A stretch of DNA of 64,000 bases, from the NCBI GenBank assembly GCA_927910745.1, contig CAKMNX010000028.1, positions 11,653 to 75,652 of the forward strand, written 5' to 3'. The position numbers and the translations under genes were made by a program. The DNA is from an uncultured Candidatus Saccharibacteria bacterium. Lineage in GTDB: Bacteria; Patescibacteriota; Saccharimonadia; Saccharimonadales; Saccharimonadaceae. Shown one piece after another: positions 1-64,000 of the stretch (the stretch's first letter is position 1; each line of letters opens with the position of its first letter). The notes beneath the pieces were generated by a model that was given only the letters and a program-made list of their open reading frames with translations, did not search any database and had not been told where the DNA came from.

Positions 1-553
1 CCGTAACTCAGCCGATATAGACGATCTCCTTAACGAACTTGGTGGTACGCCAGTCATCATCAAGCTCGCTCGTGGTACTCATGGCAATGGTGTGGTGCTA
101 GCGGAGACGAAGAAGGCGGCAAAGTCAGTGCTCCAGGCGTTGTATCTCACCAACGAGGATGGGACAAACATCCTGTTGCAAGAATTTATTCGTGAGTCAG
201 CTGGAGTAGACATCCGCGCCTTCGTGGTGGGGAGTCGTGTAGTGGCGAGTATGAAGCGCCAGAGCCTAGATGACGACTTTCGATCCAACCTCCATAAGGG
301 AGGCGAAGGAACGCCGATTCGCTTGACGGATACCGAGCGTCGTATGTGTTTGCGGGCAGCTAAGGCGATGGGCTTGACGGTGGCGGGTGTTGACTTTATG
401 CGCTCGAGTCGTGGGCCGTTGGTGCTTGAGGTCAATGCGAGCCCAGGCTTTGGGATAGAGAAAATTACGCGGCGCAATGTGGCCAAGCCTATCATCGAAT
501 ACATCGAGCGCAATGCGAAGCGGCAGCACAAGAAGGACCGCGTTGGAGCATAA
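1..553 (+). CDS. rimK: RimK-family alpha-L-glutamate ligase (ATP-grasp), 5'-truncated by window edge
   Basis: Frame is open from the window edge. Translation ...GTHGNGVVLAETKKAAKSVLQAL...ASPGFGIEKI matches the RimK ATP-grasp C-terminal region. Confidence 0.6.
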   Translation, partial: RNSADIDDLLNELGGTPVIIKLARGTHGNGVVLAETKKAAKSVLQALYLTNEDGTNILLQEFIRESAGVDIRAFVVGSRVVASMKRQSLDDDFRSNLHKGGEGTPIRLTDTERRMCLRAAKAMGLTVAGVDFMRSSRGPLVLEVNASPGFGIEKITRRNVAKPIIEYIERNAKRQHKKDRVGA

Positions 554-605
554 ATACTCAAAAGCATTGTGGCGTCTCTCATAACGCTTATGTTAAATCG
601 GTGTC

Positions 606-614
606 ATGGTATAA
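606..614 (+). promoter_or_regulatory. extended -10 element (TGgTATAAT) upstream of the membrane-protein gene
   Basis: The sequence tggtataat occurs directly upstream of the ATG at 622. No good -35 box was seen. Confidence 0.25.
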
Positions 615-621
615 TGATGGC

Positions 622-1107
622 ATGATGTTGCTTGGATTGCTTGTTGGTACGGCTATGGTTTTGGCTGGTTTGGTGTATGTAGCGAAGCGGCATTTTGGGC
701 TACCAGTAATGGGTCTGGCGGTTGGTATGGTAATGACACAGCTGTGGGCGGCAGATGTCGTGCCGTATGCTGCTGGGGTTGGCATAGGCATTGACCGATC
801 TGCTTTGCTTGCGGTGGTGACGATTGTGCTGACAGTGTTACCAGCTGTGGTACTGGTGTGCTGTGGCTCAGTGGTGAGCCAGCGCTGGTGGCGTATTGGT
901 GGCTCACTGATCTTTGGTGTTGTGGCAGTGTATGTGTTGTTTGGCGCGCTGAGTAGTCTCGTACCACCAGTTGATGAGACAAGCAAGACGGTTATGGCAG
1001 CGCTGGATGGGTCTCATGCAGCGGTTGTAACGATGGGGTTTGCATGTGCCCTTGTTGACACGCTCGTGGCTCGCACAAAGGGCGCAAAACCACACAAGAA
1101 AAAGTGA
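622..1107 (+). CDS. hypothetical polytopic membrane protein
   Basis: ORF with several hydrophobic helices and a KPHKKK tail. No recognisable family. Confidence 0.45.
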   Translation: MMLLGLLVGTAMVLAGLVYVAKRHFGLPVMGLAVGMVMTQLWAADVVPYAAGVGIGIDRSALLAVVTIVLTVLPAVVLVCCGSVVSQRWWRIGGSLIFGVVAVYVLFGALSSLVPPVDETSKTVMAALDGSHAAVVTMGFACALVDTLVARTKGAKPHKKK

Positions 1108-1184
1108 AAGTGATAGATATACTTCTTGCGCGTGTCACTTGATAAGTGTGGTTTTACAAGAATATATACGTTGATGTGCTTAGC

Positions 1185-1214
1185 AAAATGACCCTCATAA
1201 TAGAGGGTCATTTT
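1185..1214. terminator. bidirectional rho-independent terminator
   Basis: Perfect inverted repeat aaaatgaccctc/gagggtcatttt with A-run and T-run flanks, between convergent genes. Confidence 0.6.
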
Positions 1215-1247
1215 AGTGTTGTGATTCGCGTATAACTCTAGTGGGTA

Positions 1248-1952
1248 TTACGCGGCGTTCGTTGCAACGTTTGTCACATCATCGAGTGCTTCAAGTGCGT
1301 CGATAATTTTGGTAAGCTTGCGGGCGGTCTCATCATCCTCGATAGCAACGGTGTTGTTGGGCACATACTGGAGCTCTGCATCTTCAACGGTCATGCCAGC
1401 TGCGAGCAAAGCTTCGCGAACTTTGGCGTGCTCCTTTTTGTCGGTGTAGACGGTGAGGCCGCCATCTTCTTCTGTTGCATCTTCAGCGCCAGCATCAAGC
1501 ACAGTAAGGAGCGCTTCTTCACCACTGGCTGCTACGCGGATCACGCCCTTGCGCGCAAACTGAAACATCACACTGCCGCTGTCTGCCATGGTGCCACCAT
1601 TCTTGGTGAGAGCAGTGCGAACCTCTGGGTAGGTGCGGTTTTTGTTATCGGTTGCTGTCTCGATAATGATGCCAACACCACCTGGGCCGTAGCCCTCATA
1701 GACCGCCTCTTCGAGTGCGGCAGCATTTTTATCATTGATGCGATCAATTGCTCGCTGGATGTTAGCGTTGGGCATATTGGCTGCCCGAGCCTTCTCGATG
1801 GCCAATGCGAGGCTTGAGTTGGTTGTTGGATCGGTGCCGCCACGGGCTGCAATGGCAATCATATTGCCAAGCTTGGTAAAGGCTGCGCCGCGCTTTGCAT
1901 CAACCACGGCCTTTTGGCGATGGGTCGTGGCCCATTTACTGTGTCCAGACAT
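1248..1952 (-). CDS. yebC: YebC/PmpR family DNA-binding transcriptional regulator
   Basis: MSGHSKWATTHRQKAVVDAKRG...GYGPGGVGIIIE is the hallmark YebC N-terminus. Confidence 0.9.
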   Translation of the reverse strand: MSGHSKWATTHRQKAVVDAKRGAAFTKLGNMIAIAARGGTDPTTNSSLALAIEKARAANMPNANIQRAIDRINDKNAAALEEAVYEGYGPGGVGIIIETATDNKNRTYPEVRTALTKNGGTMADSGSVMFQFARKGVIRVAASGEEALLTVLDAGAEDATEEDGGLTVYTDKKEHAKVREALLAAGMTVEDAELQYVPNNTVAIEDDETARKLTKIIDALEALDDVTNVATNAA

Positions 1953-2006
1953 AGGTTCTCCTTGATTGTTCTATCTTTCAACTCATTGTAGCATATTGGG
2001 CAGTTG

Positions 2007-3449
2007 TTATTCTACGAGCGAGGTATCGCGCAGCGAGTAGCCAGTTGCTCGCCAGAACCACCAGCAGAGGCTAATGAGCCCGCCATACCACAGCGCCACA
2101 CCCCACCAGGGCAGTGTAAAATCGAGCTGTGCCCAGGGGAAGGCGGCGCATTGCTGGACAACCCACAGCATTGCGTCGAGTAGCCATTGTGCTGGCGCGC
2201 CAAATACTGCCGCTGCCGCTGGCCACACAAGTGCCCCAACCCCAGCAATGCACGTGAGAAGCATTGCTAACGGCACCCATGGCACAATGAGTAGATTGGC
2301 TGGCAGTGCCACGAGCGATAATTGCCCAAATGCTGCGAGGCTAATTGGTAGTGTAGCAAGCTGTGCAGAGACTGTCTCGCCCAAGACTTGGCGGCCGATT
2401 GATGGCTCTGCTGGGCCAAAGAAATAGCGCTGCAACAGCGGTGCAAGAATCATCACTCCAGCAAAGGACGCAAAACTTAATTGCCAGCCAATATCTCCCC
2501 AAACATAGCTTGGGTTCCATAGTACTGTAGCAGCACTTGCTACTGCCAGCAGCGTAACGGGGTGAAACGCACGACCATACGCCCAAGCCCAAATACTAAG
2601 CCCAGCCACAAGGCCAGCGCGCGTCATACTTGGGCTTAGGCCGGTGATGGCGACAAAGCCAAGGACGAGACTCACACTGGTAAGTACTGCGAGGTAGCGC
2701 GACACCTTGGCAAACAAGCGCCGGGCGAGACGGACGAGGATCGTGAGATTGTAACCACTAGCCACTACAATATGAGTGAGACCAGTAGTGCGCATTGCTT
2801 CTTGGATATCATGCGGCAGGGCGCGCTTTTGGCCAAGGACGTAGCCACTGCCAAGGCTAGCCGCTGGCTCGTGAATTGCATGACGAATATGCTCAGCAAA
2901 CCAATCACGCACCTGCAGGGCAACATCGCCAGGTTGCGGCTGAACAATGCGTTCCACATGGGCACGCTGCATAACAGCAGCAAAGTTACCAAAGCCAGGT
3001 TTGAGCTTGCCCCGTGCAACCAGCCAGTCGCTGCGACGGACTGCAGGGTTGCCGTGCAGACTCACCCATACTGTACCAGGCAATGAGCGGCCATTCAGGC
3101 GAATAGCACCAAGCCTCACGACGAGCTGATTGCGTTGATTTGTATCAGGATCATCCTGCACCTGCCCGGTGATTGTCGCTACGTGCCCAAATAATGCCGC
3201 GTAAGAGCGCTGTTGCTGCTGATCACTTCCACCGCGCACTAGGCCAATCATAAGCCCAGCAATCAATATGATAATAAGGCACCACTGCCGGCTTTGGCGC
3301 AGTGCATAGGCAATCCCGCCACCGGCTACGACAAGCCACCACCACGCAGCGTACGGCCACCACTGGGCGAGTGCTACTCCACCAACGATGCCACCGCAGC
3401 ACAGTGTGAGCTGCCACGTTGGGTGAATTTGCCGTTGCCACCACGTCAT
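2007..3449 (-). CDS. comEC: ComEC/Rec2-like competence membrane protein (DUF4131 + competence domain)
   Basis: 480 aa polytopic membrane protein. It has an N-terminal DUF4131-like region (LHGNP...VARGKL) and a THIVVASGYNLTIL competence-channel motif. Confidence 0.7.
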   Translation of the reverse strand: MTWWQRQIHPTWQLTLCCGGIVGGVALAQWWPYAAWWWLVVAGGGIAYALRQSRQWCLIIILIAGLMIGLVRGGSDQQQQRSYAALFGHVATITGQVQDDPDTNQRNQLVVRLGAIRLNGRSLPGTVWVSLHGNPAVRRSDWLVARGKLKPGFGNFAAVMQRAHVERIVQPQPGDVALQVRDWFAEHIRHAIHEPAASLGSGYVLGQKRALPHDIQEAMRTTGLTHIVVASGYNLTILVRLARRLFAKVSRYLAVLTSVSLVLGFVAITGLSPSMTRAGLVAGLSIWAWAYGRAFHPVTLLAVASAATVLWNPSYVWGDIGWQLSFASFAGVMILAPLLQRYFFGPAEPSIGRQVLGETVSAQLATLPISLAAFGQLSLVALPANLLIVPWVPLAMLLTCIAGVGALVWPAAAAVFGAPAQWLLDAMLWVVQQCAAFPWAQLDFTLPWWGVALWYGGLISLCWWFWRATGYSLRDTSLVE

Positions 3450-3748
3450 TGGTTATCATTAAACTATTGTGTCGCTGGTGTGTCAATTTATTACATCCAA
3501 ATCGCGGCTTTTCTGTCAATTTTATGCTGTTTGCTCTGCTTTCTGTAGGGTTTATCAGGGAGGCTAGAATTTTTATGTAATTTGTTTTCTTAAGGTGAAA
3601 TTATTGAATCTTTTGCGGTTAGCAAGAGATTTTTATACATTTACCAGGTGAGGTAGTAAGGGAGAGTCTCCTACAGAGGAGAAGGGTGAATTTTGCTATA
3701 GATAGTAGAATTTTGGAAGAGTGATGATGAATCCAGCGTTTACTCCGC

Positions 3749-3779
3749 TTGACAGTCTACCGCGACCAGTGCTATACTC
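3749..3779 (+). promoter_or_regulatory. sigma70-like promoter for tRNA-Lys
   Basis: -35 box ttgaca at 3749-3754 and -10 box tatact at 3774-3779. The 19-nt spacer is slightly long. Predicted TSS is about 10 nt before the tRNA. Confidence 0.35.
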
Positions 3780-3790
3780 GCAGAGTCTAC

Positions 3791-3867
3791 GGGCCCATAG
3801 CTCAGCAGGTTAGAGCACCTGCCTTTTAAGCAGGGTGTCGTGAGTTCGAGCCTCACTGGGCCCTCCA
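3791..3867 (+). tRNA. tRNA-Lys (anticodon UUU)
   Basis: Cloverleaf folds by eye: acceptor stem gggccca/tgggccc, anticodon loop cttttaa, T-loop ttcgagc, and an encoded CCA. Confidence 0.9.
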
Positions 3868-3878
3868 TTGACCAATTA

Positions 3879-3902
3879 GCAGGCGAGATAGCCTGTTTTT
3901 TG
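3879..3902 (+). terminator. rho-independent terminator after tRNA-Lys
   Basis: Short hairpin caggc-gagata-gcctg followed by tttttt. Confidence 0.45.
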
Positions 3903-4085
3903 TTGTATCTGTTGAAAGCTTGAAGATCCGCATTATAAAATCTTAATTCCTATTTCTCGCTATTATTGTGCGGTAGAGAACAAAATCCGACCACCGTATT
4001 AGTTTGCGTGATCAACAAAATAATGTGCTTGTGCTTGACCAAGAGGGTTGCTTTGCGCATAATCGTGGCGAGGAGGAAAAACAAA

Positions 4086-5873
4086 ATGCAAACTATGCGG
4101 AATTATGCCCGGCGAATTATTGCATATGGGCTTGCCGTAACCATGATGATACCAGGAATAGCCGGAGCTTCTGCGCTTGGTGCTGATTCTTCCACTGCTT
4201 ATTTTGCCACCCCAGTCGCCGCCATCGGCGATTTTTTATTTGAAGGGGTAGTGGCGCGTGATGATACTGCTAGCAGCAAGTTTCCAGCAGCACAGCCTGT
4301 AGTGCACCTTGCTGCTCATACTGAACACGATGCATTGATGATTGGAGCACTCCACACAACAGACCGGCGCACGGTGAGTGCAGTCGAGCTGCATAATACT
4401 GCGCGTCAGTTTGTACCGCTTAGTGATGTCGTGCTTGTTGTCAGTGTTAGCACGAACCACACCGACTACACGTGCCGCGTCAATCTACAAGGATATGCAC
4501 CACCCCAGTCGTCGGTGCGCTACTATCATCCAGCAGTGGCCCCGGCAGATGGCGCACAGCTCCAGGGTTGCCCAAGTGTACCAAATGATGAGCAAATCAC
4601 ACGGTATGATGTAGCGCTGGAGCGATCAGGCACGACCATTGACAAAGCAAGTGCAGCTGTAGACGAGCTTGCAGATGCACTCGTCTGGGAGCGTGCACGC
4701 TGGACGGCAGCGGCGCGGACTGGGATATTTGCCAAGGACTTTCGAGCACGAGCTGGCGAAGCTGAGGTAACTGCGCCGTACGAAACGCCAGGCGAGCCAT
4801 CATTGCAAATTCTTGAGGTCTTGCCTCATCCACACACCTGCGATGCAGCACCAGACAATTGCCAGAAATACGTCAAGATCAAAAATACCGGTGATCAACC
4901 AATCGACCTTGCTGCCTATCGTTTGCGTAGTGGTACACCTGGCAGCAATAGTACTGTGCGAAATACCTCGTCTCTTGCGGGGACTATTGCACCAGGCCAG
5001 GTGCTGACGATTCGTGCCCAGGCAAATGGTGCGGAGCTTGCGGTGCTGCGCAGTGGTACACTGTGGTTTGAGGATCAGCATGGCCTAGTGAGCTTTTCGC
5101 CGCACATTGATACATATAGCGGTGCAGGGCAGGCTGCGCACCAGGGCAAGTCTTGGGCATATAATTCGCAAACTGGCACATGGCAATGGACAACGCCAAG
5201 CCCCGACCAAGCCGATAATATCATCACTGATGCACTAGCCTCACCCCATCAGCCATCGGGCAAACCATGCCCCGCTGGCCAAGAACGCAACCCAGCAACA
5301 AATCGTTGTCGGAAAATCAACAGTGGTGAGAAACAGTCAAAACAAACAGCCGGCAATGCAAAGGTAGCGCGTAGCACTTCTCATACTCAAAAGCTAACTA
5401 TCTGCAAACCTGGCCAAGAGCGTAACCCCGCAACGGGCCGTTGCCGTGCAGTATCTGCCACTGGCCAGCAATTGGCCGTGTGCAAGGCGGGGCAGTATCG
5501 CAACCCTGCCACAGGGCGCTGCCGAGCGCTCGCTGGCGGTAAGGCACCAGCTGCTATATGTAAAGCAGGGTACTATCGCAACCCAGCGACTGGCCGCTGC
5601 AAAAAGCTTGGCGCAGCAAATAGTCGCCAGTTGACGCCCTGCAAGCCAGGCTGGGAGCGCAATCCATCGACCAATCGCTGCCGCAAATCGACGAGCAGGA
5701 ATAGTAAAGCACCAGCCGCAGGCTACGCTGTTGAGCCGGGGAGTAATAATGGACAGACAGAGATCGTCTGGTGGATGATTGGTGGGGTAGCTATCGTGGC
5801 GGTGGGCTATGCTGGCTGGGAGTGGCGTAGTGAGATTGGCCAGTGGCTGCGCCGGATGGTGTGCAAAGGTTAG
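4086..5873 (+). CDS. secreted, membrane-anchored protein with lamin-tail domain (LTD) and six Cys-rich tandem repeats
   Basis: Strong RBS gaggagg sits 11 nt before the ATG, followed by a signal peptide. An LTD-like block reads LQILEVLPHP...YVKIKNTGDQPIDLAAYRLRSG. Six repeats of C-x2-G-x2-RNPATxRC(R/K) are followed by a C-terminal TM helix. Confidence 0.6.
   Translation: MQTMRNYARRIIAYGLAVTMMIPGIAGASALGADSSTAYFATPVAAIGDFLFEGVVARDDTASSKFPAAQPVVHLAAHTEHDALMIGALHTTDRRTVSAVELHNTARQFVPLSDVVLVVSVSTNHTDYTCRVNLQGYAPPQSSVRYYHPAVAPADGAQLQGCPSVPNDEQITRYDVALERSGTTIDKASAAVDELADALVWERARWTAAARTGIFAKDFRARAGEAEVTAPYETPGEPSLQILEVLPHPHTCDAAPDNCQKYVKIKNTGDQPIDLAAYRLRSGTPGSNSTVRNTSSLAGTIAPGQVLTIRAQANGAELAVLRSGTLWFEDQHGLVSFSPHIDTYSGAGQAAHQGKSWAYNSQTGTWQWTTPSPDQADNIITDALASPHQPSGKPCPAGQERNPATNRCRKINSGEKQSKQTAGNAKVARSTSHTQKLTICKPGQERNPATGRCRAVSATGQQLAVCKAGQYRNPATGRCRALAGGKAPAAICKAGYYRNPATGRCKKLGAANSRQLTPCKPGWERNPSTNRCRKSTSRNSKAPAAGYAVEPGSNNGQTEIVWWMIGGVAIVAVGYAGWEWRSEIGQWLRRMVCKG
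5268..5690 (+). repeat. six imperfect 45-90 bp coding tandem repeats (Cys-rich module)
   Basis: CxxGxxRNPATxRCR is repeated six times at the protein level. Confidence 0.6.
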
Positions 5874-5937
5874 AGTCTCATTAGCTATACCATAGCGGTA
5901 TATAGCATAAGCCCTCAGATTCAGCTATACTAGCACC

Positions 5938-6414
5938 ATGCGAATCATTGGTATAGATCCGGGCACTGGCATCCTTGGCTTTGGCGTCATTGACGCTCAT
6001 GGTGGCGCAACGCGACTTGTCACGGCCGGTGTCATTACAACGCCAGCGCATACGCCAATACCAGAGCGCCTTGGTGAGATATTCGATGGTCTTACGAGTA
6101 TTATTGCAGAGACACAGCCCACAATGATGGCGATCGAGAAGCTCTTCTTTGCCCGCAATATAACTACCGCTATGAGCGTAGCCGAAGCACGTGGCGTAGC
6201 GCTACTGACTGGCCAGCGGGCAGGACTGCAGATTGAGGAATATACACCACTCCAGATCAAGCAGACAATCACTGGCTACGGCAAAGCAGATAAAAAGCAA
6301 GTGCAAGAGATGGTGCGGCTCCAACTAGGCCTTCAGACGGTACCCAAGCCAGACGACTGTGCAGACGCCCTTGCGGCAGCGATTATGGCAGCGTTTATGA
6401 CGCGGCAGAGCTAG
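5938..6414 (+). CDS. ruvC: crossover junction endodeoxyribonuclease RuvC
   Basis: MRIIGIDPGTGILGFGVID...TPLQIKQTITGYGKADKKQV. Confidence 0.9.
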   Translation: MRIIGIDPGTGILGFGVIDAHGGATRLVTAGVITTPAHTPIPERLGEIFDGLTSIIAETQPTMMAIEKLFFARNITTAMSVAEARGVALLTGQRAGLQIEEYTPLQIKQTITGYGKADKKQVQEMVRLQLGLQTVPKPDDCADALAAAIMAAFMTRQS

Positions 6415-6690
6415 TGAGCTGCTGCTGGACGCAGCTACACTGACAAAGTCAGAAACCAGATTGTAAAAAGGCTTACGCTTGTACTCTATCAGACATGAGA
6501 AAGAGAAAAGCGCTAAGATTGGTGTTTTCAGCACATTGCACCAGAACGATGGTATAATTAAACTATGCAACTACCGCGAGGAAGACAACAACCAGCCCGA
6601 ATGGGCAGATATGCCAACTTTGGAGAGGTTCGCCAGTCGAAGCCACCGCGCCGAAGACGCGAGCATAAGCATTTCTTGTGGTTTTGGAAT

Positions 6691-9090
6691 ATGAGCAAAA
6701 AGAAGAAGGCGATGGTGATCCTGACGCCGTTTTTGCTCTTCTTGCTGATTGTGCCAATCTTGACATACCTATATTATGCACGTGATATCTCCGATCAAGA
6801 GCGGCTGATGAACCGCAACAACACTGGTATTGTCCTCAATGATGTCAACAACAAGCCACTCTATAGTGTGGGGCGAGCCCAGCACCGCAATATGGTGAAG
6901 CTGGCTGACATCTCAGACAGTATGAAAAATGCGCTACTGGCTAGTGAGGATAAAGACTTCTATAAACACCCTGGGTTTAGTCTAATCGGTATCTTCCGGG
7001 CAGCCTTCCAGCGCCATGGTGGTGGCTCGACCATTACGCAGCAGCTCGCCAAGAACACCGTCCTCACAAGCGAGCAGACCTTTATGCGCAAATACCAGGA
7101 GCTGTTTGTGGCGCTCGCGATTGAGCAGAATTATACCAAGGACCAAATCCTCGAGATGTATCTCAACTCTGTGTATTATGGCGAAGACTCATTCGGCATC
7201 GAGGAGGCAGCCAAGATTTACTTTGGTAAAGCACCAAAGGACCTTACGTTGGCTGAGAGCGCTATGCTTGTTGGTGTGCTGCCAGCCCCAACTGCCTACT
7301 CGCCAATTAGTGGTAGTCCAGAAAAGGCCAAGCAGCGTCAAAAGACAGTGCTTGGCCGCATGGTTGACGTGGGTGCCATTACTAATGAGCAAAAAGATGC
7401 AGCATATGCGCAGCAGCTCTCGTATGCATCGACAGCAAATACCGTTAAGTCGATTGCGCCACACTTTGCGCAGATGGTTATAAACCAACTCAAACAGAAA
7501 CTATACAGTGCGGACGATAAAAATGCGTATGGTAAGTTAATGCGCTCAGGTTACCAGGTGAAGACAACGCTCAATATGGATACGCAGCAGATGCTGATCG
7601 ATAACGTCTCCAAGCAGATTCCATACCTCAACAACCGTGGTGGGACGAATGCGAGCGGTGTTGTGATAGACGTCAAGACAGGTCGGGTGCGCGCACTAGT
7701 GGGCAGTGCCGACTACAACAACCCACAGTGGGGTAATGTCAATATGGCAACAACGCCGCGCCAGCCAGGCAGTAGCTTCAAGCCGATCTACTATGCCGGG
7801 GCGCTGGCCGAGGGAGTTATTACACCAGCGACAATTTTCCAAGATAAGCCAACGGACTTTGGCGGTGGTTACCAGCCGCTCAACGCTGACAAACGTTGGC
7901 ACGGGAGTGTGACGACACGTCGAGCAATTAGCTGGTCGCTCAATATCCCGAGCGTGGAGATCATGAAGAAGTTTGGTATTAGTAAGTCGGTTCAAACGGC
8001 TAACAATCTTGGTATCTCGTCGATTACTCAAGCAACAGGTGAGAAGAATGGTTTATCTCTCGCACTTGGCTCCGGTGAGGCATCACTAACACAAATGACT
8101 AATGCCTACGCAGCATTTGGCAACCAAGGGCAGCAATTTGAACTGGGGCTCATCGAGCAGGTTAATGACAAATACAACAAGAAAGTTAGTTGGCCCAACG
8201 CAACGAGCAAGCGGGCAATTAGCGAGGGCGGTGCCTACTTGATCTCAAATATTTTGTCGGATAATGCGGCACGAGCTAGTGTGTTTGGCTCAACTCTCAC
8301 AGTGCCTGGCCATACCGCGGCCGTCAAGACAGGGACGACGAATGATAATAAAGATGCGTGGACGATTGGCTATAACCCAGAGTATGCCGTTGGCGTTTGG
8401 GTTGGCAACAATGATAATACACCAATGAAAAATGGTGGCTCAGACATGGCAGGGCCAATCTGGCGCAACACAATGACGAAACTCTTGGCGGGTCAGTCGA
8501 ACACCCAATTCCCTGTGCCAAGTGGTGTCGTGCAGCGCTCGGTTTGTACGAGCGACGGTGGCCTGGCTACTACTGAGAATGCCAAGGGGACATACAAAGA
8601 ATACTTCCTAACTGGGGCATTGCCAACTAAGCAGTGTAATGTTGTGCGCACCAAGATCGAGGTCTGTAATCTCAGTGATAAAAAGATGGAGTCTATCTAC
8701 GAAGATGACTTCGACAGCACGAAGTACTCGAAGAACAGCTCAGACTGCTCCACGACCAAGCAACAAATCCGCGTCTGTGACGTTGAACGAAAGCGCATCA
8801 TTGCTATCGATGAGAAGGACTTTGATAGCAGCCGGTACTCAAAGAACATTGCGAGTTGTCGATCAAGCAGCAGTGGAAGCTCTGGTAACACAAGCGACGA
8901 CAGCGATAATAGCTCAACTATCAACGGTAATACTCGCCGCCGCAATAATACCGGCAACAGTGGTAACACTGGTGGTACGAGTGGTGATAATTCTGGTACT
9001 GGTGGTACGAGCGACGATGATAGTTCTGGGCAGAATAATCAGAACAATACTGGTGGCAATAACAATAACTTCTTCAGGACTAACTTTTAG
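6691..9090 (+). CDS. class A penicillin-binding protein (PBP1A; transglycosylase + transpeptidase) with low-complexity C-terminal tail
   Basis: N-terminal TM helix. GT51 motifs EDKDFYKHPG and GGSTITQQ. Transpeptidase motifs SSFKP, SWN and KTGT. A duplicated Cys module and a S/G/N/T-rich tail follow. Start chosen at the ATG at 6691; the upstream extension to 6565 is probably not coding. Confidence 0.85.
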   Translation: MSKKKKAMVILTPFLLFLLIVPILTYLYYARDISDQERLMNRNNTGIVLNDVNNKPLYSVGRAQHRNMVKLADISDSMKNALLASEDKDFYKHPGFSLIGIFRAAFQRHGGGSTITQQLAKNTVLTSEQTFMRKYQELFVALAIEQNYTKDQILEMYLNSVYYGEDSFGIEEAAKIYFGKAPKDLTLAESAMLVGVLPAPTAYSPISGSPEKAKQRQKTVLGRMVDVGAITNEQKDAAYAQQLSYASTANTVKSIAPHFAQMVINQLKQKLYSADDKNAYGKLMRSGYQVKTTLNMDTQQMLIDNVSKQIPYLNNRGGTNASGVVIDVKTGRVRALVGSADYNNPQWGNVNMATTPRQPGSSFKPIYYAGALAEGVITPATIFQDKPTDFGGGYQPLNADKRWHGSVTTRRAISWSLNIPSVEIMKKFGISKSVQTANNLGISSITQATGEKNGLSLALGSGEASLTQMTNAYAAFGNQGQQFELGLIEQVNDKYNKKVSWPNATSKRAISEGGAYLISNILSDNAARASVFGSTLTVPGHTAAVKTGTTNDNKDAWTIGYNPEYAVGVWVGNNDNTPMKNGGSDMAGPIWRNTMTKLLAGQSNTQFPVPSGVVQRSVCTSDGGLATTENAKGTYKEYFLTGALPTKQCNVVRTKIEVCNLSDKKMESIYEDDFDSTKYSKNSSDCSTTKQQIRVCDVERKRIIAIDEKDFDSSRYSKNIASCRSSSSGSSGNTSDDSDNSSTINGNTRRRNNTGNSGNTGGTSGDNSGTGGTSDDDSSGQNNQNNTGGNNNNFFRTNF

Positions 9091-9108
9091 TACTTCGAGG
9101 AGGCGCGG

Positions 9109-9684
9109 ATGATTGCTCATATTGCTGGCCAAGTTGATGAGAAGTTTGCAGGTAGTGTCATCATTGATGTGCAGGGGGTTGGCTACGAGATAGCGGTCGC
9201 AGCGCATGATTATGATGCGATGCAGCTTGGTGAGACAGTTAAACTCTATACATACCACCATATCCGAGAGCAAGCTCAGGAGCTGTTTGGATTTTCATCT
9301 CGGGCAGCCAAGAAACTGTTTGAGTTGCTCATCACAGTGCAAGGCGTAGGTCCCAAGGCGGCACTGGCCATCCTCAGCCTTGGTGAGGCTGAGCAGGTGC
9401 GTAATGCCCTAGCCAATGCCGATGCGGCCTTTATCCAAAAAGCCAGTGGAGTGGGCAAAAAGACTGCTGAGCGTGTGGTGGTAGACCTGCGAGATAAGGT
9501 GGGCGTGCCAACGTACTATGCTGCTCACGACGCGCCTGTGCAGGCAGAGCTTGATACAAACGACGAAGCGCTCGAAGCGTTGGTTGCGCTGGGCTATACG
9601 TTGGCAGATGCCACCAAAGCACTTGCTCATGTCGATACGAGTTTACCCACAGCGCAGCGAGTGACAATGGCTTTGAAGCAGTAA
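9109..9684 (+). CDS. ruvA: Holliday junction branch migration protein RuvA
   Basis: MIAHIAGQV...GVGYEI... with helix-hairpin-helix motifs (VQGVGPKAALAIL, ASGVGKKTAERV). Confidence 0.9.
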   Translation: MIAHIAGQVDEKFAGSVIIDVQGVGYEIAVAAHDYDAMQLGETVKLYTYHHIREQAQELFGFSSRAAKKLFELLITVQGVGPKAALAILSLGEAEQVRNALANADAAFIQKASGVGKKTAERVVVDLRDKVGVPTYYAAHDAPVQAELDTNDEALEALVALGYTLADATKALAHVDTSLPTAQRVTMALKQ

Positions 9685-9706
9685 CAATATAAAGAGAGGA
9701 GACGGG

Positions 9707-10126
9707 ATGGCAAAAATATTTGTATCAGGACAGATTGGTGATATTCCTGTAGTGCAGCAAGTGCAGGCAGCGTTGGTGGCGGCTGGGCATAAGATTACTC
9801 ATGATTGGACGCGCAACGAAGGTGGCAGTAAGATGTTGGTTGGTCAGCAGACGAAGTTCGATCAAGCGGCAGAGTCAGCACGCCGTGCCACAAATGACAT
9901 GAATGGTGTAACCCAGAGCGACGTCTACATTATCTGCACCGATAATGAAAAAGCAGGTAAGGGCATGTATGTTGAGCTGGGTGGAGCGCTTGCGCTCAAT
10001 ACCACCACTGGTTCACCACGAATTTATCTATTGGGTCAACGCAAGCATGCAACAATCTTTTATTTTCATCCCTCGATTCGCTTGTGTAACTCGGTAGATG
10101 AAATTATTACTGACCTTGATCATTGA
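9707..10126 (+). CDS. nucleoside 2-deoxyribosyltransferase-like family protein
   Basis: RBS agagaggag precedes the ATG. MAKIFVSG...YVELGGALAL resembles the NDT-fold catalytic Glu region. Confidence 0.4.
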   Translation: MAKIFVSGQIGDIPVVQQVQAALVAAGHKITHDWTRNEGGSKMLVGQQTKFDQAAESARRATNDMNGVTQSDVYIICTDNEKAGKGMYVELGGALALNTTTGSPRIYLLGQRKHATIFYFHPSIRLCNSVDEIITDLDH

Positions 10127-10135
10127 TTAGGAATA

Positions 10136-10735
10136 ATGCAAAAATATGAGATACTAGCACATAGTGTGAAAAATCCTGAGCAGAAAAAATCGGAGAAGCC
10201 TGATACGCATCATGTATCTCGCCTAAGAGAAGTGGCGAGTGTGGGGCTAACAGCCCTGCGCTATGGTGGCGTAGAATATATTGCACGGCAGGCCCGTGAT
10301 GGTAAGCCGATTGGCCTTGCGCTTGCAGCTTTTATGGCAGCTGATGTTGCTGATGGACAAGTTCTTGACGATACGCCACTGCGCCGTGTGACTGACGGCA
10401 TGGTGGATACAGCCGCTGTAGTACGCGTGATGTATGAGCTAGGCAAGCGCTATCCTGAGGCGCGAGCAGGAATTGCCGCCGTTGCCCTTGGGCAGGCAGC
10501 AACTGGCGCAGCCAATGCCTACCACCTGGCAAAAACTGGTGAGGTGACCAAGGGTGGGCGCTACAAACGAGCTGCTAATATCGCTACGGCGACGCTTGCC
10601 ATTGTAGCGGCACGTGGTAATCCAGGGCGGACGCGCCTCGCAGGCTGTATAGCGGCTGACGTTGTTGCAGCCACAACAGTGCCGCACCTGCGTGGAATTG
10701 GCAAGCCGACTGGTGAGCAAGTTCGTCGGTTATAA
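10136..10735 (+). CDS. hypothetical protein
   Basis: 199-aa Ala/Gly-rich ORF with no recognisable motif. Confidence 0.35.
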   Translation: MQKYEILAHSVKNPEQKKSEKPDTHHVSRLREVASVGLTALRYGGVEYIARQARDGKPIGLALAAFMAADVADGQVLDDTPLRRVTDGMVDTAAVVRVMYELGKRYPEARAGIAAVALGQAATGAANAYHLAKTGEVTKGGRYKRAANIATATLAIVAARGNPGRTRLAGCIAADVVAATTVPHLRGIGKPTGEQVRRL

Positions 10736-10804
10736 TACGCATAGCTGAGGTGTGTAGGCACCTCTGTTGACAACTGATAGATTTATCCATATAATAAGAC
10801 ATCT

Positions 10805-11554
10805 ATGTTTGATAAATTTCCTCATTCCTCTAACTCTCAGGTTGATAGTGCACCTGAATCGATTAGCCAGTCAAAGGAGCATTATACAAAAGCCTTTGAA
10901 GGGTCGGTAGTTCGAGCTAGTAAGCGCTATCCTGAGCTACCTTACCACCACCCTGGGCACATGAAAGATGTGATGGAGGCAGTTGGCGAGCTTGTAGAGC
11001 TTTTGCCTGATGATAGCTATCCGCGTGTGATCACTCCATGGCAAAAAGACCTCCTTGCCTTAGCGGCGGCCTGGCATGATGCTGGTTTTGACGATGATGA
11101 GGCTCAAGCATATCCGACGAAGGAAGAGTATGCAGTAGCACTCATGAAGGAAGATATCAAAAGCAATAAGATTGATCTGACTAATCACGATATTGCTTTC
11201 CTCGATCGGGCTATTAGGGGCACAATTATGGTACCCGCACTCAAGCAACGTGATACACCCGAGGCGAAGCTGCTCCATCACGCTGATATGGCCTATATGA
11301 CAGCTGATTGGGAAACATTCTGGCGCGGTGCTGAGGCATTTCACGATGAGGAGCACCCGGACATGTCCTGGGAGAAATTCCAGCAGTTTGAGGAAGATTT
11401 CTTGCCAAAATATAAGGAGTCATTGAGGGATGACTTTCAATCACTTGGCATTGCTGAGGATGAAATCAAAAAACGATTGGATACTCTTAAATCTCATCGT
11501 AAGCGCATTATGGAAATGAGCAACCCATGGCTTAAGCGACAGAATAATCAGTAA
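10805..11554 (+). CDS. HD-domain phosphohydrolase-like protein
   Basis: H..H motif (YHHPGH) and HD motif (AAWHDAG), with a later HHAD. Confidence 0.5.
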   Translation: MFDKFPHSSNSQVDSAPESISQSKEHYTKAFEGSVVRASKRYPELPYHHPGHMKDVMEAVGELVELLPDDSYPRVITPWQKDLLALAAAWHDAGFDDDEAQAYPTKEEYAVALMKEDIKSNKIDLTNHDIAFLDRAIRGTIMVPALKQRDTPEAKLLHHADMAYMTADWETFWRGAEAFHDEEHPDMSWEKFQQFEEDFLPKYKESLRDDFQSLGIAEDEIKKRLDTLKSHRKRIMEMSNPWLKRQNNQ

Positions 11555-11607
11555 TGACAAGCAGCATCTTCTCCTCTACAATAGAGCAAGAGAAGGAGGT
11601 GATAAAA

Positions 11608-12069
11608 ATGAAAAACTGTGACATTTGCCCATTTGTGGCAGAGCAAACAATTGATGACCCGGCGGTGGTCATGCAAACTGATCGATGGAATGTGGTGCTC
11701 GATCGTAATCAGCTGTATCTTGGCAAAGGGTTTGTGACGCTGCGTGAACATAAATCGTCGCTTGGTGAGCTCGATGAGACTGACTGGCGCGAACTCCACG
11801 AGGTGATCCGCAGCATGGAGCACGCAATTACCCAGGCATTTGGTGCAGACGTGTGCAACTGGGAATGCCTGATGAACAATGCCGTCAAGGCGGGGCAGTC
11901 GACCCATGTGCACTGGCACCTCTACCCACGCTATCTTAACGGTGTACATTTTGCGGGAGAGGAATTTCCTGATCTAAAGTGGCCACGACATCTAGAGAGT
12001 GGTGAGCACCGCGTGAGTGAGGAGCTATTTGGTAAGATTGTCCTTGCAGTGCAAGAGAACTTACCCTAA
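11608..12069 (+). CDS. HIT (histidine triad) family protein
   Basis: RBS aggagg precedes the ATG. The HxHxHxx triad reads HVHWHLYPR. Confidence 0.8.
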   Translation: MKNCDICPFVAEQTIDDPAVVMQTDRWNVVLDRNQLYLGKGFVTLREHKSSLGELDETDWRELHEVIRSMEHAITQAFGADVCNWECLMNNAVKAGQSTHVHWHLYPRYLNGVHFAGEEFPDLKWPRHLESGEHRVSEELFGKIVLAVQENLP

Positions 12070-12449
12070 GCAAGGAGCCACGCTGCTGCAAGGTATATAG
12101 TAGCTAATATAGCTGGTGCAATTACCATACCCCACTCTTGCTTTTTGAGCCCAATAACAACATCGCCAATTTGCGCTAAGCTTGCTGCAGCAAAGACAAG
12201 CTGCAGCGCAGAACCATGAAACACAAATGGAGCAACTACCGTAAGTAATCCCAGTGGCAGTGCTCGAGAAGCGTACATTGCCGCGTAGAATAGCTCGCCA
12301 TGAGTGATGGTAGTCGAGCGGCTCATCATACCAGGCTTGATGAGTGCAATAAGTGCAGCGATGATCGTTGCTATGGATGATAGGGTGGTGATGACAAGTA
12401 TGACGGTATGCATGAATATAGTAAACCATATGATGAGGTTGCTGTGCAA
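12066..12449 (-). CDS. small hydrophobic membrane protein
   Basis: 127-aa ORF that is almost entirely TM helices. The start codon is uncertain (12449 or 12413). Confidence 0.4.
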
Positions 12450-12481
12450 TCTATCCCCATCACCAATGCTATAATAAACCT

Positions 12482-13489
12482 ATGGCGATAGAACGAATTG
12501 TTGATACCAGTAGCCACACGGATGATAGCGAGGAGCAGCGCATTGAGGTGACGTTGCGACCACAGCGCTTTGCGGAGTATGTGGGGCAGGAGCGGCTGAA
12601 GAAGAATTTGCAGTTGGCAATTGCGGCGGCTAAGAAGCGTGGTGAACCAATCGACCATGTTTTGCTCTATGGCCCACCTGGCCTTGGCAAGACGACGATG
12701 GCGGCGGTGATTGCCAACGAGATGGGGGCTGGCTTGCGGGTCACCAGTGGCCCGGCGATCGAGAAAGCGGGCGATTTAGCATCAATCTTGACCAATCTTA
12801 ACGATGGTGATGTGTTGTTTATCGACGAGATCCACCGCTTGGGGCGAGCTGTGGAAGAGATCTTATACTCGGCGATGGAGGATTTTAAGCTCGATATTGT
12901 CATCGGCAAAGGACCGGCGGCCCGCAGTGTCCGGCTCGATCTACCGCGCTTTACAGTGATTGGCGCGACGACACGGACGGGGAGCCTTGCAGCACCACTG
13001 CGCGACCGGTTTGGGCATATCTATCGTTTGGAGTTTTACACTCCAGAGGAGATTGCGCAGATTATCACGCGGGCAGCGACTATTCTCGAGACGCGCATCA
13101 AGCCAGAGGCGTCGCAATTACTCTCCACGAGGGCACGCCTCACACCACGGATTGCTAACCGCTTGCTTAAGCGGGTGCGCGACTATGCGGACGTGAATGG
13201 TGATGGTATTATTGATGTAACAACGACAACGCAGGCGCTGACTCTGCTGGAAGTCGACGAGCTTGGTCTTGACCCAGCCGATCGTAACCTGCTACTCTCG
13301 ATGCTTGATACCTATGGCGATAGCCCGGTTGGCCTGACGACAATTGCTGCTCTGACAGGTGATGAGACAACGACGATCGAAGACTTCTATGAGCCATATC
13401 TCCTGCAAATTGGTTTTATAGAGCGGACACCGCGAGGCCGGCGGGTGACACCACGAGCACGACAGCATCTTGGCCGCGCAATGGAGTAA
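12482..13489 (+). CDS. ruvB: Holliday junction DNA helicase RuvB
   Basis: [13 protein letters not shown]...[12 protein letters not shown]...[11 protein letters not shown]. Confidence 0.95.
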
Positions 13490-13531
13490 GAGGCATGAGG
13501 TGATGAGTCCAAGATATGCTACAATATACCC

Positions 13532-14296
13532 ATGAATTCACAACGATTGCAACGCAATGATCCACCACGGCCCGTCGCCTATGATGTCGATGGTAACCCA
13601 CTCTATGCCGAGCCACCCACGGCACCACGCGCGAGCAGTACACTCTATGATGTGAGCGGCAAAGAAGGTGCTCCTCACTACCATGCGCCGCGCCCAGAAG
13701 CGAACCTGCCACGGATGTCATCAGAAGTGCGCCGCCGCCATGATGAATCAGTCATGGCCTTCCCGAATCTCAACCTGAGTGAGCAAGAATACATCATTAG
13801 TGTGGTGCGTCGCCACCCGATTGGTATGCTACCAGCGATTGTTATGTCGACCTTGATGACGAGTATTGTCTTGGCATTGATGTTTAATTACGACTATATT
13901 TTTGACCTCCTCCACCTGCCAGCTTCTGCCTCTGGGTCATTTATGTTGCTATGTATGGCGCTCATCTTGGCCTTTGTTCTTGGTGGCTATGTATCGGTTT
14001 GGGTTTATACGCGCAATATGTTTTATCTAACGAACGAGAGTGTTATCCAGGAGATCCAGACGAGTATTTTTTCACACACCGAGCAAACGGTCAGCCTAAT
14101 GAATATCGAAGATGCCAGCTACAACCAACGCGGTGTCCTCCAAGCGATGTTTAATTATGGCTCCATCCGCCTCAGTACGGAGGGTGACGAGACGACTTAT
14201 CGCTTCTCATTCGTAGCCAACCCCAAGCAAGAAATTGCGACGCTTAATAACGCAGTAGAGGATTTCAAGAACGGCCGACCAGTGGCAAATGACTAA
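13532..14296 (+). CDS. membrane protein with bacterial PH (bPH_2/YdbS-like) domain
   Basis: Pro-rich N-terminus, two TM helices, then a PH-like segment ending VSLMNIEDASYNQRGVLQAMFNYGSIRL. Confidence 0.45.
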   Translation: MNSQRLQRNDPPRPVAYDVDGNPLYAEPPTAPRASSTLYDVSGKEGAPHYHAPRPEANLPRMSSEVRRRHDESVMAFPNLNLSEQEYIISVVRRHPIGMLPAIVMSTLMTSIVLALMFNYDYIFDLLHLPASASGSFMLLCMALILAFVLGGYVSVWVYTRNMFYLTNESVIQEIQTSIFSHTEQTVSLMNIEDASYNQRGVLQAMFNYGSIRLSTEGDETTYRFSFVANPKQEIATLNNAVEDFKNGRPVAND

Positions 14297-14325
14297 TGTG
14301 AGCAGCGTTGATGACAAAAAACACC

Positions 14326-14359
14326 GAGCAGACAAAGCTTGGTGTTTTTGCACATCTAT
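14326..14359. terminator. bidirectional rho-independent terminator
   Basis: Hairpin acaccgagc-agacaaa-gcttggtgt with an A-run upstream and a T-run downstream, between convergent genes. Confidence 0.55.
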
Positions 14360-14370
14360 ACAATAGAGAC

Positions 14371-14769
14371 TTAGGTATTATTGCGGTTGGTCTTGGTGTA
14401 GTCTGCCTCACGCTCTAAGTTGGCAGTGAGTTTGTAGCCTTTACACTGGTTGTCGGTGGTGCAGTCGGTGCCACTGTAGTGGTAGCTAGATTGGGCGCTG
14501 CCAAGCTTGTGGCCGTTTGGATCGGTAAAGAGCGATGGGTCAACCGAGCGCAGTGTCTTGCTATCGATTGTGTTAGGGTAGTGGTTATTTTTCTCAAAAT
14601 ACACTTCTTCCAGGCTATAGTACATCGCGTTAATGGCGGTTTTGCGCTGGTTGTCACGCTGCGTCGCTTCGGTCGCGATTTTCTCGCTGAAAAAGAGCCA
14701 GCTGCCCGTTGCAAGGAGAGCGATCACAACGATGAGCTCAATAACGGTAAATCCTTTACGTGCCTTCAT
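14371..14769 (-). CDS. type IV pilin / pseudopilin (prepilin N-terminal methylation domain)
   Basis: MKARKGFTVIELIVVIALLATG is a class III signal peptide with the G|F cleavage site and Glu5. Confidence 0.8.
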   Translation of the reverse strand: MKARKGFTVIELIVVIALLATGSWLFFSEKIATEATQRDNQRKTAINAMYYSLEEVYFEKNNHYPNTIDSKTLRSVDPSLFTDPNGHKLGSAQSSYHYSGTDCTTDNQCKGYKLTANLEREADYTKTNRNNT

Positions 14770-14973
14770 GGTGTTATTATAGCATGTCTACCACGAAAAT
14801 TTCTTTAGAAGATTGTTGCTGTTTCGTACTCCACATTGATAGAGCAGTGGAAGCTGGAGGCTAATAAAAATAAATAAATCGGTGATGTTGAGTCTTTGTA
14901 AGTACAAACCAATCTCCACGCGGACAACGGCAAGAGATTCTGGTATAATAAATTCTTGAAGGAGAGGGGACGT

Positions 14974-15996
14974 ATGACCAAACAATCGAATACGACACAA
15001 ACCACAGACGACGGCAAGCTCAAAGCGCTTGGCCTCGCAATGGATCAGATTACAAAACAATTTGGCGACGGTGCCATTATGAAGCTTGGTGAATTCCATC
15101 AGGCAGATGTAGCGGTGATTCCGTCTGGCTCGCTGAGCCTCGATCTTGCACTGGGCGGTGGCTATCCTAAGGGGCGCATTATCGAGATTTATGGGCCAGA
15201 GAGTAGCGGTAAGACGACGCTGACGCTGCACGCTATTGCTGAGATTCAGAAGCAGGGTGGCACAGCGGCCTTTGTTGACGCTGAGCATGCGCTCGACCCG
15301 AGCTATGCCAAGAAGCTTGGCGTCGATACAGACAACCTTTTGGTGTCGCAGCCAGACAATGGTGAGCAAGCGTTGGAGATTACGGAGACGCTGGTGCGGT
15401 CAAACGCCGTTGATCTCATCGTGGTGGACTCGGTGGCAGCGTTGACGCCGCAAGCAGAAATTGACGGCGACATGGGTGATTCGCATATGGGTCTCCAGGC
15501 TCGCTTGATGAGCCAAGCACTGCGCAAGCTAACAGGGATTATCAACAAGAGCAAAGCAACTGTTATTTTCATCAACCAGATCCGCATGAAGATTGGCGTG
15601 ATGTTTGGCAATCCTGAGACCACGACGGGTGGTAACGCGTTGAAGTTTTACGCCTCGCAGCGGGTGGATATCCGCCGGATTGGGCAGATCAAAGTGGGTG
15701 ATGACATTCGCGGTAACCGCACGAAGGTAAAGGTGGTAAAAAACAAGATTGCGCCACCTTTCCGCGTTGCTGAGTTCGACATCATGTATAACGAAGGCAT
15801 TTCCAAGACAGGGGATATCCTCGACCTAGCGGTGCAGCATGGCATTGTTGATAAGTCTGGTGCTTTCTTCAAATACGGTGGCGAGACAATTGGTCAAGGC
15901 CGCGACAAGACCAAAGAGTATCTCAAAGAGCATGCCGATACCTTGGCTGAAATTGATAGTAAAGTTCGTGAGGCAGTGAAGGCGGCGGAAGAATAG
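14974..15996 (+). CDS. recA: recombinase RecA
   Basis: RBS ggagag precedes the ATG. Motifs include [13 protein letters not shown] and FVDAEHALD. Confidence 0.95.
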
Positions 15997-15999
15997 TTG

Positions 16000-16371
16000 A
16001 TGGATGACGAGAGACGAGCACAGGAATTTACAGATAAATATCTGCAATCATGGGTAGAGCCTGACCAAGTCACCCGACATGAATACATTCGCAAAATCTG
16101 GGCACCCGATGGCCAATTATGTGTGTCTGATCCTGCTCAGACGATTGAAGGTGTAGCAGCCATTATTGCTCATGTCGATCAGCTATACGGGGCCTTGAGT
16201 CAATTAAGATTTGTCTACGATCAGCGCATTGTCTGTGGTGACGCGCTATTGCTACGTTGGTCAATTTTTGATCAATCTGGCCAGCAGCGTATCAAACGTG
16301 GCGTTAACATTGTTTGGCGTGATGAGTTGGGCCGTGCTCAGCGAGTATATATGTTTATGAACGTTGAATAG
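16000..16371 (+). CDS. small hypothetical protein (NTF2/SnoaL-like?)
   Basis: ORF begins immediately after the recA stop. The fold assignment is a weak guess. Confidence 0.3.
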   Translation: MDDERRAQEFTDKYLQSWVEPDQVTRHEYIRKIWAPDGQLCVSDPAQTIEGVAAIIAHVDQLYGALSQLRFVYDQRIVCGDALLLRWSIFDQSGQQRIKRGVNIVWRDELGRAQRVYMFMNVE

Positions 16372-16523
16372 AAACGAAGAAACAACTGTTAGGTTCATAG
16401 ACACAACCCAACCTACTTAATGGAAGAACTAGGACGAATATCGCGCGAGTCATAAAATAGGGGTAGAGACCAAAGACCAAGGCAACGAGTCCAGAGTCGA
16501 CACCAGAGGAGTAAAAATAAAGC

Positions 16524-17138
16524 ATGGATATCGAAAACCACTACAGAAACGACACTCCGTTTACCCGGGCAATCATCCTCCATGGGCGGCGAAGCTTTGA
16601 CAAATATCACAACCCTACGGTTGATAGTACAAGCAACTCACATTGGCTGCCTTGGCTTCAGCAACAACTCTTGATACGTGGGATACTGACGCAAACACCC
16701 GAGATGCCTCGCCCATACGAGCCACGCTATGAGGTGTGGCGCCAAGAATTTACCCATCTGCCAGTGGATGAGCGTACGCTGCTAGTAGGCCATAGCTGTG
16801 GTGGAGGTTTTTTGCTTCGCTGGCTGAGTGAGGGAAATTACCGTGTTGGCCGGGTCGTACTGGTGGCACCGTGGCTGGATGTTGAGGGAGAGGCAGGAGA
16901 TTTCTTTCGCTTTGCACTCGACCGCGAGATTGACCGCAAAGCAGTGCACGGCATTGATGTGCTCTACTCTACTAATGACTACCCACATCTACAAAGCTCC
17001 ACGGCAAAGCTCCGCCGTGAGCTACCCCAGCTACGCTACCATCGATTTGTCAACCATGGTCATTTTACCTTCAGCACGATGCGGACGCGAGCGTTTCCAG
17101 AGCTGGTAGAGATTTGTTTAAGAGAGGAGAAGAAATGA
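16524..17138 (+). CDS. alpha/beta serine hydrolase (RBBP9/YdeN-like)
   Basis: GHSCGG nucleophile elbow, plus conserved D and H (NHGHF) positions. Confidence 0.55.
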   Translation: MDIENHYRNDTPFTRAIILHGRRSFDKYHNPTVDSTSNSHWLPWLQQQLLIRGILTQTPEMPRPYEPRYEVWRQEFTHLPVDERTLLVGHSCGGGFLLRWLSEGNYRVGRVVLVAPWLDVEGEAGDFFRFALDREIDRKAVHGIDVLYSTNDYPHLQSSTAKLRRELPQLRYHRFVNHGHFTFSTMRTRAFPELVEICLREEKK

Positions 17139-18163
17139 CTGAGAATGATAACTTGAAAGACGAAAGTAGGGTGCTAGATGCGCTTCCCACGACGCAGATT
17201 GATATAACGCGTGTAGCGAATCTGCGTGAGATACTCAAAGAGTACGGACACAAGACGACAGAAATATGTAGCATACAGCTTGGTTATGATAATCATCTCT
17301 ATGTTTTGCTCTCGAGTAATATTCCAATAAGAGATGGGTGGGCTTGTTTTACAGAAATCAAGGTAGACAGTGTCTTTTCGGTTCTTGAATTTGTCATTGA
17401 TTGGGAGGAAGAGGCAGTTCAACAGGTAACACACCTTGACCTTGGCCAGCATTTTATTAATTTTTGCTACATTCAACCAATTGGCGACAAGCTGCTGCTG
17501 GTCTGTCCACGGATGGACTACGAGGAGCCGTCTATGAGTAATAACGCAGAGATTGTTGATAGAACTGGCAAGGGGATCATGCTGGGGTGCTTGGGTGATG
17601 CGGTTGGCAGGGTGATTGTCACAGAGAATAGCGACATCATCACCAGTTATTTTGATGAAGGTGTATATGCGTGGTATAACCCAATTAGTGGCCTTGGAGT
17701 GAGAGCGTGGGATGATAAACTGCGAGAGAACTCTGATAAGACTCCAGCGTTCACGCGAGATGACGTCATTTGTATGTTCTTTGATGAGTGCAAGAATTTT
17801 TGGTACAAAGATATATCTGATTTTAAGCTAAGAAAGGTTAGTCCAGCGGGTGTATACACAGTATACGAACCAATTAATAGTATGAGAGCTTTTCTTGCCT
17901 ACGATAATGCTAATAAACTGCTTGCTAATGGAGGGTATGACCAAGAGAATACGTTTTATGTTGTTGATGTATCCCCCGCTCGAGATGAGCAGACACGCCG
18001 GCCAACTGTTATGATTGGGGATATGGTACCAGTAGAGAAAATAGAGTTTGTTTCTGATGGCGAGAGGGTTGAGGACATAAATAGCGATCAATCAGCTTTT
18101 CGTACCAATAAAGCCGTCTTCATCGATAAAGCATATAACATCTATCTCAAAGCATTTCAGTAG
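17135..18163 (+). CDS. hypothetical protein (AT-rich orphan)
   Basis: RBS agaggag precedes the ATG, which overlaps the upstream stop (ATGA). Composition is markedly lower-GC than the flanks. Confidence 0.4.
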   Translation: MTENDNLKDESRVLDALPTTQIDITRVANLREILKEYGHKTTEICSIQLGYDNHLYVLLSSNIPIRDGWACFTEIKVDSVFSVLEFVIDWEEEAVQQVTHLDLGQHFINFCYIQPIGDKLLLVCPRMDYEEPSMSNNAEIVDRTGKGIMLGCLGDAVGRVIVTENSDIITSYFDEGVYAWYNPISGLGVRAWDDKLRENSDKTPAFTRDDVICMFFDECKNFWYKDISDFKLRKVSPAGVYTVYEPINSMRAFLAYDNANKLLANGGYDQENTFYVVDVSPARDEQTRRPTVMIGDMVPVEKIEFVSDGERVEDINSDQSAFRTNKAVFIDKAYNIYLKAFQ

Positions 18164-18236
18164 TGGGGGTGGCACAGCTCATTTCTAGAGAGAAAGCTGG
18201 GTGGCATGACTAGATAAATTTGCATATAATACATAC

Positions 18237-18908
18237 ATGCCGACAGAAAAAACCTACACCATCACTGCGCTTACTGCGCAGGTGCGGAATGCTGATCGGG
18301 TGAATGTATTCATCGATGGCACGTATGATTTTAGCCTTGATGTGGCGCAGGTAGTGGATTGTGGTGTGAAGGTGGGGCGGGTACTGACTGAAGCCGAGCT
18401 GGCTGAACTGCACCGCGAGGGGGAGTTTGGTAAGCTCTACGCGCGGGCGCTCGAATACACCCTGATGCGGCCGCACAGTGCCCGCGAAATCCGCGACTAT
18501 CTCCAGCGCAAAACACTGCCACGCAAATATAAACAACGCAAAACTGGCACGCTGGTTGAGAAGCCTGGTGCTTCCCTAGCGGTTGTGCAACGGGTGTTTG
18601 CGCGCCTTGAGCAGCGTGGTCATATCGATGATGAGGCATTTGCCCAGTGGTGGGTGGAGAATCGCCACCAGAGTAAGGGTGTGTCGCGCCGCAAGCTGGA
18701 GGCAGAGCTACGTGCTAAGGGCGTTGCACCGGAGGTGATACACCAAGCATTAGCGCAGTCGAGGCGGACTGATGAAGACGAGCTAGCTAAGGTGATTGCC
18801 AAAAAACGCCCCCGCTACCCAGACGAGCAAAAGCTTATCGCGTATCTTTTGCGCCAGGGCTTTGTCTATGATGATATCCGAGCCGCGTTGACGAGTGATG
18901 AGTACTGA
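18237..18908 (+). CDS. recX: regulatory protein RecX
   Basis: Three-helix-repeat RecX-like sequence (LEYTLMRPHSAREIRDYL, LRAKGVAPEVIHQAL, LIAYLLRQGFVYDDIRAAL). Confidence 0.8.
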   Translation: MPTEKTYTITALTAQVRNADRVNVFIDGTYDFSLDVAQVVDCGVKVGRVLTEAELAELHREGEFGKLYARALEYTLMRPHSAREIRDYLQRKTLPRKYKQRKTGTLVEKPGASLAVVQRVFARLEQRGHIDDEAFAQWWVENRHQSKGVSRRKLEAELRAKGVAPEVIHQALAQSRRTDEDELAKVIAKKRPRYPDEQKLIAYLLRQGFVYDDIRAALTSDEY

Positions 18909-18914
18909 TCTGTG

Positions 18915-19520
18915 TTAGCGACGCTCGTCGCTCTTGATTGACTCTCGGGCTTGCGATGGCTTACGGAAGGGGTTGACGTATTCGCCACTACTCATTGAGC
19001 CTTGGTTGGGTGGCCTTTTGGCTCGGTTTTTGGTCTCAGCCTGCGACTGGACGATAATAGCATCGTTATTGATCTCGATAATTTGTGACCGATGGATAAC
19101 TAGCTCAGCATCATTGAGGCGGTGGAGCCACGAGCGCCGGACGATGAGCTGCTGGATGACAAAATTACCCGTCTCGATCGTATAGTCGCTAATCTTGCCC
19201 AGGCGCCGCCCGCGCTTGTCTTGGACAGGCATGCCCAAAAGGTGAAACTTGAGCTCGTAGAGGCGCTGGATCTTGATGACGTCGATGGGAGTGATGAGCT
19301 CGTCGACGGAGTCGATGATCATGCCGAGTTCACTCATCTCACGCACATCAGCGAGGCGGAGCAGCATGGTTGTGTCGTTAGCAAACGAGCCATCTACGGT
19401 GTAGGCAACGATGGTTAAGGTTGCTGGATCGATAAGCGGCTGGGCTAGGCTGCCAACTTTACCGCCCATTTGTAAGCTCATCACAGGATAGTTGGCGAGT
19501 GCAGATCCGAGCAGTATCAT
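18915..19520 (-). CDS. PRC-barrel-like domain protein
   Basis: Two PRC-barrel-like segments (LGSALANYPVMSL...VDG and LLGMPVQDKRGRRLGKISDYTIE). Start set at an internal Met. Confidence 0.35.
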   Translation of the reverse strand: MILLGSALANYPVMSLQMGGKVGSLAQPLIDPATLTIVAYTVDGSFANDTTMLLRLADVREMSELGMIIDSVDELITPIDVIKIQRLYELKFHLLGMPVQDKRGRRLGKISDYTIETGNFVIQQLIVRRSWLHRLNDAELVIHRSQIIEINNDAIIVQSQAETKNRAKRPPNQGSMSSGEYVNPFRKPSQARESIKSDERR

Positions 19521-19573
19521 ATGTGTAGTATAGCATTGCGCCGCAAAAAGCTCCACTGCAGCTGTAAAAAATG

Positions 19574-19858
19574 CTACTCAATAAATGGGTTACGCGAGCT
19601 AATCGGTAGTTGGCTGGCGCTTTGGTCGGATTCGCTGGCGGTTTTGAGTTGCTCGATTTTTTTGATGGTGGTTTGGTCGATGCCATTGGTAGGCTGGGGT
19701 GGCGCAGCCTCTGACGCCTTGGAGATGGTGGTGTTGAGCAAGAAGGTAGTAACCGCTAGGCCGCCAAAGGCGATAATGACGAAGAGAATAATGTGGTAGC
19801 GGTGGAGAAATTTGCTACTGGCGCGCCCAAGCGCGGCGAGTGAGAGATCGCTGTTCAT
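19574..19858 (-). CDS. small membrane protein at the distal end of the pilus operon (PilP-like position)
   Basis: Single TM helix. The ORF overlaps the pilO stop by 4 nt. Confidence 0.3.
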   Translation of the reverse strand: MNSDLSLAALGRASSKFLHRYHIILFVIIAFGGLAVTTFLLNTTISKASEAAPPQPTNGIDQTTIKKIEQLKTASESDQSASQLPISSRNPFIE

Positions 19859-20487
19859 GATCGGAGATATACCTCGATGGTTAATGTGTTGCTGGTAATA
19901 CTATCAGGTGACTGGCCCTGAGCGGTGCTGCGCGAGAGGTCAACATTGGCTATGCGCATCTTTGTCAGGCTTTGCTCGACGAGATACATGAAGGTGAGAA
20001 GTTTGCGATACTCGACGGGATTCTTGACGGTGACAGAGGCGGTGGTGGCTTTGAGCCCGGCAATAGCGGGCAGGGATGTGCCCGTCTTGTTACTACTGCT
20101 TGATGAACTACTTGACGAACTGCCCTTGGCATTGTCATCAGCAAAGGTGATGTCTGAAATAGTAATGCCAGCTTTGCGGGCAAAGTCATTGAGGTCGTTG
20201 ATGATCTGATCTTGATATTGGTAGCTTTTGCTCTCGGCAGCGATCTTGGAGGCGCGCTCGACGGCATGATGCTGCGTTTTGAGCATCTTTTCGGTCTGGG
20301 AGAGCTCTTGCAGCTCAGACTCACTGGCGGCAGCTTGCGAGGCAACAGTGCTAGCATCGGCCGCAAAGCCATCAAGCCAGTTATAGGCCAGCGCAAAACC
20401 ACCAGCCCCAATTGCAGTAATGGCTACCAGCGACACGGCGAGGATAATCCGGAGGTTTGTCGCCGTTAGCGTGAATTTTTTGCTCAT
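19855..20487 (-). CDS. pilO: type IV pilus assembly protein PilO-like
   Basis: N-terminal TM helix, coiled coil, then a C-terminal domain. Position is directly after pilN. Contains a poly-Ser run. Confidence 0.55.
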   Translation of the reverse strand: MSKKFTLTATNLRIILAVSLVAITAIGAGGFALAYNWLDGFAADASTVASQAAASESELQELSQTEKMLKTQHHAVERASKIAAESKSYQYQDQIINDLNDFARKAGITISDITFADDNAKGSSSSSSSSSSNKTGTSLPAIAGLKATTASVTVKNPVEYRKLLTFMYLVEQSLTKMRIANVDLSRSTAQGQSPDSITSNTLTIEVYLRS

Positions 20488-21050
20488 TGTTGGCCGATTC
20501 CTTTCTTAAATGTGACACTGTAGGTTGAGGTGTAGGGATAACTACCAGCGTCTTTGTCTTGCAGCGTGATGGATTGGAAGCTGACGCTGGAGAAGATGGC
20601 GGAGTCGTTGAGGCGGTTGCGTAGAGCAATGGCATCGTTGTAGCCTTTGGCGCGGATACTCAGCGTGGTGGGGGTGCCAAAGGTGGTTGGGTCGATATTA
20701 AGCTGCTCGATGATAACGTTGGGTGGGAGGCGGTCGGCAATAAGCTTGATGAGGCGGGTGTACGAGACCTGTTGGTCGAGGATGGCTTTGGCAGTGGTAA
20801 GGTTAGCTTTGAACTCAGTAGCTTCACGCTTGACGGTGGCGTATTCGGCAGTTTTGTTGTGGTTGCGCTCTACGGCAGCTTGGTTGCGGCCACGCTCGGT
20901 TGCGATGAAAAAGTACACGCCGCCGATTTCAGCCAAAACGATAAAGACTAAGACAAATAGGAGCACGACATAGCGGCGCAGTAAGGTGTTGGTGCGGCTC
21001 GCAGCGAGCTGCTTTTTATACGCTGGTGGCAATAGATTAATCATTTCCAA
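20484..21050 (-). CDS. pilN: type IV pilus assembly protein PilN
   Basis: MEMINLLPP...RR then a TM helix, which is the typical PilN N-terminus. Confidence 0.7.
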   Translation of the reverse strand: MEMINLLPPAYKKQLAASRTNTLLRRYVVLLFVLVFIVLAEIGGVYFFIATERGRNQAAVERNHNKTAEYATVKREATEFKANLTTAKAILDQQVSYTRLIKLIADRLPPNVIIEQLNIDPTTFGTPTTLSIRAKGYNDAIALRNRLNDSAIFSSVSFQSITLQDKDAGSYPYTSTYSVTFKKGIGQQ

Positions 21051-22099
21051 ATCTCCCCACTACTAAGGCTAGCCAGGCCTGCAACACTGATATACCGAGG
21101 CCGAAACTGTTTTTGTGGCTGCTGGAGTTTGCCAAAGTCGAGCTTTTGCCATGGATTAACGACGCGCACCGGCATGACGAGGTCGTTGGTGAAGAAATCA
21201 CCCATGCCTGGCACATTGCTACCACCACCAACGATGACGATCTGCTCGATCTTGCGCTCATCACCAATCCGGTCGTTATAATAGCGGATCACCTTACGAA
21301 TCTCGGTGCTAATGCGTTTGAGGCTTGGTTTGAGCGCCTCGGTGATGCCAGCTTGGCGTGGCCCAGGCGAGAGGCCATTAAGCACCTTGAGCTGGTGGGC
21401 ATTCTCGAGTGTGATGTTGAGATGCTTCGAGATATCGATGGTGAAGGTATTACCGCCAATTGCCACTCCACCAGTGAGGCGGACGGCGCTTTTATCTAGC
21501 ACAGCGATATCGGTGCTCGCTGGGCCAATATCGACGACGAGCGTGAGGAGGTTGCCAGCATCAGCGCTGTCAAGCACGCGCGCAATAGCGTTGATATTGG
21601 GCTCAACAACCACCGGTACGAGTCCCACTGCCTCGGCCGCTTGCAAACAGGCGTCGACCAGCTGCTTGGGCACGGCCGACATCACAACGTTGAGCTGCTC
21701 TTTGGTGTGCTCGATCACTTCATAGTCAACATAGAGCGAATCGAGCGGTAGCGGGATGTACTGGTCGACCTCCACCTGGATAGCGCCATCGAGGTGTGCT
21801 GCCTCTTTAGCTGGGATCATGAAGGTGCGCGAGTAGGTGCGGCTGGTTGGCACACCAATTACCACGTGGTCGCTACCGAGGTTGCCAATCAGATGTTCAT
21901 TGATGAGCGAGTTGAGGCGCTCGGCTAGGTAGGAATCATCAGGGTTGTCGAGGGATGTCTGGACTTCCTTGGGGTCGAGGTCAAGCGAACCATAGCCCAG
22001 CACGAGCCAGCGCTTGGAGTCGATCGACATAATTTTTATGCCTGTCTGACTAATGTCGAGACCGATGATTGGTTTGTCGCGATAAAATAACTTTGCCAT
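21041..22099 (-). CDS. pilM: type IV pilus assembly ATPase-like protein PilM (actin fold)
   Basis: IIGLDISQTGIKI..., ...DIGPASTDIAV..., ...IVIVGGGSN match the PilM/FtsA-like motifs. Confidence 0.85.
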   Translation of the reverse strand: MAKLFYRDKPIIGLDISQTGIKIMSIDSKRWLVLGYGSLDLDPKEVQTSLDNPDDSYLAERLNSLINEHLIGNLGSDHVVIGVPTSRTYSRTFMIPAKEAAHLDGAIQVEVDQYIPLPLDSLYVDYEVIEHTKEQLNVVMSAVPKQLVDACLQAAEAVGLVPVVVEPNINAIARVLDSADAGNLLTLVVDIGPASTDIAVLDKSAVRLTGGVAIGGNTFTIDISKHLNITLENAHQLKVLNGLSPGPRQAGITEALKPSLKRISTEIRKVIRYYNDRIGDERKIEQIVIVGGGSNVPGMGDFFTNDLVMPVRVVNPWQKLDFGKLQQPQKQFRPRYISVAGLASLSSGEIWK

Positions 22100-22299
22100 G
22101 ATACGTTCGTTTCCGTCATTATAGCATAAGCGATATGATAAACGCTAGCGTTTTGATGAGGATTGTCATGGATCGGTAGACTGTTGTTCGTGGTGTGATA
22201 ATGGCAAAAAGACAGGTCGCTGGCCAGTGGCAGATCACGCCATCAGATAAAGAACTGATACGTGGTATGAAACGCTGACGGAGAACAGGGAATCCAGCC

Positions 22300-23516
22300 T
22301 TACTTAATCTGATTTGCCATATTCGAGATTGGCAACATCACCGAAGCAGCAATCAGCCCCACCATGCCACCCATGATGACGATCATGACGGGCTCGATGA
22401 TGGAGCTGATGCCATCGATCGCGACGTCCACTTCCTCCTCATAATAATCCGCCACCTTTACAAGCACGGTATCGGTCTGGCCAGTCTCTTCGCCAACTGA
22501 AAGCATTTGCGCCACGATGGGTGGGAAGAGTGGATTTTTTTCGATGATACTCGAGAGGTTGCGCCCATTTTTGACTTGCTCGGCAGCATCATTGAGGGCA
22601 TTTTCGTAGACTTTGTTGCCCACCGCCCGGGCAGTCACGCGGAGTGATTCGAGCACTGCTACCCCCGACCCCATCAACGCCGAGAACGTGCGAGCAAAGC
22701 GAGCAACGGCGATTTTGGTGATGATATCGTTGATTTTTGGTATCTTGAGAATGATGGTGTGGAGCCAGAGTTTGCCTGCTGGTGTCTTGATATAGCGGCG
22801 GAAGAAGTATATCCCCGCACCGAGCGCAGCAATGATAAAGATTCCATACTGGATGATAAATGCGCTCAGTCCAAGCATAAACTCGGTAATGGCGGGCAGC
22901 TTGGCGTCCGGTCCGCCGAGGCCGCGCACAATGTTGCCGATTTGTGGAATAACAAAGACCATCAAGCCAAAAAAGGCGGCAATAGTGATAACAATGAGCA
23001 CGGTAGGGTATGTCATGGCGCTTTTGATTTTTTGCGCATACTGGCGTTTTTTTCTTGTTGCATGGCTAGGCGTTTGAGGATGTCATCGAGAATACCAGCC
23101 GCTTCGCCCGCACGTACCATGTTAATAAAAACGGTATTAAAGGTCTCTGGGTGCTTTTCGAGTGCGTCGGCGAGTGCCATACCGCCCTCGACATCGCGCA
23201 GCAAGTCGCCCGTCACCATTTGGAGGGCTTTGCTGCTGGTATGGTCGTGCAGTGAGCCCATAGCGCGTAGCAGCGGCACACCAGCCGACACCATGGCACT
23301 GAGCTGGCGGGTAAACATCACCAAGTCTTCACTCTTGACCTTGTTGCTACCAAAGAGAGCAAAGCTGGTGCGCTTTGGCTTGACCTCTTCAGCACTAATT
23401 GGTCGCAGGCCTTGACGGCTCAGGCTGGCTAGGGCACTGGCACGATCGGGGGCGTCGATCGTTCCATTGATGGAGTCGTTTTTGTTCGTGATGGCGATGT
23501 AGCGAAATTGTGGCAT
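22300..23516 (-). pseudogene. pilC: type IV pilus inner-membrane platform protein PilC (GspF family), split by a -1 frameshift in an A6 (T6 on plus) tract at 23028-23033
   Basis: Two GspF-domain halves are in adjacent frames. The N half reads ...MRKKSKAP*. Adding one A restores ...RKKIKSAMTYPTVLIV..., the canonical junction. Confidence 0.75.
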
Positions 23517-23517
23517 G

Positions 23518-25298
23518 TTATTCCTTTGTGACGCGGAGCACTTCTTCTACAGTGGTGTTGCCGCGGATTGCTTTTATTAATCCATCGGTGAGCATGGTGG
23601 TCATCCCCTCGGCGACGGCTTGGTCTTGGATTTCGTTGCTGGTATTGCCGCCGATAATCATCTTTTGGATTTCGCGCGAAGTGCCGAGGACTTCGTAGAT
23701 ACCTACCCGGCCTTTGAAGCCGGTGTGATTACACTCATCGCAGCCATTTGGGTTTGGTTGCCAGAGGGTAGCGATGGTCGTGTCTGTCGTGCCCCAGGGT
23801 GTTTCACCACCGACCTTTTGGACGATAGCCTGGGCCTCAAGCTGATGGATGTAATAGAAATTTTGGCCCGGTGCAAGGTGAAAGAGGCGAGTGATCTCTG
23901 CAACCTCTGTTTGGTCGGGCACGTAACTCTGGCGGCAGTTCATACAGAGGCGACGCACCAGGCGCTGGCCTACCACGGCCTTAACGGTACTGGCGATAAG
24001 GAAGGGCTCGATCCCCATATCAAGCAGGCGTGGCAAACAAGTGGCGGCGTTATTGGTGTGGAGTGTACTAAATACCAAGTGGCCCGTTAGGGCAGCCTGG
24101 ACGCCAAGGTTAGCTGTCTCGCCGTCGCGGATCTCACCCACCATAATAATGTTTGGGTCTTGACGCAGCAGAGCGCGCAAACCACTGGCGAAAGTCATGC
24201 CAGCCTTGCTATTGGTTTGGGTTTGGTTGACGCCGGGGATCTTATACTCCACGGGGTCCTCAATAGTTGAGATATTGACCTCGGGCGTGTTAAGCATCGA
24301 CAGGACGGAGAAGAGCGAGGTAGACTTGCCACTCCCGGTCGGCCCGTCACGAGGATCATCCCATTGGGCTCGGTCAGTGCTTGATTGATAACAGCCAGCG
24401 AATGGCCCCAGTAGCCGAGCTGTTCGAGCGTCACTGCTTGGTTCGATTCGTCGAGGATACGCATCACCACCTTCTCACCATCAGCGATGGGTAGCGTGCT
24501 AACACGCAGGGCATACTGCTTGCCTGCGACTTTGATCTTAAAGCGACCGTCTTGCGGTACGCGGCGTTCGTCTATCTTAAGGTTGGAGAGGATCTTAATG
24601 CGGCTTATGAGCGCACCGAGCACATTCTTAGGTAGGCGGTTTACTTCCTTAAGGACGCCATCAATCCGGTAGCGCACCTGCACGAATTGCTCGCGTGGCT
24701 CGATGTGGATATCGCTGGCGTTGCTGCGGATGGCATACTCTAGTAACAGATTAACCGTCTGGGCGATTGGTGAGTCTTCTGCTACCTCTGCTTCGGTCAC
24801 CTTTTGGTTAGAGCCATCATCCTCACGCTGGATGTCGATCACCTCCTTGAGTTCCTGCGTCACATCGCCGCGGTATCCCTCAAGACACTCTAAGATGTTA
24901 CTGCGCGGCGCAATGTAGACACGGGTGTTGGTGCCAATTTCCTTCTCGATAAAGTTGACGGCTTGCACATCGTCTGGGTCGTCCATCGCGAGGTGGATGA
25001 GTCCATCAGGGTCGATCTTGAAGATGACAGCATTATACTGGCGGGCGATTCGCTCGGGGATGCGCATGAGGATATCAGAAGGGATATCGCGCGGATCGGG
25101 CTCGATGTAGGGGATGTCGGCGTAGGTGGCATAGAGCTTGGTGAGGGTACGCTCATCGATGAGGTTGTTTTGCAAGACGATATCTTGCAGGCGCAAATTA
25201 GATGACGCAGCCTCACTCACCAGTGGCTGGAGCTGCTGGCTGGTGGCAGCGCCACTGCGTTCGAGGAGTTTGACGATAGTAGAATCAGATATATGCAT
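23518..25298 (-). pseudogene. pilB: type IV pilus extension ATPase PilB (GspE family), with a 1-nt deletion inside the Walker A codons at about 24341
   Basis: The N half ends ...[13 protein letters not shown]... in the wrong frame. Restoring one C gives [38 protein letters not shown], which joins the C half (23518-24297) in frame. Confidence 0.8.
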
Positions 25299-25398
25299 AG
25301 TACTTACGCTTAATTGTAGCTCATTATGCTTATGCTGGCTAGAGGATAGCGCAATATTCGTGCTAGCAGAGGTGAGGCTGTGCTATACTAGAGCCAGT

Positions 25399-25857
25399 AT
25401 GCGTGTTATCTGTCAATCACTTGCTGATACGTTGCAGCTTGGCCAGCGCCTCGGCCAGGCGTTGCGTGGTGGCGAGGTGGTTGTGCTGGTGGGGGATATT
25501 GGCGCGGGCAAGACAACGCTCGTCAAAGGAATCGCGCGCGGCCTTGCCATTACTGATGATATCCAGAGCCCGACCTTTACGATTAGTCGGTTGTATCATG
25601 GGCGCGATGATATCCAGCTTGCGCATTATGATTTTTATCGTTTGGGCGATGCAGGGGTAATGCAGCTTGAATTGGCTGAGGCGATTGCTGAGCCCCGCAC
25701 AGTGACTATCATCGAGTGGGCTCAGGCTGTAGCGGATGTCGTCCCACCCGATCACCTGACAATCACCATTACCGCACAGAGCGAGACGGTCCGCCAGCTA
25801 GATATTGAGGCTGATGGCACCGTGTCGACCCAGCTTCTCCAGGAGGTTTCGGCATGA
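25399..25857 (+). CDS. tsaE: tRNA t6A37 biosynthesis protein TsaE (YjeE ATPase)
   Basis: LVGDIGAGKTTLVKGIARGL P-loop, and FTISRLYH...HYDFYRL. Confidence 0.8.
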   Translation: MRVICQSLADTLQLGQRLGQALRGGEVVVLVGDIGAGKTTLVKGIARGLAITDDIQSPTFTISRLYHGRDDIQLAHYDFYRLGDAGVMQLELAEAIAEPRTVTIIEWAQAVADVVPPDHLTITITAQSETVRQLDIEADGTVSTQLLQEVSA

Positions 25858-26243
25858 TTATTTTGTGGAATAGCGCGGGGATGGTCGTGGAGCTAACATT
25901 GGTAGATGACACTGGTACTCAGACGAGCTATGAGTGGCCAGCTGGCCGCACCCTGGCGCGTGATATGCTGGCTTATCTGCGTGATCGCATGGCCGAGCAT
26001 GGCAAGACACTGGCGGATATGACTGGCATTGGGGTGCGGCCTGGGCCGGGGAGCTTTACGGGGCTGCGGATTGGCCTAACGGTGCTCAATACACTCGCAC
26101 ACGAGCAGCACATCCCGATCGTTGCTGCGACGGGTGATGATTGGCGTACTGCCTGCCTTAGGCGGCTGGCGCATGGCGAGGATGATAGCATTGTCTTGCC
26201 CCAGTACGGCGCAGCTGCACATATCACACAGCCAAAAAAGTAG
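25854..26243 (+). CDS. tsaB: TsaB/YeaZ-like protein (short form, 129 aa)
   Basis: GPGSFTGLRIGLTV motif. Overlaps the tsaE stop. Lacks the C-terminal half of canonical TsaB. Confidence 0.6.
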   Translation: MIILWNSAGMVVELTLVDDTGTQTSYEWPAGRTLARDMLAYLRDRMAEHGKTLADMTGIGVRPGPGSFTGLRIGLTVLNTLAHEQHIPIVAATGDDWRTACLRRLAHGEDDSIVLPQYGAAAHITQPKK

Positions 26244-26437
26244 CTAGTGCAAAGCATAAGGGTAATAAATCGTTACCTCTGTAAATAGACAGACATCGAT
26301 ATTGCCAGTTGCGCAAATTAGCCAAAACGCGATACAATATACTAGTCTGTAGATAGTTTTAATGTTTGATAACACCGGTGTGGGCTGACGCAAGTCTGAT
26401 GTAATAAGAACAACACATATCCGGAGAAAGGAATACC

Positions 26438-27925
26438 ATGATAGAAGTACTCTTCGCGGCGATTGGCGTGGCGCTTGGTTTTGGTGGTAAGTACGCCTAC
26501 GATCGCCAGCAAACCGCCAATGGCCAGCGGGCAATCGACAAAGAATTGGCTCAGGCCAAGCAGCAAGCAGGTGATATCGTCCTCAAAGCCAAGGACGAGG
26601 CACTGCGGATCGAGAATGAGCGCCGCCGCGCGATGCAAAAGACGGAGAATCGTTTGCTCGAGCGCGAGGCAAGCCTCGATCGCAAACTCGACGAGCTTGA
26701 TCGCCGCAGTGAGAAGCTCCGCAAGAGTGAGACAGAGGTCGACGAGCTGAAGAATGAGATCCGCGAGATTCGGGGCCGGCAGCAGGCTAAGCTCGAGAAA
26801 ATCGCTGGCCTCACCAAGCAAGACGCCGCCAGCAAGCTGATGCACATGACCGAGCGTGATATCCGCCAAGACCTGACTGGCTTGGTGGATAAATTACAGC
26901 GCGAAGCGATGGACGATGCCGAGGAGAAGGCTCAGATGATCCTCGTGACAGCAATGGAGCGCATGAGTAGCGAAGTGACGGCCGAGCGCACAGTGACTGC
27001 TATTAAGTTGCCCGACGACGATATGAAGGGTCGCATCATTGGCAAAGAAGGGCGCAATATCCAGGCTCTGCAGCGAGCCACTGGTGTTGATATCTTGGTG
27101 GATGACACGCCAGGGATGATCGTCCTCAGTAGCTTTGATCCAGTGCGGCGCCAAGTAGCACGCCTGAGTCTTGAGATGTTAATGAAGGACGGGCGGATCC
27201 ACCCTGGTCGCATCGAGGAGGTCGTGGCCAAGGCAAATAAGCAAATTGACAAAGAAGTCGTGCGGGCTGGTGAAGATGCGGCGCGTGAAATTGGCGTAGC
27301 TGGTATTCCAAAGGAGCTGCTCCACCTTGTGGGTGAGCTGAAGTTCCGGACGAGCTACGGCCAAAACGTCTTGAAGCACAGTACTGAGATGGCCCAGATT
27401 GCGGGGTTGATTGCGGCAGAGATTGGGGCAGATGTACGCACTGTGAAGATCGCTACACTGCTCCACGACATGGGCAAGGCGGTGACACACAAGATGGAAG
27501 GCAAGCACCACCATATTGGGGCGGAGCTAGCTCGCAAGGCGGGCTTGAGCGAGGCAATTTGCCACGCCATTGAGGCCCATCACGACGATATCGAGGCCAC
27601 GACCCCCGAGGCGATCGTTGTGCGAGTATGCGATGCAGCCAGTGCTGCTCGGCCTGGCGCGCGCAACATGAGCGCCGAGAACTTCGTTGAGCGCATGCGC
27701 GACCTCGAGAATGTTGCCACTAGCTTCCGCGGTATCGACAAAGCCTACGCAATTAGTGCTGGCCGCGAAGTACGCGTCATTGTTCGGCCAGAAGTAGTGG
27801 ATGATCTGAGTGCTATCAAGCTCGCGCGAGATATTGCTACCAAGATTGAGAGTACCATGCAATACCCAGGTACAATCAAGGTCAATGTGATCCGCGAGAC
27901 ACGGGCGATCGAGTTCGCCAAATAG
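26438..27925 (+). CDS. rny: ribonuclease Y
   Basis: N-terminal TM helix, coiled coil, KH domain (GRIIGKEGRNIQALQRATGVDILVDD) and HD domain (LLHDMGKA...HH...D). Confidence 0.9.
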   Translation: MIEVLFAAIGVALGFGGKYAYDRQQTANGQRAIDKELAQAKQQAGDIVLKAKDEALRIENERRRAMQKTENRLLEREASLDRKLDELDRRSEKLRKSETEVDELKNEIREIRGRQQAKLEKIAGLTKQDAASKLMHMTERDIRQDLTGLVDKLQREAMDDAEEKAQMILVTAMERMSSEVTAERTVTAIKLPDDDMKGRIIGKEGRNIQALQRATGVDILVDDTPGMIVLSSFDPVRRQVARLSLEMLMKDGRIHPGRIEEVVAKANKQIDKEVVRAGEDAAREIGVAGIPKELLHLVGELKFRTSYGQNVLKHSTEMAQIAGLIAAEIGADVRTVKIATLLHDMGKAVTHKMEGKHHHIGAELARKAGLSEAICHAIEAHHDDIEATTPEAIVVRVCDAASAARPGARNMSAENFVERMRDLENVATSFRGIDKAYAISAGREVRVIVRPEVVDDLSAIKLARDIATKIESTMQYPGTIKVNVIRETRAIEFAK

Positions 27926-28500
27926 GGGCGGATGTATCTATCTCCTGTAAATGATAAACTGGTCAAGCAAATTGGCCGGTTTTTTGCCGTGTGGGTGTGT
28001 AGTTCGAAGCGTGAATGCGCACATGAGCTCAAGTATATCCCCATTTCGTGACGTTGTGATGGCAATGAGATATGCATTTTTTAAATCGCCTGAGAGTTAA
28101 TTATCCTTCAGCTCCAGGCTTGACCGTCAGCTTAGTAGGTGCTTATACGCTTCTTGCATGAATGGCAGGAGTGTGAGTAGATGCAAAAAAGTGATAGCCT
28201 TAAGTCTATAAACTCAACACCACAAAAGGGCTGGTGTGGACGAGACGCCCCCATTCTATAGTTGAGATAGGATATAATGAGAAGCTTTTATTCTGTGACA
28301 AGCGGCCAAGAAGGAAGAAGAGAGGAGAAATGACTTTTGGAGTCCGCAAAAATATAGGATAGCACATAAGACCAAGATGACTGCAAAGGCAAAAAGAGTT
28401 GCCGCCCGAATAAGATCATTAATAGGGGAGGTTATCGTGTGAGCGATATAGGAATTTGCTTTATTTAAGAATGATCTTGTAGCGTGCAAGAACACCGATG

Positions 28501-29139
28501 CTACGATGCAACCTCACCCTGCTTCTCGGCAACGATGACGACTCGGCCAGTTTTGGCGCCACCTAAGTCGCAGCTGTAGAGCGTGAGGCGGGCGTCTTCT
28601 GTTGGGGCTTCGATCTCAACGCTGGTTGGCTTGACATCAAATTTCTTGGTGATTTTGTAGTTGTAGCGTTTGCCTTGGTAGTCGGCGAGAATTTGGTCGC
28701 CTAGGGCGAGCTTGTCGATATGAAAGAATGGTGATTTTTCTACTGTACCGCCAGGCGTTGGCTGGATACTAAAGCGGTGGGCTGCCACGACGAAGTTGCC
28801 GCCCTTCTCAGGGTTGCCGTGGTCGGGGTAGCGCCACCATGCACCACGATCGAGGGCGAGTTTGCCATTAGTGCCGTACGGGATATTAACACCGATTTTG
28901 GGGATGATAATACGATTGTCTTTGGCTTCAGGCTTGGTGAGTGTTGCTACAGTGATTGGCTTGGTAAAGTGCGGTGCAATGATTGGTGAAGTAGTGAGCA
29001 GGAGTAGATACCCTCCCACTAACAAAAAGAGGACTGCGATAGTACCGAATATCCAGTTTGGTATCGAAATGCGCGGCATGCGCATACGCGAACGACGTGG
29101 TGTAGATGGCTGTCGTTTTGCTTTATTCATTGCTAGCAT
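28501..29139 (-). CDS. sortase (class E/F-like transpeptidase)
   Basis: N-terminal TM anchor, catalytic His (VAAHR), TLYSC cysteine motif, and a conserved Arg downstream. Confidence 0.75.
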   Translation of the reverse strand: MLAMNKAKRQPSTPRRSRMRMPRISIPNWIFGTIAVLFLLVGGYLLLLTTSPIIAPHFTKPITVATLTKPEAKDNRIIIPKIGVNIPYGTNGKLALDRGAWWRYPDHGNPEKGGNFVVAAHRFSIQPTPGGTVEKSPFFHIDKLALGDQILADYQGKRYNYKITKKFDVKPTSVEIEAPTEDARLTLYSCDLGGAKTGRVVIVAEKQGEVAS

Positions 29140-29418
29140 AATAACTCCTCATCTCTGTCTATTATACGGCACGAGCAGCAGCACGCCAATAGCATGACCG
29201 GCATGGTATTGGCAGATGGGCTCCATTAGGTAGCTCTACTCTAGAGTACAGTGGATAGAAAACTCTTGTATTTCATCCATGGTTTTATTCGATAGAGTGT
29301 ATAGATCAATCACTAATCTAACTCTAGTGTTGATAGTTAAATAATGGTATCGCTTATAGCGATACCAAGAAATAACTCGCAAGCAGAGAAGCCAGCATTG
29401 AAAAGGCTAGTGTGGAGG

Positions 29419-29460
29419 CGTGGTCTAAAAAGCCACCCACTCAAAGTAAGAGTGGGTGGC
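29419..29460 (-). terminator. rho-independent terminator of eno
   Basis: Perfect 10-bp inverted repeat gccacccact/agtgggtggc. On the minus strand the hairpin is followed by TTTTT. Confidence 0.6.
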
Positions 29461-29489
29461 ATAGTAGTGCCGTGTGGCGAGGTAGGCTA

Positions 29490-30770
29490 CTACTGCTTGA
29501 ATGGCTGCGCAAGCGTGAGACTCTCGTCTGCTTCGGTAATGCGGAGTAGCTCGTTGTACTTCGCCACGCGGTCGGTGCGCGAGAGCGAGCCAGTCTTGAT
29601 CTGCCCACAGCCCAGGCCAACTGCCAAGTGGCTGATTGTGGTATCCTCAGTCTCGCCAGAGCGGTGACTCATCACGGTGCGCCAGCCAGCGTTTTGGGCA
29701 AGTTGCACGGCTTGGATTGTCTCGCTGAGTGAGCCGATTTGGTTGGGCTTGACGAGGAGTGCGTTCGCCGCGTCTTGGTCAATCGCTTGCTGGATGAGGC
29801 TTGTATTCGTGACAAGTAGGTCATCGCCCACTAGCTGGACGCGGTCGCCGAGGCGCTGGCGGAGCTGCTGCCAGCCAGCCCAGTCACCCTCGGCCAGGCC
29901 ATCTTCGATACTGACAATTGGGAATTCGTCGACAAGGGCAGCCAGCCAGTCGATCATCTCACTACTGGTCAGGCTCTTGCCTTCACACTTCAGCTCATAC
30001 CGGCCATCATGGTAGAACTCACTCGAGGCAGCGTCCATTGCAAAGACGACATCTGTGCCAACGGTGTAGCCAGCATTGGTAATCGCTTCGCTGAGCAAGG
30101 CGAGTGGCTCGCGGTTGCCCTGGCGGACGCGTGGCGCATAGCCACCTTCGTCGCCAACAGTGGTGGGGTAATCGTGTGCTTTGAGGACTTTAGCAAGAGC
30201 GTGGAAGATTTCGGTGCCCATGCGGAGCGTGTCTGCAAAGGTTGTCGCACCCTTGCAGATGATCATAAACTCTTGGATATCGGTCGCAAAGGCGGCGTGC
30301 GCACCACCGTTGAGAACATTCATCATTGGCAGGGGAAGACTTGGTGTGCTGTCAGTTTGCTCGGCAATGTAGCGCCAGAGTGGTTGCTGCTTGGCATGAG
30401 CAACAGCCTTGGCAGTAGCCAGGCTAACACTGAGGATGGCATTAGCACCGAGCTTAGACTTGTTATCTGTTCCATCAAGGGCAAGCATTGCATTATCAAT
30501 CGCTTGCTGGTCGCTCGCATCGTGACCCACCAGTGCAGGAGCGATAACGTCGTTAACGTGGGCAACTGCCTGGCTCACCCCTTTGCCAGTCCACTGATTG
30601 CCACCATCGCGTAGCTCTAGTGCTTCGCCCGCACCGGTACTTGCTCCGCTCGGGACAGCTGCTCGGCCTAGCGTGCCATCAGCAAGGATGACGTCCGCTT
30701 CGACGGTGGGGTTGCCGCGGCTGTCTAAAATTTGTCGTGCTTTTATGGTTTGGATAGAGTAGTTGTTCAT
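29490..30770 (-). CDS. eno: enolase (phosphopyruvate hydratase)
   Basis: [27 protein letters not shown]...SHRSGETED. The ORF-table N-terminal extension was rejected. Confidence 0.95.
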
Positions 30771-31009
30771 ATCTTCTAGTATACCATCGAATGGAAGGCG
30801 ATCGCTATTACCGTTGAAATAGCATGAATCAACTGCGAAAATTTTCATGCAAGACAAGGATATTGACAAAAGGTCATTTTGTAGATTCAAGCATTGTATT
30901 TGCTGATACACATGGTACAATATAATTACGGCAACGGTTAATGAAGCGGAGGGTGGCAGTAACCCTGCGTTCTTCGTTTCGCACCTACACAGTAAGGAGG
31001 GCTATTCCC

Positions 31010-31390
31010 ATGACATTCAAAAAAGTAGGTATCCTTAGCGTATTGGCAGTTGGCTCAATGGCGGCGGGATCTTTGCTGTTTAATACAGCACCAGCGTCGG
31101 CAGAGAGTTTCGGGCCGACCGCCAATGACAACGGTACGTCCGTTGTCCAATACTACGATGGGACGAAACTGTTTTGCGTTTCTGATGCAAACTACCCCGA
31201 CGGCACGCCTGGCACGACAGCCTTTACGGTTGCGCCAACCCAAGGTAATGGTCCCAGTTATGGCCGAATCCTTGGCGCTGGCGAGACTGGCTGTGTCAGT
31301 CTTGAGACAGCACCGGAGGGAGCAGTATATCGCTACTGGCTGTTGTCTCGCACCGATGGATCGGTGTACCAAGGCGATTTCGTTCGCTAA
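31010..31390 (+). CDS. small secreted protein (signal peptide)
   Basis: RBS aaggaggg precedes the ATG. Signal peptide MTFKKVGILSVLAVGSMAAG...ASA is followed by a 100-aa Cys-containing domain. Confidence 0.5.
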   Translation: MTFKKVGILSVLAVGSMAAGSLLFNTAPASAESFGPTANDNGTSVVQYYDGTKLFCVSDANYPDGTPGTTAFTVAPTQGNGPSYGRILGAGETGCVSLETAPEGAVYRYWLLSRTDGSVYQGDFVR

Positions 31391-31452
31391 ATAACTACTC
31401 ACTGAAATACCCGATATACCCAAAAACGAAAATGAAAACCCCCGTTGTCGCG

Positions 31453-31475
31453 GCCCCCTCCTGAGGGGGCTTTTG
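31453..31475 (+). terminator. rho-independent terminator
   Basis: GC-rich hairpin gccccctc..gagggggc followed by tttt. Confidence 0.6.
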
Positions 31476-31544
31476 GGACCTCAAATACGGAATGATTGGT
31501 AGACATATATAGCACTCGCGCCAATAGTGCCGTATAATGGAGGC

Positions 31545-32195
31545 ATGACAGGAACACTTATTATCAGCCGGCATGGCGAAAGCGAATGGAATTTACAAGG
31601 TAAATGGACAGGCTGGACGGACGTAAGCCTTACCGAAAAAGGTAAGAGCGATACGCGTCAACTCGGCGAGTTCTTGCGTGGTCGCACCATCGATGCGGTA
31701 TATACTTCGGCACTCAAACGGACACATGAGACACTTGATGCGTTGATGGAAGGTGCAGACAACCCAATCCGCTCAAGTGATGCCACGGTGGTGCACGCGT
31801 CTGAGCTTAACGAGCGTGACTATGGCGACCTAACTGGCAAGAACAAGTGGGAAGTCAAAGAAGAGATTGGCGAGAAGGCCTTTAATGGTATTCGGCGCGG
31901 CTGGGATTATCCTGTACCCGGTGGTGAGACGCTCAAGGATGTGTATGAGCGTTCGATCCCGTATTTTGAGTCAGAGATCTTACCACGGCTCCAGGCGGGC
32001 GAGACCGTATTGATTGTGGCGCATGGCAACACGATTCGTGCACTTATGAAGTACCTTGATCGAATCCCGGAGGAAGATATGGGTACAGTAGAGATGCCCT
32101 TTGGTCAATTACTTGTTTACACATTTGAGCCTGGCATGGCATATCCTACTGCGTGTGATGTGCTTAAAGCAGATATTGTACCGCCCAAGGCGTAA
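31545..32195 (+). CDS. gpmA: 2,3-bisphosphoglycerate-dependent phosphoglycerate mutase
   Basis: LIISRHGESEWN catalytic His motif, plus AHGNTIRAL. Confidence 0.85.
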   Translation: MTGTLIISRHGESEWNLQGKWTGWTDVSLTEKGKSDTRQLGEFLRGRTIDAVYTSALKRTHETLDALMEGADNPIRSSDATVVHASELNERDYGDLTGKNKWEVKEEIGEKAFNGIRRGWDYPVPGGETLKDVYERSIPYFESEILPRLQAGETVLIVAHGNTIRALMKYLDRIPEEDMGTVEMPFGQLLVYTFEPGMAYPTACDVLKADIVPPKA

Positions 32196-32329
32196 TTAAA
32201 TATTGCGATACGTTTTATAGCACACGAAGTTGATGCTTATGTGTGTTGCGTTTATATTTCTTGGATTGAACAACCGCAGGGTAGCCTTATACTTATGAGT
32301 GGGTACACTGGCTTTGATAGCAAGAACAG

Positions 32330-32359
32330 TAGACAAGCCGCCATATTGTGTGGTATGAT
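32330..32359 (+). promoter_or_regulatory. sigma70-like promoter for the tRNA-Pro pair
   Basis: -35 box tagaca, 18-nt spacer, and an extended -10 box (tgg tatgat). Confidence 0.4.
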
Positions 32360-32376
32360 GGCAAAGTCTTGTATCG

Positions 32377-32453
32377 CGGGGTGTGGCGCAGCTTGGTAGC
32401 GCGCACCGTTCGGGACGGTGAGGTCGCTGGTTCAAATCCAGTCACCCCGACCA
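32377..32453 (+). tRNA. tRNA-Pro (anticodon CGG)
   Basis: C1:G72 acceptor pair cggggtg/caccccg, anticodon loop ttcggga, and an encoded CCA. Confidence 0.85.
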
Positions 32454-32500
32454 TGTTTTGCTCCGGCAAAGAATGGTCGCCCGTGTGATATAAAACGTAT

Positions 32501-32576
32501 CGGGGTGTGGCGCAGTTGATAGCGCGCGCGGTTTGGGACCGCGAGGTCGCTGGTTTGAGTCCAGTCACCCCGACCA
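32501..32576 (+). tRNA. tRNA-Pro (anticodon UGG)
   Basis: Same acceptor stem as the first tRNA-Pro, anticodon loop tttggga, and an encoded CCA. Confidence 0.85.
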
Positions 32577-32592
32577 TATTTGTGAATTGTTT

Positions 32593-32623
32593 GATCTGGC
32601 TTGCGTGGCCAGATCATTTTTAA
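32593..32623 (+). terminator. rho-independent terminator after tRNA-Pro
   Basis: Hairpin gatctggc-ttgcgtg-gccagatc followed by atttttaa. Confidence 0.55.
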
Positions 32624-32896
32624 TAGATGTACGATGTTTAATCTGAATAGGAGATGTGGGTTGAGCTATCTTGACTAAACTGAATATCTTCCCGTGTACT
32701 ATAGAACGCGGCGTTTTGTTACAGTGACGTCGACTGAGATAGGAACGATGAGATCGCATGAGTTTACAGAATATAGAGTGAAATAGGAGAAAGCAAAGAA
32801 AAAACTAAAGAATAATCACCCCAAATAAAATCCTGTTGACGAATATTATAAATCTAACTTATAATAAGTACACATACAATAAAAGGAGAAAGTATA

Positions 32897-33286
32897 ATGG
32901 AATTTAGCTTTAGTTTAAAAATCAAAGCAGGAAAAGAAGATGTGTGGGAATACTATGCAAATATCGAAAAATGGTATGATTGGGAAGAGGATCTCAAAAA
33001 CATTACATTAAAAGATGGATTTAAGACTGGCTCATATGGAACGATGGAACTTGAGGGAATGCCTCCTATGGAATATCAACTTACTCGTGTGAAGCCTTTT
33101 GAAGAATTTTGGGATAAAACAGAAACTCCGTTTGGTGATGTTCTTTTCGGTCATCAGATTGTTGATAACAATGACGGAAGCGTTAATATAAAACATACGG
33201 TAGCTCTCGATAGTGAGGATAAGCAGCATTTGGAGTTTTTTAAGTCAGGTTTTTTCAGATGTTCCTCAGTCTATTGTTTATTCTAA
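32897..33286 (+). CDS. SRPBCC (Bet v1/polyketide-cyclase-like) family protein
   Basis: RBS aaaggagaaag precedes the ATG. 129-aa AT-rich ORF. The fold assignment is tentative. Confidence 0.4.
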   Translation: MEFSFSLKIKAGKEDVWEYYANIEKWYDWEEDLKNITLKDGFKTGSYGTMELEGMPPMEYQLTRVKPFEEFWDKTETPFGDVLFGHQIVDNNDGSVNIKHTVALDSEDKQHLEFFKSGFFRCSSVYCLF

Positions 33287-33372
33287 AAAGTTGTTTAGAA
33301 CGATAAGGTGGTTGCTGTTTGTTTACGTCAAAGTATAAAGATAATTCAGAAAAATCAACAGGATTGCTGTTT

Positions 33373-33762
33373 ATGAGAGTGTATAATAAATGGCACTTTC
33401 TGACAAAAAAGGAGTTAAAGAGAATAAATCTGACGCACCCTCAATTTGTTGTTTTAGCGTCTCTTGCGTATCTATCACAAAATGGCGACGAAGTTACACA
33501 AGTTATGATTTCAAAACTCTCAGGAATAGACGTAATGACGGTATCTCAAATATTGAGTTTGTTGGAAAAGCATGATTTTGTAAAAAGAAAAGAACATTCA
33601 AGAGACACAAGAGCAAAGGCTGTTACTGTGAATAAAAAAGGAGAAGAAGTATTGCAAAAAGCTGTTCCGTTAATTGAGCAGATTGATGAATTATTCTTTG
33701 GAAAGTTGGCTAGTGACGAAGAGCAATTTAAACACTTTCTTAGTAGATTAAATGAAAAATAA
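33373..33762 (+). CDS. MarR family transcriptional regulator
   Basis: Winged helix-turn-helix: LTHPQFVVLASLAYL...ISKLSGIDVMTVSQILSLLEKHDFVKR...DTRAKAVTV. Confidence 0.7.
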   Translation: MRVYNKWHFLTKKELKRINLTHPQFVVLASLAYLSQNGDEVTQVMISKLSGIDVMTVSQILSLLEKHDFVKRKEHSRDTRAKAVTVNKKGEEVLQKAVPLIEQIDELFFGKLASDEEQFKHFLSRLNEK

Positions 33763-33824
33763 AATGTAGTAGAATTACGCACCATAGCATCAGTTTATGC
33801 TGTCGTGTATAATGACCAGTAGTT

Positions 33825-34478
33825 ATGGTAGCGCAGTCTTCTCATCCAGCAAAGTCGAAGGAGCAGCCCAAGCAGCCACAGCCGCGGCGGTTTGCGCTTT
33901 TGGTGACGCATTTATGCGCGTCGATGGGGTATCTCTTTTGCTTGCTGCTGTGGGTGTGGTGTGCAATGCAGCTGCTTTACCCATATATCACGCGAGATAA
34001 GGCGCTTTGGGTTATACCGGAGCCGCACGGCCAGCCAGAGATCACGCTTCCACAGGGCATGCCTTCAGGGGCGGACTTGCCGCAGCCAGTAGCGATTGCA
34101 CTCGTGGCAATCATCACCATCGTTATGATTGGGTGTGGCCTCTATATGCTGGTCATGCTACCGCGCAATATAGCTAAAATAGGCGAGCGCGTAGTAAAAA
34201 AGACAACGAAAGCAGTTGCACCCTTAGCGACGAAAACCCACCAGCCAGTGAGCAAGAAGCGGCGCACCATCCTCAATACGCGCATTGCGGCAGGCATTAA
34301 GGCGCTGGCTTGTGTCGTGCCGGTGATTGTCCTAATGATCTGGCCAGGTGCGGCACCACTGTCGCAGCATGTGGTACGGATCGTTGCAGTGTTTTGTGCA
34401 GGCATGGCATCCTTGAGCTTCTTGCTCCAGTATGCGCTAGCACGGATGCTTGGCGTGCCTGATACACTCCTCAAGTAA
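33825..34478 (+). CDS. hypothetical membrane protein
   Basis: Four predicted TM helices. No recognisable family. Confidence 0.4.
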   Translation: MVAQSSHPAKSKEQPKQPQPRRFALLVTHLCASMGYLFCLLLWVWCAMQLLYPYITRDKALWVIPEPHGQPEITLPQGMPSGADLPQPVAIALVAIITIVMIGCGLYMLVMLPRNIAKIGERVVKKTTKAVAPLATKTHQPVSKKRRTILNTRIAAGIKALACVVPVIVLMIWPGAAPLSQHVVRIVAVFCAGMASLSFLLQYALARMLGVPDTLLK

Positions 34479-34500
34479 TTATTATCTTCTCCTGATATAA

Positions 34501-34529
34501 CAATACCTCTGCTCTTGGCAGAGGTATTG
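34501..34529. terminator. bidirectional terminator
   Basis: 12-bp perfect inverted repeat caatacctctgc/gcagaggtattg. Confidence 0.5.
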
Positions 34530-34541
34530 TGCATTTGAGTG

Positions 34542-34781
34542 CTATCCTTGCGGCGGGAAGGGATCCTTCTTGGGCGGGACGGTATCGGCATCGCGATACT
34601 GGGCGGTGCCGTCGGCGCGCTGGATCCTGAGCTCACCACCACCGTGTTGGCGCATGTAGCGCCTGGTTTGGTCGATGACTTCCTCCTGAGTCGTGCCCAC
34701 AAAGTGGACGCGGCCAGTGCCGTCGGCGACTGCTTGGTAGCCTTTGAGTTTGTTACCGCTAATCGTAAAATTTTGTGCCAT
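34542..34781 (-). CDS. DUF2188 family protein
   Basis: RBS GGAG precedes the ATG. ...YQAVADGTGRVHFVGTTQEEVIDQTRRY...ELRIQRADG matches the DUF2188 consensus. Confidence 0.55.
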   Translation of the reverse strand: MAQNFTISGNKLKGYQAVADGTGRVHFVGTTQEEVIDQTRRYMRQHGGGELRIQRADGTAQYRDADTVPPKKDPFPPQG

Positions 34782-35099
34782 GGAGTACTCCTCGTGCGGC
34801 TTTAACGATATTGGTATGCAAGGTGCCAACCCTGCCTCCTTCTAGCCTAATACAAGATTGCTGATGAGGCAAATTGGTGCTACGAGAGAATAACGAATTG
34901 AAGTTATTTAAAGTAGGAAAATAATGACTTGATATATCATGATTAGGATTAATGGTGATATATGAGTGCCTCTATGTAGCAGAAGTGTAGCATATAACAC
35001 TAGTGGCTCATACTGATAGGTAAAATCGCTATGACATATATGCGATACGGCCAAAGTGTGCTATAAATATAAGCATAAGAGTATTTCGGAGGGGAAATA

Positions 35100-37067
35100 A
35101 TGAAACGATGGGGATTGAGCGTCGTGCTGCTATGCGGTGCACTCTATGGGCTCGCGATAGCTCCGCCAGTGCGGGCGAATACGTCGCTGTGTGGTACAAA
35201 TGATCAGCTGTTCAGAGCGGTGCGTCGGCCACTAGCGACTGACTCAGCACCAGCAGCGCGTGCGATGGCATGGCTCAAACAGATGATGGAGCCAAAGCAT
35301 AGCCCAGGTGATGGTAGTACCATCACGCCAGCACAAGCCTATGGCTTTGACTACCAAGCAAAGGTGAGCGGGCGCTTTACGCTTGCGCACCCACGACAAA
35401 CAGAAAGTGCGACACCGCTCACGGTTCCTAATACTGCGCATGCCGCCGAAGGTTACCGCGGCATAGTAAAAGGAACAGCACCAACTGGGGCTAATCCACG
35501 TGAAGTGCGGGCCTATCTCTACAGTGATGCTGAATATGAGCAAGCGACCGTTGCGCCAGCAGTGGTACAGCCAGATGGCACATGGACGCTCGATCTCTCA
35601 CCTGTCAATCCGGCATTTGCGGGGTCATGGCACTTCCGGTTATATGACAAAGTGACGGGGCAGCAGATTGGCGAGAGCTGGCCGCGACCTGTTACGTATA
35701 AGAATCTGGAGGTGCAGCTCTACGCGGTATCTGATAAAGAATATCTCCAAGCCACGCAGCCAGCCCAGGCAGATAATACCTTTAGTTTCGATGCAGTAGG
35801 TAAGGGGCATAAATTAATTCGCCTCTATGATACAGCAACTAAAACTATCATTGCTGAGTATTTCAAGCCAGAGCTGGTGGGGCTGATTCGCTCGTATGAG
35901 TATGCGCCAGGCCAAGATGGCTATGGTACACCGCGTGAGTCGTACAGCTATGTGTATGATCAGTCGCTGGCGCTACTCGTGGCGATTGGTGCGGATGATC
36001 GAACAATGGCGGATAAGCTCGTGCATGGCCTAAGCGCAATCCAAGTCAAGATAGGTGAGCAGAAGGGGGCGTTTCCGGCAAGTGCACATCAGCTTGATTA
36101 TACAGTAATCCAGCAGCCGATTTATTATACTGGTGGTATCGCCTTCGTGCAGTATGCGCTCATCCGCTATATGGAAAAATATGGTGACCAGCAAGGGGTG
36201 CGCCAGATGATTCTCGATACCTTCCGTTGGCTTGAGACAATGAAGACGACGACTGGCGATGCTGCCGGGTTATTCCGTGGCGGGGTGAAGATTGATAATG
36301 GCGTCAAGAAGGATATTGCATGGCATGCCACCGAGCACAACACTGACATGTGGCATGTGTACGAGCGAGCAGCCCGCGTGCTGGGTGATAAGCAGTATGC
36401 CCAGAAGGCAGACGAACTTGCCAAAGTGACAGTAGCGAAACTATGGAATACCTCTGAAGGGCGCTTTAACCAAGGGTATAACGACAGTAGTAAGGCGCTC
36501 GATACAACAAGCTGGGGTGCGATTTTCCTCAATGCGATTGGTGAATACGACAAAGCTAAGCAAGCACTCGCTCATACTGCCATCTACAAAACAACCGATG
36601 GTGCGGCAAAAGGCTATACACCGTATTTGACAGGTAATTACGTGCCAACCGTATGGTTTGAAGGGACGTATGGTGTAGCACAGGCGCATACTATCGCTGG
36701 GGACACGGCCACAGCACGGGCGATCTTGGCAGACACGTACCCAGCGCAGCGGCCCAATGGTGCATGGCAGTACGCGTCTAAGGCCGATCTGCTAAATGAA
36801 CTAACTAATGCAAACTCAGTGGCATCGACAGCGTGGTATATGTTGGCGGCTAGCTACCCAGAAGCGATTTGGTCGGAGTGCCGCGCGGCACTGGCGACAA
36901 ATCCACTCGATCCAAATAAACCCAACCAGCCCACTCAGCTAGCCAAGCCAAGCCAATTCCACGGCCTCTTAGCCGATACCGGCATATCGCTCTGGCAGTT
37001 TGTTCTTGTGACAGCGGCGTTGCTTGCTGGTGGGGTGCTACTGGCGCACTATGTGCGACGCGCATAA
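35100..37067 (+). CDS. secreted cell-wall-anchored protein with LAXTG-type sorting signal (LADTG), possible glycoside-hydrolase-like alpha/alpha barrel
   Basis: RBS ggagggg and a signal peptide. The C-terminus reads LADTG, then a hydrophobic helix, then RRA. That is a class E sortase-type sorting signal. Confidence 0.55.
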   Translation: MKRWGLSVVLLCGALYGLAIAPPVRANTSLCGTNDQLFRAVRRPLATDSAPAARAMAWLKQMMEPKHSPGDGSTITPAQAYGFDYQAKVSGRFTLAHPRQTESATPLTVPNTAHAAEGYRGIVKGTAPTGANPREVRAYLYSDAEYEQATVAPAVVQPDGTWTLDLSPVNPAFAGSWHFRLYDKVTGQQIGESWPRPVTYKNLEVQLYAVSDKEYLQATQPAQADNTFSFDAVGKGHKLIRLYDTATKTIIAEYFKPELVGLIRSYEYAPGQDGYGTPRESYSYVYDQSLALLVAIGADDRTMADKLVHGLSAIQVKIGEQKGAFPASAHQLDYTVIQQPIYYTGGIAFVQYALIRYMEKYGDQQGVRQMILDTFRWLETMKTTTGDAAGLFRGGVKIDNGVKKDIAWHATEHNTDMWHVYERAARVLGDKQYAQKADELAKVTVAKLWNTSEGRFNQGYNDSSKALDTTSWGAIFLNAIGEYDKAKQALAHTAIYKTTDGAAKGYTPYLTGNYVPTVWFEGTYGVAQAHTIAGDTATARAILADTYPAQRPNGAWQYASKADLLNELTNANSVASTAWYMLAASYPEAIWSECRAALATNPLDPNKPNQPTQLAKPSQFHGLLADTGISLWQFVLVTAALLAGGVLLAHYVRRA

Positions 37068-37073
37068 CAGTCA

Positions 37074-37847
37074 CTACTTCAACCCACGAAAAGTACTTGA
37101 TTTGACGTTATCATACATCGCGTTGTCTTGAAGGAGTTTCTTCATCGTTTTCACATCGTCGGGCTGTCCTGCCACGAGATATTGAGCCTTGTTGCCATGT
37201 CTATCAATCGCCTGCTTGAAGCGTTCTTGGCTTTGAGAAAGGCTAGCACTGGTCTCATAAGTCATATTGGCTGTTTTGTTTGCTAGCTCTGAGAGTTCCT
37301 TGTCAAAGACCGTTACCCCCTTGTCTAGGTGATAGAGCATGATAGGACGTTTACCGGCCCACTGCCTGACAATTGGTCGCATTGCTGAGATACCGACATC
37401 AGACGCGAAGCAAACCAGCGGCTCGTTACCGTCTGTAACTGACAAAGAAGATTCCAGCCAACTCATCTTGACCTGACTACCTGCTGGTAGGCTCGTCAAA
37501 GCTTTTTTATAAGGACTACCGCTATTGTGGGTTAGGATAATAATTTCATTATCCTCAGGACTAGAGGCGATACTCAGCCAACGACTTGTCTGTTCATCCT
37601 TATGATCATTCTTTTCACCACCAGATGCCGTACTGGGTAGCGTGATCTTGGCATAAGAGCCCGCCTTCCATGTCATAGTATCAGGCTTTGCCAGGCGAAT
37701 GACATGAAGGTCTCCACTAGGGTTTTCGATGGATTTGACCGATAACGTTTGGCCTCTCCCTAAGTAGGCGATGATGCCCCAAGTAATAATGCCTATAACC
37801 ACAAGAATAGCTATAACGATGATAACCATTTTTTTACCCCTTTTCAT
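37074..37847 (-). CDS. membrane-anchored FNR-like FAD/NAD(P)-binding oxidoreductase
   Basis: N-terminal TM helix. RWLSIASSP resembles the RxYS FAD-binding motif of ferredoxin-NADP reductase-like proteins. Confidence 0.4.
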   Translation of the reverse strand: MKRGKKMVIIVIAILVVIGIITWGIIAYLGRGQTLSVKSIENPSGDLHVIRLAKPDTMTWKAGSYAKITLPSTASGGEKNDHKDEQTSRWLSIASSPEDNEIIILTHNSGSPYKKALTSLPAGSQVKMSWLESSLSVTDGNEPLVCFASDVGISAMRPIVRQWAGKRPIMLYHLDKGVTVFDKELSELANKTANMTYETSASLSQSQERFKQAIDRHGNKAQYLVAGQPDDVKTMKKLLQDNAMYDNVKSSTFRGLK

Positions 37848-38427
37848 TATGTAAAACACCCCTCGCAAAGGTAGTGGCAAGTACTTCTAGCGTCCTACCG
37901 ATACCCGGAAAATCGCCTTCGGTAATATGTATATCCATGTAGTAAAACAAATTATAAACCTGTAAAATATCCTGAATTTTTTCCTCTGAATATCCTTCTG
38001 CCACCATACGATTAGTAAAGGTTTCGACCAAAAACTGATGAAAGGTATTGGTGGCTTTACCTTTGCCCGAAGAATAGTGGCTGCGCAGCGTGCGAGAGAT
38101 GGCTGGGTTATGCCATTCCGCCAGGATTTTATTGGATGAAACCAGGCTACGTGACTGTTCAAAAATCTGCCTCACAAGTTCAACCAAGTCCTGCTGCCAA
38201 TCGATATCATCCATCATCGCCTGGCGAACGCGGCTATTCTCCTCAACGTACACATCCAGGAAGATAGCTTCCTTGCTGTCGTAGTAGTTGTAAAAAGAAC
38301 CAACTGCTACGCCAGCTTGTTTAGCGATTTCTGAGATCCCGGCCTCTTTATAACCCTTTTTTGAGAAGACATCATAGGCGGCCGTTTTTAATGCTTGCTT
38401 CTTGTCCAATGCTCGTAACTCTCTCAT
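37834..38427 (-). CDS. TetR/AcrR family transcriptional regulator
   Basis: HTH region ...AAYDVFSKKGYKEAGISEIAKQAGVAVGSFYNYYDSKEAIF. Confidence 0.75.
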   Translation of the reverse strand: MRELRALDKKQALKTAAYDVFSKKGYKEAGISEIAKQAGVAVGSFYNYYDSKEAIFLDVYVEENSRVRQAMMDDIDWQQDLVELVRQIFEQSRSLVSSNKILAEWHNPAISRTLRSHYSSGKGKATNTFHQFLVETFTNRMVAEGYSEEKIQDILQVYNLFYYMDIHITEGDFPGIGRTLEVLATTFARGVLHNEKG

Positions 38428-38559
38428 TAATAATATTCTGAATGAATAAATTTTTATATTCATTCATATTATATGAAAACAACAAGAAGGCTGTCAATAG
38501 AGGGATCTGCTTGATTATTCTTTTCGATTGTCAACCCGATTGACGAGGCTATCTAATTG

Positions 38560-39189
38560 TCATTGGCTCTGTACCTTATCCACCAGCTTCGTTAGCTTCA
38601 CGCCATCGTACATCCAGTGGTCGGCGCCGCGGTATGCGCCGGAGTTGTTGACTTCGCCGCGCTGGGTGTAGATCAGGCGGGTGAGGGCAGATAGACGCCA
38701 GGTTTTGCCGCCGTAGGATGCTTCGCGTGGGCCGGCTACAACGGCGGTGATAGCTGGGTCTTTGATGAAGCAGATGGTTGCGCCCTTTTCGATACCTTTT
38801 TTGTAAAAGCTAAAGCGCTGGTCTTGCTGGTGCGCGGTGGTAACGGCCTCGAACGAATCGGCTTTGCTGGTGGATTGAGCTGGCTTGGGGTAAATCTGCG
38901 TGCCATCAAGGGCGAGCAGCAGCCGCTGGATAAGATATTCATCGAGCGCAAAGAATTCGCTCCGGCCAATGCGGTGTTTGCTAAAGACTTCGTGCAGAAG
39001 CTGCTCCTTTTTGTGGTAATTATCTACCTCAATAGCAACCAGCCGCTGCAGCCCAGTAATATTAGAATAGCCGTTGGATTCGAGGTATTGCATACGCGCC
39101 TCGAAGCGGTCGGTGCTGGTCTTGCCAATCTTGACCAAGCCATCAATGGCACTGGTCATAACATAAATCACTCCGCGTGGCTCGGACAT
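38560..39189 (-). CDS. T5orf172 (GIY-YIG-like) + DUF4357 domain protein
   Basis: [20 protein letters not shown]...RMQYL is the T5orf172/MUG113 signature. It is followed by the conserved C-terminal domain usually paired with it near R-M loci. Confidence 0.5.
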
Positions 39190-39290
39190 GGTTTTATTGT
39201 AGCAGACTGTGGGGTGGGGGAACAACCGACGACGATAAGGTGCTCAAACCAGCCTCGTTAATCAGGCTTGCTTGCAGTATAATGAGGGGC

Positions 39291-40876
39291 ATGACAACAG
39301 GGGATAATCGTAAAGAACAAGAACGCAGCAAGCTTCACAATACTATTTGGAAGATTGCCAATGACCTGCGCGGATCAGTCGACGGCTGGGACTTTAAGTC
39401 GTATGTGCTAGGCTTCTTATTTTACCGGTTTATATCGGAAAATCTAGTCAATTATATTAATGCTGAAGAGCGTAAAACTGGTGTGGCTGATTTTAATTAT
39501 GCTGAACTGAGCGATGATCAGGCGGAGTTTGGTCGTGAGGATACAGTAAACGACAAAGGATTTTATATTTTACCAAGCGAGCTGTTTGAGAATGTCCGTA
39601 AGCGCGCCAAAAATGACGAAAATTTGAACGAAACACTCAGTAAAATATTCCGTAACATTGAGCAATCAGCCAAAGGTTTTGAGAGTGAGGATGATTTTCG
39701 CGGGTTGTTTGACGACTTGGACGTTAATAGCAATAAACTTGGTCCGACCGTCGCCAGGCGCAATGAGCGATTAGTGAAATTGATGAACGCCATTAGTGAA
39801 TTAGAGCTCGGTAAGTTTGAGGACAATACGATTGACGCTTTTGGCGACGCATATGAGTATCTGATGACCATGTATGCCGGTAATGCTGGCAAATCCGGAG
39901 GTGAGTTCTTCACGCCGCAAGAAGTGAGCGAACTTTTGGCAAAAATTACTGTTGTTGGCAAAACCTCGGTAAACAAAGTGTATGACCCGGCAGCAGGCTC
40001 CGGTTCATTGCTGCTAAAATTTGCGAAAGTCTTGGGCAAGGATAATGTCAGGCAAGGCTTTTACGGGCAAGAGATTAACATCACAACCTATAATCTTTGC
40101 CGTATCAACATGTTCCTGCATGACATTAATTATGAAAAATTTAACATTGCTCACGGCGATACGCTGAAGGATCCGAAGCACTGGGATGATGAGCCGTTTG
40201 ATGCGATTGTCTCAAATCCGCCATATAGTATCAATGGGACGGCGATAGCAACCCGATGCTCATTAACGATCCGCGCTTCAGCCCGGCTGGAGTATTGGCG
40301 CCGCGCAGTAAGGCTGATTTAGCATTCACAATGCATATGTTGAGCTGGCTCAGCGAGAGCGGTACGGCAGCGATTGTTGAATTTCCTGGTGCACTATATC
40401 GCGGTGGGGCTGAGGTAAAAATTCGCAAATACCTGGTAGATAGTAATTATGTTGATACCGTCATCCAATTGCCGCCAGATTTGTTCTTTGGTACGACAAT
40501 TAGCACCTGTATTCTTGTTTTGAAAAAGAGCAGGGCGATGAACGATATATTATTTATCGATGCCAGCGCTGAGTTTGTGCGAAAAGGCAATAAGAACAAG
40601 TTGAGCGAGGAAAATCGTCAGAAGATCCTGGACAGTTTCACTGATCGGCAAAATATCGACTACTTTGCGAAAGTTGCTACTTATGAAGATGTCGCCGCCA
40701 ATGACTACAACCTATCAGTTAGTTTGTATGTTGAGGCGGAAGATACACAAGAAGTAATTGATATCACTGAGCTCAATGCTGACATTGCAAAGATCGTAGC
40801 TCGCCAGTCGGAACTACGGACGGAAATTGACGCTATAGTTGCAGATCTCGAAAAGGATAATAATAGTGCAAGATAA
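39291..40876 (+). pseudogene. hsdM: type I R-M DNA methyltransferase subunit HsdM, interrupted by a 1-nt deletion at about 40233-40236
   Basis: HsdM N-terminal domain, AdoMet motif ([10 protein letters not shown]) and NPPYS motif. After NPPYS the frame fails. Inserting one base restores [23 protein letters not shown]..., which continues as ORF 40256-40876. Confidence 0.8.
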
Positions 40877-41213
40877 CGGTAATATCGTTGTATATGCTGA
40901 CGATAACGGCAAGCCGCAAGTTGATGTTCGGTTTCAGGATGAGACGGTTTGGCTGACGCAAGCGCAACTGGTTGAGTTATATCAGTCGAGTAAAGCTAAC
41001 GTTAGCGAGCATATAAAAAATATCTTTGACGAGGGTGAACTTGACCGCGCAGCAACTATCCGGAAATTCCGAACAGTTCGAACTGAGGGTGATCGTCAGG
41101 TAGAACGTGAATTAGAATACTATAATCTCGACACTTGCAAACTGAGTACCAAGCAGGCTAAAGAAAAAATGCTAGCTGGGTATCGTAAGTATAAGGCGAA
41201 AAAACTTGAGTAG
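40866..41213 (+). CDS. RhuM-family (COG3943) protein, N-terminal fragment only
   Basis: GTG start overlaps the hsdM stop. IVVYADDNGKPQVDVRFQDETVWLTQAQLVELYQSSKANVSEHIKNIFDEGEL matches the RhuM N-terminus. The ORF stops after 115 aa, so it is truncated. Confidence 0.55.
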   Translation: MQDNGNIVVYADDNGKPQVDVRFQDETVWLTQAQLVELYQSSKANVSEHIKNIFDEGELDRAATIRKFRTVRTEGDRQVERELEYYNLDTCKLSTKQAKEKMLAGYRKYKAKKLE

Positions 41214-41276
41214 CGTGGAAGAGGATTATCTGGAGAATATTAAGAAAACAGCTAAAAAGTTGAAAGGTAAAATAAA

Positions 41277-43507
41277 ATGAGTATTCAGAAAGTAAAAATT
41301 AATTTTGAGCATTGTTATGGCATTCATAAGCTATGCAGCAACTTTGACTTTTCTAAATCTAATATGCAGCTAATTTATGCTCCGAACGGCACTATGAAAA
41401 CGTCTTTTGCAAAAACTTTTAAGGATATGAGTGATCCTAGAGGAAAAACTAAACCTCACGATCAGCTCAATGAAACTTTGCAGCCGACTTGCAAAGTTAT
41501 GGTTGAAGACGACAGCGGAAGTGAGCGACAGATAACACCTGATGAAATTAAGGTCATTAAGTCTTACGATGAATCTGCGTTCAAGTCAGAAGAGGCCATC
41601 CTCACCCTACTAGCTAACAAAGAGATTCGCCAACAATATGTTGATATTTTTAAAGAATTAGACAATGAGAAAAAATCTGCATTAAGTCCCTTAAAAAAGA
41701 TCACTGGCAGTAGTAATTACGAGCAAGAGATAATTGGTGCTTTTTCTGATCCAGGAACCAAAAAACTTTCGATATTTGAAGTTTTGGCTACCATAGTAGA
41801 CGACGTAAAACAGTCAAATAGTACCTTTGATTTTGTTTATAATCATGTATTTGATCCTAAGGGGAAAGTGCGTGACTTTCTAGATGAAAATTATGACTTG
41901 TTGCAAAAATATAGTGAGAAATATAATGAACTGTTATCAAGCTCGCAATTCTTTTCAAACAACGGAGAGCGAGCTTTTGGTACGATTGAAGCAGGCGCTC
42001 TTCGTGATTCAATAAAAGGCGATGAATATTTCGAGTCGGGTCATAAACTCTCGTTAAAGATGAGACTATGGTTGACAGCGCCGATAAACTGTCTGAGATT
42101 ATCGATGATGAGATTAAAAAAGTTTTTGATAATCAAGAAATTAAAGATACTTTTGACAAGATTGACAAGAAGCTACAAGGAAACCAAGAGCTAAGAAATT
42201 TTAAAAAAGTTATAGAGAAAGATAAAACTCTGATTGCCAAACTGACTAATTATAATGAGTTTCGTAAGGAAGTTTGGTATAGCTTTCTAAAACAAGTCGA
42301 GCCTGGGGTCAGTGGTTTAGTTGAAAACTATAATACGAAAAAGCCAGATATTGAGACGATTGTGGCTGCGGCGAATGGCTCTAAGGGCTTGTGGCACGAT
42401 ACTGTAAAAGAGTTTATGACTCGATTTACAGGCTTACCTTTTTCTTTTGGTATTGAAAACATAGGTGATGCTATTTTAGGCAAAGATATGCCGACTATTA
42501 CATACCGTTACGGCAATAAATTAGTAGACCAAAGCGTGCTAACAAAAGACATTCTAAGTCAGGGAGAGCGACGTGCTTTCTATCTATTGAATGTAATATT
42601 TGACATAAAATCACGAGAAAAAGAAAATAAAGAAACTCTATTTATTATAGATGACATTGCCGACTCGTTTGACTATAAGAACAAGTACGCTATTATTCAG
42701 TACTTAAACGACTTAAACAAGAGCGAAAATTTCAAAAGCATTGTTTTAACTCATAATTTTGATTTTTACCGTACACTACAAGAGCGAATACTAGCAAGCG
42801 GTAAACGGGATTATTCGTTTATAGCAGAAAGAAATAATGACGAGATTAGATTATTGCCGGGCGGGAAGAAGGTGATTACCAACCCTTTTAATAAATGGCG
42901 TAATAAATGTAATAGGAAAGAAAAGCTACTTGTTGCCGCCATACCGTTCATACGCGAGCTATATAACTATCAAAAAGGGAATGAATCGCAAGAATATTTA
43001 TTGCTAACACACCTACTTCATGACAAAGAAGCTGACAGTCAAAATAAGATACCAGCTACCTATGATATAAAACTAAGAGATATTGAGTATGTCTTTGATG
43101 GTATGTTGAATGTGCAGTTTAAGTTTCCGAATAAGACTAAAAAAGTTATAGACATTATTTTTAGTGTTGCCGATCAGATCCAGCAAGATCCTCATGACGG
43201 CATAAGCCTAGAGAATAAGATAGTATTGGCTATGGCGACTCGACTCTTGGCAGAGCAAAAAATCCTTATTTATGTAGAGCGTCCGTCAAACATTAGCAAA
43301 AACCAATTCTGGGAATTATACAATGTGTTTCGGAATCAATTTGGAAGTGATGAAACTAAAAAAGGCATATTAGAGGTTCTAGAACAGGTCAATATCATCA
43401 CTCCGGCAAATATCCACATTAATTCATTTATGTACGAGCCAATTATTGACATTGGTATTGATGAGTTAGTTTGTCTATATGATCGAGTAAAGGCTTTGCA
43501 TGAGTAA
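41277..43507 (+). pseudogene. ABC/SMC-like P-loop ATPase (AAA_13/AAA_15-like) embedded in the R-M locus, with an apparent 1-nt frameshift at 42056-42058
   Basis: Walker A (IYAPNGTMKTSF), ABC signature (LSQGERRAF), Walker B (LFIIDDIADSFD) and H-loop (VLTHNF). Two overlapping ORFs are in adjacent frames. A4 in place of A3 would join them. Confidence 0.6.
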
Positions 43508-44649
43508 AATTGACGATTTGATTAAAGAGCTGTGCCCGGATGGGGTGAGGTTTGTTAGAGTTGGCGACGTGGCTGTAATAGGTACAGGCAGATCTGATAG
43601 AAAGGATGCCGTTGAAAATGGCCAATATCCATTTTATGTAAGATCAAAAGTAGTATCTCGAATAGATAGGTACTCATTTGATGAGGAAGCAATTATTATA
43701 CCTGGAGAAGGTGGAGTTGGTGATATATTTCATTATGCGAATGGAAAATATGACCTTCATCAGCGAGCTTATAGAATTGTATTCATAACCAATGAAGTGA
43801 ATACGAAATACGCTCTGTACTATTTTATGAGTCTCTTTAAGAGTTTTATAACCCGAAAAGCGGTGAATGCAACGGTTACATCCATAAGAAAACCAATGAT
43901 AGAGGATTTCCGCATCCCCGTTCCACCTCTTGAGGTTCAAAAAGAGATTGTGCGTGTGCTAGACTCGTTTACAGAGCTAGAAGCAGAGCTAGAAGCAGAG
44001 CTAGAAGCGAGAAAGAAGCAGTACGAATACTATCGTAATGACTTGTTGACATTTGACGATGATGTAATGTGGAGGTCGATGGGTGAGATATGTATTTTTC
44101 AAGGATAGAGTAGCGTCTGATGAGCTTACTGCAGATAATTATGTAGGTGTTGACAATCTTCTTAAAGACAAAAAAGGTAGGACGATATCAAGTTATGTGC
44201 CAGAGTCAGGAATCTGGACAAAATTTGTATCAGGGGATATTCTCATTGGAAACATAAGACCATATTTGCGTAAGATATGGTTGGCGGATATTGAAGGTGG
44301 CACAAATGGTGACGTCTTAGTGTTCCATATTTCAAAAGAATATACGAAAAGAATAACACCTAAATTTCTTTTTCATTGCTTAAGTTCAGAAAGGTTCTTT
44401 ATGTTTATGAATAACACCTCAAGGGGCGCAAAGATGCCTCGCGGAGATAAGAAAGCTATCTTAAACTTTATGATACCGATTCCATCACTATCCGTACAAC
44501 AGCAAACCGTCTCTATCCTTGACAAATTCGAAAAACTTACCAACGATATTTCTGTTGGTTTGCCGGCGGAGATTGAAGCCCGCCGCAAGCAATACGAGTA
44601 TTACCGCAATAAATTACTAACCTTCAAAGAGTTGGAGTGTTCAAAATGA
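43500..44649 (+). pseudogene. hsdS: type I R-M specificity subunit HsdS (two target-recognition domains), frames offset by 1 nt at the T5 run 44095-44099
   Basis: Each half carries a TRD plus a conserved helical spacer ending RKKQYEYYRN(D/K)LLTF. The first ORF already runs into the start of TRD2 (W...GEICIF) before it stops. This argues for one gene with a frameshift rather than two half-genes. Confidence 0.65.
43974..44009 (+). repeat. 3 x 12-bp perfect tandem repeat (gagctagaagca) encoding ELEA x3 in the hsdS central conserved spacer
   Basis: Read directly from the sequence. Confidence 0.9.
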
Positions 44650-47600
44650 AATATGATGTAATTGCTGAAAATAGCGACAGCACCGTCGTCAGTGACTATG
44701 TCTCGCCTTACCAACGGGCGACGAGTTATCAGAGCGAGGCAGAACTAGAGCAGGAATTAATTAAGCAATTGCAGGCGCAGGCGTATGAATATTTGCCGAT
44801 CAAGAGTGAGAGTGATTTAATACGGAATCTGCGCACGCAGTTGGAGAAGCTGAATAATTACACATTTACCGATGCTGAGTGGAAGCGGTTCTTCGCAGAG
44901 CGGATCGCTAATGGCAATGAAGATATTGCTGACAAGACCTTCAAGATTCAGGAAGACAGTACGCAACTATTGCAACGCGATAACGGCGAGGTGATTAATA
45001 TTCGCCTGCTAGATAAAACAAACATTCACAAGAACTGCTTGCAGGTGATCAATCAATACGAGGTGTCGGGTACGCGGGATAACCGTTACGACGTGACGCT
45101 GCTGGTGAATGGTTTGCCGCTGGTGCATATCGAGCTAAAAAGGCGCGGCGTGCCTTTGCAAGAAGCCTTCAATCAGATCAATCGCTATCAGCGGGATAGT
45201 TTTTGGGCGGGTAGCGGGTTGTTTGAACATGTGCAGCTGTTTGTGATTAGTAATGGCACGCATACAAAATACTACAGTAATACGACGCGCTGGCAGCATA
45301 TCAATGAGGCGGGTAAATCAGATTCGCATCGCAGTAAAAAGACCAGCAATAGCTTTGAGTTTACCAGTTGGTGGGCGGATGCTAATAATCGCCCGATTAC
45401 CGATTTGATAGATTTTACGGCGACATTTTTATCTAAGCATACGCTGTTGAATGTGCTGACGAAGTACTGCGTGTTTACCAGCGATAAATTATTGCTGGTG
45501 ATGCGCCCATACCAAATTGTGGCGACTGAGCGTATTTTGAATCGCATCCAGATCGCCACAAATTACAAAAAGCTCGGTACAACTGAGGCTGGCGGTTATG
45601 TGTGGCACACCACAGGTAGCGGTAAGACGTTGACGAGTTTTAAGACGGCACAGCTGGCGAGTAAACTGGACTATATTGATAAGGTGCTTTTCGTGGTTGA
45701 CCGCAAAGACCTCGATTACCAGACGATGAAAGAGTACGATAAGTTTCAGGAGGGTGCAGCGAATAGCAATACCAGTACGCGGGTTCTGACGAGGCAATTG
45801 GGCGATCCAAACGCTAAAATTATCATTACGACCATCCAGAAGCTAGATACATTTATCAAGCGCAATCAAGGACACAAGGCGTTTGATGATCACATAGTTA
45901 TTATCTTTGATGAGTGCCACCGTTCGCAATTTGGCGATATGCATCATGCTATTACCAAAAGTTTTCGTAATTATCATTTGTTTGGCTTTACTGGCACGCC
46001 GATATTTGCTGACAATGCGTCAAGTGGTGGGCGAGTTGATCTACGAACCACCGAGCAGGCGTTTGGTGATAAACTGCATACCTACACCATAGTTGATGCG
46101 ATTACTGACAAGAATGTGTTGCCGTTTCGGATTGACTATATTCGTACGATTCGCGAGGCGGACGAGGTCGATGATCAACAGAAAGTACGAGATATTGATC
46201 GTGAGCAGGCATTGAATGCTCCAGAGCGCATTCGCAATGTTGTGCAATATACCCGTGACCACTTTGACCAAAAGACGATGCGTCATGCTAAATCTTATGC
46301 ATTTACGCGGCTGATGAATGTTCATGAAGTTGCGTCAGCGCGAAATAGAGCGGCGGAAGAGATAAAAGATAAAATTCGGCTGAGCGGATTTAATTCAATT
46401 TTTGCAGTGAGTTCAATTGATACAGCAAAACTTTATTATAACGAGTTTAAACGTCAGCAGGCTGAGCTTCCTGAAGTTAAACGCCTGAAAATCGCTACAA
46501 TTTATAGCTATGGAGCGAACGATCCTGATCTGGAAATGGATGGTATGGATGATGAGAATTCGGAAAATACCGACGGACTAGACATCTCGTCACGTGATTT
46601 TCTGGAGGGCGTAATTCGTGATTATAATGTAACATTTGGCACGAACTATGATGCCAGCTCCGAGCGATTCCAGAATTACTATAAAGACGTGAGTCTGCGG
46701 ATGAAGAATCGAGAGATTGATTTGTTAATCGTGGTGAATATGTTTTTGACAGGGTTTGATGCCACGACGTTGAATACGCTGTGGGTTGATAAAAACTTGC
46801 GGATGCACGGGCTGATTCAGGCGTATTCGCGGACGAATCGTATCCTTAATTCAATTAAAACCTATGGAAATATCGTGACATTTCGTAATTTGGAGAAGGC
46901 GACTAACAAAGCTTTAGCACTCTTTGGCGACAGAGATGCGAAGGGTGTTGTATTGCTGCGGCCTTTCCGGGACTATTATGAGGGCTATGAGGATGCTGGC
47001 AAGAAAACGCCGGGTTATGTTGATTTGATCGCGGAGCTAAAAGATAAATTTCCAGTGGGCGAGATAATTACTGGTGAGCAAGAACAAAAGGAATTTGTGA
47101 AGCTATATGGTGCAATTCTGAGGCTGAAGAATATTCTGTCTAGCTTCGATGAGTTTATTGGCCAAGAGATTTTGAGCCAGCGAGATGTGCAAGATTATCA
47201 CAGCATGTACATTGACCTCTATAATGAACTGCGACCGAAATCTGATGAGAGTAAGGAGAATATCAATGACGATTTGGTGTTTGAGATGGAACTCATCAAG
47301 CAGGTTGAAATAAATATTGATTACATCCTGGAATTGATTCGGCAGTATCATGATAGCCATTTGAATAATAAAGAGATTTTAGTCGATATTGATAAAGCCG
47401 TTAACTCATCTATGGAACTGCGTAATAAAAAGGATTTGATTGAGCAGTTTATCGCCTCACTCACGGTTGATAGCTCAGTATATGGTGACTGGAAGGAGTT
47501 TGTGAAGTCAAGAAAAATCAAAGAGCTAGATCAGATTATTGATGATGAAAAACTAGATAAAAATGCGACATATAGGTTTGTTGAAAATGCTTTTCGCGAC

Positions 47601-47759
47601 GGATATATACAATCAACCGGCACAGGTCTATCGCGGATACTGCCACCAATGTCGCGTTTTGCGCCTAGTGGAGAGCGTAGCAAAAAACGTGAAACAGTGC
47701 TGGAAAAATTGAGAGATTTCTTTGATCGATTCTTTGATGTCTCGAATGAAAGCTTATAG
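44646..47759 (+). CDS. hsdR: type I restriction enzyme R subunit HsdR (intact)
   Basis: N-terminal nuclease region, DEAD-box helicase motifs (TGSGKT, DECHRS) and a C-terminal helical domain. The start overlaps the hsdS stop. Confidence 0.9.
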   Translation: MKYDVIAENSDSTVVSDYVSPYQRATSYQSEAELEQELIKQLQAQAYEYLPIKSESDLIRNLRTQLEKLNNYTFTDAEWKRFFAERIANGNEDIADKTFKIQEDSTQLLQRDNGEVINIRLLDKTNIHKNCLQVINQYEVSGTRDNRYDVTLLVNGLPLVHIELKRRGVPLQEAFNQINRYQRDSFWAGSGLFEHVQLFVISNGTHTKYYSNTTRWQHINEAGKSDSHRSKKTSNSFEFTSWWADANNRPITDLIDFTATFLSKHTLLNVLTKYCVFTSDKLLLVMRPYQIVATERILNRIQIATNYKKLGTTEAGGYVWHTTGSGKTLTSFKTAQLASKLDYIDKVLFVVDRKDLDYQTMKEYDKFQEGAANSNTSTRVLTRQLGDPNAKIIITTIQKLDTFIKRNQGHKAFDDHIVIIFDECHRSQFGDMHHAITKSFRNYHLFGFTGTPIFADNASSGGRVDLRTTEQAFGDKLHTYTIVDAITDKNVLPFRIDYIRTIREADEVDDQQKVRDIDREQALNAPERIRNVVQYTRDHFDQKTMRHAKSYAFTRLMNVHEVASARNRAAEEIKDKIRLSGFNSIFAVSSIDTAKLYYNEFKRQQAELPEVKRLKIATIYSYGANDPDLEMDGMDDENSENTDGLDISSRDFLEGVIRDYNVTFGTNYDASSERFQNYYKDVSLRMKNREIDLLIVVNMFLTGFDATTLNTLWVDKNLRMHGLIQAYSRTNRILNSIKTYGNIVTFRNLEKATNKALALFGDRDAKGVVLLRPFRDYYEGYEDAGKKTPGYVDLIAELKDKFPVGEIITGEQEQKEFVKLYGAILRLKNILSSFDEFIGQEILSQRDVQDYHSMYIDLYNELRPKSDESKENINDDLVFEMELIKQVEINIDYILELIRQYHDSHLNNKEILVDIDKAVNSSMELRNKKDLIEQFIASLTVDSSVYGDWKEFVKSRKIKELDQIIDDEKLDKNATYRFVENAFRDGYIQSTGTGLSRILPPMSRFAPSGERSKKRETVLEKLRDFFDRFFDVSNESL

Positions 47760-47786
47760 AGTGCAGAAATTAGAGGGTTGCATTTC

Positions 47787-48020
47787 ATGAAAATCCCCGC
47801 TCGCATCAAACCCAACTCCCGCCACCGCGAAGAAGTCGTGGTGGGTAGCGACGGCACGTATATCATCTACACCAAGGCGCCAGCGATTGAGGGCCGGGCG
47901 AATGCGGCGGCTATTAAGCTGCTGGCTCAGCATTTTGGCGTAAGTAAAAGCCAGGTTCGACTGTTGCGCGGGGCAACATCAAAACATAAGGTCTTTGATA
48001 TCGATAGTGTAGTTCTATAA
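47787..48020 (+). CDS. DUF167 (YggU) family protein
   Basis: ...TKAPAIEGRANAAAIKLLAQHFGVSKSQVRLLRG matches YggU. Confidence 0.55.
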   Translation: MKIPARIKPNSRHREEVVVGSDGTYIIYTKAPAIEGRANAAAIKLLAQHFGVSKSQVRLLRGATSKHKVFDIDSVVL

Positions 48021-48349
48021 AACACATAGCTGGCTGGGCACAGAGTACCTAACAAAAATGACAATATAGCTTTTGTAAACAGTACATCGCCAAGGATTCT
48101 AGTGCATATAATGTACACGAGAAAAGTGAGGCGCGATAAAACGCTGAACCTCAAATTGCAGAGTATATTTCTTCCTTCTGTACGCGTTTGCCTTGCCTTA
48201 CCTCATTGGATAAAGCGATGACAACACCGTCATTAATCTGATAAGTATTTTATTGCAGTGCATTAATCTGCTTTTACAATGCCGACGTGTATAAGTGTAG
48301 GAAAGAAGGGCAAGGCACTCAAAGAATCTTAATATTCAGGTGTATATTC

Positions 48350-49864
48350 CTACGGATAATTAACACCTGGCGCAGTCTTGCCCAGTAGTGTCTGCACGGT
48401 AACGAAGCGATAGCCTTGCTGTTTGAGTGTGCTGAGGATACAGGGCACAGCATTCACAGAGGTGGGGTGAATGTCGTGCATGAGGATGATAGCGCCTGGT
48501 CGTGCACCAGCGACGGCACGGTTGCAGACGATGGTGCTATTGCGATCAGCCCAGTCGCGCGTATCGACCGACCATAAGATAGAGGCCATACCGCGCTGGC
48601 GCAGTTGCTCGAGGACAACGCTATTTACTGCACCATATGGTGGGCGCATGATAGTCGGTGCAACGCCTGTTGCTTGGGTAATGGCACTGTTAGTACGGTC
48701 GATCTCGCTGCCGATTGCTTCTGCACTATACTGTGGCAGAACCGGATGACTCCACGAGTGATTCCCGAGCTGGTGACCACTGGTATGGATGCGGCGCACA
48801 ACGTCAGCACGGGCCGCAACTTTGCTGCCGATCATGAAGAATGTGCCTTTTGCACCATATTGGTCTAGGGTGTCAAGTAGCTCGTTGGTATATGGTCCAG
48901 GCCCGTCGTCGAAGGTGAGGGCAATGCAGGCTTGAGCGCAGGACGCAGAGGGCGCTGGTGCGGCTGGTGCAGGGGTAGCAATTGGCTTGGGCTGCAGCTT
49001 GGGCAGGGCAGGAATGGTGGCAATTTGCCGCGCCTGGGTGGTTTGCAATGCAGCGAGGATACTGGTGAAGGGGAGAGAGATCGTCATTGTGCCATACGAT
49101 GACGGCACGAGTGCAGCTTGGCTAAACGGCCAGGCAAGTGTATTGTCATTGGTGATAATGAAGTTGGTGAGTGCGTCTTCTGTGACCATTTCGCCAAGAT
49201 CGACGGCTGGCTGCTGGCGCTCGGCAATCGTGGCAGCAACGGAGCGCTGCGCCGCATCAATGATGGTGCGGAGATATGCGGTATTGCCACCAACGAGGTC
49301 GCGCAGGGTGATAGCCGCGCCCGTCTGCTTGTTGAATGTCCAAAATCGGGTGAAGCTGGCGGGATGAGCACCGTGGGTGTCTTGGTTAGCTTGGACAATA
49401 ACGGATAGGGCGGTATTGGTATTGTGGGTAATTTGGTAACTGATTGCCTCAGTCATTGGTCGGTGGAAGGTGCGGCCAGCTGCGACGCTTTGGCGAAACT
49501 CGTGGTCGAGCTGGTCAATGGCGCTCGCGACGGTGGTGTCGATCGTGCGGTTGCCTGTCAGTGGATATTCGAGTGAAGCTTTTTCTTTGGCAGAGGTGCG
49601 GCTGACCAGCTTCGAGCGGATGCCTTGGTAGCGCGAATCAACGAAGGAGTATTTCTCATCTGTTTTGTCAGTTGTGCGCGTGGCTGGTGGGGAAGGCTGT
49701 GGTGTAATAGGCCGCACCACATGGACGATAACAAGGGTAACAATGAGGCCGCATAATGCACAGGCAAGTAGTGTAAGCAAGATGACCATGCGGCGTCGCG
49801 CTTGGGTGCAGCGTTTGTGGTGTCGCTGCAAGCGTGATGCTGGTGAGGGAGATTGATGCTCCAT
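48350..49864 (-). CDS. PdaC-like polysaccharide (peptidoglycan) deacetylase: TM helix + DUF3298/DUF4163-like + NodB domain
   Basis: NodB motifs LTFDDGP, HSWSHP and LMHD. N-terminal TM anchor. Confidence 0.75.
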   Translation of the reverse strand: MEHQSPSPASRLQRHHKRCTQARRRMVILLTLLACALCGLIVTLVIVHVVRPITPQPSPPATRTTDKTDEKYSFVDSRYQGIRSKLVSRTSAKEKASLEYPLTGNRTIDTTVASAIDQLDHEFRQSVAAGRTFHRPMTEAISYQITHNTNTALSVIVQANQDTHGAHPASFTRFWTFNKQTGAAITLRDLVGGNTAYLRTIIDAAQRSVAATIAERQQPAVDLGEMVTEDALTNFIITNDNTLAWPFSQAALVPSSYGTMTISLPFTSILAALQTTQARQIATIPALPKLQPKPIATPAPAAPAPSASCAQACIALTFDDGPGPYTNELLDTLDQYGAKGTFFMIGSKVAARADVVRRIHTSGHQLGNHSWSHPVLPQYSAEAIGSEIDRTNSAITQATGVAPTIMRPPYGAVNSVVLEQLRQRGMASILWSVDTRDWADRNSTIVCNRAVAGARPGAIILMHDIHPTSVNAVPCILSTLKQQGYRFVTVQTLLGKTAPGVNYP

Positions 49865-49968
49865 ATCGCTAGTATAGCAAAATAATGAGCATAAGCGCCA
49901 TAATAGATATGATGATTATGCTCGCACCTATTGCACCAGCGCAGCCTATGGTATAATTTAGGCAGAAT

Positions 49969-50397
49969 ATGGGACCACAACAGCCGCGATTCAATAGTTT
50001 TCCCGAGCAGCCTCGGGCAAACAACCAGAATATCTACCGTTCGCCGGCGCCTCAGGCGCACGAGCGGCTTCCTGCGCTCATGCCCGAGCGTCGGAGCGAG
50101 CAGCAGCCCGCTGACACGCATGAAATGATGCCGATGGTCCCGCAGAGCCTCACGCTGCCAGCTCTTCCTACTACGGTTATTGCTGCGCCACAGCCCGACC
50201 CAGATACGACTGTCACAGCTGCTCCTGCAACTGCTGCAGACGAAGATCTGATTGAAAAAGACTGGGTTATCAAGCTCAAGCAGATCATTAAGGATACCCA
50301 AGACGACCCCTACCAGCGTGAGCAGCAGGTTAGTGCTCTGCAGCGCGACTATATCTACAAACGCTATGGGCGCAAAATTGGCGCAACGGAGAACTAG
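49969..50397 (+). CDS. hypothetical Pro-rich protein, translationally coupled to the downstream ATPase
   Basis: Its stop abuts the ATG at 50398. The C-terminal 50 aa look like a globular domain. The antisense 329-aa ORF was rejected. Confidence 0.35.
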   Translation: MGPQQPRFNSFPEQPRANNQNIYRSPAPQAHERLPALMPERRSEQQPADTHEMMPMVPQSLTLPALPTTVIAAPQPDPDTTVTAAPATAADEDLIEKDWVIKLKQIIKDTQDDPYQREQQVSALQRDYIYKRYGRKIGATEN

Positions 50398-53300
50398 ATG
50401 AATACCGTCACCACTTTCATTATTGTTTTTGGCTCGGCTGGCCTTATTCTGATCATCTTGTTTGTTGCCTTCATCGTCTATCGCAACAGTATGCGCGAGG
50501 CTAAGAACTACGAGCGAGGCCTTAAGATGGTGCCGATTCTCATCCACTTGCCACCTGCTAGTGATGATATCGACGGTGGGGGGCGTGACAAGCGTGACCT
50601 CACGGAGGAGGTGCTATCGCAGGCCCAAGTGATGTACAACATCATTGCGAGTACCAGCACCAAGGGCTTTATGAGCCGGATCTATGGGCAGCGCCATGTG
50701 TCATTTGAGATTGTGGCGCGCGAGGGTCTGGTGTATTACTATGCAGTGGTGCCAACAGTGCTGACGGACACAGTGCGCCAGGCAATTGCTGCAGCTTACC
50801 CATCGGCACGGCTCGAGGAGGTGTCGGAGCACTCGGTATTTAGTAAGGTAGGCAAGGCGAGTGGGACGATTGGTGGTGAGTTTACTCTGCGCAAAGAATT
50901 TATTTATCCGATTTCTACCTATATGGAGTCTAAGCGCGATGCGTCGCGGGCGCTGCTCAATGCAGTATCTTCGGCTGGGCGCGAGGATGGGGTGGGAATC
51001 CAATTTTTGATCCGCCCAGCGTATGAGAAATGGACGAAGCGCTCTATCTCGGCTGCCGAGCAGATCGTCAAGAACAAGGGTGAGAAAAAGAGTAGTGGCG
51101 GTAGTGGCCTCTCGGCGCGTGATGTTATGCAGGCACTATGGAAGCCGCCTGAGGCAAGTGACAAGAAGGAATTCCAAGCCGAGAAGCCGCTCAGTGCGGT
51201 GGAGCAGGCTAAAGTTGATGCTATCCAAGAGAAAATTCGCTACCCCGGCTATGAGGTAATGATCCGCGTGGTGGTGTCGTCCAACACGGCGGCGCGCTCA
51301 CAGGTGCTGCTCAAGAATATTGTGGCGGCGTTTGCACTGTTTGATTCGCCGAGCTTTAATGGCTTTAAGTTTAACCTTACTAAGAATGTCGATGAGCTCG
51401 CGACAGCCTTTATCTTCCGATTCTTCCCGCAGGCAAATAGCCGCGATATTCTCAACTCAGTAGAGCTTGCAACCCTCTTCCATTTGCCAGACCAAAATAG
51501 CATTCCTACCTCGCAAGTCAAGCGCCAAATGAGCAAGCAAGTCGATGGCCCAACAGAGGTGATGGAGACGGGGCTATTGCTTGGCTACAATGAGTTCCGT
51601 GGCGTGCGCAAGCCGATTCGCCTGGCTGATAAAGACCGTCGGCGTCACATCCATATCATTGGTCAGACGGGTGTAGGTAAGTCGGTCTTGCAAGAGAACT
51701 TGGCCTACCAGGATATGCTGGCGGGGCGGGGTTTTGCCTTGGTCGATCCGCACGGTGACTTAGCTGAGGCATTGCTCGCCAAGGTACCACGTGATCGGGT
51801 GGAGGATATTGTCTACTTCGACCCAGGTGATATGAGCAACCCGATTGGTCTTAATATGTTTGAGTTCGATCACCCCGACCAAAAGGACTTCTTGGTGCAG
51901 GAGGCGATCAACATGCTGTATGGCTTGTATGACCCAGGCCACACCGGTATCGTTGGGCCACGCCTCGAGCACATCTTCCGTAACTGTGCGTTGCTGCTGA
52001 TGGCTGATCCTGCAGGCGGGACGTTTGTCGACGTACCAAAGCTGCTGGTGGATGAGCAATTTCGTAATGCTAAGCTCAAATACGTGACGGACCGGCAGGT
52101 GCTCGACTTTTGGACGAAGGAGTTCCCAGCCTCGCAGCGCTCTAATGAAGCCGGTGACTTGATTAGCTGGGTGATCTCCAAGTTTGGTCCATTTATTAGC
52201 AACGATGCAATGCGCAATATTATTGGCCAGACTAAGAGTGGCTTCAACTTCCCCGAGATTATGAATAACAACAAGATTTTGCTCGTCAACCTCTCTAAAG
52301 GTAAGATGGGTGATCTCAACTCGAAGCTGCTTGGTATCATCTTCGTCATGAAATTCCAGGCGGCTGCCATGGCTCGGGCCAATATCCCCGAGCACGAGCG
52401 CAAGGACTTCACACTCTACGTTGACGAGTTCCAGAACTTTGCCACCGATAGCTTCGAGACAATCCTCAGTGAGGCGCGTAAGTATCGCTTGAGTTTGGTC
52501 TTGGCCAACCAGTTTATGACACAACTCAAGGAAGAACTGCGCGAGGCGATCCTTGGTAACGTTGGTACAACCATTACCGGCCGAATTGGTACGACTGATG
52601 CTGAGATCATGGTTAAGCGCTATACCCCTGTCTTTACTGCTGAGGACTTGACCAAACTGCCAAACTTCGAGTCCGTCTGTGTGGCGCAGATTAATGGCAC
52701 ACCATCGGCACCATTTAGCATGGCGTGGATTCCGCCAATGGGCGAGCCAAACCAGCAATTGAGCGGTGCTCTCAAGAAACTCTCGGCCGCGAAGTACGGC
52801 CGGCCACGCGACCAAGTGGAGCGCGATATAGCTGCCCGTATTAGTGTGCAACAGCCCAGTCAGCCAGCAGCCGGAGCGGGGCGCCCAGGGGGTGCAGCCG
52901 GAGCTGGCGGTGGGTCGTCCTTCCTGGATGAATGGCTTGCCAAGCGTAAACAGATGAATGCAAAGAAACCGCAATCGGCGGCAGCACCATCGAGCGCGCC
53001 AGCCTCACGGCCCGGTAGCCCGGCTGCTCAACCAGCTCGGCCACAAACTGCACCGGCTTCAGCGCAGCCATTGCGTGCCCAACCAGCCACGCCGCCAGCT
53101 TCTTCGCCCTCTCAGGCGCCACGGCCACAGCCAGCTAGCGCTCCTCGCACTATGCCAAATCCAAGCACGTCATCTCCATCGTCGGCTCAGCCTACTCCAC
53201 CACCGTCACCAGCGGTGCAAGATGCGCTTGATAGAGCACGTCATGCTGCGCGGCCCAATATCCTTGGTGGCCAGCCGGCCGAGGCACGTGCTCAGTCTAC

Positions 53301-53448
53301 TCCACCAGTCGCACCATCACCCGCTCCCGAGCCAGCTATGCCATCGCCAGAAGAGCTAGAGCGTGAAGCTCTGCGTCGCCAAGGCACTCTCAACACCCAT
53401 GGTGACCTGAGCGGCGAGCCACAGGAAGTGTCGATTAAGCTGCATTGA
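50398..53448 (+). CDS. membrane-anchored FtsK/HerA/VirB4-VirD4 superfamily P-loop ATPase (T4SS/conjugation-type)
   Basis: N-terminal TM helix. Walker A HIHIIGQTGVGKS. Walker B LYVDEFQNF. RKYRLSLVLANQFMTQL. A Pro/Ala/Ser-rich tail of about 200 aa follows. Confidence 0.6.
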   Translation: MNTVTTFIIVFGSAGLILIILFVAFIVYRNSMREAKNYERGLKMVPILIHLPPASDDIDGGGRDKRDLTEEVLSQAQVMYNIIASTSTKGFMSRIYGQRHVSFEIVAREGLVYYYAVVPTVLTDTVRQAIAAAYPSARLEEVSEHSVFSKVGKASGTIGGEFTLRKEFIYPISTYMESKRDASRALLNAVSSAGREDGVGIQFLIRPAYEKWTKRSISAAEQIVKNKGEKKSSGGSGLSARDVMQALWKPPEASDKKEFQAEKPLSAVEQAKVDAIQEKIRYPGYEVMIRVVVSSNTAARSQVLLKNIVAAFALFDSPSFNGFKFNLTKNVDELATAFIFRFFPQANSRDILNSVELATLFHLPDQNSIPTSQVKRQMSKQVDGPTEVMETGLLLGYNEFRGVRKPIRLADKDRRRHIHIIGQTGVGKSVLQENLAYQDMLAGRGFALVDPHGDLAEALLAKVPRDRVEDIVYFDPGDMSNPIGLNMFEFDHPDQKDFLVQEAINMLYGLYDPGHTGIVGPRLEHIFRNCALLLMADPAGGTFVDVPKLLVDEQFRNAKLKYVTDRQVLDFWTKEFPASQRSNEAGDLISWVISKFGPFISNDAMRNIIGQTKSGFNFPEIMNNNKILLVNLSKGKMGDLNSKLLGIIFVMKFQAAAMARANIPEHERKDFTLYVDEFQNFATDSFETILSEARKYRLSLVLANQFMTQLKEELREAILGNVGTTITGRIGTTDAEIMVKRYTPVFTAEDLTKLPNFESVCVAQINGTPSAPFSMAWIPPMGEPNQQLSGALKKLSAAKYGRPRDQVERDIAARISVQQPSQPAAGAGRPGGAAGAGGGSSFLDEWLAKRKQMNAKKPQSAAAPSSAPASRPGSPAAQPARPQTAPASAQPLRAQPATPPASSPSQAPRPQPASAPRTMPNPSTSSPSSAQPTPPPSPAVQDALDRARHAARPNILGGQPAEARAQSTPPVAPSPAPEPAMPSPEELEREALRRQGTLNTHGDLSGEPQEVSIKLH

Positions 53449-53534
53449 TAAACGCTTAATACAGGTGATAGAGAACACAAGCGGCAAGTACGATATTTTT
53501 CGACGTTCGTTACCATGTGTATTATACTAAGTCT

Positions 53535-54026
53535 ATGAAAACTCACTACATCTTACTGGAACTAAGCCAAGGTTGGCGGTATGTCGGCGACGATTGGGAG
53601 TTGGATTCTGATAATACAACGTGCCGAAACAAATTCACGTCTGCGACGACAACGTTCGGTGCCGACGACATATGCCCCTGGTGTATTGAACTTGGAGTAG
53701 AACGGACACTTCCGCGTGAGGTGGGCGTGCCCACTCCTTACCCTATAGAAGGTGGCCGTTACGTACTTACTGTTTGTTCACCCTCGTTCGTTGATGATCC
53801 ACGTGGCAAGTGGTACTTTGAAGATGACGACGAGGAAGGTGATGACGAAGCAAAGCCTCTGATTATGAATACGCTTGACTACGACGCCATCTCTGAGTTT
53901 GTCGAAACAAAATTAAAAGAGTATACGTTCACATCCACACCTGACGATCCGTATGGAGACGATGTCGAATTTCGTAATGTCACAAAGCACTGGCTTTATG
54001 ATGCCGACTGGGATGATTATCATTAA
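53535..54026 (+). CDS. hypothetical acidic Cys-containing protein
   Basis: ORF only. Asp/Glu-rich. Confidence 0.3.
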   Translation: MKTHYILLELSQGWRYVGDDWELDSDNTTCRNKFTSATTTFGADDICPWCIELGVERTLPREVGVPTPYPIEGGRYVLTVCSPSFVDDPRGKWYFEDDDEEGDDEAKPLIMNTLDYDAISEFVETKLKEYTFTSTPDDPYGDDVEFRNVTKHWLYDADWDDYH

Positions 54027-54264
54027 TAGGTTTTTTTGCCAAAGACACTACTTAGACGCTTGAGTTATTTGTTAGCAACTCTGACAGTGGTATCGTTCAC
54101 TCATGACATACGTAGCCACTGTCGTTTAGGTACTTCTCTCTAGTCTGAGTGACCTCCCTCTAGAGCAGTGGAGTTTGATCAATAGGGCACTATTTGGCAT
54201 GGGAAGTGTAAGCTATCAGTGATTGAATCATATGGTTGATAGAGCAGTGATTTGCAGAGGCAAG

Positions 54265-54891
54265 CTACACATTCCGCCGACCAAGCATCATCATGCGCAC
54301 AAAGTCGAAGGCGAGGCCGCAGAGCCAGCCGAGGGCGAAGGCGGCAATGGATTCGGCACCAGAGAGTGGGTAGCCGTTGAAGCGGGCGATGAGGTAGATG
54401 GCTAGAGTGAGTACGAAGGCGGCAATGGCACCAGAGAGCAGCGCATTGGGCCGAGCAACGGTATTGCCAGTGACTTCGCTTGCCTTCTCGATGGCTGGGT
54501 TGTGGATGACTTTGCTAAAGGCGCGGCTTGAGGGCGAGAGCTGAGACTGGACAGCTGCCATGGTTTTATCGAAGCGTTCTTGTTGAGCGGCTGGGCTGGT
54601 TTGGCGTTGGCGCTCGGCGCGCTGTTGTTCGCGGGTTTCGCGCTGGCGGCGCTCAGCTTCGGCAGTGGCTCGTTTTTGCTCGGCAGCTTGCTCGTAGACT
54701 TGCTCGGCTTCGTGGCGAGCGGCCCTAAGGGTTTCGCGTTGCTGACGCGTTTCGCCCTGGAGGCTGGGGTGCTCTAACTGGCGGTGTTCGCCAGATTGGC
54801 GCAGGGCAGTCAGCTGTTCGGCGCGTGATTGCTCGATGGTTTGCTCGGTGCGGTGCTCAGGTTGGCGCTTGGTGGTAAATCGTTCTGCCAT
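54265..54891 (-). CDS. hypothetical coiled-coil protein with C-terminal TM helices
   Basis: N-terminal region is rich in R, E and Q. Two predicted TM helices at the C-terminus. Confidence 0.35.
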   Translation of the reverse strand: MAERFTTKRQPEHRTEQTIEQSRAEQLTALRQSGEHRQLEHPSLQGETRQQRETLRAARHEAEQVYEQAAEQKRATAEAERRQRETREQQRAERQRQTSPAAQQERFDKTMAAVQSQLSPSSRAFSKVIHNPAIEKASEVTGNTVARPNALLSGAIAAFVLTLAIYLIARFNGYPLSGAESIAAFALGWLCGLAFDFVRMMMLGRRNV

Positions 54892-54905
54892 TGGTTTCTC
54901 CTTGG

Positions 54906-56525
54906 TTAGATTGTTCCGGCGTTAAAGTTGCGGCGCACGAGGCGGATCTCAGTGCTGAGCTGGCGTGAGCGAGCGTAGAAGAAGACTACTACCGCAAGGA
55001 CGATGCCAGCAAAGATGATATTCTCGCTGCTACCGGTGTGGGGTAGCTCGGTTACCACTTGCTCGACGACGCGCTTCTCGGCAGGGCAATCTACCTTGGT
55101 GCTAAGTGTGTTGCCAAAGGTGTTGTCGATACGGCAATCGTAGGAGGTTGCGTTGCTGGTGCCAGTACCCATCGAAGGAATCTGATCTTTGAGCTGGACG
55201 GTAAATTGCCGCTCTTGGCTCTCGCCTGGCTTGATCTCTACAGCTGGCCAGCTGAGGATGGTTGCATCGATGCTGGCGCTTTGGTTGGTGTCTTTGGCAA
55301 GTGTGCCGCCACCAGCGTCAACGACCGTAGCGTATTGGAGGACATCGCTAAGGTTGTCGCTAAAGGTGAATTTCTCGGCATTGAGACCTTTGTTGGTGAC
55401 GCTAAGCTTGTAGGTAATGCGGTCGTGGGCTTTGGCGGTGACGGTGGTTGTCTCAGCACTGTTTTGGGTGAGGTTGTGGCCACTCTTGGTCTGGACGAAT
55501 TTGGCAGTACAGGTCTTGTCCTCTAACCAGAGGGTGTTGTTGCCTGGGCAGGGTTGGCAACGGGCGTCATCTTTGAGCAGAGTAGGATTGACCGGGCAGT
55601 GGGCGGGTGCAGCGATGACGAAGGTCTTGGCACAGGCTTCACTGGTACGGTCGCCCAGAGAGGTTTTGACAGTGAGGACGACGCGGTACGAACCGGGCGT
55701 TTTCTCGCTGTAGCTGACGGTGGGTGTGCTACTCTCGAGTGTTTTGGCGAGTTTGCCATCGCGGTAGACGTGGAAGACATAGCCGGTGATAGTAGCGCCA
55801 TGCTGGGCAGACGCCGCAGCGGTGAATTGGTAGGTGGTGTCGTTCTTGTTGATAACAAGGCCACTACAGCTTGCCACTGGCGTTGGCTTGATGACAGATG
55901 GCGGCGTACTGCAGTTTGGATAAGTACCGACCTGGCCGGGTGGGCAGACAGGTGCGGGTGGCACTGTCTGAGTGATGAGGTTACCACAGTTGAGCATAAT
56001 GGCAAACCAGCCAAACTTCGCTGAGTGGCCAACGAATGCCCGGTAGGTGAAATTCCCCCACAGGTGGTGTGGCCGGTAGTAGAAGTTGCGCATTCCACCT
56101 TGCGCTGCCTTCACAGAATACACGCCTTCGCCCTGGGCAGCACTAAAGTGCGGCGTCATTCCCCACGAGTAGGTGTTCTCGGTGCTTCGCCGGGTTTCGA
56201 GGCGAGTTGTCGCTTGTTGCAGCTCAGCACGGGTAATGCCGATGGTGCTGTAGAGGTCACGGATGTTGTTGGTGTTGGCGTCGTAGTGTGCCATCAGCTG
56301 CGAGCCATTGCTAATTCCACCGTAGATCATATCGCTTGGGTCGGCGGCGTTAGCCGATTCTGGTGGTGCAAGCAGCGTGAACGATTGCACGACGAGCGCC
56401 AGCGCGGTAAATATCAGCCCCAAGCGACGCGTTGCTTCTTCCTTGCGCAAACGCTTCGCGTAGAAGCCCAGCTGGCCGACGATCGCCGGGCTGAGCGATA
56501 AGTTTGATACGAGTTTCCGAAACAT
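54906..56525 (-). CDS. LPXTG (LPHTG) cell-wall-anchored surface protein with DUF11-like repeat domains
   Basis: Signal peptide MFRKLVSNLSLSPAIVGQLGFY...ANA. Cys-rich beta-repeat regions. C-terminus reads LPHTG, then a TM helix, then ARSRQ. Confidence 0.6.
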   Translation of the reverse strand: MFRKLVSNLSLSPAIVGQLGFYAKRLRKEEATRRLGLIFTALALVVQSFTLLAPPESANAADPSDMIYGGISNGSQLMAHYDANTNNIRDLYSTIGITRAELQQATTRLETRRSTENTYSWGMTPHFSAAQGEGVYSVKAAQGGMRNFYYRPHHLWGNFTYRAFVGHSAKFGWFAIMLNCGNLITQTVPPAPVCPPGQVGTYPNCSTPPSVIKPTPVASCSGLVINKNDTTYQFTAAASAQHGATITGYVFHVYRDGKLAKTLESSTPTVSYSEKTPGSYRVVLTVKTSLGDRTSEACAKTFVIAAPAHCPVNPTLLKDDARCQPCPGNNTLWLEDKTCTAKFVQTKSGHNLTQNSAETTTVTAKAHDRITYKLSVTNKGLNAEKFTFSDNLSDVLQYATVVDAGGGTLAKDTNQSASIDATILSWPAVEIKPGESQERQFTVQLKDQIPSMGTGTSNATSYDCRIDNTFGNTLSTKVDCPAEKRVVEQVVTELPHTGSSENIIFAGIVLAVVVFFYARSRQLSTEIRLVRRNFNAGTI

Positions 56526-56828
56526 GATGTACCCCCATAGACCATCAATGTTAGCTAAATGTTCTATGTATATTCTAGCAATGTGTTGCACGAAATGCAA
56601 TTGTTTATTGGTTGTGCTTACTGATGTGTGATGCAGGAAGGAGCTCGAGAGTCGGTTATATAATCTGTTTTTCAATTCTAAGGTATAAAGTTAGTGATTT
56701 GACAATATCAATCCACACAATGTGAAAGGTGAGAAGTAGTGAGAAATTGAAGCGAAAAAATCACTAAGGCTTTAGAGTGTAGACTAGCCTATTTGACACA
56801 AGCTCCAACCTAGAGAATAATATGGAAT

Positions 56829-57275
56829 ATGGCTCGCTCTGCTCGCTCACACCATCCCAATGACTTCGCGCTCGATATTGCGCATAATGAGCTCGATCTC
56901 TTTCGCTGGTTCCTGTTGGTGTATCTGCTGGGCAAGCCGATTCAATCACCGGTGGCGGTGCAGACCTGGCGTCTCTTGGTGGAGCACCAGCTTGATACGC
57001 CGTGGGCGCTGCTTGCGGTGGAGCGCAAACGCCTCGTGCGGCTGCTGGATGAAGGCAAATACACGCGCTATGATGAGAAAACAGCGGCGGCGCTGCGGCT
57101 CTGTGCGCAGCAGCTGATTGATTAGTATGATGGCTCGCTGATGCTGCTGATAGAAAACAGCCCAAGCGAAGCCGAGTGCGCCAAACGCCTGCAAAAATTC
57201 TACGGCGTCGGGCCAAAGACGGCGGAGATTTTCCTGCGTGGCATAGAGGAGCTATTTGCTCAGCGTGTGGAATAA
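56829..57275 (+). pseudogene. small HhH-motif protein (endonuclease III/Cdd1-like HhH-GPD segment) with an in-frame TAG at 57123-57125
   Basis: A single reading frame continues through the TAG to FYGVGPKTAEIFLRG (helix-hairpin-helix) and stops at 57275. Confidence 0.45.
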
Positions 57276-57310
57276 ACGGTTGTTGGATAATAAAAATAAA
57301 GGAGTAATAA

Positions 57311-58321
57311 ATGCTCGATACATTTCGGAAAATAGGACAGAGCGGAGCGCAGTGGAGTCGGCGACACTGGCGAGGGCTGGCAGTATGTGGAGTGATTATT
57401 ATGGGGCTGTGGCTTCATAATACGAGTCTCTTTATGCCGACGCAGCGCCCACGGATACTTGCTCACCGAGGCTTGGCACAGACCTTTGACTACAGCAAGG
57501 TTGGCAATGATACCAACACTGCAGCCATTATGGATAAACCTGAGCACCCCTATCTTGAGAATACGATCCCGTCGATGCGCGCTGCCTTTGATCATGGTGC
57601 GGATGTGGTGGAGCTTGACCTCAAGCTCACGAAAGATAAGCAACTCGCGGTCTTCCATGATGCAACGTTGGAATACCGCACAGAAGCCAAGGGGGAAATT
57701 GGCAAGTACACGATGGCTGAGCTCAAGCAGCTCGACATTGGTTATGGCTACACGGCGGATGGCGGCAAAACCTTTCCATTCCGCGGCAAAGGGGTGGGCT
57801 TGATGCCGACGCTGGATGAGGTGCTGGCAGCCTTTCCGCACAAAGATCTTCTTTTACATGTTAAGGACGGCAACCACCAGACATACGAAGTGCTGTGGGG
57901 CAAGCTCCGAGCGATGGACCGGGAACGCTTTAAGCAGATGACGGTCTACGGTAACGATAATGGCATTGCCTGGCTGCGCCAACAAAGCGCGACGCTGCGC
58001 TTGTGTTCCAAGGCGATGATGAAGGCCGGGTTGCTGCGGTACGTGGCAGTTGGCTGGACGGGTTATGTGCCGCACGAGCTGCACAATATGGAGCTGCACA
58101 TTCCGCGGCGCTATGCACCACTGCTATGGGGCTGGCCAGGTAAGTTTGTTGACCGGATGGCGGCGGTAAACACGCGAGTAATGTTGGTCGAAGGCGATGG
58201 ACAGTGGTCAGCTGGGTTTGATACAGCAGAGAGTGTGACGCAGATACCGCCACAGTTTGGCGGGTATGTCTGGACGAACCGGATTGATCGGGTGCAGCCA
58301 GTGCTCGCGCGGCGGCGCTGA
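57311..58321 (+). CDS. glycerophosphodiester phosphodiesterase family protein (membrane-anchored)
   Basis: RBS aaaggag precedes the ATG. ILAHRGLAQ...E.D motifs, plus FHD. Confidence 0.7.
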   Translation: MLDTFRKIGQSGAQWSRRHWRGLAVCGVIIMGLWLHNTSLFMPTQRPRILAHRGLAQTFDYSKVGNDTNTAAIMDKPEHPYLENTIPSMRAAFDHGADVVELDLKLTKDKQLAVFHDATLEYRTEAKGEIGKYTMAELKQLDIGYGYTADGGKTFPFRGKGVGLMPTLDEVLAAFPHKDLLLHVKDGNHQTYEVLWGKLRAMDRERFKQMTVYGNDNGIAWLRQQSATLRLCSKAMMKAGLLRYVAVGWTGYVPHELHNMELHIPRRYAPLLWGWPGKFVDRMAAVNTRVMLVEGDGQWSAGFDTAESVTQIPPQFGGYVWTNRIDRVQPVLARRR

Positions 58322-58465
58322 GTTTTATACACTTGAGTGAAATGAGGTAGGATAGGTGACAGACGCGCGCGTCTTGTTCTTGAGTAGTATACTAAACGAA
58401 TCATTATTGTAATTCATTTACATTAGGTGTAATCTATGCGATAATCTTAAGGAAGGAGAAGTAAA

Positions 58466-59791
58466 ATGCACACACAATTTGATGCACTGATTATTGGTTT
58501 TGGTAAGGCGGGCAAGACGCTAGCGGTAGCACTCGCTGGGGCAGGTCAGCGGGTGGCGCTGGTGGAGCAGTCGCCGCAGATGTATGGTGGGACATGTATT
58601 AATATTGCCTGTATCCCGACCAAGACGCTGGTGAGTGCGGCAGCAGCTGGCCGGTCTATCGACGAAGCGTTTGCGCGCAAGACAGCGGTTGTGACCAAGC
58701 TCAATAGCAAGAACTACCACATGCTTGCGGATAATCCGGGCGTAATGGTTATTGATGGCACCGCGTCGTTTGTTGATGCGCACACGGTGAGTGTCCAGGC
58801 GGGTGAGCAGCGTATTGAGCTGCAGGCAGAACGGTTGTTCATTAATACCGGTGCAGTGCCAGTGATGCCGGCGATTACTGGCCTTGAGCAATCGGCCCAT
58901 GTCTATACCAGTACAGAGGTGCTCAACCAGCAGCTCAAACCACGGCGGCTAGCGGTGATTGGCGCTGGACCGATTGGCCTCGAGTTTGCCTCTACCTATG
59001 CAGCCCTTGGTGTGGAGGTCACGCTCTACCATCGCCGGGCGCAGCTGCTTCCGCACGAAGAGCCATCTGTTGCCCAAGCAGTTGCCCAGGCTCTGGAAGA
59101 GCAGGGTATAACACTGGTGCTTGCATCAGATATACAGCAGGTACGTGATACAGACCACGGCGTTGCTGTGATGAGTGGCAGTGATGAGCAAGTATATGAT
59201 GCTGTGCTCGTGGCGGCTGGCCGCCAGCCTAATACCAGTCAGCTTGGTCTTGCCGCCGCTGGTGTGGAGACTGACGAGCGCGGTGCGATCATCGTTAATG
59301 ACCAATTGCAGACCACTCAGCCGCATATCTGGGCGCTGGGCGATGTCAATGGTGGGCCACAGTATACCTATGTGTCGCTCGACGACTTTCGTATTGTCAA
59401 GAGCCAGCTCCTTGGTGATGGTAGCTATACGCGGGCTCAGCGTGCAGTATTGCCGCATGTGATATTTATGCAGACACCACTGGCGCGGGTTGGTCTGACG
59501 GAAACAGCAGCTCACGCGCAGTATGGTGACGATGTGAAAGTTAAAGAGTTGCCGGCTATGGCGGTGCCACGCATGCATGTTGATAATAAAACAACGGGGT
59601 TACTCAAAGCAGTGGTGCAGCCATCGACAGGCCGCATTCTTGGCGCGACGCTCTTTTGCCAGCAGGCACCAGAGGTGATTAATACTATCAAAACAGCAAT
59701 GGATGCTGGTTTGCCCTATACCGTACTGCGCGACCAGATATTTACTCATCCAACGGTAAGTGAGGCGTTGAATGACCTATTTGCTAGCTAG
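58466..59791 (+). CDS. FAD-dependent pyridine nucleotide-disulfide oxidoreductase (class I, CxxxxC)
   Basis: RBS aaggaaggag precedes the ATG. IIGFGKAG, GGTCINIACIPTK, a second Rossmann motif (VIGAGPIGLE), and the C-terminal HPTVSE. Confidence 0.75.
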   Translation: MHTQFDALIIGFGKAGKTLAVALAGAGQRVALVEQSPQMYGGTCINIACIPTKTLVSAAAAGRSIDEAFARKTAVVTKLNSKNYHMLADNPGVMVIDGTASFVDAHTVSVQAGEQRIELQAERLFINTGAVPVMPAITGLEQSAHVYTSTEVLNQQLKPRRLAVIGAGPIGLEFASTYAALGVEVTLYHRRAQLLPHEEPSVAQAVAQALEEQGITLVLASDIQQVRDTDHGVAVMSGSDEQVYDAVLVAAGRQPNTSQLGLAAAGVETDERGAIIVNDQLQTTQPHIWALGDVNGGPQYTYVSLDDFRIVKSQLLGDGSYTRAQRAVLPHVIFMQTPLARVGLTETAAHAQYGDDVKVKELPAMAVPRMHVDNKTTGLLKAVVQPSTGRILGATLFCQQAPEVINTIKTAMDAGLPYTVLRDQIFTHPTVSEALNDLFAS

Positions 59792-59822
59792 GAATAGCAA
59801 GTTGTATTTGCTATCTATAATA

Positions 59823-59852
59823 AAAGCCTCCCCCGTGTATGGGGAGGCTTTG
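59823..59852. terminator. bidirectional rho-independent terminator
   Basis: Hairpin gcctcccc-loop-ggggaggc flanked by aaaa and ttt. Confidence 0.6.
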
Positions 59853-59870
59853 TAACTACTAGAGTGGTTG

Positions 59871-60818
59871 TTATATAAAATCAGCAATATCATCGCCGCG
59901 CGCCAGTGCGATAGTGTCTTCTATATCTAGCTGGTCTAGGTTGTCGTGCGTGCTTGAGCCGGCTGCTTGCGTTTGCAGGTAGCCATCAACGAACGCATCA
60001 ATATCCGCTAGGGATGGAGCAAGTGTTAACGTTTCGCGATCGAACATATTGTTCACATCACTCAGGCGGTCGACAGTGGCATCATGGCTGTAGCGGATAT
60101 CGGTATACGTTTCGGTATCTAAGTGGCGGATGGCACCATGCGAATCAAGCGCAAAATTCTTAGCCTGGGCATCACCGTGAATAAAGCCGTGGTTGTGGAG
60201 CTCTGCCATAGCGCGGCCCGCTACCTGGTACATAGCTCGGCGGGTTTCCGCTGGGGTGTTGGGATTCCATAGATAGTTATCGAGCGTGTTGACGTTATGT
60301 TCGTAACGGCTTAACACGCCAACGCGCTGTGCTCCCCCGGCGGTATTCTCTGCACGAATAAAGCCAAGCGGTGTATAGACTTTGTGCTCACCAAAGCGCT
60401 CATTTACGGCCTTGGCTGCTAAGAACTCGCGACTAGCTGTAATGGGGTGTATGTACTTAACAGCTACAAGTTCGGTAATGGTACCAGCTTCTAGCTGTGC
60501 CATGTGGAGCTGGCCAAAAGCAACCTCGGCACGGCTATGCTGGCGGCCACGCTCTAGGCCGGGTACCTGGTTGAGGCTGTAGTTGTGTAAATTCTGGTTA
60601 TTCACCGTGGCGGTAATACCAGACAACTCTGGCGGTAACAAGAGCAAATCACCTGTTGTAAGACTACCAAGCTTACGGATGAGTCGTTCATTACGAAAAT
60701 CGCGTTTTGCGGCTGTTTCGCTGGTGGGAATATATTTCTTTTTAAGGTAGTCAACGGTGTTGATCTGTTGAATGGGATCACCATCGATAATTAAGGTGGG
60801 TGCTATCTTCTCACTCAT
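59871..60818 (-). CDS. protein-kinase-like fold phosphotransferase (Kdo/aminoglycoside kinase-like)
   Basis: HGFIHGDAQAKNF catalytic-loop-like motif, plus a DxxxN-type motif downstream. Confidence 0.4.
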   Translation of the reverse strand: MSEKIAPTLIIDGDPIQQINTVDYLKKKYIPTSETAAKRDFRNERLIRKLGSLTTGDLLLLPPELSGITATVNNQNLHNYSLNQVPGLERGRQHSRAEVAFGQLHMAQLEAGTITELVAVKYIHPITASREFLAAKAVNERFGEHKVYTPLGFIRAENTAGGAQRVGVLSRYEHNVNTLDNYLWNPNTPAETRRAMYQVAGRAMAELHNHGFIHGDAQAKNFALDSHGAIRHLDTETYTDIRYSHDATVDRLSDVNNMFDRETLTLAPSLADIDAFVDGYLQTQAAGSSTHDNLDQLDIEDTIALARGDDIADFI

Positions 60819-61149
60819 ACTGTATATTTACCATAAAAATAATGGATAGTCAATATATGCGTACAAATCTCCCTACCTTTGCAACATCTCAGCAGGTGTC
60901 TGCAGCTGTATGTCTAAGTGTATGCGCTATTTATTGCTCGCCAATATTAGGATGAGAGAATGCGTTGTGTGCTGGAGACCCCAGAGGGGCGGAAGCGGCT
61001 TGATGATCTTATTGAATTTCTCACACAGGAAGATGAAAAAGAACGGCATTCTTGGGAACAACAAGACTAAGGTGATGAAGTAATTTAAATGTATCAAGTA
61101 ACAAAATTTCTAAACTCTGAATCATATCACTGTACAGTGATATACACAG

Positions 61150-61722
61150 CTACGCCGCCCGAAACTCATACACAAGCGCACCTGTCCTTTGTGAGAGACA
61201 GATGATGCCTAGGTCGGGCGAGCCGTGTTTGTCTGGGAGTGTTTGGCCAAGATAATGGAAGCGAATAATACACGAGCTATCTGGTGCAGCGGCCGAGCTT
61301 AGCAGAGTACGCGCGTGGCCAGACACCTGCTCTGAAGAATCAAGTGGCAATGTGCGCCCAAGCCGCGAATATGCCATCCACCCCGTGCAACCAAATTTGC
61401 AATCGCGAAATGGCTGGCTAGCGAGCAGACGCTGACGTGCGGCGTGGTCGGTGATAGTGCCGATGACGATACCACCTGGCCCATCAATATTGATAAATTC
61501 ACCGCGGCTTAGGGCAATGTCGAGTGACTGCGTGGCCTCGCTTTTCACTCGCTGCGTGAGTTCCTTTGTCGCATTCGTCCAGAGTGGTTCGGGTCGCATT
61601 GCGTGCAGGACAGTGCTCATGCCAACGCCTACCACGATGAGCAGAATTATTACCACAAGCGGCAGCCATAGATGGCGGAGAAGAGCAGAGAGGTTAGTGA
61701 GTGTGCTACGCATATATTTCAT
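61150..61722 (-). CDS. hypothetical membrane-anchored protein
   Basis: N-terminal TM helix. No recognisable family. Confidence 0.3.
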   Translation of the reverse strand: MKYMRSTLTNLSALLRHLWLPLVVIILLIVVGVGMSTVLHAMRPEPLWTNATKELTQRVKSEATQSLDIALSRGEFINIDGPGGIVIGTITDHAARQRLLASQPFRDCKFGCTGWMAYSRLGRTLPLDSSEQVSGHARTLLSSAAAPDSSCIIRFHYLGQTLPDKHGSPDLGIICLSQRTGALVYEFRAA

Positions 61723-61808
61723 GCATATAGTATATATCAGGCGCTTGATGCTTGCAATGAGAATAAAACGATGTAATAGCTAAGAATATAAGAGTAGCTT
61801 ATCGTGTG

Positions 61809-63476
61809 TTATTTTGTGCCAGCAAGGTAGATTTCTTGCACCTGGGCATCATTCAGCGCGGTGGTGTGGACAGCCCCAAACTGCATCATGCCAGTGAAGA
61901 ATGTGTTTGTGCTGTTGATGGGTGTGCCATCGCCATTGTGCCACTCGCTAAAGCGCCCACAGCCAAACTTCCAGTAGCCGCGGAAGTTTTGGGCCTGCGT
62001 GACACTCGGGTCATGAGCAACCAGTGCGCCATCGGCATAGAGCCGCATCCCTTGTGGTGAGAGTGAGGCAGCGACGTGGTGCCACTTGCCATCGGCGTAG
62101 TTTTTGCCGGCTGGTGAGAAGACAGAGCGTGTGGCATTGGGCCACACTGCAAAGGCAATACGTCCTTGCTTGTCGAGAAAGAGGACGCGGTCTAGGCTTG
62201 GGTCCGCACCATTGTCTGGTGTACTGGCAAAGCCGGCGATGCGCCCATTATTGAGCCCATATTGATTGGTATTGAACCAGACAGAGAGGGTAAAAGGGTT
62301 GGGGTTATCGACGAGTGTAGGGTAGGCAAGGCAGGTATCTTTGAAGAGGGTGCTGCGCACACGGTCGCGGCGGCAAGCGTATGATTGTGAACCATGAGCG
62401 GCGGCTGTGCGTGTGAGCCAGGTACCCTTATTGTTATTGCCAGATAGGTCGCGCTCGGTAGTGCCGGTATCGAAGAATGTCATGCCGTAAATGAAGAGCG
62501 CCTGCGAGGGGGCAGTGAGCTTGGTGGCATCAGTGCAGTTGTAGAGCACTGGGCGGGTGGTATTAGTATTGTTGTGGATCGTACCGGAAAACGCCCCACT
62601 TGTTAGATAAAAATTATGAAAGATAATAAAGCATATCCCCACTAGGGTGATAATCGCTGCGATAATGACAGAGGTAGCAGGCAGTGGCTGTGGTGAGCTA
62701 TCTGCTGGAGTAGGCCGAGATAGCTGGCGAAGGCCATAGAGCATGAGCCCAAAAGGGATAAGACAAATGAGCAGAATGCACAAGACGACCCACGCTGTGT
62801 AATGAATCGTTGGCATGAAAAAATACTGCCCATGGCTATTTTGTACTGAGACGGTAATGGTAGCATCTTGACCGGGGTAGAGCACTGTGCCGACTGCGTC
62901 GATTGGGAAAACGCCGGTATTGACGATGTGCATAAGGGCGCCTTTGTCTGAAGGGAGAACGCTGAACACACTAAAATTGATCCACGGATGAAACCACAGC
63001 GACACAGCACAGAGCACCAGCGTCATACCGATGATCCGATAATACCAGCGCCACGCTGGGCGAGCTCGGCGGGTGACCAGATGGATGATGAGCCAGCCGA
63101 TCACCACCCATGGCGCCATCAGCCATACCCAGCCAAGCCATGGGTTGATGAAAATTGCTTTGCCAATGATGGCGCTGTGCTCAATGGGGAGTGGATCAGC
63201 CGCGTGGTTGAGGTCGCCCTTGGTGAGGATACGTTGGTTGGTGATGGACTGAATCCGATGAGTATACGTCCGGCCGTGGCGCCGGAAGGTGATGATATCA
63301 CCGGGGTGGTAGCTGCTAGCTGGCTGGGTAACGACGAGTGCGCCAACTGGTGCGGCGGTAGCCATGCTCGGCGTTGTGACAAAAAAGATACGCATGCCGA
63401 GCGCCATCATCACGGCAACGAAGCCTCCAAGACAGAGGCTTAGGATAGTGATGATAATTATTCGTTGCCGCGGCAT
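61809..63476 (-). CDS. fusion protein: SipW-type (ER/archaeal-type) signal peptidase I domain + polytopic membrane region + C-terminal LamG (concanavalin-like) domain
   Basis: SipW motifs: Ser box TTPSMATAAP, then GDIITF, THRI, TKGDLNHAADP and IIGK. About six TM helices follow. The C-terminus resembles Laminin_G_3 (TLSVWFNTN...GKWHHVAASL...LYADG). Confidence 0.5.
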   Translation of the reverse strand: MPRQRIIIITILSLCLGGFVAVMMALGMRIFFVTTPSMATAAPVGALVVTQPASSYHPGDIITFRRHGRTYTHRIQSITNQRILTKGDLNHAADPLPIEHSAIIGKAIFINPWLGWVWLMAPWVVIGWLIIHLVTRRARPAWRWYYRIIGMTLVLCAVSLWFHPWINFSVFSVLPSDKGALMHIVNTGVFPIDAVGTVLYPGQDATITVSVQNSHGQYFFMPTIHYTAWVVLCILLICLIPFGLMLYGLRQLSRPTPADSSPQPLPATSVIIAAIITLVGICFIIFHNFYLTSGAFSGTIHNNTNTTRPVLYNCTDATKLTAPSQALFIYGMTFFDTGTTERDLSGNNNKGTWLTRTAAAHGSQSYACRRDRVRSTLFKDTCLAYPTLVDNPNPFTLSVWFNTNQYGLNNGRIAGFASTPDNGADPSLDRVLFLDKQGRIAFAVWPNATRSVFSPAGKNYADGKWHHVAASLSPQGMRLYADGALVAHDPSVTQAQNFRGYWKFGCGRFSEWHNGDGTPINSTNTFFTGMMQFGAVHTTALNDAQVQEIYLAGTK

Positions 63477-63500
63477 GCGTATCGTCCTACTCCAGAGGAA

Positions 63501-64000
63501 TTACGCGCCAAATGTCCACGTCAGTGGTTGCGAGACCTGCAGACCTTGGTAGGTTGGGCCAGCACTGGCGTCGAGCGACACCTCGAAGGTGATCGGCACG
63601 CTCTCACCAGCATTGATGGTTGCCTTGCTGAGCTTGGCGAGCAGGTCAATAGCACCGCCTGCTTGCAATTGTGCGGCAGTACCCGTAAAGAGCGTGCTGC
63701 TGCCTGACTTGATGGCTACCTTAACCTTGCTGCAGAGGTCGGTTGCATTACCCGCGAGAGAAGCACCAGGGACTTTGGACTGGCTGCATGTGCCTGGGTC
63801 GAGGCTAAAGGATGTTGCGGCGACGCTACCCGTGTTCTCCAGGGTAATGTTGGTCGTTTTGGCTGGACCACCAGCAACGAGTGCGGCATCAGTGCCGCCA
63901 TACTTATTGATAGTAGAGCAGGTAGCAGAGTTGGTCGTTGCACCAGCACCATCTGTGCTATTGCAGGTGTAGGTACCCGATGTTTCCTTCATAGTGAGTG
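63501..64000 (-). CDS. putative SipW-cognate secreted protein (TasA/camelysin-like position), 5' end beyond the window
   Basis: Open frame to the window edge. Ser/Thr/Gly-rich secreted-looking protein sitting immediately upstream of the SipW fusion. Confidence 0.3.
   Translation of the reverse strand, partial: LTMKETSGTYTCNSTDGAGATTNSATCSTINKYGGTDAALVAGGPAKTTNITLENTGSVAATSFSLDPGTCSQSKVPGASLAGNATDLCSKVKVAIKSGSSTLFTGTAAQLQAGGAIDLLAKLSKATINAGESVPITFEVSLDASAGPTYQGLQVSQPLTWTFGA

Follow-up and report, generated by a model that had tools for sequence, protein, structure and literature searches.

Frameshifts in pilus and restriction-modification genes of an oral Saccharibacteria contig are very probably consensus errors of the assembly

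Five genes for a pilus and a type I restriction-modification (R-M) system are frameshifted in the window, the whole 64,000 nt stretch of Candidatus Saccharibacteria DNA analyzed here. This raises the question of whether the bacterium has lost both functions or whether the deposited sequence misrepresents an intact genome. An earlier note, made from the sequence alone, had left open the choice between homopolymer indel errors and modules that are decaying or phase-OFF. The sites that it had given for the five split genes were confirmed, and each gene is represented by two overlapping ORFs in the deposited sequence:

22300..23516, minus strand: pilC, putative T4P-2 platform protein, intact length 405 aa
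23518..25298, minus strand: pilB, putative T4P-2 extension ATPase, intact length 593 aa
39291..40876, plus strand: hsdM, intact length 528 aa
41277..43507, plus strand: ABC/SMC-type ATPase inside the R-M operon, intact length 743 aa
43500..44649, plus strand: hsdS, 387 aa in relatives

In pilC one T is missing from a T7 tract, leaving T6 at 23028-23033 of the plus strand, which corresponds to A6 on the coding strand. In pilB the break lies in the Walker A codons, where one G is missing (GG at 24341-24342 versus GGG in L016 and L017). The hsdM frame breaks directly past NPPYS (A3 to A2, with AA at 40233-40234), and the ABC ATPase is split by a change from A4 to A3 at 42056-42058. Two adjacent 1-nt deletions split hsdS, T6 to T5 at 44095-44099 and A3 to A2 at 44101-44102, so that the junction reads TTTTTTCAAAGG in relatives and TTTTTCAAGG in the window. 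This gene is also shorter by one 12-nt CAGAGCTAGAAG (ELEA) repeat at 43972-44007, which leaves the reading frame unchanged. Pfam profiles on the split genes broke exactly at the junctions: T2SSE on pilB at 3-152/149-370, N6_Mtase on hsdM at 2-138/139-310, and T2SSF on pilC at 1-100, followed by the rest. A single 1-nt indel per gene, as claimed before, was thus found for pilC, pilB, hsdM and the ABC ATPase but not for hsdS. All sites are run-length changes, as was also claimed, but several of them (AA, GG, A3) are homopolymers in name only. We also considered the pilB lesion as a consensus of two strain variants (ACAGGGCCG, ACGGGTCCG); this was rejected, as the nearest relatives have GGGCCC and a plain change from G3 to G2 suffices. 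Programmed frameshifting or transcriptional slippage was rejected as well, since the runs are too short and the relatives are in frame.

The R-M genes form a type I system, with M, S and R subunits that carry their characteristic domains and lie in a single operon. The hsdM and hsdR profiles TIGR00497 and TIGR00348 scored 760 and 547 bits, PADLOC Specificity_I matched with an E value of 7e-125, and the Pfam domains HsdM_N, N6_Mtase and Methylase_S were found. The embedded ABC ATPase is PADLOC candidate PDC-S46 and has a weak PrrC-like ATPase region. Two further genes of this region are intact:

40866..41213, plus strand: 115-aa gene between hsdM and the ABC ATPase
44646..47759, plus strand: hsdR, 1037 aa

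Among the PADLOC candidates, the 115-aa protein matches PDC-S05; its N-terminus is RhuM-like. We rejected the ORF at 40839-41213 as a RhuM relic, given the PDC-S05 match and the conservation of the intact 115-aa gene in relatives. The pilus locus can be assigned to the Saccharibacteria T4P-2 by synteny, that is, by the gene order of the window and L001-L017. It resembles the T4P-2 of Nanosynbacter lyticus TM7x in the order pilB-pilC-pilM-pilN-pilO, in recX/recA and a single pilin nearby, and in the lack of pilT (PMC11623550), although the window, at about 52% GC, comes from another lineage of the Saccharibacteria.

The earlier note had proposed a comparison with orthologous genes in related genomes. 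We used contigs from short-read metagenome assemblies of other human oral samples (L011-L017 and L024-L029; HMP/JGI, MEGAHIT and SPAdes), which cover 9.8-64 kb of the window. Where they were not recombinant, the near-identical contigs were about 99.9% identical to the window, and in them all five genes were intact at the full lengths listed above. Among up to 19 relatives with 90-99.9% identity, the window was the sole deviant at every lesion site. Because near-identical contigs from other samples have every gene intact, sequencing or assembly errors are the indicated origin of the lesions. HsdR was identical to that of L011 over 1037/1037 aa, and recA, ruvB, eno, rny and PBP1A had the same lengths as in relatives, in agreement with the earlier note, which had listed these genes and hsdR as intact.

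Over 43,656 nt aligned, 7 substitutions separated the window from the near-identical contigs, against 16 indel events, of which 14 were of 1-2 nt. Indels were therefore far above the level predicted from the substitutions, as is to be expected for consensus errors. Most were 1-nt changes in homopolymer length. In pilB and the 5' half of pilC (22960-26514) there were no substitutions but 2 indels in 3.6 kb. Ten events were isolated 1-nt events, all of them run-length changes: A6 to A5, T7 to T6, G3 to G2, T5 to T6, T1 to T2, A3 to A2, A4 to A3, T6 to T5, A3 to A2 and T6 to T7. Repair of the frames yielded a PilB identical to that of L016 (593/593 aa), an HsdM identical to that of L011 (528/528 aa) and an ABC ATPase with 100% identity and coverage to the intact version. 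The three repaired proteins showed no further lesions, stops or amino acid changes relative to the intact alleles. Indirect evidence comes from Logan, where a read-level assembly contained an intact PilC with the window-specific residues V187 and N195, and a protein spans the lesion site of the ABC ATPase intact.

The lesions were not confined to pilus and R-M genes, as had been stated. It was this supposed confinement that gave the pattern its biological look, and the premise was wrong. Four further sites deviated from the relatives:

10140..10144, plus strand: non-coding A5 run, A6 in 9/9 relatives (A6 to A5, at 10145)
18996..19027, minus strand: indel burst within a PRC-barrel gene (18915-19556)
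32897..33306, plus strand: SRPBCC/polyketide-cyclase-like gene, 135 aa in relatives
54031..54037, plus strand: intergenic T7 run, T6 in L024 (T6 to T7)

The A5 run lies just upstream of the start that relatives use for a 189-aa gene. The burst in the PRC-barrel gene consists of +2, +2, +1 and -2 (net +3) and scrambles 11 residues, turning the conserved KKPEQKATQPA into KNRAKRPPNQGS; 19/19 relatives agreed against the window in this region. Two 1-nt insertions in the SRPBCC-like gene (T5 to T6 at 33236-33241 and T to TT at 33274-33275) rewrite the C-terminus, and the resulting ORF of 129 aa ends at 33286. While the 135-aa form was present on 18 contigs, the 129-aa form was found only on the source contig. 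Three ORF pairs (16524/17114, 37074/37834 and 2-550/430-1104) were rejected as extra frameshifts; they are separate genes in relatives. The lesions thus exist, are unique to the source contig, are almost free of accompanying substitutions and extend beyond both modules. They occurred regardless of gene function, in the SRPBCC gene, the PRC-barrel gene, a 5' leader and an intergenic run as well as in the pilus and R-M genes. A homopolymer-weighted model predicted about 2.3 1-nt events for pilBC and hsdM-hsdS, where 5-6 were observed (p about 0.05, for regions chosen post hoc). This over-representation is mild and not convincing.

We consider it unlikely that the strain recently inactivated its putative T4P-2 pilus and its type I R-M/PDC-S46 island by slipped-strand 1-nt indels, for which a lineage with poor mismatch repair, or a laboratory co-culture that needs neither module, could have been the setting. 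The deposited sequence does contain the lesions, the two modules received the mild excess of hits, and both are dispensable, the T4P-2 being non-essential and pilB2 deletable in TM7x (PMC11623550). Against such a loss, indels outnumbered substitutions by 16 to 7, whereas substitutions dominate natural divergence. Neither secondary lesions nor amino acid changes were present in the repaired PilB, HsdM and ABC ATPase, other genes and non-coding runs were affected too, and hsdS carries adjacent double deletions. The events at runs of 1-3 nt do not resemble the spectra produced by slippage. Of the roughly 60 genes in the window, about 6-7 are damaged; extrapolated to a genome of about 1 Mb, this rate would be untenable. 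The other assemblies were all intact, and the intact PilC from Logan carries the allele of the window strain. That the lesions are real in a natural or laboratory-adapted oral strain, with the thin, host-binding T4P-2 pilus and the R-M/PDC-S46 defence island switched off through a burst of slippage at short runs (in a repair-defective lineage, for instance), therefore appears quite improbable. Such a strain would be a natural pilus-less and restriction-less variant of an otherwise clonal, widespread human oral epibiont and moderately interesting for the biology of epibionts and their hosts, but the evidence speaks against it.

Pseudogene decay was not supported either. Frameshifted ORFs in accessory modules are also seen among the pseudogenes of reduced or host-associated genomes, but the window lacks the build-up of substitutions, stops or larger deletions known from them. 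The repaired PilB, HsdM and ABC ATPase are 100% identical to intact alleles, and these functional alleles circulate in other hosts.

In other bacteria, phase variation classically affects type I R-M and pilus genes. The homopolymers might then be contingency tracts that toggle the pilus and R-M genes, with this genome caught OFF at all of them. Every lesion is indeed a change in tract length, and tract-length frameshifts in hsdM/hsdS and pilus genes are also found at the phase-variable loci of Neisseria, Haemophilus and Helicobacter. Useful switching by slippage needs about 7-8 or more G/C or about 9 or more A/T, and the ON-state tracts of the window (A3, A4, G3, T6+A3 and T7; 3-7 nt) are far below these lengths. 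Unlike the tracts of those species, they are not conserved as tracts: in pilC, T7 was present in 10/12 relatives, but the tract was interrupted (TCTTCTT) in 2/12 (L002 and L007). No OFF variant occurred among the 5-12 other assemblies available per site, five or six sites would have to be OFF at the same time, and unrelated genes and intergenic runs are equally affected in the window. Phase variation is close to refuted and can be given only a minute probability. Of the two alternatives in the earlier note, decay or an OFF state was not supported, given the tract lengths, the T7 interrupted in some relatives and the lack of other lesions. The homopolymer-error alternative is supported by the intact near-identical assemblies, the 16 indels against 7 substitutions, the other affected sites and the identity of the repaired proteins.

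The frameshifts are very probably indel errors in the consensus of an assembly that was error-prone and probably built from long reads. Short runs of identical bases would have been miscounted by one base, mostly as deletions, and one local indel burst would have been added. This pattern is the one that error-prone platforms sensitive to homopolymers (nanopore, if unpolished or at low coverage, or 454/Ion Torrent) leave behind when consensus calling is imperfect. In assemblies made from long reads only, the main error known to persist is the homopolymer indel, which breaks up gene calls (PMC9262707; also PMC8812927 and PMC12007338). The window shares with such assemblies (nanopore R9-type) and with pyrosequencing assemblies the 1-nt miscounts, mostly deletions, the density of about one event per 3 kb, the involvement of coding and non-coding sequence, and split ORFs that can be repaired to full length (PMC9262707, PMC8812927, PMC12007338). 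It differs from them by several events at very short runs (1-3 nt) and by the multi-indel burst, which points to low coverage at this place or mixed strains rather than to pure homopolymer miscalling. Several lesions come in pairs or groups: those at 44100 and 44101 are adjacent, 38 nt separate the one at 33236 from the one at 33274, and a stretch of 32 nt (18996-19027) contains four events. Such pairs are hard to obtain by independent mutation and are typical of local consensus failure.

Some observations count against consensus errors. Very short runs of 1-3 nt account for half of the events, although each homopolymer error at such a run is a rare one, and the excess in pilBC and hsdM-hsdS, mild as it is, belongs here too. 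The affected modules are dispensable in principle (T4P-2 non-essential, R-M accessory), so a strain that had really lost them could live. With its net +3, the burst at 18996-19027 leaves the rest of the gene in frame, which could hint at selection. Two apparent natural frameshifts among the relatives, a truncated PilC in L002 and a split PBP1A in L018, were rejected as examples, as both are scaffold N-gaps.

Even so, the broken pilus and R-M genes are almost certainly an issue of data quality and not of biology, and in the organism itself the T4P-2 machinery (pilB2/pilC2) and the type I R-M operon, including the ABC ATPase embedded in it, are most likely intact. The case serves mainly as a caution: annotated at face value, the record would seem to have neither a working T4P-2 pilus nor a working type I R-M system, and spurious fragment proteins would enter databases. 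In the protein collection, where such fragments are already present, the split fragments and the scrambled 129-aa protein occurred only on the source contig of 117,070 bp (NCBI/ENA).

The window is part of the genome of a human-oral Saccharibacteria (TM7) bacterium and has a GC content of about 52%. Database proteins that cluster with those of the window carry the names Candidatus Saccharimonas or Saccharibacteria. The following features are relevant here.

Features of the window
14-25 kb: type IV pilus locus, pilB-pilC-pilM-pilN-pilO, then recX, recA and one pilin, no pilT
39.3-47.8 kb: low-GC island (GC 36-43%) with a canonical type I R-M operon, hsdM-hsdS-hsdR
between hsdM and hsdS: 115-aa PDC-S05-like gene
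between hsdM and hsdS: 743-aa ABC/SMC-type ATPase, full-length match to PADLOC candidate PDC-S46 (E 6e-220)

The pilus locus has the same layout as 'T4P locus two' of Nanosynbacter lyticus TM7x, which gives rise to the thin, non-essential T4P-2 pilus and in which pilB2 can be deleted (PMC11623550). The ATPase also matched PrrC weakly (PrrC-like ATPase region). PDC-S46 homologues sharing ~50% identity occur widely across other CPR phyla (Nomurabacteria, Magasanikbacteria, Paceibacteria). A T5orf172/PDC-S57 gene upstream of the type I R-M genes extends the region to a composite defence island (38560-47759).

As described in the earlier note, pilC, pilB, hsdM, the ABC ATPase gene and hsdS were each present as two overlapping ORFs at the positions claimed, while the housekeeping genes and hsdR were intact and of normal length. 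The Pfam profiles T2SSE (3-152 and 149-370) and N6_Mtase (2-138 and 139-310) were broken exactly at the junctions. The other overlapping ORF pairs of the window were rejected as additional frameshifts, being separate genes in relatives.

We compared the window to independent metagenome assemblies from oral samples of other people, which were retrieved via exact-protein look-ups and stem from HMP/JGI, MEGAHIT ('k141') and SPAdes ('NODE') pipelines. Near-identical contigs spanned 9.9-30.6 kb (L016 and L017), 31.3-53.5 kb (L011-L015) and 49.0-64.0 kb (L024-L029) of the window and had essentially the same sequence except for a few recombinant blocks; L011 showed 3 mismatches across 17.8 kb (99.87% identity). 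All of them carried the genes intact (PilB 593, PilC 405, HsdM 528, ABC ATPase 743, HsdS 387 and HsdR 1037 aa). Over 43,656 nt of near-identical alignment we counted 7 substitutions versus 16 indel events, a ratio of indels to substitutions of ~2:1 and a density of roughly one event per 3 kb. The window was the sole deviant at every lesion site.

Lesions in the window (run in relatives to run in window)
10145: A6 to A5, 5' of a 189-aa gene (A6 in 9/9 relatives)
18996-19027: burst of four indels (+2, +2, +1, -2), PRC-barrel protein, KKPEQKATQPA to KNRAKRPPNQGS
23034: T7 to T6, pilC
24343: G3 to G2, pilB, Walker A
33236: T5 to T6, 135-aa SRPBCC-like gene
33274: T to TT, 135-aa SRPBCC-like gene
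40233: A3 to A2, hsdM
42056: A4 to A3, ABC ATPase
44100: T6 to T5, hsdS
44101: A3 to A2, hsdS
54031: T6 to T7, intergenic

The deposited sequence does contain the lesions, but in number and spread they exceed what the earlier note had claimed. Instead of one indel per gene, hsdS has two adjacent 1-nt deletions (TTTTTTCAAAGG in relatives versus TTTTTCAAGG in the window), and the confinement to pilus and R-M genes did not hold, as the SRPBCC-like gene, the PRC-barrel gene and non-coding runs were also hit. As a result of its two insertions, the SRPBCC-like gene encodes a different sequence over the last ~20 residues, and the window ORF is 129 aa long. In the PRC-barrel gene, 19/19 relatives (90-99% identity) agreed against the window. 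Several events were paired or bunched: 44100 directly adjoins 44101, a distance of 38 nt separates 33236 from 33274, and four events fall within 32 nt.

We also translated pilB, hsdM, the ABC ATPase gene and pilC after repair of the lesions. Repaired PilB was identical to PilB of L016 (593/593), repaired HsdM to HsdM of L011 (528/528), and the repaired ABC ATPase to the database copy P0050 (100% identity). Repaired PilC differed from that of L016 by two residues, both inside a recombinant block; with the window's own V187 and N195 it corresponds to the intact 405-aa protein P0170, found in a Logan (read-level) assembly only. The affected genes showed no damage besides the indels. By database look-up, neither the fragments of the split genes nor the scrambled 129-aa protein were present on any contig other than the source contig, and the ABC lesion site is read through in frame by the Logan protein P0054. 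Both Logan proteins, P0170 and P0054, may stem from the sample that yielded the window. P0054 starts at Met51 (693 aa) and not at Met1, while all other assemblies have 743 aa; its contig may carry a different lesion within codons 1-50, which would be in line with noisy reads of the source sample.

A real loss of pilus and R-M functions is biologically possible, since T4P-2 is non-essential and R-M systems are accessory, and both modules were mildly over-represented among the hits (5-6 observed versus ~2.3 expected, p ~0.05, post hoc). However, such a loss does not account for the excess of indels, for two neighbouring deletions in hsdS, for hits at runs of 1-3 nt and elsewhere in the window, or for repaired proteins that are identical to alleles in circulation. 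Extrapolated to a genome of ~1 Mb, ~6-7 damaged genes per 60 would be untenable. We consider a genuine pilus-less and restriction-less variant very unlikely. Phase variation of homopolymer tracts is close to excluded: the tracts in intact relatives are just 3-7 nt long, L002 and L007 have an interrupted pilC tract, and the OFF state was found in no other assembly.

Judged from sequence comparison, the lesions are very probably assembly or consensus errors and not a real biological feature. The indel excess, the window as sole deviant, the hits in both coding and non-coding runs, the bunching and the lack of other gene damage form, in combination, the pattern expected of consensus indel errors in an error-prone assembly. 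Fragmentation of gene calls by homopolymer indels is the well-known residual error of long-read-only assemblies (PMC9262707, PMC8812927, PMC12007338).

A truncated PilC in L002 and a split PBP1A in L018 were rejected as frameshifts, as both are caused by scaffold N-gaps. Substitutions versus L016, L012 and L024 clustered in sharply bounded blocks (12847-14098, 21515-22959, 26515-28567, 49924-50331 and 62187-62892), with, for example, 22 mismatches in 400 nt adjoining 12 kb with 2; such a mosaic is what homologous recombination among strains circulating together typically produces. In-frame 3-nt indels at 48991 (-GTT) and 49900 (+ATA), in or near a polysaccharide deacetylase gene (versus L011, L012 and L024), look like ordinary natural variation, unlike the 1-nt events.

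Between its two target-recognition domains, hsdS harbors a 12-nt tandem repeat, CAGAGCTAGAAG, encoding (ELEA)n (43972-44007), with 3 perfect copies in the window versus 4 in L011-L014. In EcoR124I/II, the spacer of the recognition site changes in length with the copy number of a 4-aa repeat of this kind, and real specificity variation is therefore conceivable; the difference could also be a repeat collapse in the assembly. The window (~57311-58321) and L025 both encode a glycerophosphodiester phosphodiesterase (GDPD) of 336 aa. For the JGI contig L024 (8105-9099), the gene was called as 44 + 220 aa instead; the sole nearby difference is a substitution at window position 57618, which may be a genuine nonsense or start-site variant of that sample. 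An LTD-domain surface protein (3966-5873) has at least 7 copies of a C-terminal Cys-containing repeat, C(K/P)xGxxRNPATxRC(R/K), and varies in length among relatives (569-598 aa).

Follow-up and report, generated by a model that had tools for sequence, protein, structure and literature searches.

A low-GC type IC restriction-modification cassette with an embedded candidate abortive-infection ATPase at a probable defense hotspot of oral Saccharibacteria

RESULTS

Gene content and limits of the cassette

The window, i.e., the whole stretch of 64,000 nucleotides of DNA analyzed here, belongs to an oral Candidatus Saccharibacteria (TM7) genome and carries a run of five forward genes, in the order hsdM, RhuM remnant, ATPase gene, hsdS, and hsdR, bordered on the left by a gene on the minus strand and on the right by a further forward gene. 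The features are as follows, with the strand in parentheses.

38560 to 39225 (minus): T5orf172-domain protein, PADLOC candidate PDC-S57; conserved flank of the hotspot, outside the swapped cassette
39225 to 47785 (plus): exchangeable low-GC type IC restriction-modification (R-M) cassette from hsdM to hsdR; true extent of the island, ~8.6 kb
39291 to 40876 (plus): hsdM, 528 aa when intact; in two frames in the window (39177 to 40322 and 40256 to 40876)
40839 to 41213 (plus): RhuM remnant with an in-frame internal deletion
41277 to 43507 (plus): ABC ATPase of the PADLOC PDC-S46 family with a putative HEPN-like C-terminal domain; in two frames (41277 to 42194 and 42068 to 43507)
43500 to 44649 (plus): hsdS with two target-recognition domains (TRDs); in two frames (43500 to 44108 and 44083 to 44649)
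43972 to 44021 (plus): 12-bp tandem repeat CAGAGCTAGAAG (detected with TRF) within the conserved central part of hsdS, encoding an ELEA unit
44646 to 47759 (plus): intact hsdR, encoding 1037 aa when read from the ATG at 44646; its open reading frame opens at the GTG at 44637
47778 to 48020 (plus): DUF167/YggU-like gene (Pfam DUF167, E 9e-19); conserved right flank of the hotspot

This order and these gene identities, including the minus-strand T5orf172 gene, agree with the first-pass annotation, which had described an AT-rich type I R-M defense island with extra genes between hsdM and hsdS, among them an ABC/SMC-like ATPase of ~743 aa; this general picture held throughout our analysis, and the island is also horizontally mobile. 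Its left edge had to be redrawn. Homology to the same-species contig L087 ends at window position 39224 and restarts at 47786 (flanks 92 to 93% identical), placing the breakpoints of homology at 39224/39225 and 47785/47786, so that the T5orf172 gene, previously counted as an island member, lies outside. The GC content is far from uniform across the region: it is 0.35 to 0.47 in the cassette versus 0.49 to 0.55 (about 0.52) in the window background, with a minimum of 0.35 at 42 to 43.5 kb, over the ATPase gene. The low GC content ascribed to the whole block therefore applies to the cassette but not to the T5orf172 gene, whose GC content is about 0.50. The protein encoded by the latter matches Pfam T5orf172 (E 1.9e-9) and MUG113 and, over its full length, PADLOC PDC-S57 (E 4e-51 and 1e-36); the DUF4357 label that it had been given was dropped, as Pfam returned no DUF4357 match at E<=1.

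The cassette genes overlap or nearly abut, the ATPase gene having overlapping stop/start codons inside the R-M operon, and we therefore infer that hsdM, the RhuM remnant, the ATPase gene, hsdS, and hsdR would be cotranscribed as one operon. Neither a tRNA gene nor a flanking direct repeat was found at the cassette ends, and promoter and terminator scans performed no better than on shuffled sequence.

An EcoR124-like type IC system and its RhuM remnant

The product of hsdM matches Pfam HsdM_N (E 1.9e-20) and, in its two frames, two N6_Mtase halves (E 1.4e-52 and 2.7e-56), while Methylase_S matches were obtained in both pieces of hsdS. The ELEA repeat of hsdS comprises three full units in the window versus four in four metagenome contigs. 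HsdR contains HSDR_N (E 3.9e-45), SWI2_SNF2 (E 3.1e-56, in the SWI2_SNF2/ResIII region), T1R_D3-like (E 7.3e-60), and EcoR124_C (E 6.7e-69) domains. Altogether, HsdM_N with N6_Mtase, a two-TRD HsdS with a 4-aa repeat, and an HsdR combining a nuclease, an SF2 motor, and an EcoR124-type C terminus are the hallmarks of type I family C, and by its predicted domains the R-M system is type IC, EcoR124-like.

Between hsdM and the ATPase gene, alignment of the RhuM remnant shows the N-terminal ~97 aa joined to the last ~25 aa, an internal deletion through which the Fic/DOC-like core is gone. The gene had been called a truncated RhuM; it is indeed shortened, by this in-frame deletion rather than by a premature stop. 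Pfam Virulence_RhuM (PF13310) is matched at model positions 1 to 28 of 252 only, with 21.2 bits and thus below the cutoff of 33.7, and PADLOC PDC-S05 matches the N terminus only. At the equivalent position, the related islands L006, L007, and L115 carry a full-length RhuM of 338 to 340 aa.

Exchange of cassettes at one chromosomal site

Absence of the island from relatives, which the first-pass annotation had proposed to look for, was observed in two forms, the cassette at 39225 to 47785 being either replaced or missing. The same-species contigs L086 and L087 have matching flanks (92 to 94% identity), yet unrelated type I systems lie between them: an 8.4-kb cassette with embedded AbiZ in L087 and a cassette with embedded GajA/GajB (Gabija) in L086. 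In the more distant relative L106, 638 bp alone occupy the cassette site. The T5orf172 gene is kept beside the different R-M cassette of L087 and beside the empty site of L106, and most related loci have the DUF167 gene next to their variable cassette. In L008, the island and its flanks are both present, each about 90% identical to the window, so that the island is an old resident of the lineage.

Sister islands share a closely related hsdR (91 to 95% identity for the protein, 84 to 90% for the nucleotides) but carry other cargo. L115 holds RhuM, GajA, and GajB between hsdM and hsdS and PrrC between hsdS and hsdR; RhuM, PDC-S46, and PrrC are all present in L006 and L007; and a divergent form of PDC-S46 occurs in L092 and L120. 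Since full-length RhuM, Gabija, or true PrrC are found in these sister islands, the site has the features of a modular defense hotspot.

The embedded ATPase belongs to the PDC-S46 family

After frame correction, the ATPase is 743 aa long and matches the PDC-S46 profile over its full length (E 1.9e-219, 729 bits, residues 4 to 741 on model positions 2 to 718 of 719). With a cutoff of E<1e-30 and clustering at the 50% identity level, the family numbers 658 clusters, whose lengths are all about 720 to 750 aa. The protein consists of an SMC/Rad50-type ABC head, a ~290-aa helical insert (residues about 99 to 385), and an all-helical C-terminal domain. Among 60 diverse members, Walker A (Y-A-P-N-G-x-M-K-T-S), the LSxGE signature, D460 of Walker B, and H493 of the H-loop are invariant or nearly so, as are R560, H582, K648, R656, H714, N716, E721, and D725 in the C-terminal domain, and C13 in the N-terminal strand is the sole invariant cysteine. 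Walker A, the ABC signature, Walker B, the H-loop, and the ABC head fold together place the protein among the SMC/Rad50-like ABC ATPases; searches with AAA_13 (at E<=1) and AAA_15, which the first-pass annotation had proposed as a check, gave no match.

The distribution of PDC-S46 across phyla is patchy and its contexts are variable. Only about 14 to 20 of 80 members inspected in their genomes lie near type I R-M genes, so that the family need not be coupled to restriction. The 80 genomes revealed no conserved partner gene, which leaves the C-terminal domain as the only candidate effector.

The best structural matches of the C-terminal model are HEPN RNases, none of the Foldseek matches against the PDB being significant (best E 0.7), and when all PDB sequences were searched with a profile built from 34 family members, none matched at E<=1. 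The catalytic motif of HEPN domains is Rx4-6H (PMC3710099); in the 60-member alignment, there is no conserved Arg 4 to 6 residues before H582 or H714. The most conserved motif, TPENIHxNSFMYEP, falls in a low-confidence loop in both structure models. By eye, an R-x3-E ... H pattern can be traced (R656 and H714 invariant, E660 nearly so), and the anticodon-nuclease triad of EcoPrrC is Arg320, Glu324, and His356 (PMC1484252); when the C-terminal domain was compared domain-wise with the nuclease domain of PrrC by hhalign, the result was not significant (E 0.28). A whole-length alignment of PDC-S46 and PrrC by hhalign was anchored at Walker A only and then drifted. The Walker A region itself is homologous to that of PrrC (hhalign probability 96%, E 3e-9), and the PADLOC PrrC model matches residues 376 to 526 of the ATPase (E 7e-11), covering model positions 106 to 242 of 372 only. 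The true PrrC of L115 matches the PrrC profile with an E value of 5e-93, and its homologues carry PF13166 annotations.

DISCUSSION

A candidate second line of defense behind restriction

Our analysis leads us to infer that PDC-S46 may act as an abortive-infection RNase. We propose a model in which the C-terminal domain would be a divergent HEPN-type RNase that the ATPase head keeps inactive. The RNase would be released upon sensing of an infecting phage, or of interference by the phage with the restriction complex to which the gene is linked, resulting in translation shutdown; PDC-S46 would then provide abortive infection as PrrC and RloC do, backing up DNA restriction as a second line of defense. 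A broader and tentative form of this proposal, which we put forward as a possibility, is that PDC-S46 could represent a third branch of PrrC/RloC-type "restriction RNases," in which a head with a noncanonical P-loop (A-P-N-G-x-M-K-T) would guard the type IC complex or sense infection independently, unleashing a divergent HEPN-like nuclease (R656, E660, H714, and E721, without Rx4-6H), and which would be interchangeable with Gabija, PrrC, RhuM, and AbiZ in the type IC scaffold of oral Saccharibacteria.

Alternatively, PDC-S46 could be a defense or R-M accessory ATPase whose C-terminal domain is a non-nuclease sensor or adaptor for DNA ends, phage proteins, or HsdM-HsdS, and which would take effect via ATP-driven DNA binding or clamping or via recruitment, as in the SMC-like Lamassu, Wadjet, and PtuA. 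The head and long helical insert do resemble those of SMC, Rad50, RecN, PtuA, and retron ATPases, and such a role would also suit the missing Rx4-6H motif, the fact that neither profile nor Foldseek comparisons linked the domain significantly to a nuclease, and a family most of whose members are not linked to R-M and have no conserved partner gene. However, known SMC-like defense ATPases use a separate or fused effector, a partner that PDC-S46 does not have in conserved form, and its C-terminal domain holds invariant R, H, K, and E residues and finds its best structural matches in HEPN RNases. We consider this alternative rather unlikely.

Frame breaks and the state of the cassette

As first annotated, frame disruptions affect three of the five forward genes in the window: hsdM, in its NPPYSIKW motif, has lost one A (position 40233, AAA to AA), the ATPase gene one A at 42056 (AAAA to AAA), and hsdS a T and an A at 44100 to 44101. 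The conclusion drawn from these breaks, that the island may be an inactivated remnant, did not survive comparison with other assemblies. A near-identical island with every gene intact is present in five independent metagenome assemblies, with hsdM of 528 aa and hsdR of 1037 aa in L001 to L003 and hsdS of 387 aa in L001 to L004, so that the losses are confined to the window. Compared with L001 over 17.8 kb, the window shows 3 substitutions and six 1-bp indels, proportions characteristic of read error and not of decay. The single-base differences within hsdM, the ATPase gene, and hsdS, four out of four, are short-homopolymer losses, which accounts for every frame-breaking change. Moreover, indels of the same kind split two conserved genes for type IV pili (pilC and pilB, at 23028 and 24341) and likewise disrupt another small gene at 33236 and 33274. 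Hence, the three frame breaks most likely stem from errors of the assembly at single bases of homopolymers, and the real island is probably functional.

True inactivation, with hsdM, the ATPase gene, and hsdS as real pseudogenes arising, e.g., from relaxed selection or from selection against restriction, would agree with the three disrupted genes, with the absence of the PrrC of sister islands, and with a RhuM that is truly degraded, its in-frame deletion being common to L001 to L003 and a similar truncation occurring in L008. Indels are also about twice as dense in the island as in the rest of the compared region, a difference that is not significant. Against the five intact contigs, the read-error signature, and the defects of the same kind outside the island, we regard such decay as improbable.

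An identity of the ATPase as a housekeeping SMC/RecF/RecN/SbcC-type DNA repair protein merely located beside R-M genes, the finding that was to overturn the first-pass reading, is extremely improbable and was rejected: all housekeeping matches, to RecF/RecN/SbcC, fell far below the curated cutoffs, an NCBIfam search returning only subthreshold RecF and ABC-transporter matches, while the full-length match is to a defense-candidate family, synteny is not conserved in the 80 genomes, the gene is embedded with overlapping stop/start codons within an R-M operon, is swapped for Gabija or missing in close relatives, has a patchy distribution across phyla, and coincides with the lowest GC content of the cassette.

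The interpretation that we favor, and hold to be fairly probable, is that the window cassette is a horizontally exchanged type IC R-M unit in a defense hotspot between the T5orf172 and DUF167 genes, carrying a candidate abortive-infection ATPase and probably functional. The locus offers a clear natural example of how "embedded" defense modules are swapped at one hotspot of the chromosome within a single type IC R-M scaffold that is conserved, and this in the ultrasmall epibiotic Saccharibacteria, whose antiviral systems have received little study. For the catalogued PDC-S46 candidate family, it provides a testable hypothesis, i.e., an ABC ATPase with a HEPN-like effector and named residues. 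Because errors of the assembly are the most likely source of the apparent pseudogenes, annotating the genome as having a dead R-M system would mislead.

Comparison with known systems

The window system resembles EcoR124I and EcoR124II in the EcoR124_C domain of HsdR and in the repeated 4-aa central unit of HsdS, whose copy number varies between strains (3 versus 4). It differs from them in the unit itself, which is ELEA instead of TAEL, and in the extra genes between hsdM and hsdS. Price and colleagues are said to have found in 1989 that the number of TAEL repeats sets the length of the recognition-site spacer in EcoR124I/II.

PDC families were defined by "guilt-by-embedding" in type I R-M systems (Payne et al., bioRxiv 10.1101/2024.01.29.577857). 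The window gene, a lone gene placed inside a type I system, conforms to this definition, and nothing sets it apart from the PDC-S46 family of PADLOC. A literature search for the name "PDC-S46" found no paper, and the name is missing from the supplements of the Payne preprint that were examined.

With 743 aa, PDC-S46 is larger than PrrC of the type IC EcoprrI system (PMC1484252), which has about 360 to 400 aa, and it differs from PrrC in its ~290-aa helical insert, in having no match to Pfam AAA_13 (PF13166), and in a C-terminal domain without detectable homology. The position between hsdM and hsdS had been taken for the arrangement of PrrC-type nucleases; this parallel failed, since PDC-S46 lies between the RhuM remnant and hsdS, whereas the true PrrC of the sister islands L006, L007, and L115 (361 to 362 aa) sits between hsdS and hsdR. 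The two coexist in L006 and L007.

RloC, an ABC ATPase with a coiled-coil/zinc-hook insert and an anticodon nuclease domain (PMC2610378), is closer in architecture: in PDC-S46, too, the ABC head is split by a long helical insert and followed by a C-terminal helical domain, the size is similar, and the gene stands alone and is only sometimes linked to R-M. PDC-S46 differs from RloC in that it has neither the CxxC zinc hook, no cysteine of the insert being conserved, nor a match to AAA_13, and its catalytic triad is not demonstrably aligned.

Finally, ABC-HEPN proteins beside RhuM or DOC toxins in R-M operons have been described and proposed to form a multilevel defense (Anantharaman et al. 2013, PMC3710099). 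The hsd operon of the window resembles these operons in combining a RhuM-like gene with an ABC ATPase whose C terminus is putatively HEPN-like; its RhuM is a remnant without the core, in contrast to L006 and L007, which, with their full-length RhuM, represent the complete form.

Organization of the island

The island is a type IC R-M operon located in a swappable hotspot and carrying an embedded ABC ATPase. Its genes, and the T5orf172-domain gene beside it, are laid out as follows:

38560-39225, minus strand, T5orf172-domain gene (Pfam)
39177-40322 and 40256-40876, plus strand, hsdM, in two ORFs
40839-41213, plus strand, RhuM fragment of 124 aa
41277-42194 and 42068-43507, plus strand, large ATPase, in two ORFs
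43500-44108 and 44083-44649, plus strand, hsdS, in two ORFs
44637-47759, plus strand, hsdR, intact

The HSDR_N, SWI2_SNF2/ResIII, T1R_D3-like, and EcoR124_C domains of HsdR assign the system to type IC. The gene order of the first-pass annotation, with T5orf172 on the minus strand followed by five plus-strand genes, is present as described; the DUF4357 domain attributed to the T5orf172 gene was not returned by the Pfam search, and this gene is itself a PADLOC phage defence candidate (PDC-S57). The AT-rich block held for the island (GC of 0.35 to 0.47, lowest, at 0.35, over the ATPase, versus about 0.52 elsewhere, with a range of 0.49 to 0.55 across the window) but not for the T5orf172 gene (about 0.50). 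Altogether, the initial observation was largely confirmed and its interpretation partly supported. The hsdM/RhuM remnant, ATPase/hsdS, and hsdS/hsdR gene pairs overlap, and such overlapping or nearly touching stop and start codons fit a single operon, although generic promoter and terminator scans were uninformative. On the minus strand, a 12/12 sigma-70 consensus (TTGACA, 18 nt, TATAAT; 38468-38497) lies directly upstream of a TetR-family gene (37834-38463). A VirD4/TraG-like coupling protein (DUF8128 plus TraG-D_C; 50398-53448) with a long tail rich in Pro/Ala/Ser is encoded 2.6 kb downstream of the island.

Frame disruptions

Each frame break of the island is a base loss in a short homopolymer:

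40233, hsdM, AAA to AA, within the NPPYSIKW motif
42056, ATPase, AAAA to AAA
44100-44101, hsdS, one T and one A missing

After frame correction, the ATPase is 743 aa long and shares 742/743 residues with P0001, an unbroken public copy found on five metagenome contigs (L001 to L005), HMP oral samples among them. The called genes (hsdM, 528 aa; RhuM remnant, 115 aa; ATPase, 743 aa; hsdS, 387 aa; hsdR, 1037 aa) form a full set in L001 and L002, the shorter contigs holding only the parts within their reach. Wherever the five contigs span a frame-breaking site, they have one common reading that departs from the window, which differs from L001 over 17.8 kb by 3 substitutions and six 1-bp indels. Upstream, comparison with contig L166 revealed the same kind of defect in core genes, namely the type IV pilus genes pilC and pilB (22300-25298), each broken into two ORFs:

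23028, pilC (T2SSF, 405 aa), split by T-run loss, intact in L166
24341, pilB (T2SSE, 593 aa), split by G-run loss, intact in L166

These single-base losses point to assembly-wide indel errors. The same comparison showed two extra T's (33236 and 33274) disrupting a small gene. Single-base indels, at about one for every 3.5 kb compared, are therefore not island-specific. Homopolymer error of this assembly is the simplest reading of the frame breaks, and real mutations seem improbable; the earlier suggestion of an inactivated remnant was thus set aside, the genes being intact in the metagenome contigs and pilC and pilB being split likewise. The previously reported truncation of RhuM is genuine and consists of an internal deletion, in frame, common to L001 to L003; a similarly truncated copy occurs in the related locus L008, and RhuM is full length (338 to 340 aa) in the sister islands of L006, L007, and L115.

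Cassette exchange at the hotspot

Related loci were collected by a metagenome scan with the flanking deacetylase gene, window proteins were mapped onto them, and the DNA was aligned. They show the locus to be a hotspot whose content can be exchanged. In L087, from the same species and with flanks 92 to 93% identical to the window, homology ends at 39224 and restarts at 47786, the interval being filled by a type I system of 8.4 kb that is unrelated (its HsdR is 28% identical) and has AbiZ embedded (L087 15309-16598). The exchanged unit is 39225-47785, and the T5orf172 gene is a conserved hotspot flank. In L086 there is a third type I system, in which GajA/GajB and an AbiJ-like gene are embedded, its Gabija (8010-10482) lying downstream of hsdS and adjoining hsdR, and the more distant L106 has just 638 bp from DUF167 to T5orf172. 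In relatives, the cassette is replaced or absent. L008 also has this island in the corresponding position, flanks and island both being about 90% identical; the cassette has therefore long resided in that lineage, where its low GC was retained.

Closely related hsdR genes (protein 91 to 95%, nucleotides 84 to 90% identical) are linked to differing passengers in the sister islands:

L115: hsdM, RhuM, GajA, GajB, hsdS, PrrC, hsdR
L006 and L007: hsdM, RhuM, PDC-S46, hsdS, PrrC, hsdR
L092 and L120: divergent PDC-S46 (29 to 31% identical), hsdS, hsdR

Bona fide PrrC (361 to 362 aa; PADLOC E 5e-93; homologues annotated AAA_13) lies between hsdS and hsdR (L115 4707-5795; L006 11419-12504; L007 7686-8771) and occurs together with PDC-S46 in L006 and L007; the window island has no PrrC, since its hsdS stop codon overlaps the hsdR start. 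Gabija of L115 (6998-9491) occupies the hsdM-hsdS slot. The chromosomal context of the L006 and L007 islands differs from that of the window.

Variation within and around the island

A 12-bp repeat in the central region of hsdS is present as 3 full units in the window (43972-44021) and as 4 in four metagenome contigs (L001 12697-12758). In EcoR124I/II, a change of this kind reportedly alters the recognition-site spacer; here, strains may have switched specificity, or the repeat may have collapsed during assembly. L002, with an otherwise near-identical island, has 15 substitutions grouped in the first hsdS target-recognition domain (window 43736-43919), which suggests exchange or diversification of this domain between strains. 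In a comparison of window 21398-49111 with L166 and L001, the window and the JGI contig are nearly identical, apart from a few substitutions, over about 28.9 to 49.1 kb, whereas upstream of 28 kb the divergence is about 3%, a recombination mosaic with a boundary near 28.5 to 28.9 kb. A second low-GC islet (32377-34000; GC 0.37 to 0.38), immediately downstream of a pair of tRNA-Pro genes (32377-32453 and 32501-32576), contains MarR-type regulators and a small SRPBCC/Polyketide_cyc2-like gene disrupted by two additional T's, at 33236 and 33274.

The embedded ATPase

The ATPase gave only a sub-threshold SMC_N match in Pfam, where the AAA_13 and AAA_15 models proposed for it were both unmatched, and only sub-threshold RecF in NCBIfam. 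It is a full-length match to PADLOC PDC-S46 (E 1.9e-219), and the PADLOC PrrC model matches it in part, in the stretch with the signature and Walker B (E 7e-11). Embedding in BREX, DISARM, and type I R-M systems is the basis on which the untested PDC families were put forward as candidates for phage defence (bioRxiv 10.1101/2024.01.29.577857), and PDC-S46 is not mentioned in the literature searched. The family (658 clusters at 50% identity, E<1e-30, all about 720 to 750 aa) is large and uniform, with a patchy distribution across Patescibacteria, Bacteroidota, Proteobacteria, Firmicutes, and archaea. Among 80 species-representative genomes, type I or methyltransferase genes neighbour only about 14 to 20 copies, and no other conserved partner gene was found; PDC-S46 thus behaves as a stand-alone single-gene module, sometimes embedded. 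A RadC-like gene lies at most three genes upstream in 7 of the 80, including L006 (4746-5390).

The NTPase motifs are intact and conserved in 60 diverse members (Walker A Y-A-P-N-G-x-M-K-T-S, an unusual form; signature L-S-x-G-E; Walker B D460; H-loop H493), as is the C-terminal helical domain (R560, H582, K648, R656, H714, N716, F718, E721, P722, and D725, with E660 nearly invariant). The AlphaFold2 model (pLDDT 82.6) comprises an ABC head interrupted by a helical insert (about residues 99 to 385) and, after it, an all-helical domain (537 to 743). The family's most conserved motif, TPENIHxNSFMYEP (residues 709 to 722; window about 43403-43444), is a low-confidence loop in both AlphaFold models (pLDDT about 47 to 57) and may be an active-site or interface loop ordered only in complex.

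Using a PrrC profile made from the sister-island PrrC and homologues with precomputed PF13166 annotations, hhalign detected homology in the Walker A region (probability 96%, E 3e-9) and weak similarity in the signature/Walker B/H-loop region (E 0.017), with no detectable homology between the C-terminal domains (E 0.28). The Rx4-6H signature of HEPN and the CxxC zinc hook of RloC are absent from the 60-member alignment. Judged by the features tested, the ATPase is not a member of PrrC/AAA_13 or RloC; it may still work like them.

Proposed model and comparison with known systems

We propose that the C-terminal domain would be a divergent HEPN-type RNase kept in check by the ATPase head, a nuclease step to which we give slightly less than an even chance. 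Freed upon infection, or once the linked restriction enzyme is neutralised, the putative RNase would stop translation, resulting in abortive infection as with PrrC (PMC1484252) or RloC (PMC2610378). The R-x3-E ... H-x6-E pattern of PrrC is also conserved in PDC-S46 by eye, a lead rather than a test. The main rival takes the C-terminal domain to be a sensor or adaptor that has no catalytic role and is joined to an SMC-like ATPase; a Foldseek search of the C-terminal model against the PDB gave no significant match.

Defence genes embedded in type I R-M are a known architecture, of which this locus is a further instance, and its ATPase falls within a candidate family that had been catalogued before. 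Modestly new are the structural hint of a possible ABC plus HEPN-like build for PDC-S46 and a single Saccharibacteria hotspot interchanging PDC-S46, Gabija, PrrC, RhuM, and AbiZ within or between type I scaffolds. Anantharaman et al. (PMC3710099) described multi-level neighbourhoods of R-M, RhuM/DOC, and ABC-HEPN genes, which the mechanism proposed for PDC-S46 would match.

Follow-up and report, generated by a model that had tools for sequence, protein, structure and literature searches.

PrrC and RloC are the closest described points of comparison for the gene analyzed here. The nuclease domains of both proteins have been classed as HEPN domains (PMC3710099), and both carry a catalytic triad of the form R-x3-E...H (PMC2610378). 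In PrrC the catalytic His is located about 31 residues past the Glu, while the published pattern of RloC is R-x3-E-x36-52-H (PMC2610378). HEPN families with variant motifs are also known, and PrrC-like genes have been described from loci that combine restriction-modification (R-M) and RhuM genes (PMC3710099). The second relevant body of work is a collection of 145 untested "phage defence candidates" (PDC systems), which were obtained by 'guilt by embedding', i.e. they were proposed because their genes are found inside the loci of BREX, DISARM or type I R-M systems (Payne et al., bioRxiv 10.1101/2024.01.29.577857). One of these is PDC-S46, a single-gene phage defence candidate (Payne et al., bioRxiv 10.1101/2024.01.29.577857), which is not mentioned by name in the literature and supplements that we searched. 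The family is already known as a catalogued candidate; new here is its placement as a putative remote relative of PrrC.

The gene is located in a window of 64,000 nucleotides (the whole stretch of DNA that was analyzed); all features described below are on its forward (+) strand, and the genomes closest to the locus are those of oral Candidatus Saccharibacteria. The gene spans positions 41277..43507 and encodes, when intact, a PDC-S46-family ABC ATPase of 743 aa with a putatively HEPN-like C-terminal domain. In the window it is broken into an ORF of 305 aa (41277-42194) and an overlapping one of 479 aa (42068-43507), which can be joined into one continuous protein of 742/743 aa. The repaired protein is identical in 740 of 743 positions to an intact 743-aa protein (P0001) from human-oral metagenome contigs (JGI, ENA), and it could be aligned with 345 relatives. 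The first-pass annotation of this DNA had placed a single gene between the same two coordinates, and on both counts, position and continuity, it was right.

We compared the window base by base with four near-identical contigs (L001-L004), which are 99.6-99.9% identical to it over most of their length. The 743-aa gene is unbroken in all four, and the operon around it is also intact. The frameshift is at 42056..42058, where the window reads AAA and the four contigs read AAAA, so that one A is lost. With reference to L001 the window has six 1-nt indels, each of them in a homopolymer, and only 3 substitutions over 17.8 kb. Four of the indels are within the R-M operon, namely 40233 (-A) in hsdM, 42056 (-A) in the ATPase gene and the pair 44100 (-T) and 44101 (-A) in hsdS; the other two, 33236 (+T) and 33274 (+T), are both in a gene outside this operon. 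Programmed frameshifting or phase variation was rejected, given a run of only 3-4 A and the same type of indel in unrelated genes. Another explanation is that the ATPase gene together with the entire R-M operon is a true decaying pseudogene in this genome. It would fit with the finding of a frameshift in each of hsdM, the ATPase gene and hsdS and with a RhuM gene that is truncated already. We nevertheless consider decay unlikely and an assembly error the likelier cause, since the indels outnumber the substitutions by 2:1, occur in short homopolymers only and also affect an unrelated gene beyond the operon. The adjacent position of two of the indels and the intact reading common to four independent assemblies also speak against a pseudogene. 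The break in the window copy is hence most likely a homopolymer error of sequencing or assembly. The ATPase gene is a real one, it is conserved, and the organism itself probably carries it unbroken.

The surrounding genes form an operon on one strand with the order hsdM / RhuM N-terminal fragment / ATPase / hsdS / hsdR, in which stops and starts overlap; the initial description of an uncharacterised ABC-type ATPase inside an R-M operon holds. The hsdM gene (39291..40876; 528 aa when intact, split by the lost A at 40233) matches Pfam HsdM_N and N6_Mtase. It is followed by a 115-aa ORF (40866..41213), which corresponds to the N-terminal ~90 aa of RhuM-like proteins (PADLOC PDC-S05); in three other loci (L005, L006 and L012) its homologue has about 280-340 aa. 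Downstream of the ATPase gene are hsdS (43500..44649; 387 aa when intact, split by the two 1-nt losses at 44100-44101), which lacks one of the (A/T)ELE repeats that are present in L001-L004, and hsdR (44646..47759; 1037 aa), whose C-terminus is of the EcoR124_C type (type IC-like). The GC content is 35.5% in the ATPase gene and 40.8% in the operon versus 50.1% in the window. Because of this low GC content, the operon looks as if it had been acquired horizontally.

A search against the PADLOC models assigned the window protein to PDC-S46 (model PDLC05023), with two matches that cover positions 2-247 (E 2.1e-60) and 251-718 (E 8.3e-155) of the 719 positions of the profile. The same profile was matched by all C-terminal domains that were tried (60/60). 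Judging from these full-length matches, the protein is a member of the catalogued candidate family PDC-S46, and its family is not an unknown one. The family is large, with 1678 cluster representatives (50% identity, E up to 1e-3), or 658 at an E value of 1e-30. Among the representatives listed nearly all have a length of 715-760 aa and match over their full length. Relatives are spread over at least 553 species, among them Patescibacteria, many Bacteroidota, Proteobacteria (Acinetobacter, Helicobacter pylori HUP-B14), Firmicutes, Marinitoga (Thermotogota) and one Micrarchaeota archaeon. The gene is also found on 27 plasmids (Acinetobacter plasmids included) and on one phage-labelled contig; these copies are annotated as hypothetical, as 'AAA family ATPase' or as 'phage infection protein'.

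The genomic context of the family differs from that in the window. Genes of the hsd type adjoin the family gene in only ~13 of 80 species-level loci (~16%), while 84% of these loci have no R-M neighbor. An all-against-all clustering of the neighbors in 81 loci revealed no conserved partner gene; the commonest neighbor was hsdM, which was present in 12 loci. A two-gene system was rejected, as there is no universal neighbor among these 81 loci. The close neighbors are a mixed set in which defence and mobile functions are frequent, for example ResIII, nSTAND3, Mrr, HpaII, RhuM, Abi_2, type III and type IIG R-M and resolvases. The small number of hsd-linked loci, the lack of a conserved neighbor and the heterogeneous defence and mobile surroundings indicate that the family gene is a self-contained single-gene module, which is sometimes embedded in R-M. 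The coupling to R-M, which the first-pass annotation had taken for part of the system, is not a trait of the family and may be incidental for it.

The architecture of the protein was examined in an AlphaFold2 model computed from a 141-sequence alignment (pLDDT 93.5, pTM 0.85), and conservation was counted in the alignment of 345 family members. In the model, residues 1-100 and 385-528 form an ABC head of the SMC/Rad50 type. The LSxGE, hhhhDD, SFD and THN motifs of this head are invariant or nearly so among the 345 relatives. The ABC signature LSQGER (residues 427-432; 42554..42571) has S428 in 343/345, G430 in 341/345 and E431 in 345/345 sequences. Walker B and the D-loop, TLFIIDDIADSFD (residues 454-466; 42635..42673), contain D459, which is conserved in 344/345, as well as D460 and D466, both conserved in 345/345. 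H493 and N494 of the H-loop LTHN (residues 491-494; 42746..42757) are invariant (345/345). The signature, Walker B and H-loop had all been recognized from the sequence of the window alone, and the relatives confirm them. For Walker A the earlier reading needs correction in one respect. The Lys and Thr are kept (K41 in 344 of 345 relatives, T/S at position 42), but the canonical motif GxxxxGK[ST] is absent. The window protein reads YAPNGTMKTS, in which the segment A35-S43 (APNGTMKTS; 41379..41405) places Met40 at the Walker A glycine; the family consensus is APNGxMKTS, and the Met precedes the Lys in 340/345 sequences. This Met may impair the binding of ATP, and it is in any case a small biochemical oddity.

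The head is split by a helical insert of 280 aa (residues ~105-385; 41589..42430), which is modeled as a bundle of 15 helices with 4 to 29 residues each. A long antiparallel coiled coil, a hinge or a zinc hook is absent from the model, and there is no CxxC in the sequence, which agrees with the initial annotation. An additional C-terminal domain, also announced in that annotation, does exist, but it is shorter than was thought: it comprises residues 529-743 (~215 aa; 42860..43504) and not ~330 aa from residue 420 onward, because residues 420-528 belong to the ABC head of the model.

The C-terminal domain is all-alpha and is a predicted nuclease. Its first conserved motif is R560-E561-L-Y-N564-Y565 (42953..42970), which reads mostly RNLIEY in the relatives; it offers a candidate catalytic Arg, which is invariant (345/345), and an acid. 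The position of the acid shifts between +1 and +4 of R560, with N/E in 236, E/N in 41 and N/D in 30 sequences. If the residue at +1 is Asn, an acid is found at +4 in 266 of 281 sequences; if +4 is non-acidic, as in the RELYN of the window protein, +1 is an acid in 60 of 61. This exchange between the two positions argues that an acid beside R560 is required. The invariant His582 (43019..43021; 345/345) in the motif LTxLLHxK is one candidate for a catalytic His. A second polar cluster extends from K648 to R656-x3-E660 (KIVLAMATRLLAE; 43217..43255), with K648 and R656 each conserved in 344/345 and E660 in 339/345. It is followed by TPANIHINSFMYEPIID (T709-D725; 43400..43450), with the invariant residues H714, N716, E721 and D725, the first of which is the second candidate for the catalytic His.

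Sequence searches with the C-terminal domain were largely silent. Apart from PDC-S46 there was no match in Pfam (60 members), in a PDB profile search or in PADLOC. The HEPN models of Pfam did not match the domain in any of the 60 members, the domain alone did not match the PrrC or RloC models significantly in sequence, and NCBIfam, searched with the whole protein, returned no family for it. A search of the PDB with the whole protein or with the family profile gave only a weak match to SMC4, in the signature region. In structural comparisons, HEPN RNases (HEPN toxins, Las1, Csm6, Cas13, RnlA/LsoA, ApeA) ranked best, albeit with weak scores, and they share the all-alpha bundle with the modeled domain. 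Further likenesses to this group are a polar residue after the conserved Arg (R-N) and the occurrence in defence and R-M contexts. Unlike in these RNases, however, the Rx4-6H motif is absent; the corresponding R560-N-x3-Y565 ends with Y in 255, with F in 79 and with H in only 8 of 345 sequences, and the domain is roughly double a minimal HEPN domain in size. The C-terminal domain may hence be called HEPN-like in the model, in a weak sense.

We next consider the relation to PrrC. The reference was an orthologue on a Vibrio campbellii plasmid, where the order is hsdM-hsdS-prrC-hsdR and which matches the PADLOC PrrC model with an E value of 2e-136. An alignment of PrrC sequences built from this orthologue (A5) was compared with the family by profile-profile alignment in hhalign. 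Family residues 484-581 matched PrrC residues 234-331 (E 2.8e-6, probability 88%); the match spans the region from the H-loop into IPFvRNLiEYt, which stands opposite HFtllRNLYEKTa of PrrC. A second, co-linear match connected residues 21-61 with PrrC 10-47 (E 2e-4), i.e. with the P-loop region, YAFNGxGKT in PrrC. In this alignment the invariant PrrC motif RNLYE has its Arg opposite R560 and its Glu opposite position 564. We take RNLYE to hold the catalytic Arg320 and Glu324 of PrrC, on the basis of the published triad (PMC2610378) and of the spacing in alignment A5. When the C-terminal domain alone was compared with PrrC, the RNLxE alignment was recovered with a non-significant E value of 0.09. 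The invariant His residues of the family, H582 (17 residues past position 564) and H714, were not aligned with the PrrC His in either local or global hhalign runs.

The similarity is partial in other respects too. There is no match to PrrC over the full length; the PADLOC PrrC model covers only residues 15-55 of the window protein (E 1.2e-4). Pfam AAA_13, the PrrC/RloC family, is absent for the window protein at E values up to 10, and 1 of 10 relatives passes its threshold. One family member is named a 'CR006 P-loop domain' protein in UniRef. The block YYNAFTEDLFYWDNDL, which is located between Walker A and the signature and which we take to be the 'PrrC Box', is invariant in the PrrC alignment and has no aligned counterpart in the family in the hhalign output. 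The two groups have in common an ABC ATPase N-terminal domain that is followed by an all-alpha nuclease domain (predicted in the present case), the P-loop context IYAxNGxxKT, the embedding of the window gene in a type IC-like hsd operon and the association with RhuM that has been published for PrrC-like genes (PMC3710099). In contrast to PrrC (~390 aa), the window protein has 743 aa, with the 280-aa helical insert and ~160 extra residues past the His582 region, and its P-loop has Met instead of Gly. The gene is located between hsdM and hsdS, whereas prrC is between hsdS and hsdR, and most members of PDC-S46 are not linked to R-M. At the level of the profiles there is remote homology to PrrC in the ATPase and in the first helix of the C-terminal domain, and the PDC-S46 family seems to be a distant and enlarged relative of PrrC. 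This changes two statements of the first-pass annotation. The domain had been described as free of any recognizable nuclease motif, but residues 560-564 (RELYN here, mostly RNLIE elsewhere) align with RNLYE; and in place of a novel effector there is a putatively HEPN-like domain, whose first helix carries an Arg/acid motif of the PrrC type in a co-linear profile alignment. The same annotation had suggested looking for Toprim- or HEPN-like folds or the R/E/H motifs of PrrC by HHpred or structure prediction. The Arg and the acid were recovered by profile alignment and a HEPN-like fold, weakly, by structural comparison; the His was left without a partner.

A comparison with RloC gives a mixed picture. 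Both are large ABC ATPases whose head contains an insert and whose C-terminal part is a nuclease (predicted here), and both are encoded mostly by solitary genes that are linked to R-M only sometimes. Read against the RloC pattern, the family shows R656-x3-E660-x53-H714, in which all three residues are conserved and the last spacing is one residue beyond the published range. Unlike RloC, the window protein lacks both a CxxC zinc hook and a long coiled coil, and profile alignment puts the PrrC-type Arg/Glu at R560 and not at R656. No match to RloC was obtained in PADLOC searches with the window protein or with the 60 C-terminal domains. The original verdict that the protein is neither a classic RloC nor a plain PrrC is consistent with these features and with its length. 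The family also resembles AriA of PARIS, the ATPase of retron Ec83, GajA and OLD, in which an ABC head with diversified inserts acts as a sensor that gates a nuclease. It differs from them in its effector: these systems use Toprim, HNH or separate effectors, while PDC-S46 has a fused, putatively HEPN-like effector and no conserved partner gene.

With these comparisons in hand the function of the protein can be discussed. The reading that we favor, and which we regard as moderately probable, is that of an RNase of the PrrC/RloC type that stands alone, is gated by its ATPase and would serve as an abortive-infection backstop. Three things favor it: polar residues that are invariant in the family, the absence of a partner gene and the alignment with PrrC. 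A role in defence or abortive infection, which had been proposed from the window alone, remains the best guess.

A different view follows from the head. When the whole model was used in a Foldseek search, the best matches were the heads of Rad50 and SMC proteins (E 4e-7 to 2e-4); the retron Ec83 ATPase and AriA were also among the matches. Together with weak sequence matches to RecF and SMC_N, this could mean that the protein is a DNA-binding ATPase of the SMC/Rad50/RecF type, which senses or holds DNA and in which the C-terminal domain is a non-catalytic adaptor for Hsd or other partners. Such a role of the domain has a precedent in HEPN domains without Rx4-6H, which can be non-catalytic binders (PMC3710099). 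We judge this to be improbable. The long coiled coil, hinge and zinc hook are missing, and an Mre11/SbcD-like or kleisin-like partner is not conserved among the family loci compared. Some ten polar residues of the C-terminal domain are invariant across phyla, which would be unusual in an adaptor, the Arg/acid motif aligns with RNLYE of PrrC, and the gene occurs in varying surroundings that include defence islands and plasmids. On the same evidence a role in DNA repair (RecF/RecN/SbcC) is ranked low.

The C-terminal domain could also be catalytic without being an RNase, for instance as an ATPase-gated DNase or as a nucleotide-degrading enzyme. The invariant polar residues are indeed distributed over two separate clusters, R560/H582/K584 and K648/R656/E660/H714/N716/E721/D725; the pair E721/D725 could bind a metal, and the canonical HEPN motif is missing. 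Against this, the nearest folds are those of HEPN RNases, the co-linear homology is to PrrC, which is a tRNase, and no DNase, NADase or similar family was matched in the Pfam, C-domain and PADLOC profile searches. We consequently see little chance for a non-RNase activity.

For the ATPase-gated RNase we propose the following sequence of events. In the resting cell the nuclease would be held off by the ABC head and the insert. In loci that are embedded in R-M, the Hsd complex would act as a brake, as EcoprrI does for PrrC, and an anti-restriction protein would lift it; where the gene is solitary, the protein's own ATPase and insert would take this part, as in RloC. The cue from the phage might be an anti-restriction protein, DNA ends or damage, or a change in the nucleotide pool. 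It would alter the nucleotide state or the dimerisation of the ABC heads. Engagement of the heads would then pair the C-terminal domains, which could cut tRNA anticodon loops or other RNA in a metal-free reaction. The cleavage of RNA would stop translation, and the infection would be aborted.

A variant of this proposal departs further from PrrC. PrrC responds to GTP and dTTP. In PDC-S46 the Met of the P-loop might result in a protein that binds ATP but barely hydrolyses it, or that reads a nucleotide other than ATP. The two groups of residues, R560/acid/H582 and K648/R656/E660/H714/N716/E721/D725, might be two cooperating sites in the C-terminal domain for a double incision or for an attack on something other than tRNA. 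The insert of 280 aa, if it were a direct sensor of phage proteins, would explain how the gene works alone in most genomes. That all of this amounts to a distinct class of ABC-HEPN enzymes seems to us a long shot.

If the RNase reading is true, a widespread gene that is usually annotated as 'hypothetical' would gain a mechanism, namely RNA cleavage by a PrrC-related and ATPase-gated enzyme. The residues that we propose as functionally telling are K41, M40, R560, E561/E564, H582 and H714. The locus in the window is a natural R-M-embedded version of the gene, in which it can be asked whether Hsd silences the nuclease, as it does for PrrC. There has been little work on the immunity of oral Saccharibacteria, for which the gene would be one more defence gene.

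The type I restriction-modification (R-M) operon that contains the ABC ATPase gene (39291-47759, plus strand) has a GC content of 40.8%, compared with 48.5-53.8% in blocks of 8-10 kb over the remaining window. Directly upstream of hsdM lies a divergent gene (38560-39225, minus strand) for a T5orf172/MUG113-domain protein; it is kept at the same position in L001 and L002, two of the four near-identical human-oral metagenome contigs with an intact operon (L001-L004). Farther upstream an ORF of 655 aa (35100-37067, plus strand) is conserved in L001 and has no match in Pfam or NCBIfam. A DUF8128/TraG-D_C protein is encoded downstream of the operon (50398-53448). The region of the R-M operon may belong to an integrated mobile element.

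For comparison, a Vibrio campbellii plasmid (L087; NZ_CP050477.1) carries a textbook PrrC locus at 1544-10123, with the gene order hsdM-hsdS-prrC-hsdR; this locus immediately follows a DUF6088 gene and a gene of the AbiEii/AbiGii toxin family, and an antirestriction gene is close by. Residues 279-361 of its PrrC (5836-7014), in the nuclease domain, also match the PADLOC model for ApeA (E 9e-8), whereas the PDC-S46 family of the window ATPase has no such match.

Within the window operon a small ORF of 115 aa (40866-41213) is RhuM-like (PADLOC PDC-S05, E 3e-35) and covers only the N-terminal ca. 90 residues of these proteins. Its counterparts in other loci with relatives of the ATPase have about 280-340 aa (L005, L006 and L012) or about 145 aa (L007). 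The ORF is either a remnant of truncation or a stand-alone small domain, for which PADLOC contains several models of 80-110 aa.

Four genes in the window are broken by single-base indels. Every one of these indels, judged against four independent assemblies, falls in a homopolymer (33236, 33274, 40233, 42056 and 44100-44101). The same artefact should be suspected for other split ORFs of the window.

Over 15.5 kb the window is almost identical to L002 except for about 20 substitutions, which cluster in 190 nt of the first target-recognition domain of hsdS (43736-43920); this concentration suggests that the specificity domain has recombined or diversified from one strain to another. The comparison with L004 implies a recombination breakpoint within hsdM: identity is only 91.5% over 38634-40168 (L004 1-1535), a stretch with the T5orf172 gene and the 5' portion of hsdM, but 99.6% downstream of it.

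The central conserved region of HsdS (about 43950-43990) also varies. It has three copies of an (A/T)ELE repeat in the window (TELEAELEAELE) and four in L001-L004, an in-frame difference of 12 nt at 43972. In type IC enzymes, e.g. EcoR124I/II, the number of repeats determines how long the spacer within the recognition site is. The window strain and its near-identical relatives may therefore recognize different sequences.

Follow-up and report, generated by a model that had tools for sequence, protein, structure and literature searches.

In the closest systems described so far, repeats of four residues in HsdS, the specificity subunit of type IC restriction-modification (R-M) enzymes, set the spacer of a bipartite DNA target. 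EcoR124I carries two TAEL repeats and recognizes GAAN6RTCG, EcoR124II carries three and recognizes GAAN7RTCG, and hybrid enzymes with altered TAEL repeat numbers showed the predicted shift in specificity (PMC3874165). NgoAV of Neisseria gonorrhoeae, also a type IC system, occurs naturally with 0–3 copies of LEAT in the central HsdS region, likewise units of four residues, and PacBio methylomes revealed GACN6TGC for one LEAT and GACN7TGC for two (PMC6789123). In NgoAV a downstream homopolymer, a long and phase-varying poly-G tract, can shift the frame so that HsdS ends near residue 201, and this shortened protein is functional (PMC6789123). Engineered and Tn5-truncated type IC half-subunits (EcoR124I-NT and EcoDXXI, respectively) work as homodimers (PMC3874165). 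How the coiled coil accommodates a turn that is added to only one of its helices was raised as a structural question by Loenen et al. (PMC3874165), and in their survey of phase-variable type I systems Atack et al. pointed to in-frame tracts beside the TAEL coiled coil as likely to alter the spacer, though not yet studied (PMC7383803).

The locus described here lies in a 64-kb stretch of DNA, in the following called the window, from a chromosome of Saccharibacteria (candidate phyla radiation, CPR), whereas EcoR124-type systems reside on enterobacterial plasmids. Window flanks at 38.3–38.6 kb and 48–54 kb share 90–92% identity with contigs from oral Candidatus Saccharibacteria MAGs, so that the window most likely belongs to an oral Saccharibacteria (TM7) genome. 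The operon itself has a G+C content of 36–43% against a background of about 52%. It is a type I restriction-modification operon with the gene order hsdM, a 115-aa gene, a 743-aa ATPase gene, hsdS and hsdR (Table 1). The usual type IC gene order is hsdM, hsdS, hsdR, and this order is kept here with two additional genes between hsdM and hsdS. The succession hsdM...hsdS-hsdR is thus common to EcoR124-type systems and the Saccharibacteria operon, the two extra genes are not, and a defence-type ATPase gene within the operon resembles the situation of prrC in the EcoPrrI locus. Weaker PrrC-like matches were also obtained for the 743-aa ATPase.

Table 1 Features of the operon and of its specificity gene (positions refer to the window)
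Feature	Position	Strand	Remarks
hsdM	39291..40876	+	528 aa in relatives; broken in the window near 40233; TIGR00497 hsdM, 760 bits
115-aa gene	40866..41213	+	PADLOC candidate defence family PDC-S05
743-aa ABC/SMC-like ATPase gene	41277..43507	+	PADLOC PDC-S46; broken in the window near 42056
hsdS, specificity subunit	43500..44649	+	Pfam Methylase_S on both halves
Central conserved region of HsdS	43929..44045	+	about codons 144–182; predicted single long alpha-helix
12-bp array	43974..44009	+	three in-frame units encoding (ELEA)3; variable tract
hsdS frameshift site	44095..44102	+	TTTTTCAA in the window, TTTTTTCAAA in all five relatives
Distal (C-terminal) conserved region of HsdS	44485..44649 (start approximate)	+	...LDKFEKLTNDISVGLPAEIEARRKQYEYYRNKLLTF; partner helix
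hsdR	44646..47759	+	1037 aa, intact; Pfam EcoR124_C domain

The homology to EcoR124 extends to all three subunits. HsdR matched EcoR124I HsdR (2w00, 4bec) along its entire length (852 bits, E about 6e-255) and contains, besides EcoR124_C (6.7e-69), the Pfam domains HSDR_N, SWI2_SNF2 and a T1R_D3-like domain. With the intact version of contig L002 (see below) as query, HsdM aligned to EcoR124 HsdM 7bst_D over residues 10–521 (E 3e-184). The best PDB match of HsdS was EcoR124 HsdS 7bst_A (E 2e-33), to which both conserved regions align. The placement of hsdS in the EcoR124 family by the first-pass annotation is therefore well founded, as HsdR, HsdM and HsdS all have EcoR124 subunits as their best solved relatives. 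Judged by these matches, the operon is a predicted EcoR124-like (type IC) R-M system. Among the homologues was also a Neisseria HsdS (P0048, 53% identity, ...FTELEATLEAELAL...). In collections of plasmids and E. coli genomes, hsdS had only distant matches confined to one TRD (identity about 71%, query coverage 21%), and relatives of the locus were not among them.

hsdS is laid out as first target recognition domain (TRD1), central helix, TRD2 and distal conserved helix, and in the window it is split into two ORFs (43500–44108 and 44083–44649). The array lies in the frame of the first of these, which yields the repeat peptide ELEAELEAELEA and then RKKQYEYYRNDLLTF, in line with the earlier claim that the repeat is translated in frame. 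It had also been described as a perfect threefold tandem; three 12-bp units are indeed present, but the identity is 35/36. Units one and two (43974–43985 and 43986–43997) both read GAGCTAGAAGCA, while the third (43998–44009) reads GAGCTAGAAGCG, the sole mismatch being an A to G exchange at its last base, which is synonymous (GCA to GCG). Tandem Repeats Finder (TRF) called a period of 12 with 4.2 copies at 43972–44021, a span that is wider than three units because a degenerate copy comes next. No other tandem repeat in the window has a period of 7–30 and three or more copies with no more than one mismatch, and 200 first-order Markov simulations gave a mean expectation of 0.01 such repeats. No further copy of the 12-bp unit was found elsewhere in the 64 kb, and none of 100 shuffles gave three matches. 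Significant inverted repeats were likewise absent from the window, and an inverted-repeat shufflon as well as a second hsdS copy were rejected on these grounds.

By alignment to 7bst_A, the central helix is homologous to the helix of EcoR124 HsdS that carries the TAEL repeats, and in phmmer the ELEA units fell column for column on TAELTAEL of the EcoR124 protein. The 12-bp unit thus occupies the same helix position as in EcoR124I/EcoR124II, EcoDXXI and EcoPrrI, of which all three subunits are homologous to those found here. The units differ in sequence, TAEL in EcoR124 and ELEA here, with the repeating residues L-T-A-E and L-E-A-E, respectively. The F...RKKQY linker comprises 13 aa in both the window allele and EcoR124I. 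In an allele with four units (see below) it has 17 aa, the length expected for EcoR124II, and compared to EcoR124I this allele shows a 4-residue insertion at the TAEL position. The IC-type motif ...RKKQYEYYR... is present at both conserved regions in the window and also in many of the 120 homologues listed. As a substitute for the window HsdS, P0001, a 383-aa homologue with 93% identity and three units, was considered at the structural level. Its AF2 model (mean pLDDT 89.8) predicts a single 39-residue helix from 144 to 182 with a pLDDT of about 86–95 and the units in the middle, and Foldseek identified EcoR124I HsdS 7bst_A as the closest solved fold (TM 0.76). The earlier localization of the units in the conserved helical spacer between the two TRDs agrees with both the predicted helix and its alignment on the TAEL repeats.

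The number of units varies in nature. An exact look-up of HsdR led to five metagenome contigs (L001–L005) in which this protein is 100% identical and hsdS is intact. HsdS of L001–L003 is 387 aa long and has four units, that of L004 and L005 is 383 aa long and has three, and according to the alignment the difference between the 387- and 383-aa proteins consists entirely of one 12-bp unit. Apart from unit number and the frameshift of the window, hsdS of L002–L005 equals that of the window. A 23-nt search pattern, composed of the exact flank and the first unit, matched 103 metagenome stretches and 26 species-representative genomes, and all 26 genomes belong to Candidatus Saccharibacteria. The same pattern was absent from viral contigs, and a phage origin was rejected. 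After truncated tracts and duplicates had been dropped, 116 distinct alleles remained, with one unit in 1 allele, two in 4, three in 61, four in 43, five in 5 and six in 2, a tally that is ascertainment-biased because the pattern demanded the exact flank and first unit. The two counts of six, from the SPAdes contigs L052 and L095, are less secure, since at 72 nt these tracts are longer than the k of 55 that SPAdes commonly uses. The natural range is 1–6 units here, compared to 2–3 in EcoR124-type systems. Repeat number across strains had been preset as a test for invariance, and it proved variable, with three versus four units in near-identical contigs and 1–6 units population-wide. An exact-sequence look-up of hypothetical alleles with 1–6 units returned no match, and the known 383- and 387-aa alleles were equally absent from it.

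Since tandem repeats are prone to mis-assembly and four contigs end within the tract (L043, L079, L082, L125), the differences in copy number might be thought to arise from collapse or expansion of the repeat during metagenome assembly. Such an origin is very unlikely, because neither the reads nor the k-mers that such assemblers usually work with are as short as tracts of 36–48 nt, and independent samples and assemblers agree for each lineage, L002 and L003 having four units and L004 and L005 three. Moreover, single proteins of other sources with the same conserved flanks vary as well, with one unit in P0033, two in P0030 and P0031, three in P0001 and four in P0067.

The composition of the tracts points to the way in which they change. 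Internal units were identical (GAGCTAGAAGCA) in 285 of 285 cases, and the last unit was GAGCTAGAAGCG in 104 of the 116 alleles; repeated slippage of internal units would be expected to leave tracts of this kind, uniform inside and closed by a fixed terminal variant. Four pairs of alleles that are one unit apart (L002/L004, L023/L093, L020/L067 and L052/L055) showed zero differences over 1,120 flanking nt, and a fifth pair had one mismatch in the flanks. Pairs with identical flanks that differ by one unit imply that changes of the tract keep up with, or outpace, point substitution in the gene. Clustering of the TRD-coding DNA at 97% identity distinguished no fewer than 56 types of TRD1 and 64 of TRD2 around a common central region. 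Fifteen TRD combinations occur more than once, and unit number differs within seven of them, four times with 3/4 units and once each with 4/5, 2/4 and 5/6.

Full-length alleles have nearly all three or four units, which makes the central linker 13 or 17 residues long, and this dominance suggests constraint rather than free variation. Neutral polymorphism could also be considered, in which the helix tolerates either length, the recognition sequence stays the same and the tract is a mutable low-complexity linker. The 104 of 116 alleles with three or four units look as if a narrow range was tolerated, and the distal partner-helix linker is constant with 17 aa in 94 of 94 measurable full-length alleles, whatever the unit number. 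Neutrality is nevertheless improbable, as one 4-aa unit causes a spacer change of exactly 1 bp in both homologous systems in which it was measured (PMC3874165, PMC6789123), and the units described here align on the repeats of these systems. Furthermore, recurrent independent unit changes on identical backgrounds, together with the extreme diversity of TRDs, fit diversifying selection.

Probably, the array acts as a slippage-prone 12-bp ruler within a type IC hsdS, its unit number setting the length of the DNA spacer. This model starts from what is directly seen, namely the repeat, its frame, its homologous position, its helical context and its natural copy-number variation on alleles that are otherwise identical. 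With each unit, the helix that keeps the TRDs at a distance from each other would grow by ELEA, four residues or about one turn, and units may be gained or lost by replication slippage or unequal recombination. One unit more or less would make the non-specific spacer of the bipartite target 1 bp longer or shorter, and the changed spacer in turn would confer a new specificity of restriction and methylation. By analogy with EcoR124 and NgoAV, the firm element of the prediction is the step of 1 bp per unit. The three-unit allele of the window would have the shorter (N6-like) and the four-unit sister alleles the longer (N7-like) spacer, but these absolute lengths are guesses from linker length because TRD geometry matters too. 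All observed variation in unit number lies between samples; switching within a clone may also occur. In every sequence-level feature compared, the locus agrees with a type IC system that undergoes EcoR124/NgoAV-type repeat-length variation, and on this basis it is assigned to that group. As in the phase-variable type I systems surveyed by Atack et al., a repeat tract in hsdS would be the source of variation, but most of the tracts in that survey cause ON/OFF frameshifts, while the tract described here is divisible by three and always in frame (PMC7383803).

The first-pass annotation had combined the repeat with a nearby frameshift. This frameshift does exist in the window sequence, but it is probably not part of the mechanism, since it affects short A/T runs and is absent from all five near-identical contigs. 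Two separate runs are each shorter by 1 nt, T6 to T5 and A3 to A2, which is a net change of −2; a stop is then reached at 44106–44108, and the C-terminal half runs on in another frame to 44649. Further contractions were found in hsdM (A3 to A2 at about 40233) and in the ATPase gene (A4 to A3 at about 42056). Because hsdM and hsdS are both frameshifted, the R-M system is non-working in the genome as assembled. Two 1-nt T insertions, 38 nt apart (33236 and 33274), lie in an unrelated 135-aa gene in comparison with L146, the only contig that reaches further upstream and our reference for the indels at 33.2 kb; look-ups of two housekeeping proteins gave no record, and further reference DNA was obtained by look-up of a 655-aa neighbouring gene. 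Between 28930 and 47051 there are in total about 3 SNPs versus 6 one-base indels. Five of the indels are in A or T runs of at least three and the sixth turns a single T into TT, and two pairs are close together, with distances of 2 nt and 38 nt. Their spread fits a model of uniform probability per A/T run (2.5 expected versus 4 observed from hsdM to hsdS), and the idea that the R-M genes were inactivated specifically was rejected as unsupported on this ground.

If the frameshifts are real, the operon may be a decaying pseudogene cluster in the source genome and the repeat a relic without current function. Four 1-nt deletions that break three genes of the operon, none of them shared by the five near-identical contigs, would be in agreement with decay. 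We give this reading a minor but real chance, since one-base indels that outnumber SNPs and fall mostly in A/T runs are a signature of consensus error, two of the six affect the unrelated gene at 33.2 kb, and hsdR as well as the high-GC neighbouring genes that were compared are intact. The indels are probably consensus errors of an error-prone assembly, or at most non-specific decay, and not part of a switch.

It is tempting to regard the frameshift itself as a programmed switch, either ON/OFF or between a full-length and a half-size HsdS, the latter forming a homodimer of 202-aa half-subunits that recognizes a palindromic site. The truncated product retains TRD1 and the complete central helix, which is the architecture of the homodimeric half-subunits EcoR124I-NT and EcoDXXI (PMC3874165), its length is close to that of the functional NgoAV truncation (PMC6789123), and natural half-size hsdS genes are present (see below). 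Even so, such a switch is very improbable. Runs of T5/T6 and A2/A3 are too short for classical phase variation, have the intact length in all five relatives and would have to contract separately at two places, unlike the long poly-G tract of NgoAV. In addition, hsdM is split in the window, so that no methyltransferase would be made with which a truncated HsdS could methylate DNA. The natural half-size genes stop elsewhere, and no relative has the frameshift. An exact look-up of the 202-aa protein gave no record.

The proposed 12-bp ruler follows a textbook mechanism known from EcoR124I/II and NgoAV, and current understanding is not overturned by it. The same principle would thus be at work, and in frequent use, in Saccharibacteria. 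Novel features are this host, the sequence of the unit, its range of 1–6 copies and the link with half-size subunits. In the searchable literature on Saccharibacteria together with hsdS or type I R-M systems the repeat is undescribed, which is weak evidence of novelty as this coverage is incomplete. Saccharibacteria are ultra-small, epibiotic organisms that belong to the candidate phyla radiation and are naturally competent (PMC10187176). As they are becoming genetically tractable, differences between strains in unit number (three versus four, up to six) and the heavy shuffling of TRDs bear on how restriction barriers can be predicted in the design of transforming DNA. The Saccharibacteria series would also serve as test material for in-frame repeats, which were left unexamined by Atack et al. 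(PMC7383803).

Natural half-size hsdS genes account for 16 of 113 complete ORFs. They consist of one TRD and the central helix with 2–6 units, an architecture as in EcoR124I-NT and the Tn5 truncation of EcoDXXI, and end at a conserved stop (...LLTFNERERE*). By analogy with the engineered E. coli examples, their products would be active and have palindromic specificity (PMC3874165). On a population level, (ELEA)n may serve as a ruler or contingency locus that generates graded spacers from 1–6 units in combination with more than 50 interchangeable TRDs at one syntenic type IC locus, the homodimeric half-size variants tolerating longer tracts. We consider this extended role unlikely; if it applied, the locus would be a main diversifying defence and barrier to DNA uptake in oral Saccharibacteria, and its alleles would form a natural series for one-sided helical insertion in the HsdS coiled coil. 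Whether full-length or half-size, the natural alleles with 1–6 units provide a ready test set for the question of how an insertion in one helix is accommodated (PMC3874165). Tracts of five or six units occur in 5 of the 16 half-size genes and in 2 of the 94 alleles of full length (Fisher p = 6e-4; small numbers), and this excess of long tracts fits the idea that both coiled-coil helices lengthen together in a half-size HsdS, but only one of them in the full-length protein.

The hsdS locus is a hotspot where specificity diversifies. TRD shuffling was extreme in the hsdS genes of the surveyed loci (L017–L145), which come from 26 Saccharibacteria species representatives and ∼100 metagenome contigs: when sequences are clustered at 97%, one central region, conserved at the DNA level, is combined with no fewer than 56 types of TRD1 sequence and no fewer than 64 of TRD2. 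Differences also occur within a single domain. L001, a metagenome contig almost the same as the window in the rest of the operon, differs from it at 43736–43920 by 19 clustered SNPs, which are restricted to the distal TRD1 and cause seven amino-acid changes. The cluster resembles a short patch introduced by recombination, or else a stretch of one TRD that is diversifying.

Natural half-size hsdS genes, composed of a single TRD and the central helix, are present at 16 loci (L021, L028, L033, L039, L044, L052, L055, L066, L070, L076, L083, L086, L096, L105, L123 and L129). Their products end in ...LLTFNERE(RE), except for that of L129, which ends in ...LLTFKEA. Tracts of 5–6 of the 12-bp units were more common in half-size genes than in full-length hsdS (5/16 versus 2/94; Fisher p = 6e-4), and this higher frequency suggests that homodimeric HsdS subunits tolerate longer helices. 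One allele has an irregular tract: in L088 (positions 548–640) an 11-nt deletion, which would shift the frame, joins the last unit to the degenerate copy following it (…GAGCTAGAAGCA|GTATGAG…). Either slippage produced it, in a rare inactivating event, or the assembly is wrong at this point.

The R-M operon holds two additional genes between hsdM and hsdS (40866–43507), a layout similar to that of the type IC system EcoPrrI, in whose locus prrC is embedded. The larger product also gave PrrC, AbiLi and RecF-like hits, weaker than that to PDC-S46. Both genes are kept in the near-identical contigs L001–L003, and the ATPase gene in L004 and L005 as well. In related Saccharibacteria contigs, at 90–92% identity, the site of the operon is syntenic, lying between its flanking genes and a gene for a polysaccharide deacetylase.

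Features in and around the R-M operon and tRNA genes of the window
Feature	Position	Strand	Context or basis
tRNA-Lys gene	3791–3867		
Adjacent tRNA-Pro pair, anticodons CGG and TGG	32377–32576		
T5orf172/MUG113-domain gene	38560–39225	minus	Upstream of operon; PADLOC PDC-S57
115-aa gene			Embedded in operon; PADLOC PDC-S05, E 1e-35
743-aa ABC/SMC-like ATPase gene			Embedded in operon; PADLOC PDC-S46, E 6e-220
PF1765-like gene, 77 aa	47787–48020		Downstream of operon

Further upstream, the tRNA-Pro pair borders a low-GC segment (∼40% GC, 32–34 kb), possibly a further small island. Compared to JGI contig Ga0111559_1000045 (L146), the window has one extra T at each of two sites, 33236 and 33274, separated by 38 nt. 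These 1-nt insertions disrupt a 135-aa gene, located in a low-GC segment, at its 3' end and are one part of an assembly-wide excess of homopolymer indels over SNPs.
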